In this document: positions 1 through 64,000 of the stretch, in pieces | How the letters are laid out: the number at the start of each line of letters is the position of its first letter | Numbering within the stretch: the stretch's first letter is position 1 | DNA from: Vermamoeba vermiformis | Taxonomy: Eukaryota | Length of the DNA: 64,000 bases | Direction of reading: 5' to 3' | NCBI GenBank assembly: GCA_045837725.1 | Contig: JBEWZL010000083.1 | Span: forward strand, 124,001-188,000 | Notes under the pieces: model-generated | Told to the model about the DNA's origin: nothing | Databases searched by the model: none | Seen by the model: the letters and a program-made list of their open reading frames with translations, nothing else | Made by a program: the position numbers and the translations under genes

Positions 1-512
1 TCCGAATAGCAACACTCCTAAATACACTATTGGATAATACAGGCAAGTCCTACCTATATAAGGACCATTTCTTATTTAATTTATTCGAATCTGCAATTTA
101 GATCTTTGCTCAAAGTACTTTTCTTGTGTAAATAAAGAGCAAAGCTTATTATGATCTTACGAATCGATACGAAACTAGACGAACCAAGCCAAATATCGTT
201 TGATTTTGACTATCAATTTCAAAATTTTTCTCGCGGCAAATACACGCGCCAGTACAAATAGCAATAAATATCAGCACATGATAGGACTTTTCGATAAGAT
301 ATCACGCGTAGAAGGATAAACGCGTGCTCTTTTATCGCTCATCACGAGTGCGACTATAATGTAGAGAAAATTTGTTGAAATTTTGGATCGCATTCGTGAC
401 GCAATCGCGCTACGAAAAAAATATTTATAGCGCCTAAGAAACACTCTTTATTCAATCCAAAACCAAATACTAAACCACATCACCCGAATAATAGTCAAAA
501 ACTCAATAAACA

Positions 513-2065
513 ATGGAATCTAAGCCCACCCAAGGTCTCGGTCAAACCGGTCTCACTGGCCAAAAGCCTCTTTTGAACCAACAACAAGGTCTGATGGGTC
601 AGCAACAACAAGGCTTGCTTGGTCAACAACAAGGTCTGATGGGTCAACAACAACCAGGCTTGATCGGCCAGCAACAAGGTCTTGGTCAACAACAAGGTCT
701 GATTGGTCAACAACAACCAGGCATGATCGGCCAGCAAGGTTTGATGGGTCAACAACAGCCTCTTCGTCTCCGGTCAATCGCAATTACCCGTCGGATTGGG
801 CCCTCACCAACAATTAATCGGCGGTCAAGGCTTGCCCACCACTCACCACTTGCCTGCTGCGCAATTCCAGACTCAGCCCATCGTTACCATCGAAAATCCC
901 GCACCCGTGGTCAATGTCCGCGCACCTCAAGCTGTCGTCAATGTTGCAAATCCCGCACCTATCGTTCACACTGAAGGCTTGCAAAAAGAGGTTAGTGCAA
1001 TACAATGCTTAATTCAATAATGCATACTATTTCGAGATTGATATGTGCGCAAAGACAAGCGCTCTTCTACAAAAATAGTGATTCATCGTTTGAAATTTCA
1101 GCAAAAACTTGACTTGTTTTGGCTATTTTTCGACTCATTCAAATGACATGCAATTACTAATGGTCGTACTATTATTACAGATCAACGTTGTTGCTCCTCC
1201 CTCACAAGTCAACATTGCCAATCCCGCACCGTTCGTCAATGTTCAAGCACAAAAAGACGTCAGTGTCATCGCTCCGCCCTCGCGCGTCAACATCGCGAAC
1301 CCTGCTCCCCTTGTCAATGTCGAGAGACAGAAGGACGTCAGCGTCATTGCCCCTGCTGCTCACGTGAACATTGCCAACCCCGCTCCTTTCGTCAGTGTCG
1401 AGAAACAGAAGGACGTCAATGTCGTCACTCCTGCTCCGCACATCAACGTGGCCAACCCTGCTCCGCTCGTTAATGTTGCAGCACCCAAGGCTGTCGATGT
1501 AGTTACGCCTGCTCCTCACATCAATGTTGCTAACCCCGCTCCCCTCGTGAACGTTGAGAGGCAGAAGGACGTCAATGTCGTCACTCCCGCACCTCTCATT
1601 AACGTCGCCAACCCTGCCCCTCTTGTCAACCTCGAGAAGCAAAAGGACGTCAACGTCATCACCCCTGCTACTCACATCAATGTTGCTAACCCCGCTCCCC
1701 TCGTCAATGTTGAGAGACAAAAGGACGTTAGTGTCATTGCCCCTGCTTCACGCATCAATGTCGCCAATCCTGCTCCTCTCGTCAACGTCAGCAAGACTCA
1801 AGACGTCAATGTCGTTGCTCCTCCTTCCCTCGTTAACGTGTCAAACCCTGCTCCTCTCGTCAGCGTTGAAAAGCAAAAGGACGTCAGCGTGCTCAACCCC
1901 GCTCCTCACGTCAACGTTGCCAGCGCTGCTCCTCACGTTAACATTCAAAACCAACCTACCACTGGCTTGTTGACTCAACAACAGACTACAACGACCACTC
2001 AACAAACTATGACTAAGGGCACTGGTTTGGGTCAACAAACTCTCCACACCACCGAACACGCTTAA
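513..2065 (+). CDS. Low-complexity protein with an N-terminal G/L/Q-rich (GLMGQQQ) head and about 11 copies of a 26-aa Val/Pro/Asn repeat; intron 991-1180; apparent +1 frameshift near 763
   Basis: ATG at 513; ORF pieces 513-762, about 766-990 and 1181-2065 share the VNVxNPAP motif and strong C/T-ending codon bias; GTTAGT...TTACAG intron. Confidence 0.8.
1181..1952 (+). repeat. Coding tandem repeat, 78-nt / 26-aa unit, 10 copies (consensus VNVVxPAPHINVANPAPLVNVEKQKD)
   Basis: Read directly from the translation of ORF 1109..2065. Confidence 0.95.
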
Positions 2066-2325
2066 AACGGATGTCTAGTCCAAAAGAGACTTGAATATCA
2101 TTTTGTTCAAAAAAAAAGAACGCTAACCAGTTCACTTCGATACGTGCGCTGGTTGGTTGTTGTAAATAAATAGAACATATTATTTAATTTCAAATACGAG
2201 GTTACTACGGAAAACTTTGGATCTGTTCATATGCTATTTACAAATATACGAAGTAATTATAGTACAAACGAGTACCTGTCAAGAGTATTCGCCAATGAAG
2301 ATGAGGCGTTTGAAAGAGTAGAACC

Positions 2326-2964
2326 TATTGTACGTGACGTCGTCTGTTGCACGCTGACTTAATACCGGCGAAAGCAACATTTCTTTCCGAATAGGCTGCG
2401 TCGAAACGTTCGATTTTGCCGAGCAGCTCCTCCAAATCACTACAGATACAATAAGTCTACTTTGAAAGTGCTTGGAGGTACATACTTGCGCAATGAAGTC
2501 ACCTGGTCTTGAAGATCAACATTGGACTTTACTAGCTTATTGACTCGAGTCTCGTGTTCTTCCTTCAGCTTTTGTAACTCGATTTGATGCGCTTTGTTCT
2601 GCTGCTCTAGGTCTTGCTTCATTATGGCTATTATCTCAGCATGAACTTTGCATTGTTCTTTGTAGTCCTTGGTTCGTCTTGTTTTTTTGTTGCGCACTAG
2701 TGCTCGAGTTGATGACTGCATCGATTAGCTCTTTAAATAATATTAGAACTGAAAGTGAATTATATATGTTGGAGATTGATACTTACTTGGGTACTCCGAG
2801 TCCTCTTCAAGCACGGTAAGAAAATTGGGATCTTCAATCGAAGCTAACGAAATAGAGCCCCTCTCTAAAATATCGCGAGTAATAAGAAAGTAAGCAGCCT
2901 TGTCGTCGTTCAAAAAATGAGGGTGGCACTTGTTGGTAGCAATGAAGCGAGTTCTGTGTTGCAT
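2326..2964 (-). CDS. Hypothetical coiled-coil protein, about 3 exons
   Basis: ORFs 2743..2964 and 2440..2721 join in phase through GT-AG introns; heptad-like ELQKLKEEHETRVNKL segment; 3' end uncertain. Confidence 0.5.
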
Positions 2965-3479
2965 CTTTTAAAATTTGACTTAGAAAAAGGCGGGAGTGAG
3001 CGAGACCCACTTTTTGTACCGGAGCTCTTTTCTGATTGGTCTAAACTTGTATTTTCTGAATTTTGGGATACAAGAAGAGCTACAAAAACTTAAGACTGTA
3101 TAAAGTCAACCCGAGAACAAATATGTGGACGAACGTAACTCAGGCGTAATTACAATAGTCTTTAAGCCATATGTATCAATTTCGATTGGTTTCAATTTTG
3201 GCGTAGAATGACCAGGAGTAAGATAAGTTTGTAAGCAGATTCAACTTCTTGTTTGCAGATGCGATCCGAACTTAATTATCTGAAATATGCCATAAATTAA
3301 GCTAGTGCTTCTCAAGTTAAATTACCCATTGAATTTAAATACTAGAAATTGTTTTGGACCTACCTCGTCGTCCAGAAATTCAATTTCAAACCCGATCTGA
3401 ACCGAAATCATAATAACAAAAGATAATTGTGCCGTTAGAATAGGCAAATTCGCTATTTTTAGTTCGCTAGACGCATAAT

Positions 3480-5512
3480 TTACAAATAGAACTTCGCCAA
3501 CTTGCTGCCTATCTCTTTAGCCACTTGTTTTCCGAATTCATATCGTCGCTTGCCCTCAAGATACTTCATAGCCTCTTCGTAAGTATTAGGCACGACTTTA
3601 TCGACAATGCCATCGGGACATGTGAACGTGAAGTGGAACGTCGTTGTAACATCGCGAGTGTTTTCACGGGGGTTCAAAACTTCAGCTACGACCTGTTGGT
3701 TGCACGTGTCACAAAGTGTTGAATATGATGATATGTATTCAGTACCTTAATGCCCAGGGCATGGCTCGTCGAGTAGATGACTTCGCTGTTGAAAATGAGC
3801 ATTGAACCGATTTCAACGCCTTTGTGGAACGAGACCGAATCGAGCGCCAAGAACCACGGTCGAACTCCGCAGTGAATGTGCGCACTCGTCCAGGCTTAGT
3901 AACGCGTCAGTAAGGCACTGTTATGTCCATTATAGCTGCTGTCAGTCCTTACCAAGCTCAGCTGCTTTCCGCATTAAATAACCTCCAAAAATCATATTTT
4001 TCATGTTGCGTTCTTGTGGCTGACAAACTACGACCTATTCATATGTCAGTGATGGTCCTATTATCATCAGATATGCACTTACAGATTGTAATTTAGTCTC
4101 AGACATCAATATCAATCGCTCAGCAGGTGTGTCTTCCGGTGCTAATGGCCGATAATTGTTGTGCTTGAACTTTTGCAAAAATTCTTGTTGTTTCGCGCGA
4201 AACACTCTCAATTCTTCCGCATTCATTTTCTTGGGCTGATTCTTTTGCATGTTGACGAATATTTCGTGAATAATCAGCCGTTCATCTTCTGTCGGGGGCT
4301 GCACTGCCAACGATTTTTTCGCTTGTTCGGCACGTCGTTGTTTGTTCACTGAACGGATACTTTAGAGATCACGCAATGACACTTTTGACATTTTGACACG
4401 TACATTCACCAATGGCAAACAACCTCTTCTCGTGCTCGGTTGTGGGCAACAATTTGTTCACCGCAGCTGCCTTGCCATTGCAAGTAGCAACCTATTAAAA
4501 TTAATAACGTGTATAATATGAATGTATTATCGTACCATAGTGAATGTTGCGAGTATCAGTGGGTCCCACTTGTTGACACCGAGCGGATCTTTAGCTTGAA
4601 CTTCAATGCGCACTTCCATGGAACTACGACCTACGTATGAGACACATCCTGTCGATGCATAATTAACTACTGTTTGACATATAATTAGGTGCACTGACCT
4701 TGCATCTTAATGTCCCTGTCAGCGTGCAGCTTGTTCAGCAAGTCAATGCGGTCCACACTCGCTGTCACAATGGTCAGCGGTCGTGTCAATGGATTGTTGT
4801 CTTCTGCGTGCAAATAAGCTGCAATATATTAGCCGTTAGTATATTGTTAGTGAAAGTACAGACCATTCTAGCGTACCAATGTTTCCAGCACATGCATCCA
4901 GATCCTCCAACAGCCGCTCAAATCGTACGTTGCCGTAAAAGTTGATGTACTGTTCTCTTAATGCTAAGTCGGTTCCTAAAGGCAATATAACTTCCACGTG
5001 TGAATCTGAAGGTTTCTTGTCTAATAAAAATGCTGGCAGCTCGCTGTCCATTTTGGTCGCATCCAAGCCTTGTTCTTGCAATTTTTTCAACTGTTCTTCT
5101 TCTGATCGCAATCGCTTCTCCCATAATTGCGTAGTTATGCTCGTACGAGAGGAGTGTGCTGAAATTGAACCGTTACTGAATGAAATCTTTTGTTTTGACA
5201 TTTGTAATTTTTAAATAATTATATCGTATTAAATCCAACCCATTCAAAGGGTGACAAATCGAATCGTCGTTAAAGAATTAAATTACAATTTAATAAAAAT
5301 ATTTAATAAATTCTGCATTTTTTTGAGCTGTGGCAGTGAGCGGAATCAACCTTACTTGCATATTTGTGCTGCACATATTCTCTATTTTGAATTTTATTTT
5401 GATTTGTCTTCAGGATCGTGGATGGAGTGCTCAAAGAGGCAGCGACCGTTCGCTTAACCGTGGAGCCATTGAGACCTCTCTTGGCAATACACCGCAGAGT
5501 GTTGTTCAACAT
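3480..5512 (-). CDS. ACOT9: Acyl-CoA thioesterase 9-like double hotdog-fold protein, probably mitochondrial; multi-exon
   Basis: LREQYINFYGNVRFERLLEDLDACAG and FHFTF...VVPNTYEEAMKYLEGKRR motifs; basic, presequence-like N-terminus. Confidence 0.85.
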
Positions 5513-5608
5513 ACTTGGGATGAATAATTGCTAGTTGAATAATTCATTCAAATTGAATTTCAACTCAAATACCTCACACATTACTGTAATTCACCTGACA
5601 ACAACAAA

Positions 5609-5886
5609 ATGTCGAAAAGTAAGTACCATAAAATTACGTATAATTGTTAGCAGCCAGATGACTAATAGATCCAGTGTATAATAAAACGAGTGGAAAATAC
5701 GGGTTCTACTTGCGCGAACCACGAAAAAAAGAGCTGCCTAAAGAAGATATGGAAGAAAAAGATACTGGAAAGCCAGAAGGCTCGACAACTAATAATAACT
5801 CTGCAAAATCCGAAAAGAAAAACAAATACCAACAAAATCAACCGCCCAATGCGAACTCAAACACTGAATTTAATTACATATCGTAG
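5609..5886 (+). CDS. Small hydrophilic hypothetical protein (MSKMYNKTSGKYGFYLREPRKK...)
   Basis: ATG at 5609, phase-1 GTAAGT...CCAG intron, then ORF 5674..5886; divergent from ACOT9. Confidence 0.45.
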
Positions 5887-6173
5887 TCCTAGACAATCTT
5901 ATTGATATTGTAATAATTATGGTGCGAGCTGGAGACGCAGCAGGATCCTTCAACACGTTGAATCACTGGTAACCAGTGCACGTCAAGATGAATTATCTAA
6001 TGAACAATAAACCTTCAGATATCCGTAGTAACATTCAACAATTCCTGTACAGCATCCGCTCGTAAGCAGAACGCAAAGTGGTTCAACTCATACCCTAATA
6101 GCAATGACCAAAGTTTAAATCCCATCAATTGCGGCACAGAGGCTTCAATCACATTACGAGAAGTAATTAGAGT

Positions 6174-7615
<1,442 letters not shown>

Positions 7616-7902
7616 TATGAATTAATTTTAATCTGTGCGCTGTGCTGTTGAAATGCGGTTGCAAGAACAAAATGTCAAATTTTCATGAAGGAAAGCAGTT
7701 GTTTCCGCCGCACTTGAACAACCACAACAATGCGCAATAGTAATTAGGTAAATATAATTATTAAATTTCAACGCATACATAATATTCCTATGCGGATCGC
7801 CCAAAATTTCTTAGTTTGAAGCACTTTGCTAATTCAAAAATTATGGCCTATTTTACAATAATAATTAACTAATAATTATAATATTTTTAGGAAAATTTCA
7901 CA

Positions 7903-8535
7903 ATGAAAAAGCTTTTTGACATCGACGAATACGACAAGCAAGTAATTCAGGATCACATCCGCTTCTTGCGCGCCAAGAAACAAGTTGAAGACTTCAAAAA
8001 ACATCAAATGAGGACACTTGATCAATTAAAGGATAATATTGGCAATGACAATCAGCTATTGTGCAGTCATGATCCAAGTAACCTGCGAAATGGCTTTGCA
8101 TCTTTATTTCAAAATCAAGCGATTCCAGAACGAGATAAAGAATATATTGTGGAACAAATTGTTAAAAGAGATCAAGGAGATAACTATTTAATGAAAAGGA
8201 AGCGAGATCATTTTGAAGATTCACCGGGGTTCAAACCAGATGCATCCCAAATGGATATTGACGAAGAAGATCAACAGCTGTATAGTGAAATTAATGTAAA
8301 TAATGAGGAGGATAAGCATATTGATGAATATGTGCCGAACAAACGGAGGAAACTGGCTGATACTAGCGATGTAAATAATGGCGTAACTGTAGATAATAGA
8401 AATACTTTAGGCACTTTCAACAATCAGCCTGACAATAATGAACATAATGGTATCGATGCAAATCAAAAGAAACGAAAAGCAATCGAAATGGATATTGAAA
8501 ATGAGGTAGAGACCAAACGGCGAAGGATTGATTAA
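7903..8535 (+). CDS. Hypothetical charged protein with several NLS-like basic clusters
   Basis: 210-aa ORF containing KRKR, KRRK, KKRK and KRRR. Confidence 0.65.
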   Translation: MKKLFDIDEYDKQVIQDHIRFLRAKKQVEDFKKHQMRTLDQLKDNIGNDNQLLCSHDPSNLRNGFASLFQNQAIPERDKEYIVEQIVKRDQGDNYLMKRKRDHFEDSPGFKPDASQMDIDEEDQQLYSEINVNNEEDKHIDEYVPNKRRKLADTSDVNNGVTVDNRNTLGTFNNQPDNNEHNGIDANQKKRKAIEMDIENEVETKRRRID

Positions 8536-8677
8536 ATTTCTTGTAAATAAACGTGCTTATTATTAGCCATCATGCAGATATCCAAAAACTACATCGAGTA
8601 TTTATTTACATTACAAAAATTCAAATCAAAACTTGACGGGAAACTGAGCTCTGATGACTCGTGACCACTAAAACAGT

Positions 8678-10079
8678 CTAATGACGGAATCCCACATGAT
8701 TCTTGCTTACTAAGAAGTAGCCAAGGACCTTGACCCACAGCAAGCCCATCACAAACACGGCGAATATGACCGCTAAAGGACGTACAATCTTCTCGCCTTC
8801 AAACGCGAATTTGTTGCGCGGCGCATCCTAATTAACCACACGATTAGAAGTCATAAAAATAGTGCCCCTGTTCGATACATACTCGTTCGATTGCTTGTTC
8901 GTGACGTACTTCAGCCATGACACGTGTCAACTCGGATAGCTCATCTTGTTGTTCCTATATGCTTGATTAGGCACATGCACTCTATATAAGTATTGCTTAC
9001 CTTGACGCGCTTAGCCAACATGGACAAGTGCAGCTCAGTGTTGTCGCGGAGATGTTTGCCAATGTCTTTGCGGTACACCTATCCCTCTGATTAGCGAATG
9101 ACGGCTTATACATATGAAGTATCCATACCAAAGCTAGACAGCCGCTGTGCGAGAACGGACAAGGCACCGCAGCGAACTCGCATTCGTCATCGAGGTGGAT
9201 CTGCAACTCTTTTCTTCGTAATTCGAGACCACAGCCGTCATTAGGGCAAGTAAAGGGTCTCATCAGGCAATTTTCAACATGCTCCTGTTGATTATTAAGT
9301 ACAAACCCTTCGTGTCTTATTATATCGTGGTTACGCACTTCATAAGCACAATTGAACACTTTGTGATCTGGATCGTACGGACAAATTCGTTGTAACCAGG
9401 GGCAATCTTCTTGTTCGTGCTTTGGCATATCCTATTAAGACTGAAATGAGAATCAAGACAGACTGCCATTCATATTTAATCAAGCAGCCTAATTTTAGAA
9501 AATTTTTGGTGGATCGTGACCACAAGATTTTCCGAATAGTGTCGTAAAATTTGATCGTCGCATAGCCAATCAAAATCAACACAATACCTTTCTAAACGAT
9601 ATGTATGTGCACAGATCACTATTTGCACAAGCCACCTTTACAAACTCGCAATCATTAGCTAGATGCGCTTCAATTTCAGCATCAGTTCCGCGGAAGTCGC
9701 ATTCCCCTTCACTGCATCGTCTCTTTAGTGGCATGTTTTTCAGTAAACGCTAAATTTCCTATGATTAGCCTTGGATCAGATCAAGATCTCGTTTGGAACT
9801 TGCCATCAGAGGGATATTGGGGCGGACTTCTTGAACGGTAAAGCACTTGGGGCATTCTTTAGGTGCTGCCATGTAGCAATTCCAGCAGTAAATCGTACTG
9901 CAGCACAAAGTCTCAAGCGGATTGCGCGGCACCTGTGGATTCAAAATTAATGAACCAGAAACTAAGAACAACGGCGTGCATACCTCTTTGCAAACAGCGC
10001 AAGATATCTCATCCAGCCACTTTTTAGTCGGAGCGGAACTCTCTAACAAAGAAGAATCGAGGGAATTTGAAAAGTCCAT
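8678..10079 (-). CDS. RING plus TRAF-type zinc-finger protein with a C-terminal transmembrane anchor
   Basis: CAVCKE..CCSTIYCWNC..CPKC RING; HEQEDC..CPYDPDH and CPNDGC..HLDDEC..CPFSHSGC fingers; last exon PLAVIFAVFVMGLLWVKVLGYFLV before the stop at 8678. Confidence 0.75.
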
Positions 10080-10360
10080 TTAATCGTGCTGAGTTGCGTT
10101 GCTCTCAGTATTGGATAAACAAATACTGATGTCATCATCAAACAGGACCAATTGTAAAATCGGGCTGAAACTGCAATGGTTTTTCTATGGAAATTTGAAG
10201 CTTTTCGAGCTTGTCGTCAGATCAATTTCCATTCGTTACACTAGTAAGCAAGCGAGTAAGATTGGTGGGAAAAAGACTTTATGTGGTCCTTCTATCCAAC
10301 CACTATATCTACAAATTTACAAATGATACATACTCTACAAGCAGAGCAGTCAAATCCAGC

Positions 10361-13300
10361 TTAGTAACCTTGAGCAACCAACCATTTGGAAGTCTCGTCT
10401 CGAGCTCGAGACAAGAAACCAGCGTGACTGCGAATGGTTTCAACAGTTTGCTTGATGGTACGCTCAATGCCGGTTTGATCCTTGTCTGCGAAGAACTTTT
10501 CAACTTCTTCAGCGCGCTCCACAGTGGTGAAGTCAGCGGCAGCGAAGGAGATGATGCGGTTCAACAAGAACTGAGTGTTGCCGAACTTCTTCTTGAGGTC
10601 GCTCCAAGAGTTGCGAACAAAGTCCCAGCAGATCTCACGACCAGCAGCAGTCGAAGCAACGCCCATAATAGGCACGTAGAAGTCTTGGTCGCGCACTTTG
10701 CCGCTGCTCATGGCGTACTCGATGGTCTTCTTCAACAACTCGGGCTTCTTGGTCAAGGAAATCGAACGCAAGGTACGGATCTTGTCTTCAGGAGTGCTGG
10801 CATTCTCGTACAACTTGACCATAGTGTCGTACTCGGCTTGATCTCCGTTGCGCATGACAATCTTGAGAACGACGTCACGCAAGTCAGCAGCCAATGAAGA
10901 CTCGTCCTTCACGTAAGCTTCGAAGCGTTTCTTGGCCTCGGCAGCGACTTCCTCATCAGTAGCGAGGTTGTTGATGACGACAGCGCGGAGCAACTTGTTG
11001 AGGTCGTTTTCGCCTTGAACTGAGTCCCAGCCCAACTTCTTGTAGACAGGCTTGAACAATTGGGCAACGAACTTCTGGATGCGAGGATAGGACTCCTCGG
11101 CGGAGAAGATGGTTTGAACTTCAGCGAGATTGGCGCTCAAGTCGGCCCAGACGGGGTACTTCTCTTCGTTTTGGTATTGTTGAGCGAGGGCAAGAGCCTA
11201 CAAAGATGAGATTAGGACTTGATTTAAAGGACACATGCGAGAAAAATTTGAAGTGAAATGAATTGAATCAGAATAATATGATTCCGGTTAGCTTTTCTTC
11301 TTCAGGCGTCGGAAGAGGGAGCTTGTTATCATCAGTTCAATTCGATGGAACATGCAACCTCGTGACATTTTCTCGCGATACTTACTTGAGACAAGGGAAT
11401 GAGACCAGCCTTGGCAAGAGCGAAAGCGTCGTTTTGCAAGCCCAAACGATCAACAGCGCTGAGCTCGGTGACGTGCTTGGCAAGTTGTTGAGCCAACTCA
11501 GCAGAGTATTGAACGCGATAGACACCACTTTGACCACTGTTGAACTTGACGAAGGGAGCACTTCCAGCTTCGGCGATTTCAAACTCGTGGCTCTTGGCTG
11601 AACAACAAATGATTAATTCAGGGCTCACCACAAGGAAAGGATAGAAAATAAGAAAGAGAATAGAATCTATTCTCCCTTGGGTAACAAGCTTTGTCATGTG
11701 GAGGTCAAAGCCCCTTGGGGGGAGAAATAAAAAGAGAATATTGCACCGGGTTAGTCAAGAGTCATATTGCACATGTGCATGACCCCCGTACTTTGGCAGT
11801 GCGTTGTATGTAACGAACAACTTACTATTGAAAGTGATGGGGTGAACCTTGCCGTTGACGTTCACAGCCAAGTTGATCCACCACAAGGCAGTGTCGTCTT
11901 CAGCGGAGGCAGGACCGGAGTTCAAGAAGCGCTTTTGGGTGGCACGGAACTTGCCATTGCCCAAGCTCTCGACTTGAACAACAGGGTAACCGATGCAAGT
12001 AGTCCAGTTGGCCATCATTTCAGGCACTGGGTGGTTGCTGGCCTCGGCGAACGCACGCCACAAATCAACAGTGGTAGCATTGCCGAATTGGTGGCGCTTC
12101 AGATAGATGTTCAAACCCTTGCGGAAGTTGGCATCACCAATGAAGTCAGCAATGGTGCGGATAACAGCGGCACCTATTCAGTAAGTGTTAGAACTTGATT
12201 AAAGAAAAAGATTTTAGAAAAAACAAAATTGATTGAGCTTTGTATCAGAATTTAGGTGGTCCACAGTAATCATCGGACAGGAATAACTGGCAAAATAAGA
12301 ATCATCATAGAAAGCTTGAGGAATGTCGCAAATAGTGCACTAAACAATACTCACCCTTGTTGTAAGAGATGGCGTCGAAGATCTCATCGATGTCGTGCGA
12401 GTTCTTGACTTCAACTTCAATAGGATGAGAGCTCTTCAAACCGTCGAGGTTCAAGGCGCTGAAGGTGTAGCCGGATACGAAGCGAGTCCAGACATCCCAC
12501 TCAGGGAAAAGGTGGTCGATGGCTTGGTTGCCGACCCATGTGGCGAAACCTTCGTTCAACCTAAACAAAAACATTGAGATTGAGTTACGTGATTTGTTAA
12601 AGCAGGTAGATAAAGTTGATTATGGTCAGAACTTGATCGTAATTGAAACACTCATAGGCGTCATGTCAAATATGAGTTCATCATGTGAAAATCAATCAAA
12701 TGATGTGCGACTTGGCAAGTCGAGTATGAAACTTACCACAACTCTTTCCACCAGTCCATGGTTACCAAGTTGCCGAACCATTGATGAGCCAATTCGTGAG
12801 CGACAACATAAGCAACTCTGAAGCGCATGTTGATGCTCGACTTCTCGTCAGCCATCAAGGCAGCTTCACGGTAAGTGATCAGACCCCAGTTCTCCATGGC
12901 GCCGGCAGCAAAGTCGGGAATGGCAACCATGTCTTGTTTGGGCAGAGGGTAGGGGACACCATAGTAGTCCTCAAAGTATGAAAGGACCTTGGCTAGAAAA
13001 GCAGATCGTGAGTTCAAGGATCTAGCAGCAGAAGCAACTAATACTTACTTCCTACATCAAGAGCGAAGAGACCTTGATCGGATTTGCCCTTGCCGGTGAA
13101 GACGCGCATAGTGACACCCTTTAAAGGAAAAGTTAGATCGCGATCTACATCAGTCGATGAGGGATTCGAACTTACTCGGCTAGTCTTGCTCTCAACAAAA
13201 TCAAACTCGCCGACAACGAAGGCCAGCAAGTAAGTAGACATGATCGGGGTGACATCAAAGCGAACAGTTTTGGTCTTGGCAGCGGCATCGTGCGACTCCT

Positions 13301-14050
13301 GAACAGGAGGCATGTTGGACAAAGCCTAGAAGCAATCACCATTAAAATCGCGTCCCTTAGCAATATCATCAGTATACTTACTGTTAGGTTCTCAGGAACT
13401 GTCAAGGTAACTTCGAAAGTGGCTTTCAAAGCGGGCTCATCCCAGCAAGGAAAAGCTTTTCGAGCGTCTAAAAATATCAAAAAATCAGAAATTATGTCCT
13501 ATAATTGAGGCATCAATAATGCTTACCGACAGGCTCAAATTGAGTGCAAGCCATGTACCTGAAGATAAATGAAAAAGATGAGATTAGCAAAAATCGTCAA
13601 AAAAAATCAAAAATATTTCAAATAAATCATAAACACCATCGATGATGTTATGAGAGTTTTAAGAGGTGGTTGACAAACTTACTTCTCCTTTCCGTCCAAA
13701 AAGTACTTGGATCTGTAGAATCCATTGAGCTTGTCACTGAGGATACCCTCGTACTCAATCAACAAGGTAGCATCACCAGTAGGAATCTCCTTATCAAACT
13801 CGAAGGTAGCAGTGTCATCCTCCTTGTGATAAGAGATCTTTCCGGCGAGCTTCTCGTTGTTGACTTGCACATGAGCCGAGTGGATATTAATATCCACGGC
13901 GTGCAAAGTGATGCTCTTGGAGGCCTGCTTGACTGACAAAGCAACACTTTCGCGACCAGCGAAGGTGAAGGCTTCCAAGTTGGGAGTCAGGTGCAAGCTG
14001 TACTTCAAGGGCTTCACATTGGTGGGGAGCAGATGACGTTGTTCGGCCAT
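10361..14050 (-). CDS. NPEPPS: Puromycin-sensitive aminopeptidase-like M1 metallopeptidase with ERAP1-like C-terminal domain; snoRNA host gene
   Basis: GAMENWG exopeptidase motif, HELAHQW zinc motif, [19 protein letters not shown]; strong codon bias. Confidence 0.92.
11260..11343 (-). ncRNA. Intronic box C/D snoRNA, SNORD100-like guide (18S G equivalent to human Gm436)
   Basis: 8-bp terminal stem GAATTGAA/TTCAATTC, C box CTGATGA, D box CTGA; GCTCCCTCTT ahead of a D'-like CCGA is antisense to conserved 18S GAGAGGGAGC, and CCGGAATC is antisense to the adjacent GAUUCCGG. Confidence 0.8.
11665..11803 (-). ncRNA. Putative intronic H/ACA-type snoRNA with two pocketed hairpins and AUA boxes
   Basis: Hairpin 1 GCACTG..GGGGTCAT/ATGACTCT..CGGTGC; hairpin 2 TCTCCC..GGCTTTG/CAAAGCT..GGGAGA; each followed by ATA 15-16 nt from the upper stem; boxes are non-canonical. 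Confidence 0.5.
12236..12316 (-). ncRNA. Intronic box C/D snoRNA, snR38/SNORD1-like guide (LSU G equivalent to yeast Gm2815)
   Basis: Stem AGCTTT/AAAGCT, C box ATGATGA, D box CTGA; GCCAGTTATTCCTGT before CCGA pairs over 15 nt (one G-U) with conserved LSU ACAGGGAUAACUGGC. Confidence 0.85.
12616..12695 (-). ncRNA. Intronic box C/D snoRNA, U20/SNORD20-like guide (18S 3' region U)
   Basis: Stem TTGATT/AATCAA, C box ATGATGA; 3' end ACGATCAAGTT-CTGA shares the TCAAGTTCTGA end I recall for U20; antisense to 18S AACUUGAUC-like sequence. Confidence 0.72.
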
Positions 14051-14233
14051 GATGCTATGTACAATAGACTATAATACAGTGATTAATGAAGACGTGGAGG
14101 TGCCTTGATTTTCTCTTCGCATTCCTTCACCATTTTTTGGCTGATTTTTTTTGCCCTGTGACCTTGTGGTCAGAATCTCCGTTTTTTTTCTTGCACGGGA
14201 CTTTACTGGCCCATTTGTTTCGAACAAGTCACA

Positions 14234-16004
14234 ATGCAGACCTCAATAGTTATTTGTTTGTTGTTGGCGTCGGTAAGTTGATTGAAAAGTGGATCTCGAT
14301 CAAGCTCAATGTTTAACGCTCTGTTCAGGCCGTGTTGGCTGCCCCTCTTCCCGACTACTGTGGACGAGATGAGCCTATTCCTATTCCGCCCTTGAACCGT
14401 GGAGATATGCAACTCACGAACGTTCAAAGTAAGATTTGATCCCCAACGTCGGCAGCCGACAATAAACAAAACACTCCTTCACATAAGATTATTTTTAAAA
14501 TAATTATTAACTTTTTATTGTGCAGCAATTATTCGCCACGGAGATCGACTTCCTCTTGGCCGCTGCTGGTCTGGATCTGGTCCCTGGAATTGCAACTTGA
14601 ACATTCAAGTACGAGCATTCATAATATCATTCTCATTTATTAAATTGACGCTATCAACGCAATATCGACCGTATCATTGCTAACGCCCGATTTAATAATT
14701 TAGTCCCGCGAAGGTTATGCCGCCGAGAGCGTGACTCGTTTGTATCCCAAGAAGTACATTCAGGGCCGCAACATTCAGCCTGGTACTTGCGCTGCTGGTC
14801 AATTGACTGAGAAGGGCTACAAGCAACATCTTGCTAATGGTACGGTATTTTCTTTTGACATTTCCTCAAAATAGAAATTTACTGTCTAGCCAGCGGTCAC
14901 TAACCGACATTCACAGGTCGTATGTTCCGCAAGTATTTTGTTGACACTTTGGGCTTCATGCCTGCCAATTTGACTCTCAGCTCGTTCTACGTGCACAGCG
15001 ATGACGTTCCTCGTGTCGTTGCCTCTGCTGAGGTAAGAGGAATAATTGAAAATAGTACTGTCGATATTAATTTATATGAAAGACCCTCTTAGTTGGCATG
15101 TACCCTCCTCAGTTGACCAAGGGCCAAATTGAAGTTGTTGACATCAACACTGAAGACTTGACCAATCAAAACATGTACGGCAACTACATCACTTGCCCTC
15201 GTTTGAAGGTTGAAGAAAAGGATATTACCAGCGATATTATGAATTCGTTGCTCGTGAATAATTGATTTATCTCAGATCTTCGAGCAAAGCCCTCAATTCG
15301 TTGCTCACTACAACTCTGTCACTTTGCCCATTGCTCAACAATTCGCTCAAATCTTCAACACTAACTACACCAACATCAACTTGGGAGGTACGTGCGAGCT
15401 TGTTTATTGCTATCACAATACGCGTTCTAACAGCGAGTTTACAGACTTGTTTGATTGCTTGTCAACTCACATCTGCCACGGCTTGCCCTTGCCCCAAGGT
15501 GTCACTATGGACCTCTATTACCGCCTCAAGAAGGACTTGACTGACAACTACTACGCCTCGTACAACTACAGCAACATTGTCACCCTCACCATTGGCTTCT
15601 TGCTCGATGAGATGTACACTTCTTTGCAAAAGATTGTCGGTGGTGCCCCTGTCACGCCCTTCTTGCTCTACTCGGGCCACGATGCCACTATCATGCCTGT
15701 CATCGCTGCTCTTGGTCTCAGCGACGGCAACTGGACTCCTTACGCCTCTCACTTCATCATTGAGAGCTACCAACAACAAGGCACTGGTGCTTATTTCCAC
15801 CGCTTCCTCTACAACAGCAAGGTGCTCACTTTGCCTGGCTGCTCGTCCTTGTGTCCCTCTGACTTTGTGCTCAATCTCTTCCAACAAGTCTCGATCACCA
15901 ACCCCTCAATCTGCGCTGTCTCTAGCGCTCGCACTACTGCTTGGCTCGGTGCTCGTGAACAAACTCCTTCGTTTATTGAGTCCATTCGCTCTTCCACTTT
16001 GTAA
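14234..16004 (+). CDS. Secreted or lysosomal histidine acid phosphatase (branch 2)
   Basis: Signal peptide MQTSIVICLLLAS|AVLA; IIRHGDR catalytic motif at about 14530; YSGHDATI motif. Confidence 0.88.
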
Positions 16005-16175
16005 ACAGTTTCGATTTCGCGTAAATAAAGAAAGCGTTTGACGACTTTACGGATCTACCAGGGCTACAATTAAACATTACAATGAAGCGCGGGACTTACA
16101 GTTTATTCGATTATTGTATGATGACCTCCACAACGGATTATTGATATTATCTAATAACGAGAACCTGCACAAACG

Positions 16176-18190
16176 ATGGCAGATCAGCCAAATTCTCATA
16201 TCAAAGAGCTGTTGGTCAATTATTTTAATTGTCTCGAGAGATTTAATTTTAGTAAAGCTGGAGAGCTATTGCGTATCAAAGGAGTAAGTTTAAGACTAGA
16301 TCTGAGTAAACAATCAATAAAACAAATTTTCAAAATTATTGTTCACGATAATTTTATCTATTCGATAAATCTTATGGTGCACATCATTGCTGCGATACTT
16401 ATAAATTATTTTTGAAGGCTGTGGGACCTCCATGGACGAGCTTGCTGAATCCACTCTTTCTGTTGGCTGCTGGAGAGAATCTCTATTTAAGTTTGAACTT
16501 CCTGGAGCCCAAGTTTTTACGAAAGGATGTAAGTAGGCGAAAATTTTCAACAACCACGCTAATTAATTTCAACGATGCGATCTAACCTTCTTCCCTTCAG
16601 CAAATCAATCCTATTTACAATCAAGTGATTACAGAACTCGCCAAATGCGTACCAGCACTCGAAGCACACATAAATTTGACTTCTGGAGCATTGCAAGCAG
16701 CTAAAGCGAAGAAAGAAGCGTCATTTTTCACGGATCTCATTCGTGATATTATTGAGTTCTCAAAAATTCGACTTTCAATAGCTGCAGTGTAAGTAATACT
16801 ACAGTCACAATATCAATTGTTAACGAGGATTTAGTTACCGATCGATTGGCGGTGTCAAACGAAATGTCAATTACGACGAGTTAGTGATGCCAATCAACGA
16901 GGCTGTGACACAACTCAGCAAGATATTTACACACCCGTATTTATATCAAATCAAAGGCAACGTGCAGTACGTACATAGGGCATTGGTGTAGTGTGAATAG
17001 ATGCTAATAGTGCTGTGATTTGTAGGGCTGAAATAGTAAGTCTGCACAAGTTAGTGACGGCACAAATGAAGATGGCCTCGTATCAGTTCTTCGACTCGAC
17101 TTTGTTGATTTATTCGGCGAAACAAGAGCTCGATGGGTGGAAATTGAAGTTCAATTCGTTGGACCAGGTGGGTTACATTCGCTAATTACTACTTGTGTAC
17201 TAACGCTGCGTTGTTCTAAAGAAAATGCCCGAGAGTTTAAAACCGTTGCGAATGGGCATCTTTAATTGGTTGTTCGCATTCCACGCGACGTTGCTGTCAA
17301 AAATGACATTGTATTTTTATAACATTTTGAAGAAGAAAGAAATTGAAGTCGGCGGTGACATCAGACAACAATCTAAGCTAGATTTGGACTATATTTCACT
17401 GTGAGTACTCAACTTCATATTTATTTCACGCAATTAACATTGTTTTAGGATTGAAAACTTTGTACAGAAATCAGAGTGTTCGCACGTGTGTTTGGTGTAC
17501 GAGACGGGTGGCAAGAGAATTGACTTGAATGGATTTGTCATGCAGCGTGTCAAACCAGCCCCGCCACAACAGCGCAAGCGATCAATGAGCACATCAGCAG
17601 TGCAGCCTAGTGTACAAAACAATAACAACAATAATAGCGGCAATAATACCAATGCACCTCAACCACCGCACATTCTTGTCAGCACAGGCTCGAGCAGTCA
17701 ACTTAATGTCAAACTGATCAACATGTTGAGCTCTAGTCCGAAAAATCATTCGATGATCAATCCATCAGGCAGCAATTACAACTCAATCGGCAACAGCGGC
17801 ATGCAGTCACTAGCGAACAATGTTGAGGCAGTTGAAGATGAAGACCAAGAAGAAGAAGAGGTGTTGACTGGCTTGAAATCCTGGCCCGCGATATTTAGTT
17901 ATCCGAAAGACACGCCGTATGAACACTGGCCCAACTTGATCAGTTTGATTCAAGACAATGCGGAAATGTTGTCCAAATTTGGCAAAGACCCACTGCATTA
18001 TTTCGACTTGATTATGAAGACAACGTATTTCATCGCTAATGTTGATCCGAAAATATCTTTGGTGCTGATATTCGAGAACAAAAAAGTGAAGAAGAACGAT
18101 CAACTCGTCACTGACTTCTTACTGATTATCACTTCTTATCTGCGGAACTTCAAGATATTTGAGCGACTAGTGCTCAAGCCGAGTGCGTAA
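16176..18190 (+). CDS. KICS2: KICSTOR subunit 2 (C12orf66/DUF2003)-like protein; multi-exon
   Basis: LLSKMTLYFYNILKK and WPAIFSYPKDTPYEHWPNLISLI...TYFIANVDPKISLVLIFE resemble C12orf66 conserved blocks. Confidence 0.72.
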
Positions 18191-18267
18191 GAATAAACCC
18201 GCTCTTGTAAATAGAAACCAAGCCGCTTTTATTATTTACAGTAATTACACATTAATTATTGTGGCCT

Positions 18268-20093
18268 TTAGTTCGAACTATTTTCGTTGAGTTGTTGTGT
18301 CAGTCGCATAATCATGCGCTCAAGGGCCAAGCGCTCTTCTTGTCGGATTTGTTCCAGATCGCGCACATAGTCCACCTTCGCTTCACTGAGCTGTTTCAGG
18401 GCATCAAAGTGCAGTTCTTCGAGGGCCGAGAGTTGTGACATGGACAAGCTGCTCAAATTCAGCCCAAACATGTGCTCGCACTCCAAGCCAAGCTGGGCTG
18501 CTTGAGGGTGCATGGATTCAAGGCTTTGCTGCAACAAATCATACGCTTGTGCCTTGCGCAGTAGTTCCTGCACGTCTTCATCGTTGTTCGTGTCGTACTG
18601 TTGTTGTCTTCGCACGCGTTTGGGAGTGACAGCGCTGGAGTGCAGTTTCGAGGGTGTTACTGGCGGAGTGTCTGCTGTGCGTGGTGGCAAATTCTTGCTC
18701 ACAATCGACGCGTATGAGAACGTCTGTTTGGCAGTAGCTGCTGCACTAGTGTTTGTGTTATTTGAAGTCTGAGTCTCTTGTGCTGCGTTGTTGTTCTGTT
18801 TCACTGGTGTAGCTTTTATTTGCTTATCTGAATGATGTGCCAGCACTGCATCAACGCTCTTCTTGATCTCCGCGATAGGTGTCGCGCTGGATGTGACAGG
18901 TGTCAGTGGTGATGCCTTCTGTTCCTGCACTTCATTGGTCTTATTCGCTGCGTTGGGATTGGCTTTGGTCTTCTTCTTCTGTTTCTTTTTCTTAGCATCA
19001 CTAGCGTTTTTAGTATTGTTGGTGTTATCTTTGTTCTCTTCTTCGAGCAACAGATCCGCCAAGGCCTGTGACTCTGTTTCGAGCTTGTGCCACTTCTCTT
19101 GCAACAATTCAACGCACTTCATCAATCGGGCCTTTGTGTCGTTGTCCCTGGCACTTTCCAAGCTCTTCTTTGCAATGTCAAGTGCGCTCTCATTGGCGTT
19201 GTTTTTGCATCGTCAAATCAGCCCCGTGCTCGAGCAGCAGTTCAATCACACTCGTCGCACCGTGCGTGGCAGCCATGAGCAGTGCAGTGCGACCCTGTTG
19301 ATCGCGAGCATTGATTGTTTTTTGCAGCTGTTGACGACGCTGCAGAGTGTTCTTGTTGACACTCAAATAGCTGTTGATTAGACCTGCCACTGTCTCGAAG
19401 TGTTGGCTGCAAATGACACGTGTCAATTAGTGTCGCTCGATCGTCACACCACTTACTTTGCAGCAGCACAGTGTAGTGCAGTCATCTTGCTGTTGTTGGT
19501 CACGGTCAGATCTGCGCCTTCACTCTGCAACAAGTGCGCAATTTGATGGGCACCAGCATTAGCAGCGAACATGAGCGCTGCAATATCACACATTAGTTCT
19601 CGGAATTGTTTGGACATTCAACTGCGTACCAGTGTCACCATTGCGGTTTTTGATGGCAATGAACTGCAGCAGTCCACCGCGCGAAGTGTTGGCCTTGACA
19701 TGCTCGATCAACTGCTTGGCTACCTGCAAGTGACCTGTGTAACAAGCCCAGAAGAGGGAGTTGTTGCCACTGCTGTATGTAGCTTTCAGTGGATCTGCTC
19801 CAGCCTTCAACAGTACTTCAACCTGGATCGTAATTAGTAATTGTAGCGGATAACTAGAGGATACTCACTATTGAACTCGATCCATTTCTACACGCTAACA
19901 TTAGAGGAGTAAATCCAGAAGCGTCGGCAGCGTTAACGAGGGTTGGATCTGATCCAATCATTTGAATAATCCTAATAATTTAATTAATTCAGATTTCCCC
20001 GCGATTAAATTGTCCTAATACCCACATATTTATATCACCATCTTGAACTGCGTCAAAAATTGTTGGCACGTAAATATCTTGATTGAGATCCAT
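18268..20093 (-). CDS. Ankyrin-repeat protein with C-terminal coiled-coil and low-complexity region; apparent +1 frameshift near 19205
   Basis: GNNSLFWACYTGHLQVAKQL and GRTALLMAATHGATSVIELLLEHGAD ankyrin repeats; frame changes before NNANESALDIA. Confidence 0.8.
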
Positions 20094-20284
20094 ATTTCGC
20101 GATCCGTTCGGTGATTTCTATTATTAACTATAACAATGGGCCTAATGTATTGAAGCTGCTATCTACTATCACTGTAGTATTGTGTTTGTGTTTCAACTAT
20201 TGTTTATTCTTCGCAAAACATCGCCAAAATTTCTACAAATACGCTCGGCTTAAATAACAACGCTCTTATCTTTACTTATTAATC

Positions 20285-22198
20285 TTAGTTTTGTTGTTTC
20301 TTTCGGAGTTTGAGCCAGTTCTCCTTCAACTTCTCTTCGAATTGTTTGTTCTCTTGCTCGACCTCTTCTTGCGCAATGGATGTCTCTTGCGCCATCATCT
20401 CTTTGAACTGTTCGTGCAGCTTGAGCACTTCAGGGTCGTTCTCGTCGATGGGCTCATCGTCCTTCATCGACTCAAACATCTTTTCCAAGTCCTTCAAGGT
20501 TGATTGCACATCACTGCTGTCTTTGCCGAGTTCTTCGAACAATTTCTTGAGATCTGCATTGTTGTTGATCTCGTCGAACATGGCGTCGTCTTCGGGCAAC
20601 TCCTTGATGCGCTGGACTTGATCCAAGTTCTCTTTGAGTGCGGCAGCCTCTTGTTCGAGCACATCGAGGTACGCAGGGTCATCAGCCTTGCGACCACTCT
20701 TCTGCCAACCCTCCAAGAAGTTCTTCATTTCGTCCTTGTAGAACTTGGGGTCCTTTACAATACCAACGGGTTCGGCGCTCTTGCGGGGGCCAACGACGCC
20801 AAAGCTCTTCTCCATGAACGACTTCTCGGCCGTGCTGAAGTGCTCGTTGATCAAGTTGTCCGAGTCCACATTCCAGTCCTCTTCCAGCTCTTTGATGTCT
20901 TGCTCGCGCTTCAGTTCCTTCAAGATGGTGCAATAGTTGGCGAATGCGTTCTTAGTGTAGTTGTTGGCCTTGCCTAACTCGCGGCGGAAGATCTCCATGG
21001 CCTCAAGAGCGTGCGGGCGCGCGTCTTCGAACTTCTTTTGCACGCACAAATAACCCGACAAGTTGCTCAATGCACCGGCCAACAATTCATCGCGACGCAT
21101 TTGTGTTCTGAATACTTTGATTGCCTCTCTGTGGGTGATAGACGTTAGTGTCAATGATCAGCCAATCAACGTGTTGAGCACGTACTTGGTGGTCTGTTCA
21201 GCTTGCGGCAACAACTTGAGATTGGCGAGTGACTCGGCGTAGTTGAGCAGTGCCATGCCGTACTCTTTGCTGTTGTCCATGTGTTTCTTCATGATCGGCA
21301 AGGACTCTTCGAACAATTTGCGTGCTTCCTGCAAGCAATCAACATTAGTCTCGCGCCTATATTTACAATCACTAGTAGTTAAAGTGCTGTATTTAGATCA
21401 GTCGTATAATTCCTTTCATCTTCAAGGTCATTGCAGTAGGAAGGCAGTAGAATTGCGTCATCATCTCCAAGTCACCAGCAATAGTGTTCAAGGTCCCCAG
21501 TATTGTGACCGATATATTATAGTATCTATATGAATACTCACCTCGTATTGTTGTCCAGACAAGTAAGTGAAGGCCAAATTAGATTTCAACTGTGAGCGAA
21601 TTATCGTCAGTACGACCGAGTGTCATTATAACGCTTATTTAAGCTACATACGCGTGCCAAGAACGAGTCCTCAGGGCCCTCAGCGTGGGGCTTGTATTTT
21701 TGAAGTGCGCCTAATAAAGCAATTTCTGCTTCAACAAATCTGTCCATGGCAATCATTCGTTCTGCTTCGTCGTTCAATTCTGCGGCTTTTTTAGCGTCGA
21801 GGGATTTTGTGGCGAGGCATCGGCTAAAAGGGTCAAAAGTCAGATCCCAAAAATAATAAAAAAAATAATAATTTTTGCTAATAATGATACAATAATTTAA
21901 TCGACGCAGAAAAATATCGCACCATATCACTTACGTTTTTTGGGAAAAAATAACGTTGTTGCAAAAAACTGTTTTATTTTGGGTGGATGATCTGAGGCTC
22001 AATCCCTTTTGGATTTTCTTAGCTCCGCTGGAAACCGAGTAAAATCGTCTCTAATATTGAACGTATTAATATCGCTGCCATTAATAATCGATACGCGCTG
22101 GATTTGATTATATTGAATCCAGATGATGAACTCACCGTTTGTCTCGAGCCTGCGCGAGAGCAAGTACGAGTCAAAAATACAGCCGCTTGACGGAGCAT
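20285..22198 (-). CDS. TPR-repeat protein (kinesin light chain-like TPRs) with probable mitochondrial presequence and acidic C-terminus
   Basis: Spliced start MLRQAAVFLTRTCSRAGSRQT|RRFYSVSS; LAGALSNLSGYLCVQKKFEDARPHALEAMEIFRRELG TPR. Confidence 0.7.
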
Positions 22199-22334
22199 TG
22201 TCTCGTGTGTAATAATAAATACAAACTGTTTCCTTCCCCGTTCTTGTCATTTTTTTGCCGGCGAGCTTCGCAAAAAATATCGTTAAAACCAACGAATGAC
22301 TTGAGGGATAGTATTTATATTCGTACAAGTGAAC

Positions 22335-24724
22335 TCAGTTCTTGTTGGCATTGATCTCCATGATCTTGCTTGCTTCTCGTGGCGCTTCACCGCGCTCAAC
22401 AGGTGCCACATCCGTTGGTACACGTTCAAGAGCCGCAGCCAAGTCTGTATTGTCAGGATGAGCACTCAATGCTTGCTTAATTAGTGCTACGCCATTATCT
22501 AGGGCTAGTTGATGAGCTGCATCGCTGTTGAGAGCTAATAAATGCAAGGCTAGGGCAACGTCTTTCATGTTGTCCTGTCGCACGTCAAATCAGTTCCAGT
22601 TCTGAATATAAGAAGTGCAATGTCTTACCTTATTAGTCTGCAACAAGGACAGCAAGACAGGTGTCAAGTCCTTAAACTTGGCAACCGGAGCACGTGTCTC
22701 TTCGACTTTGAGTAGCGCTACGAGAGCAGAAAGACCCTCGTTGATGAGAATAGGGAACTTGGCCTTAAGGAGCTTGAGAATGCCCGTCAGACCATCTTCT
22801 TTCGTCAGCAACTCCTTGCCGAACTCTGCACACGGGATTATTAACAGTTCTGCTCTATATTAAGTAGTGGTGACGTACTTGAGTTAGCAATGTAAGCCAC
22901 AATGCGACTAGACTCGTATTTAATGTGCTCGTTCTCTTCAATAGTAGTCAGCTCGGTGATGGGATCGAGACCTCCTGCGTCAATGAATGCTTGAATTTGT
23001 TCCTCTACAATGACAGCATTAATCGGTGCAACTATCGCTGTCAAATGCCCTCACGTACCTCCACCAGTCAACAAGTTCTTAATGCAGCCAATAGTAGCAT
23101 ACACGACAATTGCATTGGGATTGGTCAACATCTTAGTCACTGGCGGCATAATGCCAAGCTGCAACAGCGTCGCTTTGTTCTGCGGTGTTTGGGCAATGTT
23201 GCGCAGTGATCCAATGGTCAAGTGCTTCACTTTAATGTCTGTCAGCGGGTCCTTGAGCAAGTTGAGCAATATCTCGTGAATGCCGCGCTGCACCACACCT
23301 ACAACTTGTGTCTCGGTGCGTGCAATGTTGCCGACGACCATGCAGCCAAATGTTTGCACTTCTGCGTCCTTGTGCTGCAAGAGATTGACGAGCACATCCA
23401 AGTCCTGATAGAGAATAGGGGCAATCTTGTCTGAGAGGGAGAGGTGTGCGTACACCTTGGCAGCTGCGTGTTTGGTGGCACCTTCGCTGGACACCATCAA
23501 CGACTTGAGATCGGCGATCAGATTGTGTTCCAAGAACAGATCTCGGTACTCGTCCTTCTCACTCAGCTCAGCCAATATCTCCAATGCACCGGTGACGACA
23601 TCTTCGTCTTCAGATGAGACGGCTAGGCGTAACAAGAGTTGCAGACCATTCATCTTGTCAATGAATCTGTAGCAGATAGTCTCTGTCAATATATCACATT
23701 AATACGCGTAGACTATTATATGTTTCACGTACTGGTCTCCAACAACACGCCAACAGCGCTCAATGCATCGACGGTGAGATCATCTTCTTCCTCTTGCAAC
23801 ATCTTCACGAACAGTTCGAGACCTCCTTCTTTGTCCACTGCCATGCGAGCATTCTCTGTGTGCGTGTGAATAACAATGCTTTTAATAAGCGTGATCGGGA
23901 CACGTACCAGCCTCGCACATGTTAGTGACAGCTCTGAAGGCGAGTGACACAATGTCTTCATCTGCATTGTCCACAATGAACTTCATCAACTTGGGCACTG
24001 CTCCCATATTTGCAATCTTCTCGCTAATCTCCTCTGTATATATTTATGTTAAGCTGGGGTACGTTGGTAATGTTTGACAGGCACGTACCATTGGTCGAGC
24101 ACAAGTTGGCGATGCAACCGCAGACTACGCGCAACAATTTAGGATGGCTCGTGCTGAGCTCTTGCACGACAGGCTCAATGCCGTGTGCTTGATCGACGTG
24201 TGTTCTGTTTTCATCTATTACGAGACGACAATTAGCCGCTGAAAGTAGCTGTGGTGCGTGAAATAACTTACCGTGATTGAAGCACAAATTAGCGAGAGTA
24301 CGCACGGAAAAAGTCTTAATCGCCTCATCGTGTGAATGCACTAATTTGACGACTTTAGGAAACAACTCGCTCATGCCACTCATCACCTTGCGATTGTCCT
24401 CTAAAAACAATTTTAAAAAAATTAAAAATCACTTATCATTACACGCCCTAACATTAATTATGATAACTAAATATCGTATTATTTTAATATTTGTTTCAAT
24501 TTTTTTAATTACCGTTTCTCGCCAAGTTGCCCAACGTTTCAGTCACAGCAACTAGTTCTTTATCATTGGTGGAGTCTAAATATGCAATAACTTCCTTTAA
24601 TTCTGCCTCTTCTAATTTCGGATCCTTGCCGTCGACAGCTGATCAAAGGTTAGACAGATTGCATATTGCTAACAAACTTACTTCTGTTTTGAATAGATTC
24701 GATTAATTGTGTAAAGCTAGCCAT
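22335..24724 (-). CDS. RAP1GDS1: Armadillo-repeat protein, SmgGDS/darlin-like
   Basis: Multiple ARM repeats; VVGNIARTE and KHLTIGSLRNIAQTPQNKATLL resemble SmgGDS. Confidence 0.65.
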
Positions 24725-24873
24725 TGTCTTCTACTTGGGTAATACGATAATATGCTCTTGCAGAATTTCTCAATGTCTTCGGCTGGTTAGCTGAAACGAG
24801 CTAAAAATAAAAACTGCCAAAAATGGATCTCGTTATCGGTTTATTTACAATTACATTTCCTACCCTATATACA

Positions 24874-26763
24874 CTACAGCTCTCCATACAGATCAGAACT
24901 CTCGTTGCGCTTGTTAGCCTCATCGATCTGAGCTTGACGCAGTCTGGCAGTGAGGCCCGAGACCTTATTCTGCAGCTGGTACTCAATATCTGCAATGTAG
25001 TGCTGACAGTCTTCAATTCTGTTGGCCAGTGCTTGGGCTTGCATGTCTGTTTTCTGGCTCAGTTCTTTGCGCAGATTGGCTGCTGTCTTTTTCAGCTTGT
25101 CAACCTCTTCAACGATCTTGTCGGTGATTTGTTCTTGCATTTGACCGAGCACATTGAAGACACGTGATTCAATGTCAGTTACGCGCTGGTCATCGGTGTC
25201 AGCTGTCTCGCTGATATTTAAGAACGAGAGTTGAGAGCGGATCCACTCACTGATCTGCATGAGTTGCGAGAGGATTGCTTCAGAACCACGTGATCGATAC
25301 CGATCAATGTCACTGTCCACTTGTTGAAGCAGGGATCTCAATCGTGCTCTAACAGTGCGCGCTGTAATGATATTCTCTGAGACTTCATCTTCAGCTCCAT
25401 TTGTCACGCCATTCGTGTTGCTATTTTTGGGTGATTTTGGTTCACTGAATTGTTGCTTTTCACCGCGCAGTTCATCCTCTTCACTCTTAGGCTCATCAAT
25501 AACGACGTGGTCACCATTCTCCACATATTATTGTTGTTGTTATGTCCATTGCTCTCGTCATTGTTGTTATTGTTACTGTGTCTGAAGCCACGTGACTGTC
25601 GTTGAGCTCGTGCACGCAATTCTTCACCGCCGCCTTGACTAATTTGCACTAGACGCGTGATCCAATATTCACCTTGCTCGCGATATCGACGAATGCGCTG
25701 TTCAATGTTGTCACTTTGCCACTCGAGTTCAGTCAACAGTGCCTCGTCCACGCCCTTGTCCCACTCGAGCGCTACACGCAAGTGATCGCCACAGATGACG
25801 AGTAGCGTGCAGAGCTCGGACATGACGAGCACATTGGGGTCTTGCAACAGCGTGGCAATGCGTGTTTCAGCCTCGCGAATGGACTGCACCAACATCTGTC
25901 TGTGACACGTGTCAGAGTTAGAACTATTAAATGATGATTATCAATGGACCTACCTCCTGCTCTTCACTCGCTCCATCAATTCGAATCTCTCTTCAACGCT
26001 GAACAGGTACTCAAAATCGGATTTGATTTCCTAATTCGGCAAATGAGAATCGAGACAAAGCAGGAAATGTGATCGTAACTTACCCCAAGTTCTTGTAAGG
26101 CATGGCGAATAGTCTCAATAAAAAATCTCACTAAGAAATCTTCTTTGTCCATTGTCACTATGCGATCAGGAAATTGCTCTAGTTGAATACCATTCAGATC
26201 CAGCGCAAAATTGATTTTTCGTGTGATTGGCTTCTTCTTAACGACGGGGTTGTTAACTTCGAAGAATATCAAGAATTCTTGCCAATCGTAGAAGAACTTG
26301 GGTATGCGTTGAAAGAACTGTTGGAGCTGCATCCTCCTCTCGACGATTGCTTCTGGTTCGAAGTTGCCAAATAACATTTTGGAGGGGAAGTCAGGCAATC
26401 GACCTCCGAAATTAGTCTTGATCTACCGAGCAAATAGAAAGAATTAAAACAAGTCTCAAAGGTGGATCCGATCACATACCTTGTTGTACAAGTCATGAAA
26501 TTCGCTGTAGCGCTTATTTATCACCCACTCATATTCTCCGTTGAGCACATGCACCGTGTATGACTACGAAGCAAAAAGTTAATTTGTTTGATTTTTATTA
26601 TTATTTTTCGTATTTCTTTTTCAGCATAGTTTTCTGATCTTCAGATTTCAACCAAACGAATTGCATCCGTTGCAATATATTTACCACTTACAATGTATGA
26701 TTTGCCGCGCTTGTCTTTAAGGACCTCCGCTCGAGGTATTTTGACGTGCCATGTAGACTCCAT
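24874..26763 (-). CDS. PX-domain protein with C-terminal coiled coil
   Basis: WVINKRYSEFHDLY and LPDFPSKMLFGNFEPEAIVERRMQLQQFF PX motifs. Confidence 0.82.
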
Positions 26764-26914
26764 CGCGGCACGCTAACAATTGTAGCACGATAGAGATTGT
26801 ATTATAAGAGTTTGATTGTGGTGTTGGTTGCGAGCACTAGTATTATTAGCTGCGCGAAGATTTTTGTCATTTATTGTTCGCCGCGAATTTTCAGTATTTT
26901 TAGTTGCAACAACA

Positions 26915-29846
<2,932 letters not shown>

Positions 29847-29992
29847 AGTCGCCAATTGTAATAAATATATTTATTATGTTTTTAAATCAATTCCAATGCT
29901 CGAGCAGAAATTTTACTCACGTTTCGCGATTTGGCAATTTTTGCCCAGTCTTGGTGAAATTAATTTACGTGCTTAGTCTAAGAAAGAGGGGA

Positions 29993-30087
29993 GGGAGAGG
30001 GATTGCTGCAGGCTGGTCTGCCGACCGTAGCCTCTCGCTCGCGGTCGGAGAGCTGCGCCTGGATCACACTCACTAGATCCGCCTCCC
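29993..30087. other. GC-rich intergenic imperfect hairpin, candidate structured RNA or DNA element
   Basis: Nested stems GGGAG..GGAT/ATCC..CTCCC, CAGGC/GCCTG and CCGACCG/CGGTCGG within AT-rich flanks. Confidence 0.35.
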
Positions 30088-30722
30088 TAGTATTTATTTT
30101 ATATCAATGAATCACGACGCCTATATGAGTTGGTGGCTTAAGCACGGACAGTATTCGTTTTTGTCTTCCACCGCCGACTTGAACGGGCGAGGACCCCCGA
30201 GATTCTAATATTTAAAGTAATTATTTTCATTTATGAGGTCAATGCCCGTAAAAACGGGAAGCCAAAAACAACAAAAACGTCGATCTCGCTCTATTCGTTA
30301 TCAAACGCTAAATGAACACCACAAATCACCTCTATGACATATATTTAAATATATTAGCATATTGTGGTCGGTTTGTCGCGATCAAAAGCCCTTAGATCGG
30401 GTGATACGCGAAGTACACCTGGCAGAGATGCGGAGCTGTGCATGTACCCTTTGTGCACAACAGCGTCACCTGTCTAGTACTTTCTTCCTGATGAGTTGAA
30501 TCAACTCCGCTGTGGTTGTCAGTGGCAATAAACTTGGTTTATCATTTAAGCAATAATATAACCAGCAATAATTGAAATACGGCATGTGAGTAAAATTTCT
30601 GCTCTCGCATGACTTTTAAGGTATTTGCGCGCCGTTTTTTGAAATTTCATTATTTTTTCACACGAAAGACGGAGACCACACGTCGATAAAACTTATAGTA
30701 GTATATTTATTACGGCCATTAA

Positions 30723-33234
30723 ATGGATGATCGGCCCAATCAGGTAAGCCATCAGTCACCGAGATCGTGAAAATTTTTGTTGGGATCTGCTCTTTACCAA
30801 TTAATTAATGCTCAAATTGGTTTTAAAATTACACGTAAAATATGTATAAATATTTATTTGCATTATGCAGGTCGACGATACAGTGCGCACCACACCGCTG
30901 CCGATCACACCGCGCCAAGTGCACTCCATCCACACCGCGGGCCCTGCAGCAATGTTCGCGCAGTTCAGAGCCACAAATAGCAACAAGACCCACACTGCCT
31001 CACCCGTGAAGACGCGGCACGGTCGTTCAAAAAGCTTGACTGAAGGTGGCGCGAAGAGTGACTTCTTCCTGTCTGATACGCGCAGTAATAATAACTCCAC
31101 TCTAGACTCGGAGGCAGATCCGTCACCCGCTCCACCGCTCGAACAACACACCCTCGCAGTCGCGACACCTGACACCCTCACGCCGAGCACCTCACCGCGC
31201 GGCATGGTCGTGCGCGTGCCACCAAACACTCCTGCACGATCTCCGGGCCAAGAACTGCGATCACGTGTGCTCGAACTCGAACAAGAGTCACGTGATCTGA
31301 CTGACAGGTGCGAGGCTCTCAAGCGCGAGAATGAGGTGCGTGACACTAGTGACTGCTTTATATACGAGATATATTAACAATAAGCTTCTGTTGTGCAGCG
31401 ACTCAATGCCGAGCTCATGTCACGTGACAATCTCAGCGAATCAGAAGCGGAACAACTCATTCAAAACCTTGCATTCATGACCACCAAATTGACCGCCAAA
31501 GAAGAGGACGTGCGCGCGCTAAATATAGAACTGAAAGATAAGGAGAAGCTACTGACTGAACTGACCAATGAGGTAAGTGATAGAGTGCTGTCACGTGATT
31601 GGTGTACTGACTTGTGTTTGACACCTGTCAGCTCGCACCGTACACCAGTGTCACTGAACTCAAGTCACGTGTCACTGAATTGGAAAAGAATTCAAAAGAA
31701 TTGGAAAGCTCATTGCAAGAGGTATGTTGACAGCGGAATTATTCCCAGTGTGCCGTGTCATTGACATATTTGCAGGCACGGAGCACACTCGACTTTATCC
31801 AGAAGGAAGCTAAGGCCGCAGATGACACGGCATCAACGCTGTGCAATCAACTAAAGGAGCGTGACAGCGCAGTGACTGGTCTGCAGGCGCAAGTGACCAA
31901 TCTCGAGCAGGAGGTTGAGCGGTTGCGGGCACTGGCGCAGGGGATGGACACGGTGCAAGAGGAGAAGGAATCTTTGCAGAAACAACTGCAAACACATCGC
32001 GAACGGGTGGAGCAGTTAGAACGAGAGCGCGAAAGTGCGACCAGTGAACTGACCAATCAGAACACAGCACTGCACAATCGCGTGACAGATTTGGAAAGTG
32101 AACTGACACAACTGCGCGCAGACCTGTCACGTGCCGAGAGTGCAGCTCAGACAGCGCGGACCGAGAGTGCGGCACAACAGAGTGACGCGACGGAACAACA
32201 CCGCGCACTGCACCAGCAATACGACACACTGCTGCACGAGGTCAAAGAGCTCCGAATGACTGCTGCGGACTTGGAAGAGCTGCGCAAAGAAGTGACGCGC
32301 AAAGACGTGCAGTTGACACGTGTCAAAAACAAGAACGCAGCGCTGGAGGACGAGAAGTTGAAGCTGCACGATCAGTTGAAGATCAGCGAGGTCAGTGTGG
32401 AGCGGTTGACTGAGCAGTTGACGCGCGGTGACAAGAGTGTCCGAGAGCGCGTGACACAGCTCGAACAGGAACTAAAGCACGTGACTGCTGAGCACGAGCG
32501 CGTCACTGAACAGCTGGCCAATCAGCGTGCTCAACACGAGCGTGACTTGCAAGCACGTGATCAGCAGCGCACAGCACTCGCACAACAACTGCAGCACGAG
32601 CAGAGCAGTGCAGCCACACTGCGCGAGGAGACACAGCGCAAGACACAAGAGCACAGTCAGCGCGTCAGTCAACTCACCGCGCAAGTCACCGAGCTCACCA
32701 AGGCACGTGATGCGTTCAGAGAGTCGGCGAAGAAATTAGAACAACAATTGGACAGTGCGCAGAAGAGTGCCAGCAGTGCCGCGGAGAAATACAGCAGTGA
32801 ACTGACAGCCCTGCGCGATGAACTGCACCGTGCTGGCACTAGTCTGCAGCAGTACGAGAGTGCGAGCAACAAACAGCAGGGTATGTGTAGTGATGGTAGT
32901 ATTATCTGGTGTTGATATCAATACTGACTGTTGTTAATTAGCTGCAATCGTACCTCCGCACACAGACATGATTGCGGCACTCAAAACACGAGCAGATCTG
33001 ATGAAAAATCACGTGACCAAGCTCCAGTACGTGCTAGTGATGCCTGTATATCAATTGACGACTTACACATATCTATTTAGAACCAAGTCTGCTGTACCCG
33101 CCAAGGCATCACTGACCTCCGTCCTGGTCACTGTGCTATTAATAGCTCTCGCGCTAGTTCTCGGCCTGGCCGTCGTGTCACGTGATCAGTACCACAAATT
33201 GGTGCTCTATGCACAACGGTACTTGCCTAAATAG
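30723..33234 (+). CDS. Long coiled-coil tail-anchored protein (golgin-like)
   Basis: ATG at 30723 then GTAAGC intron; more than 450 aa of heptads; C-terminal TM LTSVLVTVLLIALALVLGLAVV. Confidence 0.75.
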
Positions 33235-33387
33235 GCAAATTTTGTTCATAATTCCCTTTTTTGTACAATAAAATGCTTCGTTCACTGTAGCTGGTCAACG
33301 ATTGGTCAAATGTCACGTGATTCAACGTGCGAAATTGAATGGCGCGTTCAATGTCAGCAATCAACAGTGCATCATCAGTGGTATACA

Positions 33388-35538
33388 ATGCTGCAGCGAG
33401 TATATCGTCACGCACTAAATAAGGCTATTCGCACCAATCGGCGCTCAACCAGTGCTGTCTCTGCTGCACTGTTTAGTACGGATCCAGTAACGCTAAATTA
33501 ATTTCTGATTATTATTAAAAAATTGAATGCAGCTAATGCCAACTAAATGTTCAGTAATAGTGTCGCCGGAGTCGAAATTGACAATTAATTATTTTTTTTG
33601 GATCCAGGCAGATCACAGACCCGAAATATCACTGTTAATCTATCTGATAAGCGTAAGTATAATATCGACATTAAATATTTGTATTTATTTAACTCTCCGA
33701 TAAATTGTGAACTCACTTGGCGAACGGATCCAGCTCAAGAAGCAGCGGCAGATCAGCCCGCAGTGGTGTACATGTACACTGAAGAGGACGCAGAGAAACT
33801 ATCGAGTGTGTGGACCAAGGCTATCGCTACAGACTTCAAGGGCAAGAGTGAGTAGTGATCACGTAACCGAGTAATTGGATGTGGGCCACTAATAACGCCC
33901 TATTAGCTGGTCAAGTTCTGGTACATTACCCGACTGAAGGCAGCAATCTCTACCAGGGCTCTGACGCACAACACGGCCCCAAGAAGTAAGTGCACCCCCC
34001 CCTCCCCCCAGTCCCTCACTGATCACGTGCACAGACCACACCGCATCGTATTCGTTGGACTCGGCAAGCAGCGCGCAGTCACAGTGCCCTCTGTGCGCAA
34101 AGCTGTCGCACACGCCGTGGACAAGCTCAAAGCACTCAAAGTCACTGCTGCCACGCTCAGTGTGCCCAACCTCGCTGCCATCAACCAGGGCCAGGAACAG
34201 AAGGCAGTCAACCAGGGCCAGCCACAACACACAGCCCTGGTCGAGGTCCTCAGCACAATGGCCAACACCGCCGTGCTGGCAGACTACAGCTTCGACAAGT
34301 ACCTCACGCGCACTGACAACAAGAGCACGCCCCTCGCATCACTCACACTGCTCGCTGACACTTTGCCACCCAATGCCGCGCAGTTGGTGCGTGAGGCCGT
34401 GGTGATCGGTGAATGCACGAATTACGCACGTGACTTGGCCAATGAGCGCGCTGAAGTCGCAACACCGGCCTACTACGAGCAACAAGCGCGTCAACTGCAA
34501 GCCGAGTACGGTGCAGTGCTGGACATTGAAGTGCTGCAGTACGACGAGCTCCAGCAGCACGGACTCAATCTCATCGCGGCTGTCGGACAGGGTGCACCGG
34601 TGTTGCCGAGATTGGTGCTGCTCAAGTACCGCGGCAATCCTGACTCCACTGGTACGTACCGCACTCTGACACGTGTCACTCACTGACCTGTGCGCAGAGG
34701 AGATTGGTCTCGTCGGCAAGGGCATCACATTTGACACGGGAGGTCTCAATTTGAAGCCCACGAACTCGATTGAGGTACGGCCATTGGCACGTGTCACACT
34801 CGCATCTGCACGACTGACAGGTGTCACAGGATATGTACATGGACAATGCTGGTGCAGCAGCAGTGTTGGGCACGATGAAAGCTGCGGCCAAGTTGAATCT
34901 CAAAGTCAATCTGCGCGGCGTGCTGGCCCTGGCAGAGAATTCAATCGGTCCCAATGCGTACCGGCCAGGTGCCATCATCACCTCGGAGGGCGGTCCTTCA
35001 GTGGAGATACGCAACACTGACGCGGAGGGTCGTTTGGCCCTGGCTGATGCACTCAACTGGCTGCAGCGCAAGAACAGTCCGCACGTGATCGTAGACCTCG
35101 CGACGCTGACTGGAGCCTGTGTGATGGCACTCGGTGAATACGCCGCGGGACTGTTCAGCAACAGCACGGCACTCACGCAACAACTGCAACGCGCGGCTGA
35201 GCTGTCTGGCGAACGTGTGTGGCCGGTAAGTAGCTGGCACGGTGCTGCGACTAGTGGACAATACTCACCCCTGCACGTAGCTGCCGCTGTTCGAAGAGCA
35301 CAGTGCAGATCTGAAGGGCACGCAGTCGGACATTAAGAACATTGCCGTCAAGGGCCGCGGTGCTGGGGCCTCGTCTGGCGCAGCCTTCTTGAAGGAGTTC
35401 ATCAAGGACGGCGTGGAGTGGGCACACCTCGACATTGCGGGCACGGGTGCGAGTACGTTCAAGAAGGGCCACGTGCCTCAGGGTGGCACTGGATTCGGCG
35501 TGCATTTGTTGATTGAATGGCTCAAAACACGCGTGTGA
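33388..35538 (+). CDS. Leucyl aminopeptidase (M17), probably with a mitochondrial presequence
   Basis: VGKGITFDTGG, NTDAEGRL, DLATLTGAC and WAHLDIAG motifs. Confidence 0.92.
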
Positions 35539-35760
35539 GCACTGGGGCAGTAAATTGAATGCTAGCCACGCACTAGGGTGTTGATTTATATTTATATTTG
35601 TGTACTGGTCGAGTGTGCATTGTTTATCGGCACAACACCCAATTGACAACTGTCAAACACCGTCCTGCGTCTATTCAGTTGTGCGCGAGTGACTAGCAGA
35701 CCTCAAGAGTCACGTATTTATTGAGATTGCAATATTATCCAGAACTCTATTCACCACACT

Positions 35761-37437
35761 ATGCAGCGCAGAATATCATTGACATTTGTCTTGATCTGTT
35801 GGATCTGCCTCTCACATTCACAGGCTCTTAAAAGTATGATCGAGCGATACATGACACAATCATTCATAGGACTGAGCGACGATCATATTCAGCAATCAGT
35901 CCTTATTTAATAGGAATTTGACAGGATATTTATTAATATTTTATTTTCAATTTTCAGCTTTGAAATTTAGTTCTGTCACTGTTTCAGGTGTCTCAGCTGG
36001 AGGGTAAGTGTATCTTTATAGTACTAGAATTGCGAGTAATTGAATCAGTTCAATTCAATGTTCTGGATCTGATTTTTCAAGTGATAATTCCAACAATTTG
36101 AGAGTGAATCGAATCTTAGATACTAACAGCGATTAATTATGCAGGTACATGGCCGTGCAAGTAAGTCTATGCCACTCCTGTCCATAAGTACTGCAGTCAT
36201 ATTAACAGCGCGCAGATGAGTGTCGCACACAGCGCTACAATTAGCGGGGCAGGCATTATCGCAGCAGGGCCCTATTGGTGTACGTACTGGCACTATATAC
36301 ATCACACATATATGCACTATATAACGACCGTTAGGCGCGGAGAGTGATGTAGCCATTGCCCTGACTGCGTGCATGAACCAGTCCGAGCTGATCGACGTGG
36401 ATGTGCTCATCGCTGCCACTAGCTATGCTGAGACCTTGGCCAGCATCGATTGTACGTAATTGCCTAATTTGGTAATCGCAGTGCTCACAAGCTTTGCAGC
36501 CACCAGAAATTTGAAGTCGCAGCGCGTGTGGCTGTTCAGTGGCACGCAAGACACGGTCGTCATGTCAGGTATGCATGGCTCGCATTCACTGAACGGTGCA
36601 TTCACTGAACGGTGTATTGACTGACTCGTGCTGCAGGTGTGGTGCGCAAGTTGGAGCAATATTACCGCAATTACATCCCTGGCGCACAGATCGCGACGGA
36701 GTACGGTGTGAGTGCCGAACACGCGCTGATCACCGACCACTATGGCCGTGCTTGTGCCTATTTAGGCGATCCGTTCATCAACAACTGCAACTACGACGGT
36801 GCTGGCACCCTCTTGCAGTGGCTGCAGAAATCGCCGCTCAAATCTCGCGTCAATGCCACGCGAGCCAATGTACGACCGAGAGCTATTAATAGCACTGTTA
36901 CTGACCTCCGTTTGACAGGTGTACGTCATCAACCAGGGCGCGTACACTCCCTTCAATCTGGCCCCTAGCGACATCTCACTCGCTAACACGGCCTATGTCT
37001 ACGTGCCATCTGCCTGTCTCAATGCAGGTCAGTCCAAATATAGTCATGTCCATATATAGTCGTGTCTAAATATAGTACTCACCCCCCTCCGCAGAGTGCA
37101 AGCTGCACATCTCCTTCCACGGCTGCAAACAGTTCGCGGACAAGATTGGCACGCAGTACGTGTTGGACGGTGGCTTCAACGAGTGGGCCGAAGCGAATGG
37201 GTACGTCGTGCTCTATCCACAGACGGTGAAGAGCGACCTTGTGCCCTTCAATCCCGAGGGCTGCTTTGATTGGTGGGGCTACACGGGTACGTGAGCGAGG
37301 GGTGTAGGTAGGTGAATGGTGTACTAATAGAGCGGTTATGCATAGGTCCCGAGTACGCCACCAAATTGGGTCCGCAGCTGATTACCTTCAAGAACATGAT
37401 TGACGGACTGCAGATCGACCCGAACAATCACTTGTAA
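35761..37437 (+). CDS. Secreted poly(3-hydroxybutyrate) depolymerase-like esterase; many exons including a 16-nt microexon
   Basis: Signal peptide; VSGVSAGGYMAVQ nucleophile elbow near the N-terminus, FSGTQDTVV, AEH, LHISFHGCKQ, NEWAEAN..VLYPQ, NPEGCFDWWGY (circularly permuted fungal/bacterial type). Confidence 0.8.
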
Positions 37438-37707
37438 CACTCCTGCGGGCGTGTTTGTACAGCGCTATTAGTAAAACATTAATTCCAAGTACTACTAGAT
37501 GAACATTCATATGCAGTATTATCTCTCACCATGACCTCTTGTTCTCTGTAACCGCCGAGGTGTTCTTGATCTTACGAAATTTCGCTTGTTTTTTGTCTTT
37601 GTCTCTTTCCTGTCGGTGGAGGATTGAGCGGGAGCATGTCATTGAAGCCCAGTTGTTTTATATTGTATACATATCATATCATTCAATACACAACAAGTAG
37701 TATTAAA

Positions 37708-39240
37708 ATGTCTGAGACTATCCTCGTCACCGGTGGCACTGGATTCATTGGCTCGCATACCGTTATTGAGCTCTTGAACAGCAACTACAGAGTGGTGATT
37801 GTCGACAACTTTGTCAACTCTAGTCAGCGTGTATATGAACGCATTTGCGAGGTCTTATTCGGGTAAGTGGTAGTGGCGCACTTCTAGTGAATTAATTATT
37901 GCTGACGTCGCATTAACAACCATTCAAGCAAGGACGCAGAGCAAGACAAAATTAAGCAAAAATTATCCCTATACAATGTCAATCTGTTAGATCGTGCTGC
38001 ACTCGAAAATGTTTTCAAAAATCATTCTGATATTTCCGGCGTGATCCACTTTGCTGCACTCAAGGTACGCGATCAGATAGTGTATATGTGATTTATAATG
38101 CACTTGTAGGCTGTTGGCGAGTCAGTAGCCAAGCCCCTCGATTACTACACCAACAACATCACCGTAAGTCAGATCTGCACTTTCAGACTGTCCCTCCACC
38201 ACCAAGCCCCTCATATTCATATTCAATAGGGCACTCTCAATCTCCTCCACGTCATGCAGCAGTTCAATGTGCACAAGATCGTCTTCTCTTCTTCTGCCAC
38301 TGTCTACGGCGAGCCTAAAGTAAGTCACCATGGCCTATCATACAAATATAGAGACATATATATAATACCTATGAACAGTCGCTGCCCCTCAAAGAAGATC
38401 ACCCGCTCGCGCCCACCAATCCCTATGGCCAGACGAAGTTCATGGTCGAGCAAATTCTTCGCGATGTTGTACGTGTCTGTACTCGCTTAGTCTCTTATTA
38501 ATATCAAATATATAAGGTCGTATCTGCGCCAAACAAGTGGGGCGTGGTCTTGTTGCGCTACTTCAATCCCATCGGTGCGCATCCCTCTGGTCGTTTGGGC
38601 GAGGATCCTAACGGCATCCCCAACAACTTGGTGCCCTTCATTGCGCGCGTAGCTGTTGGCAAATTGCCCTCATTGAAGATATTTGGCAAGGACTACAACA
38701 CCGTTGATGGCACTGGTGTCCGCGACTACATCCACATTCTCGATCTCGTCAACGGTCACATTGCTGCACTGAAACGACTCAATCAAGTGCCACATGGTAC
38801 GCACAGCACATATATATCACAGCGCCTATTAACTCACTGCGCAGGCTGTCACACGTACAATCTCGGCACTGGCCACGGCTTTTCAGTGCTGCAAGTCATT
38901 CAGGCTTATGAGCGCGCCAGTGGCAGGTAGGACGGCTTTAAATACTTGCAAACACCTCATTGACACGTTGTTCATGAACAGAAAAATCCCGTACGAGGTT
39001 GCTGACCGACGTGCAGGAGATGTAGCCGAAGTTTACGCAGATGCATCGCTAGCTGAACGAGAACTGGGTTGGAAAGCTGTGCACGGCATTGATAAGGTAA
39101 GAATTAAATATAAATAGATTATAGGAGCGCTTTTTTTTGCGATCCACCACTTCATGAACGGCAATACTAATCTCTACTAGATGTGCGAGGACAGTTGGAG
39201 ATGGCAACATCAAAACCCTGAAGGCTTCAACTCTGTTTAA
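37708..39240 (+). CDS. GALE: UDP-glucose 4-epimerase
   Basis: [56 protein letters not shown]. Confidence 0.95.
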
Positions 39241-39491
39241 TATAACAATATATCCATATTATTCCTCGCACATTTTAGCTGGATCTGATCTCGATCCCGA
39301 TCTGGATCGTCTTTGCAAACTGCAGAACGGAGTTAAAAATCGAAATAAATTCCATTCTGCATCAATCATGCATACTACTGCACTGTACATTGATTTCGGA
39401 GTTCCGTTGTGCTCTCGGAGTGCGGTTAAGTCACGCGGAGTGTTTTGAACTCATTCGCGATCACAAAAAGATCAGAACAACACAGCTAGCC

Positions 39492-40810
39492 ATGGACGTC
39501 GAGAACGTGTCGGAATTGATTGATTATGTATATACCACTGAGGACTTCAACTTGAAGCCCTCTATGCAGGAATATCAGAAATTAAAGCGCATCATGAAGG
39601 TGATGGTCAGATTCTACCAGAAGGGCACTGACAGCAAGAAAGGTCAATTAGAAATCGCTACTGATGAGCGCACCAAGTTGATTGTGGACAAGAAGATGAT
39701 TGAAGAACAGATGGCAGCGATAGATCAATTCCCTCCGTTCCATCCCAAGCGTCAAGAATACGAAGGCCAATTAGAGCGCGAATTAGAAGCACTGATCGAA
39801 CAAGACAAGGTGTACGAAGAGCAAGAGAAGAACTTCACCAAGCTGCTCGAGTGGAGCAAGGGCGTCGTGCGCGCCGTGGAGTGGTTGGAACTGCGTCTGG
39901 AACAGTACTGCAACTCTCTCTTCGACGGTATGTGCATGATGTAATTTATGTAGTATTATGGCGATATAATCAGTGGTTATCGTGCTCCGATGTCAGATCG
40001 CACGACTGATCGTGTTTGTTTTTAGATCTCAACCTCGAACAGAACCCCATTAAGTTGACTGTTGATGAATACAAATTCTACAGCAAGTGCTTGGACGAAA
40101 TTACATACAACTTGCAAGAGAGTCAAGACTTTTTCAACGCGAGTGTGGATGGACGTTTGAAGATGTTCCACCAACTCGAGAAGTGCATGATTGAGGCGCA
40201 GTTGGAAGTTATCCGCAAGTACCCCGTCGACAATCTGCGTCGCAAGCACGTGGAGAGCAGAGCTGTTGAAGGACTTGGAGTACGTATCCGAGAACATGAA
40301 AGAGAATCCACAAGTGCTGAAACACCGCGAGAAGATGCGTCTGATGCACGTGGACTTCTTCAAGCTGTTGAAGTGGCAGCGCGAGATGATGACGCGCTTG
40401 CCCTTCGACTCGCCCGAGCTGTTTGTTGGCGGTGACTTGGAACAACTCAAGCACGAGCTCTCTGAAAAGGAGGGCAAGAAAGAGGGTACGTGTCACGTGA
40501 TGTTGACTAAATATGGCAATGTGCTGACCAAATATGGCAATCAGAATTCCAGTACGCGAATGGTCAGGGCCAGACTGACGGCCTGCACGTCAAGTACAGA
40601 GAGTTCACTGCGAGCCAACAGACGGAGGCGAGTGATGGCACCTGTCCCGTCAAGAGTTCAGTGAACGGCGCTGATTCAGTGAACGGCGTCAATTCAGTGA
40701 ACGAGGCGATGAATGGTTTGAACATGAACGAGTGTCCAGTGATGCACAAGAAGAGCGAGGACAAGGGCCAGTTCATTCACAAGGTGTACGATGAGAACGT
40801 CAAGATTTAA
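39492..40810 (+). CDS. Hypothetical helical protein with an internal two-fold repeat and two C-terminal CPV motifs; apparent +1 frameshift near 40256
   Basis: Three exons; frame change HVE/AELLKDLE; last exon ...GTCPVK...ECPVMHKK...NVKI*. Confidence 0.7.
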
Positions 40811-40964
40811 GCACTCGTGTGGTGTAGCATATATATATAGACCTATAATACGAGGTGTTACGCGCAGTTTTGTTAATTGAATGCGCATCTAAATTTTGAG
40901 CGAATAAAGTTATTTTGTGACATAACAATAGCGTACCACAACTCAGGATTATTTGCTTATATAA

Positions 40965-42538
40965 ATGGATGATAGCGACGATGATTCACTTATTATGGCA
41001 GGCATGCAGTCTGATAACTCAGATGCAGCTGGATCTGACGAAGAAGATTATTTTGAGTTCAACGGCGACTTGAGCAGTGACATTGCCCCCGACGTCGATG
41101 AGATGGAACTATGTAAGTGTATCGTAATTAATTACAAATTCGTTATTTATTTAAATATTTGAATTAATTTTGGCGGGATCAGTTTCATTTGACGAGGACG
41201 AAGACGATGATGATCTGATGAATACAGAGACTACAGATACCTCAAATAAATATCGCGAGGCGCGCAAAGCATTGTCGCCTTACATAGCAGTGAATGAGCT
41301 GCCAGGACGCGAAACAGAGCGCGATGAGATCTACAACATTGTGCGCGACCACCTCGACGATGAACTCGGCTGCTGCATATGTACGCGAGACTACTAGTGC
41401 GCTATATACCGTACTGACGACTGCAGATGTGAGTGGTGTGCCAGGCACGGGCAAGACAGCGACAGTGCGACACGTGGTGGCACAACTGCAGCGCGAGGTG
41501 AGTGCGCGCGAAGTGAAGGACTTTGTGTGGATCGAGATCAATGCCATGAAGCTCACCTCACCCAATATGGCCTACAGTGTGCTCTGGCAACGCCTCACCG
41601 ACCAGAAACAACAGCCCAAGAAGGCGCAAGATCTGCTCGACAAACGATTCAAACAGCGCGACACCAAGCGACCCATGTGGTACGTATGCGATATATATAT
41701 ATATATATACACCTTATATGCCAGTCACTAAATACGCGTCAGTGTGGTGCTGCTGGACGAGATCGATCAGCTGGTGACGCGCAATCAGCTGGTGCTGTAC
41801 AATCTGTTTGACTGGCCGCGCCGTGCCCACTCCAAGCTGATTGTGATCGGCATTGCCAACACGATGGACTTGCCTGAGCGACTGCTGCCCAAAGTGCACT
41901 CGCGCTTGGGTCTGCAAAGAGTGTCATTTGCAGCCTACAGCAGTGCGCAGCTCGAACAGATCGCGCGTCAGAGACTCGGGTCCTATGTGACGCTGTTCGA
42001 CACTGCCGCACTGCTCTTAGTCGCGCGCAAAGTCGCTGCCACCACTGCTGATGCGCGTCGTGCGCTCGAAGTGCTGCGCCGTGCACTCTTGTTGGCTGAG
42101 CGCGAGGCTGAAGCGCGGCCCAGTGCCAGTCCCGTGCTCGTGACAGCACGTGTCGTGGATGCTGCGCTGGGAGCTCTGCTGGCACGCGCGAAATGTCCCG
42201 CACTGCGCTCAGCACCGCGCCACGCACGACTGTTGGTGGCTACTGTCGCGCGACTGAGTGGCACAGTGACAGTCTCCGAGGTGCTGGAGAGATATTCCGC
42301 GCTGTGTCTCAAGTGGCAGGTGGCACCCCTCGGGCCCTCACAACTGCGTGCCGTGCTGTCCTCATTGGCGGCGTGTCGACTGGTCACGTGCGACCACGAC
42401 CGCGTGGTGCTGTGCATTGAACGGGTGCGTGTCCGTGCTCGCGCGTGACTGTACTAACATAGTTATTTTGTATTGTAGGACGACATGTTGTTTGCACTGA
42501 GCACTGATGACTTGGCGATGAAATTTCTCAACGAATGA
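40965..42538 (+). CDS. ORC1: Origin recognition complex subunit 1 (AAA+), short acidic N-terminus, no BAH domain
   Basis: LPGRE, YVSGVPGTGKTATV, EINAMKLT, LDEIDQLVTRNQLVLYNLFDWP, IANTMDLPER. Confidence 0.88.
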
Positions 42539-42614
42539 AGCACGCAGAATGAAATTCTTGCAAAGTATTGAATGTACAGAGAAGTGGATTGTAAATAAGC
42601 AAATTTATTGTATA

Positions 42615-42896
42615 TTACTGGATGTACGTGCCCTCCTTTTCACTGCGCATAGTTCGCCTCACATCTGCAGTGGTTTTGCTCTCAATGCCGTGCTTGATGT
42701 CTTGCAAGTCGTGCACCGTCTCTTGTTCAGGGCGAGGGACTGCTTTGAGAGTGTCGGGCATGTCTCTGTCTTCAATGTCTTGATTCTCTTTGCCGTGCAG
42801 ATAAGGTTCGAGCTTGTCTACGCGCACTCTGCTCAAATCTGGTGGATTGCCGCCGATTGTGCTCTCATTTGTATCGTAATCGAGTTTGTCTGACAT
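42615..42896 (-). CDS. Small hydrophilic hypothetical protein (93 aa)
   Basis: Single-exon ORF with an A/C-rich leader before the ATG and gene-like codon usage. Confidence 0.6.
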   Translation of the reverse strand: MSDKLDYDTNESTIGGNPPDLSRVRVDKLEPYLHGKENQDIEDRDMPDTLKAVPRPEQETVHDLQDIKHGIESKTTADVRRTMRSEKEGTYIQ

Positions 42897-43067
42897 GTCT
42901 TTGTTGTTTTTGTATTATTGATTACTGAAATAGACGAGAAACAAGCCTTAAATACTCCCGGAGCGAATTCTCAGCGCGATCCGATTGAAATTTGAACAAA
43001 ATTGAAGCCAAGCGTGAGTGATTATACATCTGTACACCTTTATTATATAGTAAATACATTTGCGATA

Positions 43068-44020
43068 TTACAGCACATCCCAGAGCTTCTCGAATGCAGT
43101 GCAGATCTTACCGCAGGCCACAGAGGCAGAGAGCGGATAAGACGAGAAACAAATCTTCTGATCGACGTAATCAAACACGTCTTCGCCCTTAGAATAGGCA
43201 CCCACCACAAATACGACTGGCTCGTCTTCGGGGAGCGTTTGAACGAAATTGAACAGATCGACCACTTCACCTGCATCAGTAGAGCCTGTTGGTATTATTA
43301 GTTATAAGTAATATATTGGTAGTAATATATTAATTACTCACCAATGCGGCGACAACCCACAGGCAGATGTGCAGTGACTGGATTCTTGACAATCTTCAAC
43401 AAAGTCTTGCTGCCCTCTTTCTCAGTGCTGCGAATCTTCATCTCATGTAGTAGTTGCACTATATATATATAATTGCCAGTGTTAGTCGAATGATTTAAAC
43501 TCAGATCCACCGCTCTGGATCGCGATCACCTACCCATGAGTCCAGCAAAGCGCTTAAATGTGCGTGGAATGCGTGTCTGTGGATTGAGTTCAATGAGCAC
43601 ATTCTTCTTGGTGTGTATATACACTTTTAATAGGCCTGCTTTGTTCAGCGGACTGTCCAGCAGTGTCAACAGGCACTGGATCCGGGTCAGAAATTAGTGT
43701 GCGTGCATATCACAAGATTATCATATGTGGTAGAGGAGAATATGGTCCATTACAGGCATTAAATTAATTAACTGATTTTTGTCGATCGGATCTGGATTCA
43801 AAAAAATAATTAATTTAATTACCTGGTGCGTGATGTCAGGTCTGGCTTCAGAAAAGTCCTTATTCATCTTCTTCATAAATGTAATGTGATCGTCGCAGTT
43901 CAATAGCTCGTGGCCCTTCTTGCCCTTCATAGTCTCCAAGAACGCGCCTTCTAAGATGACGATCAGTTGCTTCTTGCCGCCAGCGTGCTTCTCTGCCTTG
44001 TCGCGTGTGAGATTAGACAT
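43068..44020 (-). CDS. EMG1: 18S rRNA pseudouridine N1-methyltransferase Nep1/Emg1
   Basis: [57 protein letters not shown]. Confidence 0.95.
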
Positions 44021-44182
44021 GTGTGTTATATGAATATGCGCTCTTGTGGCCTATTCTCGTGACGTTCAAGTGAACTGAGTGCTCCATCCGCCGTTCATTT
44101 TTATTCGCCCAATTCCAGGTACTAGCACAGCGCTCGCGCGATCAGTGCGCACTATACACTACACAGCACTGACACAGTACGA

Positions 44183-46327
44183 ATGACCTCGTTTGAGGTG
44201 TTGAACTGCTCCTCTGAGAGCGACGAGTTTCCAGCGCTCAATCTGCAGACGGGACAGGGCGCATGGCAGACTGACGGCTATGTGCGCGAGGCGACTATAG
44301 ACCTTGGATTTAATATGCCCACTAGCTTTGATAAAGTCGAATTAGGTACGCTAGATATCGATTATTGGATAATTATAAATAAGCGTGACAGGCAATCTCG
44401 GATGTGCTTTCATCGAGCTACTCGTGGCTAAAGACGCTGATAGTGATGAATATGAAGCACTAGTAGCACCTGTAGCGCTGCAATCATACAGCGAGAGCAA
44501 ATCCAACACGAACAGAACGAAGAGCTTTGTATTCACTATGAAAGACAAACTCAAAGCTAAAGTGGCGCAACAGAACTGGACCAAGCTGCGCATCATATGC
44601 AAGCAGACATTCAACACTACCATGCCGATCGGACTCAGTTTTGTGCGCATCAACAGCACCAGCAAGACTGCGCCAGTTGTGAATGCGAATGTGAAGCCGA
44701 GCAGTGCTAATACTACTACTCATACTACGCATAGCACTAGCACTAATAACAACACGAACACAGCGAGCAACACGAGTGCACTGCCCAAGAGCAGCAGCAG
44801 ACTGGTGTTCGACGAGTCCCCCGAGGACGAAGAGAGTGCTGCCGCGCTGTTCCACAAGATCAAGCCGCAGTCCCTCACCTTCACGCAGTTGAAGGCACAG
44901 GTCGAGCAAGAGAAGCTCAAGACACCTGTCAAAAAGACTCCCGTGGCCAATAATAGCGCTGCACCTGCGCGGGACAATCCGTTCAGTGAAACAAAGAGTG
45001 CCACCAAACCCGCAGAGAAGAGTGTTAATAACAGCAATACTATAATAGGCAATAAGAGTGCCACTGACAAGAAGACGACTGACAGCAAGAAGAGCGACAG
45101 TAACACGGCTAAAAATAGCTCCAATAATGATACCAAAAATAGTAATAATAAGATTGCAAGTGACACCAAGAGCACGAAGAACGCATTGCCAAGTAAGGAT
45201 AAAAATAGCGCAAAGAATGACGACAAGAAGAAGAGTGTGCCACTCAACAAAGTGATGGTAAGCACGTGATTTCACTGAACTCCATTTGACACGTGTCACA
45301 TTTGACAGGCAGGTGTCACCATTGTCATCTCGGGCATTCAAAATCCTGAGCGCCACAAGCTGCGCACACTGGTCAAAGAGATGGGTGAGTGCCACCACGT
45401 GTCATGCACCTGTCAATCACTAACTCGCACCAGGTGGCAAGTACAGCCCTGACTGGGACGAGGGTGCCACGCACTTGATTGCCGTGTTCCCCAATGCCCC
45501 TAAAGTCCAACAAGCTGCGCAGGACGGTGCGACTATTGTGACCAAAGACTGGATCTACGACAGTCACAAGCGCGCAGCACGACAGAATGAACGACAGTAC
45601 TTGTTGGGGGGCAACAAGAAGCATAAGACGAGTAAGTGTCACACCGCTGTGCTGCGATGAGTGTTAACAGTGCTGTTTGACAGAGGACTCAGACGAGGAG
45701 TCAGACTCGGGACCGAATGAGTACGACTACGACGATGGATTTCTGGTAGCGGACGATGCAATGGACGGGGACTACGATCCGTCAGTCAAGGCCAAGCCCA
45801 AGACCAAGCCAAAGAACAAGGCAGTGATGCTCGCAGATGATGACATGGACACCATCAACGAGGCCGAGCAGTGGCTGAGCAGCACCAAGTCACAGTCCAA
45901 ACACGGTGTCAAGCGCAAGCAGGAGGACGAGGACGAAGAGGAAGAGCTGCTGCACCTCAACAAGAAGGTGAAGCTCGACAAGAGTGCTGCCAAATCCGCG
46001 GCCAAGCAACAGCAACACGAGTCAGACTCGGGCGAGGGCACTGAGGGCATGGCTGAAGATGACATTGAAGCGCAAGTGCAGCAGTTGAAGCGCGGCAAGT
46101 TGAGTGGGGACAATAAGACTAGCAACAAGAACAACAACAACAAGAATAGTAATGCTCACAAGAACACGAGTCACAAGCCTAATGCAGTGCAGCAAGATGA
46201 CGACGATGAGCTGACTGATGAGATGCGTGAGGACGAGATCCGCTCTCATCTCAAGCGTGCGAGTTCACAGCTGAGTCGCGACAGTCAGGGCACACAAGAA
46301 CTCGCTGAAGATGAGCTGTTGTATTGA
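44183..46327 (+). CDS. XRCC1: XRCC1-like DNA repair scaffold (N-terminal domain, one BRCT, acidic tail)
   Basis: GNLGCAFIELLV and WTKLRIICKQTFN..PIGLSFVRI NTD motifs; ISGIQNPERHKLR..GGKYSPDWDEGATHLI BRCT1. Confidence 0.85.
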
Positions 46328-46440
46328 TCTACCTTGTAAATATATTGAGATAAACCTCGATCGTAATGTACGCAGCTGAACACAAGTTGAGGGTGCACGG
46401 GTGTCATATACATAGTATTTTATTAATCTTAGGGGTGGGT

Positions 46441-47422
46441 CTAGGAGAATTTAAATCCAGGACCGCCTCGTCCACGACCACCGCGACCTCGATCGCCGCC
46501 GAATCCACCTCGTCCGCGACCACCGCGATCACCACCGAAGCCACCGCGACCTCCTCGGAATCCACCGCGATCACCACCGCGGCCTCCTCGGAATCCACCG
46601 CGACCACCAGGTCCACCACGGCCTCCTCGTCCACCTCTGCCTGCAGGCTTGGCACCTGGAGGGGGCTCTTGGAACATGTGCGCGGGCAACAAGCGCTCGG
46701 GACTGATGTAGCACTTGCCACCACTGTTGAAGGACGTCGCTTGGAACCCTGCTTGGGGCTTGACGGTGAAGTGCTGCAAGGGGCATGATTAGAATTGAGT
46801 ATGATATTTAAGTGCTGGAGCTATTGTAGTGGATGACAGCAGTGAATGTATCAATTTTGATATCAAATGCAATGCGTTATTTAAATGGAGCTTCAGTGTC
46901 AGAAAACTCGTGCTATTTCATCGTGGATCACTATTCATTATTCATTCTCACGAATCTAATTGATTTATAATTATGTCCAAATATTATTTAGCTCGTATCA
47001 CGAAGAAATCAATCGTCGATCTCATCTGCGATCCACCATAGAAAATAAAATATCGCTAAAAATAATACATACCACGTCGTTAACAGCACCAAAAATTTCG
47101 TCAATTGTTCCAATCACTGTCTTATTCTCCAAAAATACTGGGGCGTTAAACTTGGGGATTCGATCAGCTGTGTTAGCTTTGAAAACCATTTCGTTTTCGC
47201 AGGGATGAACGAATTCAGCGTATTCTAATTATTTTTATCAATCCTTAGTTAGTTACGATAATAATCAAAATAAATAAATTAATAATTACCGATGATCGAA
47301 TCAGGATTGGTCAGATTCATATCGCCGCCAAAGCCTCCACGACCTCCACGGCCACCACCACGACCGCCAAAACCTCCTCGGCCACCAAAGCCACCTCGAC
47401 CGCCTCGTCCTCCGCGTGACAT
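46441..47422 (-). CDS. GAR1: H/ACA snoRNP subunit Gar1
   Basis: RGG boxes at both ends; IPKFNAPVFLENKTVIGTIDEIFG core. Confidence 0.93.
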
Positions 47423-47725
47423 TATTGTATCTTAGTTCAGGTCGATATTATTCTGCAACTGTTCGGTTTTGTTACACGAGCAAAAAAAAAGCCTCCCTAC
47501 CAGATTGCAGGGAGGCATTACCAAATTAGGAAAGTGCCTCTGCGAAATCGGTATTGAACTGAAGAATCCTTTATTGAACTCGGTCTTACTACTCAATTGA
47601 TTGTTGAGAAGGCAGTTGGACTGCAGGGTTTATTCACAAAAATTTACAACAAGGTTTTTGCGTTACTCGCAAGTTGATAAGAGCAATAAATAATAGCATT
47701 CGCGTTGAATATATTACACCACGCG

Positions 47726-49661
47726 TTACTCGCGCTCGTAGAACAACATGTACGCCTCAGACTGCAGCACCGTGCTCTCCGAGACGAAGCGATAACTGTC
47801 GTCTGAGATGTACACCCACTGACTGGGCACTGTGCGCTGGTGCTCGTGCGTGGTGTGGACTGTGTGGTGCGCGGCAGTGGTGCTGTTGTACGCTGCTTGC
47901 CAGTCATCAATCAGCTGATCGTAGTTGAACACTGGCACGCTGTCCAGCAGTTTGCGGAATATCGTGTAGTGCCCGCCGAATGCACCGCCCGTGTGCGCAA
48001 TGACTGCCACGAGTCGGTAGTTCACGTGCTTGGCCTCGTGCTTGTCTTGGTCTGTGGGTGCCAGTTTGGTGGCAATCAGATCGCGCTTGCGTACCAGCTC
48101 TTCAGTCTTGAGATCGACTTCCTCCGCACTCGTTTGATTGGTGTTGTTGTTCGTGGTGGTGATGGGTGCAAATATGTTCTCGAGAGCGGAGGCACGGAAG
48201 TCTGGAATGAGATCCAAGAGCGGGAATTTCGATCTGACGCGTCCAGTGCTCGCATGACCGTGCTCGTCCTCAGACAGACTCTCCTCATCGTCCTCGTCCT
48301 CGTACACCTCGGGCGGCTTGAACTCACCAATGTTGAACGACGAGAAGGGATACATATTGAGCTCGGTGGGGAAGGTGAATCGGTCTGTGTTCTTCTGCAA
48401 ATATGACGACAGCCGCGAGACTTGCAGACGTTGCCAGTGCAGACACAACAGCTTGGGCAGACGACTGATCGCGAGTCGTTTAGTGATGGGCCACTGACGG
48501 CGAATGCGGCTGTGAGGACGCACTGGCATGCCACGCTGCGCACAGCCCACGCAATTGAGATCACGGATCTTCTCTTCGCGCACATAGGACCACAGCGCAC
48601 GCTCGAGGTCAGTGATCTTGTCGTCACGTGATCGCGGTCGCGTGGGTGGTGCGAGTGAGAGGTCCATGAAGTGCTGGCGCGTGAGTGACTTGTAGCCGCA
48701 GAAAGCGCACTCGAGCACGGACTCGAGCACACCGCAGAACGGATTGGTGGTCCAGCCGAGACTCGTCTTGAGCTTGTGATAGCTCTGCTGCTCGTGCGTA
48801 GTCTCGCTCAGTGCTTTGAGACCTGTCTTGCTGTCGTGGCGTGCAGCAGTGAGGTCTGTCTTGCTGAAGTAGAGCCGCGGCAGTGGCGTGTACTCGGTGC
48901 TGAACAGACACTGCACAATGTGACGCGTGTGACGGGACTTGACTTGCTTCAGAAAGCTCTCCGTCTCCTCTTCAATGGTGGACAGCAAATAGCGCATAAA
49001 TTCGTGCGCGTCCTGTAGTGTGCGTGGAGTTAGCCAAGTGACAGCAGTGATCTCAGTCCGCACTCGCGTCCTACCTGTTGTTCGCCAGTCAAGAAGCGCT
49101 TCTTCACATTGCCCTCGCGCGCGATTTTGGGTACAATAGCACGGTCTTTAGTAGCCACGCACATGTCTGTGAAAGGTGTCAGATCTAGTGCTCACTGTGC
49201 AACATTCGCGACTGCAGGCGTATTCGTATTAACATAATAATTATTTTAGAGAGTTATTCGTGCATTGATATCAACTTTGGAGCGAGCATCAAATAGTGAT
49301 CATAAATCTGGTACCTTGAAGTGACTGGTAAAGTGTTTGAGTTATTTTTCCCTGCGTCTCCTTGGCACGAGTGTGAACATACAAATGAAAATATTTGAGT
49401 CCGGATAATGCCTGAATAAATTCCGTAGTTATTAGTAATTTGTAATTATCGCCCGATCGAACTGTTTACCTGTATTACAGAGTTTAAAAAACAGGAATTT
49501 CCAATGTTCTTAAGACCTAATACTGGATTATAGGTGTCATCGGCTGTATTATTAGGGTTATGGTGGTGATGCGGTGGGTGATTGAGTGTTTGGAAGGCAG
49601 TAAGCGGTCCATTTAGTTGCGGAACACCACCACCGTACATGCTGTAGGTAATGTTGTCCAT
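47726..49661 (-). CDS. Ubiquitin-specific protease (peptidase C19)
   Basis: GLKNIGNSCFLNSVIQ Cys box, QQDAHEF, HTGGAFGGHY His box, WVYISD; start codon uncertain. Confidence 0.88.
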
Positions 49662-49819
49662 ATACTAGTCACCAGGCAAGTAACAGAGCTCAGAGAGCAG
49701 CCACGATGAAATTTGAGGAGTGAGTTCAGTGCACGTGATCGTTTGGCCAAATAAGGAAATACGTTCATACACCGCACTGCACGAAGCTGTTACAAAGTCG
49801 CATTTATTAACAAGTACAT

Positions 49820-51421
49820 TTAGGCAAAGGGATCAAACGAGACAGGACGTGACTGCAACAAGGTTAGTTCGCGCGCACATGACAACAGGACACTTACTTG
49901 CTGCGAGACTTGCGGGGCAGTTTGAGCATTCATCTGCATCTGCTGTTGTTGTCGCATTTGTTGCAGTAGTATCGCGAACTGTTGTTGCTGCACTGGTGTC
50001 ATTTGTTGCAGCTGCTGTGGTGTGATCTGTTGCAGCATTTGTATCTGTTGCGGTGTCAGCTGTTGATACGCCATCTGTGCATTCTGTGGTGTGACAACTG
50101 TCTGTTGCGGCTGTGCAGGCTGAGCATAGGGCTGTGTGGGTGTGTAGTGCGGCTGTGCGAGGGGTTGTGTGGGCTGTGCGGTGAATGGACTGAAGGACTG
50201 TGCCGAGGGTGTGACTGCGTGCGACTGCGAACTGAATGCAGGGGTCGCAGTGAAGGGCTGCGTGGGAGTGGCGCTGAAGTTGAGGGGCGTGGTGTACGCG
50301 TGTGGCTGCGAGGGGTAGCTGGGTGTGGACTGGGGGATCAGCGAGGGCTGCATGGGGGTGAGGGGTTGAGGTGGGGGGTGGGGGGGGGGGGGGGGGGTGA
50401 GGGGTTGAGCAGTGAGGGGTTGAGCAGTGAGGGGTTGTGTGGCTTGTGCTTGGAATGGATTGAACAGCTGTGGTGCGGACTGAGTGGCCCCCGTTGCAGA
50501 CTGTGCAAAGAATGGATTGGTGCTGGTGCCAGTGGTGTGTGAGGGAGCACTCAGGCCCAAGAAGGGATTGCTGGTCGTGGCTGGCACGGGCTGTGCAGTG
50601 ACCGGTGTGTCCCAGTTGATGAGCAGCAAGTCGTTCTTGGCTGAGGTCTGTGGCTGTGTGCGCGGTGGTTCGTGCTGTGTGCCGAGTGTGAGCGATGGAA
50701 TGTCATCGCCGAGGATGTTTGAGAGGGGCTCGGGCTGTGGCGTGTCGTCGTACTCGCCCACACTGGCGCTGCGGCCCTTGCTGCCTGAGTTGCGGCGAGT
50801 GCTCGAGGCACGTGACTGGCCCTCAGTCGCGACCCAGCGCTTCTCTTGATAAGTGAGGCGTATGAACTCGCGCACAGCTTTGGGGTCGTTCGAGTCTGGC
50901 ATGCGGTAGTCAGCAGGACTCCACCGCGCTAGCCAGTACTGACGCGCTTTCTGGTGGTGCAGATGTCAGGCATCGCTCGAGTGTGGACATGTATAGTGTC
51001 AATTACCTCATTGCCACCTTCTTGGAGCTTTTTAATGTCGTCTGGAGTGAACCGAGCCATTGAAATGCTGTTGACGCGGTGCGAGAACTCCCGGCTAGAT
51101 TTACAATATTTAATTTAATTTGCATATCGAAATAATACTAGGAGTTGTTTAATTGCATTTATACACGTTATTGTGCTTTTAAAAATTATTACTTGTTTAA
51201 TTGAAAAATTGCTTACTGGATGCCGGAGCACTGTGTGCAGACAAAAGTGGCAAAATTCATACACGCATATACGGGGCCCTATTAAGCATATTAGGACTTA
51301 TTCGTGAGCCGCGGTAACGCACCTTCTGTCCACAGTCCATGCATCTATTATTGCCGGGGATTTGTACAAGCTGTCGCAATATTTTTTGGTGTCTGTCTTC
51401 TTGCACTTTGGACGAGCTCAT
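49820..51421 (-). CDS. ArfGAP of the AGFG/HRB type with NPF/DPF motifs and a P/Q-rich tail
   Basis: CMDC..FVCTQCSGIHREF zinc finger; NPF x3; terminal DPFA. Confidence 0.88.
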
Positions 51422-51583
51422 CGCTATTGTGGTGTGTTATTACAGTAGTTTGTTGACAGAGGTCAAGACTGGGTAAATTTCAAATTTTCACAACGACGTC
51501 CGTGTCACACTAGAGTACTGATAAGTCGGAAGTAATAACCAATGAGTCGAAGTACACTCGAGGCATATCCCCCACTACCTCAG

Positions 51584-51661
51584 CACTACCAACACTCAGC
51601 ACTACCAACACTCAGTACCTACCCATGCTCAACACTAGCACAATGCAACACTAGCACAATG
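51584..51661. repeat. Two adjacent 16-bp tandem duplications
   Basis: CACTACCAACACTCAG x2 (51584-51615); CAACACTAGCACAATG x2 (51630-51661). Confidence 0.85.
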
Positions 51662-51819
51662 CAATGCTGGAGTGACAATTAAGAAATTCGCGTTTATTTT
51701 CACATAAGGATTGGTCGCTGCGACGAGGTGCACAGAATTCAACAAAACAGCAGCGTAACCAATTAATGGTTCGTATATCACATGTGAGTGAGCTATGTAT
51801 ATATATATGACCCCCCTCG

Positions 51820-53808
51820 TTACTGAGAGTTGTTGTTGTTGGTGGCGCTGCCGTTCTTCATGGCGGTAAGTCGCTCCTCGCGCTCCTCCCAGTAGCCGCC
51901 ACAATAGGCCCAGTACTCGTACGAGGTCTTGCCCGCGTGTTTCCTCTTCTCAAAGTACTTGGGCTTGTACACAATGTTCTGTGCATCGCGTTGTCGCTTG
52001 CGCTCTCGTTGCGCTTCTTCGAGACGATGCTTCTCGTCCTTGGCCTTCTTGATCTCACCGTGCTCGAGGGCCAAGCGATCCTTGCGCAGTCGCGAGTCTG
52101 AGGGCGGCAAGTAGAGCTTCATCTCTTCGGTCAATTCGAGCAACTTGATGCCGAACTCGGTCATCTCCCACTTCTTGTAGGGGTCGCGAGTGGTCGGGCG
52201 GTACTTGTGTCGCCAGGCCAGCTTGGGCTTGCCGAGCTCAAACTGATCGGTGACCTGATCGTCGGGGCTGTCTTCAATGGGCTCGTCTGTGGGCACCTCT
52301 TCGACTTGACTCGCATCCACGTGCAAATCACGTGACTCGCGCGGGGTGCTGGGCTCGGAGCTGCTCTCAGAGTGGTGATCGTCGCCCTTGTGCTTCTTCT
52401 CTTTCTTCTCCTTCTTCTTGAGCTCTTTCTCCTTCTTCTTCTCCTCCTTAATGTCGTTCTTCACCATCTTTTGCAGGGCCTTTTGTGTCTTCTTGTCCAG
52501 ATCTGCATTGTCCAACAGCGTCACGTACATGCGATCGTTCCACTTGCCGTGCAACTTGAAGCGAGGCTTGCCTTCGTTGGTGTACACCGTGCCCTCGACC
52601 TCGTGCCAGCCCTTGCTGAACCAGCCGCACTGCTTGAACTTGATCTCGGCGTAGCGCTCGTCCTCGCGGCAAGTCACCACAATTTCACCGTAGTTGTCGA
52701 TCCAGACTTTGCCGAGAATCAAATTGTGCGCGACAGTCTTCAACTTGGCGTAGTCCCAGTAGTAGGTCTCGTCCCAGGACTTTAAGCGCACATTGGTGCT
52801 GCCGAGGGGCGTCACATCCAAGCTGTTGCCTTGGAACCTGAGTGCAAACAGTTAGTTGCTGGCTTAATCGACGCTACTACGGCACTTCTTACTTCGTCTT
52901 GATCATTTGGTCTTGCCAGTAGTCAAATGAAGGGCACTCAGCGATAGCAGCACCGATGGGCGGGTGGTGGCTGACTTGTTCGGCAAAGAAACGGAAGCTC
53001 TTGTTCGGATCAACGTACTCGTAGGTCTCACCGAGCAGAGGATTGAACGGCTTGTCTATTAAAAATATGGCGTTAATATTCGGCCTTTAAACGAATAGCA
53101 GTAAGAATTCCACTTTTTGGATTGAAATAACGACACTGAAATTTTTTTCGGAGCAATGCTAGCACGTAATTAATGCGCAATTAAATACGTTTGATATTTA
53201 AATTATTAAATAAGAGGACCAAAAGTTTTTTTGTGCGTTAAGTAACGCTGCGGATCGTTGGGTACGCAAAGCAATAAAGGAAAACGAAAATAAGCCATTT
53301 CACTAAGATTAAACTCGCAGCATTATCGGGGAAATATTTTGGATTAATTAGCTGCTAAATAATACTTTTCGTAATTGACCCGACCCGAAATCCGGCCAAA
53401 CCACTTACTTGTTTTCTCCGTGGTACTGTACGAGCTAATAGCGAACAAAGCTACGTAAAGGGTTCTATAATCGGCATCATCAAATTTGTTGGCCTAAATA
53501 AAAAAGAGGAGCGGGTAAATACATATAATTCGAATCAGATTTACAAAATCCGCGTTTCGTAGGAGTATTAAAATGATGAATACCTTTTCTAAGAGTTCAT
53601 AATATGTCAAATATTCCATCATGCGTTGCAAAAAGCTAGTAGGCTCATTGTAAGTAACAGGAATGGCGATGGTGGTCACATCAATGCCAATAGCCTTGCC
53701 AATGACCTTCAACAAGTTGGAGCGGTCTTCTTTCTTGGGCGGTTGCAAGTCTTCATCGTTGTCTTGCTCACTCTTGGGGCTCAAGGGTGGATTCTGGTTG
53801 TCCGACAT
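51820..53808 (-). CDS. Short oxysterol-binding protein (ORD only)
   Basis: IPVTYNEPTSFLQR, KPFNPLLGETYE, AEQVSHHPP, LPPSDSRLRKDR. Confidence 0.92.
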
Positions 53809-54265
53809 CTTGGATCTAAAAAGGCTGATCAGAAAAATGAATTGCACTGCCAATGAGTGTACTATCGCACCTCTAGTCAATAAGTGAGTGGTGCAGGTGT
53901 TGTTGCAACGCGATTAGCAAGATAATTAAAAAGAAAAAAAAAACAAACAGCGGAGGTACGGGGCACAACGGCTATTAGCCCGCGCTACTTAGCACTGCCC
54001 TCACCTGCGCGGAGTGTGGGGCCGATGCGTGTCTGAGGGTGATGGAGATTAATACTATGAGCTGCGATTCTTTGATTCAAGCCCGCTTTTCTCCGACAAA
54101 TTGTGTCTGAGTTTCGGATGAAATCTGTTACGATCCGTATTAATTGTTAATTTAGCCGCGCGCCGCTGTAATTACGAAGTGAAACATGTGGATCGGCTCG
54201 TGGATTGTTCTAGAATAGGACGTGTTTATTCCTGAGGGACTATGTACAATGGATCTTCCGAGATC

Positions 54266-54701
54266 TTAAAGAGCCCGCTTAACAACATAAATTTTGTCGT
54301 GTATTAGTGTCGCTAGTATATTGTAGTTAGGGTATGAAACTGTCAAGAGCTAATTAGCAACAATGCTAGAGCGAATTAATTAGGTACCTGTAAAGCGCTT
54401 GAATCCGTCTTTGGATGTCTTGGAAAGAATGGCGTTTGTGTCTTGCAGCATATTGTATATTATCTTAGCTGTTTTAACATCGCCTTGCAACTCTCCTGCG
54501 GACTGATCACAAGCGTAAGCGTGTATTAATTGGATTCTTGTTTAATTAAGATAATTATAAAATATTATTATGCATTATTGTTGTGTTGCGAGGATATCTT
54601 GGTGGTACCTGCAAGATGGATCCGTTGTAATCCAGCGTAAGAGAGCCTAATTGCTTCTCAGCATTGATTGCATTATTTATATTTGAGTTATCTAATGACA
54701 T
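54266..54701 (-). CDS. LAMTOR4: Ragulator subunit LAMTOR4-like roadblock protein; 3 exons, not captured by the ORF track
   Basis: Spliced product MSLDNSNINNAINAEKQLGSLTLDYNGSILQ|SAGELQGDVKTAKIIYNMLQDTNAILSKTSKDGFKRFT|VSYPNYNILATLIHDKIYVVKRAL* parallels LAMTOR4 QLGYLVL..SSGDL..FKRLSV..VFVVKR. Confidence 0.8.
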
Positions 54702-54729
54702 TCTACTTTGGTGTTTATTATGGCGTGGT

Positions 54730-56870
54730 TGAACATGAAACAACATAGTATCTTGTTGCAACCAGGGCACCTCTTAGAAATTTCTGCAAATAAAGCTTCA
54801 TGCAACACGTACTGAGCAAGGATCGTATTCGTCTTTGTCAATTTTGTGTCCCCAAAGGGTTGCTAGTGAAGCAATCTTGGATAAGGCAGCATGCCATTGT
54901 CTTTATGGAAGGACGTGACTTAGGAAGCTCAAATGGAGTGTTGTTTACTATTAGTCCAAAACTGAAGCGAGTGAGAATATTCTCTCCATTGCCCAGATCT
55001 GTCGTGCCGCTCAACTACGGGCGCCCTATCCCTGGTGTGTCAAATATCGGTACCAACAAAAGGACGTACCATTATGCTGGAATTCAGGTCGCTGGGCATT
55101 CCACATCCTGATGCCAATTTGGCAATCAACTACACTGCTGGTTTGATCTGCGGAACTCTTTATTATCCCAGCCAATCACGAGAAGGTTGCATTTCATGCC
55201 ATTGCCCTCAATACTAGGAACTTTCCATCATCTTTATTAATAGCCTGCTACAGAATGCAGTCTTTTCTCCGTTGTGCATAACTGGACTTTCTTTTAGAGG
55301 CCCTGATGCAAGAAAAGTGACTGAGGCATTTGAAAGATTCGCATCTCAGGAGGTTGCTTGCCAGAATAGGTGAGCTGGGCACAGGGGTCTGCCAGCCCTT
55401 TGTGGCTGGTTTGACCCGCTATGGATGCAATGGCAAGTGCGTTGCAGATTTTTTATGGCTTTGATAGCCCACATTACTTGCATGTTGATAACAAACCACA
55501 GTGGACTGGAAAAATAAAGTCAGACAGCTTGGCTACGATTTTTCCAGTCCAATAGTGGGTAACAATGCCTTGTGCCATACTTACCTGGGGGTGCTTCTCA
55601 TTCATTCCACTTCAGTTCTATGCAGAACACATATCTACAGGGGCGGACGTCCGCCGACCATACATCATGAAGAATTAAGCAGTTAACAAGATTTCTATGC
55701 CATGTATATGATTAAGCATATCCCTTCATTATAACAAGGTTTGCCCCATACTGGACATAGTTACAACATAAAAAAGTATAGATGATTCAAAATAATTTTC
55801 ATAGCTAGGTGACAATGTATTGTAGCCAAAGTTCAGGGTTGCAAAAAATACGTATAATTGTGTTGTACCGAACATGTGCATACTTATGCTGAAAATTTAC
55901 AAATTGCTGCCACTACAATATTTTTGATGATTACTTATATTTTCTTGTAGATAGTGATAGATCTAGGTGTTTCCAAAGTTTCAATGGTACAGCCAATAGA
56001 ACAAAGTTCTAGTACTTAAGTTCTTTGCAGAACATTGCCATTTTCAGCCTCTGGCAGACACAGCAACCCCAGACGGACACAATGTCCACGGAAGGACAAA
56101 AAATTTTTGGCGGACGGGAGATCCACCAGGAGGATCACTAAACTGGCTCACTATGTTAGGCTGGATGTCGTGGCGGCGTCCAATGCCGGACTCGTCCAAA
56201 CTCTGCCATTAGCATCAGTGGACCCAAGAAGCCTACTATTGGCACAGGAGGCTTTGGGCTAAGCTTACTGATTACCTGCCAAGTCAAAGTTCTGCGCAGA
56301 ATCCATCTTTTTCCAGGAAGCACTGCCTTGCCGTTTATCTGACCCCTGCCTTTGCAAAGATCGCCACCCTGACCTGTTTGGCCTCCCATCCAACACCGGG
56401 AAATACGAATTATTCATAGTAGAGGGCATGTCTGGAAGAATGGTTTGCCCATTCAACCTTATGCCAGCCAAGCCACCACATCGCAGAATTTACAGATATG
56501 TCAAATGTAGGTACGTTTAAATGCCATACAGAAGAGGTGCGCAAAGATGTAATGTGAAATATTAAAAATGGGAATCTTGAATGCATTGGATGGCTCCGAA
56601 GAACACTTGACCAACATTGAGGTCGAATCATTTGAAATTTGTACTCGAATAAAATTGTTGTTGAGAGTTTGCAGTAAAGAAATCAAATTCTACATCATGC
56701 ATGAGAGACCGCCATGCCAGCTATGTACGCCTCACAGGGCCCCCTGGCCAAGCTAATCCATCCATGGTAATTTACTACGATGAATGCAAAACAGTTCTTA
56801 CAGCGTGTCCATGGCTTGGTATTGGTATGGTAGTACTGGTGCTAAGCATAAGCGAAGTCCAACATAAAAA
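54730..56870. other. ORF-poor, CpG-depleted island; possible decayed mobile or foreign element
   Basis: No coherent spliced gene found; 7 CpG counted in 55441-55980, against 8 in the single line 57181-57240. Confidence 0.4.
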
Positions 56871-56892
56871 TTCGATAATGGTTTATTTACAA

Positions 56893-57917
56893 CTATTCTG
56901 CTTGGTGGAGAGCCATAAAAGTGCTCTCATCTGGTCTATTTACATTGGTATTATTGGCTGGAGCTTCGCGGGCTGGTGGCAGTTTGCGCAATACAAACAA
57001 TACGAGCATGGAGGGCAATACCTCAACGAGTACAAAGTACAGGCCCACTACAATACAATCATGTTATTTAAAGAGTTTACAACAATACTTCTCTCGACGT
57101 ACCGAAATACGGATTCAGATCCACCCACGGTGCAAAGGTGGAGAAGGCAAGCAAGACAGCGCGGCCAATGAATGCGAAGGTGCATATGACAGTCACCGCA
57201 CCGACCTCGCGCAGTTTGCTCGCGCGTCCAGCAGTGTCGAGCGGGAAGTTCTTGAGCAGCAAATAGAGCCTGCCGCCGTAGAGGACGAATCCGAGACTGG
57301 CGAGCAGTGAAATGCAGCAGAAGAACATATTCTCTGCGATGGATATCTGCTGATTGTACTGATCGAGACAGAAGAGCAAGATCCAGAACAAGATCTGCAC
57401 CAAATAGACGGTGACATTGACGGTGAAGAAGATGGGTCTAAGACGCTGCGTAAATGTCTTGCTCTGATGGCGCACTTGATGTATAATGAGTGCCCAGAAC
57501 AATATGAGCAGCGTGTAGGTCGAGAAGTAGATGATGCGCGGCAAGTTGTTCAGCAGCGTGAACAAAGGCTCGCGATCGAGATTGAAGTCCATGAAGAGAT
57601 TGTCTTGCTCCTCGCCATTGTTAATAAAATAGACTATCGCGAAGAACACTGCGCGCACTGTTGCAATAGGACGATTAGCACGCGTGTGTGATAGCGATAA
57701 TAATTTCGAAGATCTCGATCCAAAATAAATAAATCAGCCTAGTGCGCGTACCTATCGATGAGAGGGCAGTGAGGGTCAAGAACAACTTCTGCGTCGTCCA
57801 GCCGACCTCTGGTGCGCGGAAATGGATGCGGATCAGCTGCACGAGCGGCAGAATGACGAGGGGAATGTAGAGCCCACTGAGCACGAATAGGACAATCTCG
57901 AGTGGTGTGAGTGACAT
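56893..57917 (-). CDS. TOM1/THH1 (DUF1084) / GPR137-like multipass membrane protein
   Basis: LVQLIRIHFRAPEVGWTTQKLF, FSTYTLLILFWA, GFVLYGGRLYLLLKNFP, VEVLPSMLVLFVLRKLPP. Confidence 0.85.
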
Positions 57918-58138
57918 GGCGTCGAGGTCAGTGCTGTATATTTAGCGAGAATAGAGCGCTGTCTTGTGCGCAGTTCTCGTCGCGAACAGATGTGTCACAA
58001 TGAAAATAAAGAACTTGTTGCAACGAGAACAGCACGCATTATCCGTACCATTCGTATATATACACACCATATATATACACAGCACTAGTAATTCAGCACA
58101 CAGCACAGTTCTGGTTAATGAAAGAATAAGGCATTCAG

Positions 58139-61013
58139 ATGGCTGACTTGGCTCGTTCAAATGATCAGCCTTTAGCGGCGAGTAATACAGAGCTATCGAT
58201 TATTGACGACCAGCCTATCGATGTACCTATTGAGCCTGAAGATGGCTGGCAAGTGATTATGTAAGTGGATCGAAAATAATTATTATAAATTGATTATTAT
58301 TATAATTCAACGGCTTGTTAATTTGCTTCAACCTGCGATATATAGGCACGATGAAAATGAAGGCAAGATGGTGATAGTGAATCAGCAAACAAAAGAGCTC
58401 GATATTTACGTGAGTGTGACGCGATCGCGTTGGGCGAGTCAGATGCGCAACAAAACACTTGCAGCACCGAGCAGCGATGCTACGAGTGATAGTGATACGT
58501 GCCCGGTGTGTCACCAAACTGTTGCTATCACTGCGCACGAGCATGAGCCCTCAGATGAGCTCGTACTGGCAGCACCGCAAGTAAGTTTGATCTGCACTCG
58601 GATGTGCATGGCGCGTGACGTGCGTATGAAAAGATATGCCGTTTCAAGCCCCTATGTACTCATGCGGGTACTAACGCGCGTGTTAGGCGGAAGATCAAGT
58701 GTACGTGGATCGGGACTACTTTGTTGCGCTCAACACCGTGTCGGAAGCAGCTCCGAGCACACCTCCGACAGCCGAGTCCGCACCAACCCCCTCGCGTCTG
58801 GCCCATCTGATGAATGGAGGCTATTATCGCCGCTTTTTCCAAGAAGAGAAACGACTCGGCTCAGGCGGCTACGGCGCGGTGTATTTGGTGCGCCATCAGA
58901 TACGCGGCGTAGATCTCGGTCACTACGCGCTGAAGAAAGTGCCGTGCGGCGAGGACGAAGAGTGGCTGGTGCGCGTGCTGCGCGAAGTGACGGTGCTGCA
59001 AGCGCTGACCAAACACCCGCATCTGGTCAACTACAAGCACGCGTGGCTGGAGCTGGATCAGATCGCGGACTTTGGACCGCAAGTGCCGTGTCTGTTCATA
59101 CTGATGGAGTACGCCAACAGCGGCAATCTCTACGACTACGTGGTGCGCAGTGGTGTGAAGCTGAGTGCGAATGAGCTGCGCGTGCGCAAGAGGAAGGGCG
59201 ACTTGTTGGCTGCCGTGCCACTCAATGCCGACCTCGTGTGGAGCTGTGAGTAGTATACTATAGTGCTAGTATCATATAGTGTTAGTGTAGCAGTGACTGA
59301 TCCCCTCTGCTAGTCTTCCTCGACATACTGCTCGGACTGGACTGCATGCACGCGTGCGACATGATCCACCACGATCTCAAGCCGCAGAATATCTTGCTGC
59401 ATGCCACTACCAATAATGGCAATGTGCGCGGTGGCACGGACCAGACACCTGTCATCACGTGCCTCATTTCCGATTTTGGCACCAGCGAGGCACTCAAGGG
59501 CATTGCTGTCACCTCGGAACACGACGCCGAACAGCGGAACAATCACCTCGGAACATTGGAGTGGCTGGCACCGGAAGTGGTGCGCGAGACTATAAATAGC
59601 AGCAGCGATGCGAGCGATCAACAAGTGCGCATGAGCGGTGACATCTGGTCCCTCGGCATGATCCTCTACTTTATGCTCTGCAAGTACGTGTTAAAGATTG
59701 CCTAATTTGGTAGTACTCACCACAGTTGTATCTCGCGCAGGAGATTGCCGTACCAGAGCTCGACGCTGGATCAGATCTTGGACATGGAGGCCCTCAAGCG
59801 CGAGATCTGCGAGTTCAGTCACGTGACTTATCCTGCGGAGTGCGCGGTACCCGAGGATTTGAAGGCCCTGGTCGAGCTGATGTTGCGTCCCAACCCACGT
59901 GATCGTCCCACCACGCAGCAGCTGTTGAGTCACGTGACCGTGGTGCAGAAGTTGGCGGCACTGCACCGCACGATGAGCTATCACGAGAGCATTGTGCAGC
60001 ACAATGTGCGCGAGGTGAGCACTACGCAGCTGACACGTGATCAACCACGTGATCAGACACGTGATCAGCTGGCACTCTCCTCAGACTCCATCTCGCTCTC
60101 CGACAGCACCAGCTCACTGCCGCGACTCATCACGCCACCCATGACGCGGAGGGCCTCCGAGATCAACACGAGACCCACGCCACAGACCTCCACCGCTGCT
60201 GATGCTAAAAATAGCGCTGTTCCCAAAAAGGATCCAGGCCGCACCAAGTTCTCCAACCGATTCAGCCGTCAGAATGCACGTGCGAGCTCCTATTTTAAGC
60301 CCAATTCGTTCACGAATGGCATACCGAGCAGTGGTATACCCCCGCGCTCGCCACGTGCCAGCAACAATATTCCGAGCTCGTTCATGGCCAGTCCCCCGCC
60401 CTCGCTGGGCAGCACACCTCTGCCCTCGTACGACGATCTGTTCGAGTACTTCAAGACCAACAAGATGGCACCCAATCTCGCACCCAACACGACTGCCAGC
60501 ACGAGTGTCAAATTGACACCTGTCAACAGCTCACTCGCGCCAGTGTGGAAACAAGTCGCCAATCTGCTGCTGTTCCTGCTGCGCATGGCTCAGAGTGCCG
60601 TGGGGTGCAGCAGTCTCGCCCACACCGCGCCCAGTCACCAGTACGTGCTCGTCGTGCTGGCTGCTGTCACCTTGCTGCTCTCCGTGCACAAGCGCACCAA
60701 AATTCCGCAGATTGTGATCACGTGTCTGTTGTGGCTGTGGACCGGTGCCTACTATCTGAGTGGTCGCTACTGCACGCCCCTGCTCGCAGACCTCGCTGCA
60801 GCACCGCTCACTGCACCCTCACTCAGCGCCCTCGCCTACGCCACGCTCTGTTACGCACTCGCGCTCGTGCTCTTGTTCGCCGATCAGCAGATCGAGCGAC
60901 TCATGGGCTGGAACGCGGAGCAGGACAGCAAGGAGCAGAAGTCCTATGCGCAGGGTGAAGTGGATTGGAATGCTGTCAGACAACAGCTGCAACAGCTCAA
61001 GAAGCGGCGCTAG
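58139..61013 (+). CDS. IKS1: IKS1-family Ser/Thr kinase with C-terminal transmembrane helices
   Basis: YYRRFFQEEKRLGSG, LGHYALKKVPCG, NYKHAWLE, FGPQVPCLFILMEY, HHDLKPQN, ISDFG. Confidence 0.85.
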
Positions 61014-61245
61014 ATCTGCGTCTATTATTAGCTTCTTAATATCTGTAAATAGGAACGATTATTTATTGTACAAAGCAATACACTTGTCACATAATAACCC
61101 CAGTAAATACTGTACAGTACACATGCTCTGGTCCAGATCTCGAAATTTCAGTTCAATTTGTCCGACAGAAAGTTTTCAACTTGTCACACAAGTCTTTCTA
61201 CAGCAGCTATTACATCACTGTATCAGGTAGCACAATACACTAACA

Positions 61246-63067
61246 ATGGCTAGTACATCTACACGCGGTCAAGTCAGTAATGTTTGACAAGACGCGTGAC
61301 TCACCACTAATCAATATTTGAGCAGGATGAGGCCAACAAATTCATTGAATTTTTAAATCGCTCACGATCACCCTTCCATGCTGTTGGCAAGTAGCTACAT
61401 CCTCTATTCGCATGTGATTGCCATTAAAATAGTCCTTATTTAAAATAATTATTTTGCGCGGTGTAAATTACTTCGTCTGAATTGTCGATAGCCCCCCATA
61501 CTTACTAATACCTCTACTCCCCAGCCAATATGGTGGCCATGCTGAAGCAAGCAGGCTACGAGCCCTGGCACGACGACACCACGCCGCAAGTGCAGCCCGG
61601 CAGCAAGTACTACATGACGCGCAATCAGAGCTCACTCATTGCATTCCACGTGCCTGCGAGCTACGTGTTGGGCCAGCACGGTGTCACTGCTGTCGCGGCA
61701 CACACGGACTCACCCGTGCTGCGTCTCAAGCCGAAGAGCGTGCAGCAGGGCAGTGGCTATTTGACACTCGGCGTGCAGACCTATGGCGGAGGACTGTGGC
61801 ACACGTGGTTTGATCGCGATCTCACCGTGGCTGGACGCGTCATTGTCGAGCACCAGGGCACGCACACCGCGCGATTGGTGCACGTGCCGCGCGCTCTGTT
61901 GCGCATTCCGACCCTGGCGATTCATCTGGACCGCGGAGTGAGCGAGGGCTTCAAGTTCAACAACGAGGAGCAACTCGTGCCCGTGCTGGCCACTGCTGTG
62001 CGCGCGCAGTTGGAGGACAGCAAAAGCGACAGCTGTGACAGCAGACACCACGCACTGCTCATTCGCGTGCTTGCGGAACAACTCCAGTGCAAGCCCGAGC
62101 AGGTATACCCGCTGTCTGTATACCGTTAGTTGTTCCGCGCTAATCATTGCAACTATTTCACGGACAGATCCGCGAGTTCGAGCTGTGTGTGTGTGACACG
62201 CAGCCAGCAGCATTGGGCGGGGCACTGAACGAGTTCATCTTCTCCGCGCAGCTCGACAACTTGATGTGCTCGTACTTGGCCGTGCAGGCACTCATTCGCG
62301 CGGAGGGTGCGGAGGCAGATCCGAACATCAAGCTGGTGGCACTGTTCGACAACGAGGAGTGTGGCAGCGAGTCCGCGCAAGGAGCCAACAGCAACATGTT
62401 GCAGCAGGTGATTGAGCGCGTGATTGCCAGTCTCAATCAGCAGCGGAACAACTCCGCCGAACTGACGCACGTGACGCTGCGCAAGTCATTCCTCGTCAGC
62501 GCGGACATGGCCCACGCCATTCACCCGAATGTAAGTGCAGCTAATTATAGCCCCTGCTGACAGCTGTCACTAGTACCCCTCCAAGCACGAGCGCAATCAC
62601 GCCCCGGGCATGCAGCGCGGACCAGTCATCAAGCACAATCCTAATCAGGCAAGTGCACTTAGTGTCACGTGATCACTGACCAATCGCCGTGCAGCGCTAT
62701 GCCACCACACCTGTCACCGCGCACCTCTTGCGTCTGATCGCCGAACAGCAGCACATTCCTTTGCAAGAATTCGTCGTGCGCAATGACTCCCCGTGCGGCA
62801 GTACGTACTGGCACTGTGCCACTGTTGTGTGTCGCACTAACCCCGTCCTACACAGCCACCATCGGTCCCATTCTCGCCTCCAAGCTCGGTGTGCGCACAG
62901 TGGATCTGGGTCTGCCGCAGCTGAGCATGCACTCCATTCGCGAGATGGCTGCTGTCGACGACCTCGTCTACGGACTGGATCTGCTCCGCGCAGTGTACCG
63001 CTCCTTCGCGACTGTCGATGCCACTCTCGTAGTCGACAAGGCCCTCGCGGATGTCACGCTGAACTGA
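61246..63067 (+). CDS. DNPEP: Aspartyl aminopeptidase (M18); includes two GC-AG introns
   Basis: [54 protein letters not shown]. Confidence 0.95.
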
Positions 63068-63631
63068 GCGGAGAATATTGCCCAATTTGTACACACGTCA
63101 TTCGTGTGGCTAAACACTTGGCGCATAAAATAATTGTCGAATGTTTCGTACAAAATACGTTAATGCAGTTTGATAATCCACAACCCCCATCAAATGCACT
63201 TCTCAAGGCACCAAAGAGCCGTGGGAATGGTATGGCCCAATAATACTACCCCTCCACTCCGTTATCAGGACTTGACTACGAAAAGGCAATCGAAAGTGGA
63301 GAGGTGTGGCTAGTTTATCGAGCCCTTAACTCATATTCAAGAAGTAGAAATATGTCACACCCGTGTTTATTCTTTTTGTACAACGACATACAACTATTTA
63401 ACTGTAGTATTCTAGCCCACTAACAACTTTTGCAAGCGATACATTTGGTTGTAAATGCGGTGCGAGTGCCAAGTGCGCGTGAAGATTGAGAATTCTCGCC
63501 CAGCAAATTGGACGAAATTTCGTGTCACGTGCCTCCTTGGGATTGTCGAGGTTACCTGCACGGAGCTGAATAAAAACCCAACGCGTCTGTTCGGGGCATT
63601 ACATTCAATCCTACTGATATAACCAACACAC

Positions 63632-64000
63632 ATGGAGTCTTCACAACGACGATTGCGCACCGTATTGAGCCACTTGAACGAACAGCCGCAAGCTCAATCT
63701 GTTCGCGTTCAACATACTAAAGCTTCTCTCCCTGACAAGAGCGATAATGACGTTGTGATCGTCAGGTAATTATTATTAATAACGATAAATTGCAACCTTG
63801 ATTATTGCACGATCAGATTGATTTATTATTATTTCGAATATTATTATTAATTTCAAAATTAGTGCTGTCAGAACACCCATTGGTAAATCCAAGAGAGGAA
63901 ATTTGAAGGACACTCACTGGACTGATATGTTGGCCCATGTCTTGAAGGAAGTTGTCGAGCACGATCCCAAAGTCAAATCCGGCATTAAGAAAGAAGACGT
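63632..64000 (+). CDS. ACAA1: Peroxisomal 3-ketoacyl-CoA thiolase, 5' part (runs off the window)
   Basis: PTS2 RLRTVLSHL; DVVIVSAVRTPIGKSKRG. Confidence 0.85.

Follow-up and report, generated by a model that had tools for sequence, protein, structure and literature searches.

A 12-bp palindrome, TGACACGTGTCA, and the wider word to which it belongs are strongly over-represented in the window, the 64-kb stretch of Vermamoeba vermiformis DNA from which all our counts are taken. The wider word, TGACA-N2-TGTCA (TGACANNTGTCA), occurs at 15 sites where 0.15 are expected. Its symmetric halves are held at one strict spacing, it lies preferentially in introns and toward their 3' ends, and in exons it is encoded at synonymous sites. 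Our leading, though still tentative, explanation is that a dimeric factor binds the word as DNA, its nearest likeness being the palindrome of the TALE homeodomains, and that the word doubles as a branch site.

TGACACGTGTCA is the commonest form of the word, and its nine exact copies lie where an earlier, sequence-only reading had placed them (8918, 19414, 25903, 27916, 29092, 29381, 32314, 34667 and 45287), or about one perfect copy per 7 kb. None of 100 dinucleotide shuffles reached nine (mean 0.01, maximum 1). The analytic Markov expectation ranges from 0.004 to 0.254 over orders 0 to 5, so the excess persists at order 5 (9 observed vs 0.254), the background under which that reading had allowed that it might vanish. 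Relatives also exist, mostly right of 18 kb as had been claimed: TCACGTGA occurs 15 times, 14 of them beyond that point, and TGACAGGTGTCA twice. The 12-mer is indeed absent from the repeat-protein gene (1160-2065) and the M1 peptidase gene (10361-14050). Of the 73 copies of the hexamer CACGTG in the window, 8 lie within the first 24 kb and the other 65 in the 40 kb that follow.

The geometry of the word is strict. A scan of spacers in TGACA-Nx-TGTCA gave 15 sites for N2, none for N0, N1, N3, N4 or N5, and one each for N6 and N7. The half-sites are inverted (head-to-head) in 15 of 15 sites by construction of the search, and the opposite arrangement, TGTCA-Nx-TGACA, gives just 0-2 per spacing in the window. 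The centre is CG at nine sites, GG/CC at four, GC at one and AC at one, so both central bases are G or C in 14 of 15; TG and CA centres are missing from the 15 sites. Perfect copies of the 12-mer outnumber one-mismatch copies (9 vs 6), a sharpness beyond that of most factor sites, which counts against a DNA site. CACGTG is present in nine of the 15 sites and absent from six that keep both TGACA halves. The sequence-only reading had proposed an intragenic protein-binding signal, and this is the best-supported interpretation, but the unit that is conserved is the TGACA pair and not the CACGTG core. The word therefore resembles a palindrome of TALE-homeodomain type at least as much as one of bHLH/bZIP type. 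The 15 sites are:

8918..8929, no strand: TGACACGTGTCA, exonic (Leu-Thr-Arg-Val) if a weak minus-strand model is right, otherwise intronic, 9 nt before the end of a candidate 92-nt intron on that strand
18894..18905, minus strand: TGACAGGTGTCA (sense TGACACCTGTCA), exonic, Leu-Thr-Pro-Val in a 314-codon open frame
19414..19425, no strand: TGACACGTGTCA, in a predicted minus-strand intron; the acceptor is 7 nt away in the 50-nt candidate and 43 nt away in the 86-nt version chosen by dynamic programming
25903..25914, no strand: TGACACGTGTCA, in a predicted minus-strand intron of 54-58 nt, acceptor 3 or 7 nt away; C before it makes CTGAC
27916..27927, no strand: TGACACGTGTCA, in a predicted 55-nt intron of a kinase/CBM20 gene, acceptor 7 nt away; with A before it, the sole intronic copy not fitting yTGAC
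29092..29103, no strand: TGACACGTGTCA, in a predicted 57-nt intron, acceptor 8 nt away; TTGAC is the sole yTRAy at 8-40 nt from the 3' end; a second CACGTG (29065) lies 30 nt upstream
29381..29392, no strand: TGACACGTGTCA, in a predicted 56-nt intron, acceptor 7 nt away; TTGAC is the only yTRAy candidate, and a second CACGTG (29350) lies 34 nt upstream
31619..31630, plus strand: TGACACCTGTCA, in a predicted 59-nt intron of a coiled-coil gene, acceptor 1 nt away; CACGTG upstream at 31592
32314..32325, no strand: TGACACGTGTCA, in an exon, Leu-Thr-Arg-Val in a 394-codon open frame
34667..34678, no strand: TGACACGTGTCA, in a 46-nt intron of the M17 peptidase gene, acceptor 19 nt away, a second CTGAC downstream; RNA joint 34650 to 34697 in contigs of X5 and X7
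34815..34826, plus strand: TGACAGGTGTCA, in the next M17 intron (55 nt), acceptor 3 nt away; CTGAC is the only yTRAy candidate, CACGTG upstream at 34788; RNA joint 34772 to 34828 in X21 (2 reads), X23 (3 reads), X5 and X7
35644..35655, no strand: TGACAACTGTCA, between the end of the M17 gene (35538) and the next predicted gene start (36149), the sole site outside predicted gene bodies
45287..45298, no strand: TGACACGTGTCA, in a 51-nt intron of an XRCC1_N-domain gene, acceptor 10 nt away; TTGAC is the only yTRAy candidate, CACGTG at 45263, 27 nt upstream; spliced X5 contig whose 14-letter loose end equals window 45243-45256 (upstream exon end)
60514..60525, plus strand: TGACACCTGTCA, in a 435-codon open frame of a kinase-domain gene, Leu-Thr-Pro-Val; alternatively in a 102-nt in-frame intron candidate ending 4 nt after
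62558..62569, no strand: TGACAGCTGTCA, in a predicted 43-55-nt intron of the M18 peptidase gene, acceptor 4 or 16 nt away; GCTAATTATAGC in the same intron

RNA joints show that the introns of this host run from GT to AG and are 45-124 nt long, with splice signals (GTAAGT/GTACGT, yTRAy and YAG) that we take to resemble those of fungal-type introns. Ten of the 15 sites lie in predicted introns, which make up 12.5% of bases (P = 1.5 x 10−6; shuffled intron interiors give 0.010), one is intergenic and four or five are exonic. These classes come from a crude gene model, which misses parts of real genes and finds 10 of the 14 introns proven by RNA. Of the 63 RNA joints 15 are listed, and among these the joints for 34667 and 34815 support the palindrome introns directly; 45287 is supported by a contig, and the rest are predicted. 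The gene model agrees with the split of the exact copies first suggested from sequence, seven in introns (19414 and 25903 in minus-strand genes; 27916, 29092, 29381, 34667 and 45287 in plus-strand genes) and two in exons, the exon at 8918 being weak and having the 92-nt intron as its alternative.

Two contigs of runs X5 and X7 match the window from 29381 and from 34656 rightward only; at least 255 letters preceding these points differ from it. A second locus, a chimeric assembly, or an intron that diverged around a retained palindrome could each produce this. A metagenome scan with the M17 exon found a best identity of 32% and no close relative, hence no orthologous introns for comparison, among the best 80 of 134 loci. 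A protein search with the oxysterol-binding exon gave just two weak matches (37-39% identity), and the M18 exon yielded no useful pointer to lineage in the ESM Atlas.

Only about 1 in 10 predicted introns carries the palindrome. It is internal to these introns, at distances of 15-46 nt from their 5' ends and 1-43 nt from their 3' ends. In predicted introns the sites are displaced toward the 3' end (mean relative position 0.78, Kolmogorov-Smirnov P = 0.016), which is the kind of positional bias that the sequence-only reading had asked about. T or C stands before the left half in nine of the ten intronic copies, giving the branch consensus yTGAC, and in eight of these nine the putative branch A is 10-28 nt from the 3' end under the model acceptors of the predicted introns. 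The exception is 19414, where the nearer acceptor has to be assumed for the A to lie 16 nt from the end; the 86-nt model intron puts it outside the 8-40 nt range. In half of the ten introns the palindrome's left half is the sole yTRAy 8-40 nt from the 3' end. Across all 107 predicted introns, yTRAy pentamers peak 14-23 nt from the 3' end, a range that includes the TGAC of the word. Thus the suggestion of a strand-symmetric branch-point motif holds for the left half, a putative branch site, but we found no RNA-level reason for the right half to mirror it.

These positions are what an RNA-level signal predicts, and they count against a DNA site. The 12-mer could be an extended branch-site and 3'-intron signal acting in the pre-mRNA, its left half being the branch sequence and its remainder binding a splicing factor or pairing with a CACGUG that is often present about 30 nt upstream near the 5' splice site. 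A second CACGTG is indeed found in 5 of 10 palindrome introns vs 5 of 97 others (Fisher P = 4.8 x 10−4), and the minimum-energy fold pairs both CACGUG copies in 3 of the 10. The bases just outside the intronic 12-mers are pyrimidines on both sides and not complementary, a strand-specific pattern that likewise counts against the DNA-site interpretation. However, single-stranded recognition does not account for the perfect mirror image, and introns without the palindrome show no extension past yTRAy; nearly every intronic TGACAC lies within a full palindrome. Folding is no better than in shuffles (mean z −0.63, n = 9, vs −0.08±1.11, n = 55), and we rejected an RNA hairpin or intron-internal pairing because the z-scores are not significant. 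The exonic sites, together with five exonic near-copies, lie away from junctions. Irimia and Roy (2008; PMC2483917) describe strong consensus structures at intron 3' ends, but these belong to intron-poor lineages, and lineages with very short introns have degenerate signals; our host is intron-rich with very short introns, the opposite of the strong-consensus lineages. On balance we regard a purely RNA-level element as unlikely.

Still less probable, and indeed extremely so, is RNA-RNA pairing in which self-complementary copies in neighbouring introns loop out an exon and could affect exon skipping or back-splicing. The copies at 29092 and 29381 flank one exon, as do those at 34667 and 34815, and one kinase/CBM20 gene has three copies. 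A 12-bp duplex is short, however, compared with known circularising repeats. Several genes have a single copy (8918, 25903, 45287), no back-splice or skipping joint is seen among the 15 of 63 joints listed, and the variable centres and exonic copies would be left unexplained.

Common descent offers another route to a repeated intronic word: it could be what remains of a proliferating intron or mobile element, or the mark left by one (resembling introners or the symmetrical introns of Hypoxylaceae), or else a preferred insertion target. Introns borne by transposons (introners) are documented. Proliferating, internally symmetrical introns have also been described (PMC8469720). The surplus of perfect over one-mismatch copies fits such an origin, the introns at 19414 and 29381 share an identical 21-base sequence, ATTGACACGTGTCATTTGCAG, and sites cluster in neighbouring introns 148 and 289 nt apart. 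But outside the motif the ten palindrome introns are no more alike than other introns (mean best local score 5.49 vs 5.46±0.35; 44% of random intron sets score at least as high), and on this basis we rejected a shared repeat origin. The palindrome is internal and not terminal, no flanking duplications are visible by eye, and the same word appears with four other centres. Moreover, the exonic copies occupy synonymous sites of unrelated proteins and so cannot be insertions. We consider this origin quite improbable.

Coding sequence contains 45 copies of CACGTG, compared with 13.5±2.7 (maximum 20) in 100 synonymous shuffles, in frames 16/24/5. Similarly, TGACA..TGTCA occurs 4 times in coding sequence vs 0.1 expected, so the excess also survives the codon-shuffled background that the sequence-only reading had called for, applied here within the window. 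Thr-Pro-Val is written ACACCTGTC in 5 of 9 cases (0.13 expected from codon usage) and Thr-Arg-Val is written ACACGTGTC in 3 of 4. The flanks of the exonic CACGTG copies (n = 45, sense strand) are mirror-symmetric: at −1/+1, T 18/A 20 and G 14/C 11, and at −2/+2, G 22/C 21 and A 12/T 14. Recognition of single-stranded RNA would not yield such dyad-symmetric flanks. Many genes have no CACGTG, and others have 9-10 where 1-2 are expected. We rejected an exonic splicing enhancer, because exonic CACGTG copies are a median of 191 nt from a junction vs 135 nt for all coding positions, and the spacing of CACGTG has no clear nucleosome-like periodicity.

A bias of mutation or repair without function, such as template-switch correction of quasi-palindromes or sequence-specific short-patch repair, might also leave perfect palindromes dominating over near-palindromes, and another palindrome, TGCGCA, is enriched in coding sequence too (31 vs 14.3±3.0). 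However, nine other palindromic or related hexamers are at expectation, and a generic palindrome-perfecting process does not explain one word at one spacing. CpG observed/expected is about 1 (0.90-1.12), by which we rejected methylation-driven CpG effects, and CACATG/CATGTG is not depleted (5 vs 5.4 after synonymous shuffling). Adjacent genes differ greatly in density, as do the first 24 kb and the remainder of the window. Given these values, and the missing TG/CA centres, the idea of a mutational attractor raised with the original observation finds no support, and we judge a neutral bias of this kind very improbable.

Words identical to known MADS sites accompany the palindrome in its introns and in one intergenic stretch. 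The MEF2-like word GCTAWWWWTAGC occurs 7 times vs 0.12 expected and contains the best MEF2 10-mer, CTAAAAATAG, which the MEF2 consensus YTAW4TAR covers (PMC7470950). The Mcm1/SRF-like word CCWAATWWGG occurs 8 times vs 0.73 expected; among its copies is CCTAATTAGG, listed for Mcm1 in PMC1779545, where CACGTGAY is listed for Met4. Both MADS-like words are enriched mainly in introns, and factor-site words are also grouped in the intergenic interval 33135-33320, upstream of the M17 gene.

We favour a protein-binding site because of the strict two-fold symmetry with its 2-bp spacer, the dyad flanks in exons, the synonymous encoding and the company of MADS words. In the mechanism we propose, a dimeric sequence-specific protein would bind the double-stranded palindrome of two TGACA halves exactly two G/C bases apart, and selection would retain the word within transcribed parts of particular genes. 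Where introns are short, the site would be so positioned that its left half is the branch consensus yTGAC, one 12-mer serving as DNA site and splicing signal where the intron has almost no spare room, and in exons it would be written into Thr-Pro-Val and Thr-Arg-Val codons. A single intergenic site among 15 is odd for an ordinary transcription-factor site, and binding would presumably act within gene bodies. There is no gene for a TALE homeodomain protein in the 64-kb window. A bolder proposal, which we think decidedly unlikely as it stands, is that the predicted dimeric protein marks the bodies of a subset of genes at or near intron 3' ends, the protein reading the 12 bases as double-stranded DNA and the spliceosome reading them again as RNA, as a branch site.

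If such a dual reading were true, chromatin or transcription state would be directly coupled to the splicing of tiny introns, and short introns would be a main home of the organism's cis-regulatory vocabulary (TALE-like, E-box, MEF2-like and SRF/Mcm1-like). Even as a protein-binding site alone, the word would place classic dimeric transcription-factor-type sites inside 45-60-nt introns and synonymous codon positions. Its overlap with the branch point would make it a clear example from nature of two codes within a single sequence, DNA binding and splicing, and a handle on how compact, intron-rich genomes accommodate regulation in gene bodies. If it is instead an RNA signal, it would be a branch-region element of unusual length and symmetry, found in the kind of intron-rich lineage in which signals are normally degenerate. 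Under either interpretation its copies are numerous enough for it to be tested simply across the genome.

Rfam and tRNA scans of the window gave no matches. Literature searches found the exact TGACACGTGTCA only in Ebola virus papers that are not about motifs, and nothing relevant by title or abstract among the matches listed for the 10-mer core. Searches on palindromic motifs with short introns or branch points, and on CACGTG excess in introns or coding sequence, turned up no description of the pattern.

Compared with a spliceosomal branch site, the left half of the word fits yTRAy at the usual acceptor distance, and we know of no splicing role for the mirrored right half. Introners and the stwintrons of Hypoxylaceae likewise have symmetric sequence in short fungal-type introns of unrelated genes, but there the symmetry lies in terminal inverted repeats of 45-55 nt with full-length similarity (PMC8469720), whereas the introns in the window share an internal 12-mer only, which is also exonic. 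Class B E-boxes of bHLH and bHLH-ZIP proteins (CACGTGAY for Cbf1/Met4, GACACGTGCC for HES5, whose motif is given with GACACGTG in PMC5449588) have the CACGTG core that is found in nine of the 15 sites, the exact 12-mer included, and RTCACGTGAY, with dyad flanks, is abundant in the window too. Unlike class B E-boxes, the other six sites lack the core, the GA..TC flanks of the 12-mer differ from the T/G at −1 favoured at the window's other E-boxes, and the enrichment in the window extends inside coding sequence. The closest likeness is to the TALE site, which similarly consists of two inverted TGACA half-sites with a 2-bp spacer: the crystal structure of the TGIF1 homeodomain has two monomers on the palindrome ATTGACAGCTGTCAAT (PMC6158717), and the MEIS3 SELEX motif is TGACAGGTGTCA (PMC5449588). 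TALE sites are known from promoters and enhancers, whereas those in the window are in introns and exons and have a sharper bias to perfect matches. Published centres are GC or GG; the window prefers CG (9 of 15, against one GC, four GG/CC and one AC), and our literature search found no data on TALE binding to a CG centre. Both published forms, TGACAGCTGTCA and TGACAGGTGTCA, are present in the window, and many copies there have an A/T-rich base before the half-site, as in the crystallised TGIF1 palindrome.

The nine exact copies of the 12-nt palindrome TGACACGTGTCA reported by the sequence-only reading were all recovered in a recount, each at its reported position. Dinucleotide-preserving shuffles of the window (n = 100) contained a mean of 0.01 copies and a maximum of 1. 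The analytic Markov expectation is 0.004 for an order-0 model and rises to 0.254 for an order-5 model, so the enrichment survives a fifth-order background, under which the earlier reading had allowed that it might vanish. By unbiased count, TGACACGTGTCA is the commonest 12-mer in the window, equal with GACACGTGTCAA, which is the same word shifted by one base. When up to two mismatches are allowed, the 9 perfect copies are joined by 6 with one mismatch and 10 with two; the reversed sequence, as a control, gives 0, 0 and 4. With the two central bases left free, the nine copies become 15 sites of the form TGACA-N2-TGTCA (0.15 expected), which is the real unit and has strict spacing: spacers of 0, 1, 3, 4 and 5 nt give no sites, and spacers of 6 and 7 nt give one each. 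The reverse arrangement (TGTCA-Nx-TGACA), scanned over spacings in the window, is at background level. The central dinucleotides are CG in nine sites, GG/CC in four, GC in one and AC in one; none of the 15 is TG or CA, so the CpG has not been lost through deamination, and the CpG observed/expected ratio is 0.90–1.12 over the whole window. All counts and statistics refer to this one 64-kb window.

The window is eukaryotic and intron-rich. Its open frames contain Pfam domains of XRCC1_N, KICSTOR C12orf66-like, Cdc6, UCH, oxysterol-binding, M1/M17/M18 peptidase, protein-kinase and CBM_20 types. A protein search gave no useful relatives, and there was no close relative among the matches listed from a metagenome collection. 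Comparison of RNA runs to the interval 25500–45400 gave 63 joints, and 14 of the 15 joints listed are GT..AG introns of 45–124 nt, with 5' ends GTA[ACT]G or GTAGG and branch-like pentamers CTGAC, TTGAC, CTAAT, CTCAC and similar. Contigs from two of the runs, X5 and X7, fit the window only from 29381 and 34656 onward, with at least 255 unlike letters before each point; 29381 is the first base of a palindrome, and 34656 is 11 nt ahead of another. We built a gene finder by dynamic programming. For coding sequence it used a 3-periodic Markov model, with the Pfam-positive frames as training set, and its splice matrices came from the 14 RNA-proven introns, 10 of which the finder recovered. This crude, home-made tool predicts 107 introns (7,984 bp, median 59 nt) and 28,284 bp of coding sequence, leaving 27,732 bp as a 'rest' class that includes portions of true genes.

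By this model, 10 of the 15 sites are in predicted introns, four are in coding sequence and one is in the rest. The introns make up 12.5% of bases (binomial P = 1.5 x 10−6 for at least 10 sites), and shuffled intron interiors give an expectation of 0.010 sites.

Intronic TGACA-N2-TGTCA sites (window start; distance from word end to model acceptor)
19414; 43 nt (7 nt to a nearer acceptor judged no worse)
25903; 3 nt
27916; 7 nt
29092; 8 nt
29381; 7 nt
31619; 1 nt
34667; 19 nt (RNA-proven intron 34652–34697)
34815; 3 nt (RNA-proven intron 34775–34829)
45287; 10 nt (intron 45258–45308, backed by a spliced contig)
62558; 16 nt (4 nt to a nearer acceptor judged no worse)

The sites lie towards the 3' ends of the introns (mean relative position 0.78, Kolmogorov-Smirnov P = 0.016). 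The preceding base is T or C in nine of the ten, so the left half of the word reads yTGAC, the local branch-site consensus. In eight of these nine, the A of yTGAC is 10–28 nt from the intron end by the model acceptors, and the ninth copy, at 19414, has its A 16 nt from the nearer acceptor; over all 107 predicted introns, yTRAy peaks 14–23 nt from the 3' end. In five of the ten introns, the word supplies the only yTRAy at 8–40 nt from the 3' end. A second CACGTG is present about 27–34 nt upstream in 5 of 10 palindrome introns but in only 5 of the 97 others (Fisher P = 4.8 x 10−4). One apparent gene (26915–29846), with an N-terminal protein-kinase and a C-terminal CBM_20 starch-binding domain, contains three of the nine perfect palindromes. 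In many predicted introns the 5' splice site is frequently GTACGTG and at times GTACGTGTCA, so these 5' splice sites and the right-hand portion of the palindrome share ACGTG(TCA).

Examples of the extended 5' splice site
4299–4403, minus strand
23005–24088, minus strand
38469
40486
59684

The branch-point motif proposed by the sequence-only reading therefore fits in its position and its yTGAC left half. An extended branch site acting at the RNA level would account for that position, but it leaves the mirror symmetry and the exonic copies unexplained, other introns lack any such extension, and the folding energies are no better than those of shuffles (mean z −0.63 versus −0.08 ± 1.11); we consider it unlikely. 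Pairing between copies in neighbouring introns is conceivable for the two pairs that flank an exon, but it is unsupported and we regard it as very improbable. Common origin of the ten introns by proliferation of one intron is contradicted, because outside the word they are no more alike than random intron sets (similarity 5.49 versus 5.46 ± 0.35), and copies also occur at synonymous sites.

The word is retained in exons at the nucleotide level. All the exonic copies and near-copies encode x-Thr-Pro-Val or x-Thr-Arg-Val. Thr-Pro-Val is written ACACCTGTC in five of its nine occurrences, whereas codon usage predicts 1.5% for each and 0.13 in total, and Thr-Arg-Val is written ACACGTGTC in three of four. 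The 9,428 predicted codons contain 45 CACGTG (16, 24 and 5 in the three frames), as compared to 13.5 ± 2.7 after within-gene shuffling of synonymous codons (maximum 20 in 100) and 9.2 ± 3.0 after shuffling of codon order. In the predicted coding sequence of the whole window, the counts of nine further palindromic or related hexamers agree with those expected from synonymous shuffling, and the palindrome TGCGCA is also enriched, with 31 occurrences (14.3 ± 3.0 expected). The bases on either side of exonic CACGTG, read on the sense strand, mirror each other at ±1 (T18/A20, G14/C11) and at ±2 (G22/C21, A12/T14), giving RTCACGTGAY. Such flanks are predicted by a symmetric dimer reading double-stranded DNA, and not by recognition of single-stranded RNA. 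Exonic CACGTG do not cluster near junctions (median 191 nt, versus 135 nt for all coding positions). Their density varies by gene, with 9 in a coiled-coil gene (1.2 expected), 10 in a kinase-domain gene (2.0 expected) and none in many genes. There are 8 CACGTG in 1–24000 but 65 in 24001–64000, regions that differ modestly in G+C and CpG observed/expected. The open frame at 1160–2065, about 10 tandem repeats of about 29 residues (pattern NVANPAPLVNVE.QKDV.V), has no Pfam match and no E-box family word except one CACGTG. The mutational attractor suggested earlier was not borne out: neutral mutational bias does not account for a single word with a single spacing, nor for the differences between genes, and we regard it as very improbable.

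The palindrome is not alone, and belongs to a vocabulary of enriched words. The three further words are mainly intronic, and lie in the 5' or middle parts of their introns, not at branch positions.

Other enriched words (sites observed and expected; positions; share in predicted introns)
GCTAWWWWTAGC; 7 versus 0.12; 27785, 29470, 33135, 36882, 45108, 60204, 62540; 4 of 7
CCWAATWWGG; 8 versus 0.73; introns 28621, 29494, 36463, 40528, 59701, others 17973, 47521, 49747; 5 of 8
TTCACTGAAC; 7 versus 0.28; 4345, 27900, 36585, 36601, 40656, 44981, 45271; 5 of 7

A longer stretch of the CCWAATWWGG type, TTGCCTAATTWGGTA, is common to three introns of different genes and resembles an Mcm1/SRF-type palindrome, and TTCACTGAAC is in tandem duplicate within intron 36569–36636. 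Upstream of the M17 peptidase gene that ends at 35538, the intergenic interval 33135–33320 combines GCTATTAATAGC and CCTAAATAGG with a pair of GTCACGTGAT E-boxes, all within 190 bp, and looks like a promoter made of intron words. Elsewhere, CACGTGATCA is repeated three times in tandem, 12 nt apart, at 60034–60063, an exon in the model (read as Thr-Arg-Asp-Gln-Pro-Arg-Asp-Gln-Thr-Arg-Asp-Gln); GTGAGC ahead of these repeats is a possible 5' splice site. Eighteen consecutive G at 50380–50397 encode, on the minus strand, a proline run in a Pro/Gln/Thr-rich open frame.

Our best explanation, which we put forward tentatively, is that the word is a putative DNA site with dyad symmetry at which a dimeric factor of the TALE-homeodomain type would bind, that it doubles in introns as a branch site, and that it is one of several transcription-factor-type words. 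A symmetric dimeric factor would recognise it as double-stranded DNA, the left half of an intronic copy would serve as the branch site too, and several such words would reside in the short introns and gene bodies of this organism. Of the earlier proposals, intragenic protein binding is thus favoured, as a putative dimer site, by the mirror flanks, the synonymous-site spelling and the strict N2 spacing. What is unusual is the placement and not the motif class: the sites are concentrated at intron 3' ends, overlapping the predicted branch point, with exonic copies at synonymous sites. This pattern is undescribed in the literature searched for the 12-mer, its core, palindromes at branch points and intronic or coding CACGTG.

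Individual words match known sites. GCTAWWWWTAGC includes CTAAAAATAG, reported as the highest-affinity MEF2B 10-mer, and fits the family consensus YTAW4TAR (PMC7470950). CCWAATWWGG sites include CCTAATTAGG, given for yeast Mcm1 in a table that also gives CACGTGAY for Met4 (PMC1779545). In a crystal structure, two monomers of the TGIF1 homeodomain bind the palindrome ATTGACAGCTGTCAAT (PMC6158717), and one table lists the SELEX motif TGACAGGTGTCA for MEIS3 and a motif GACACGTGCC for the bHLH protein HES5 (PMC5449588). The TALE-homeodomain dimer site in these sources has the same half-site, orientation and spacing as the word, and two variants of the word equal published TALE-homeodomain forms letter for letter; we suggest a likeness only and do not claim membership, the location being atypical. 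The bHLH E-box is contained in the CG-centred majority form, but CACGTG is missing from 6 of the 15 sites, all of which keep both TGACA halves, and we therefore rank the TALE-like reading above the bHLH one.
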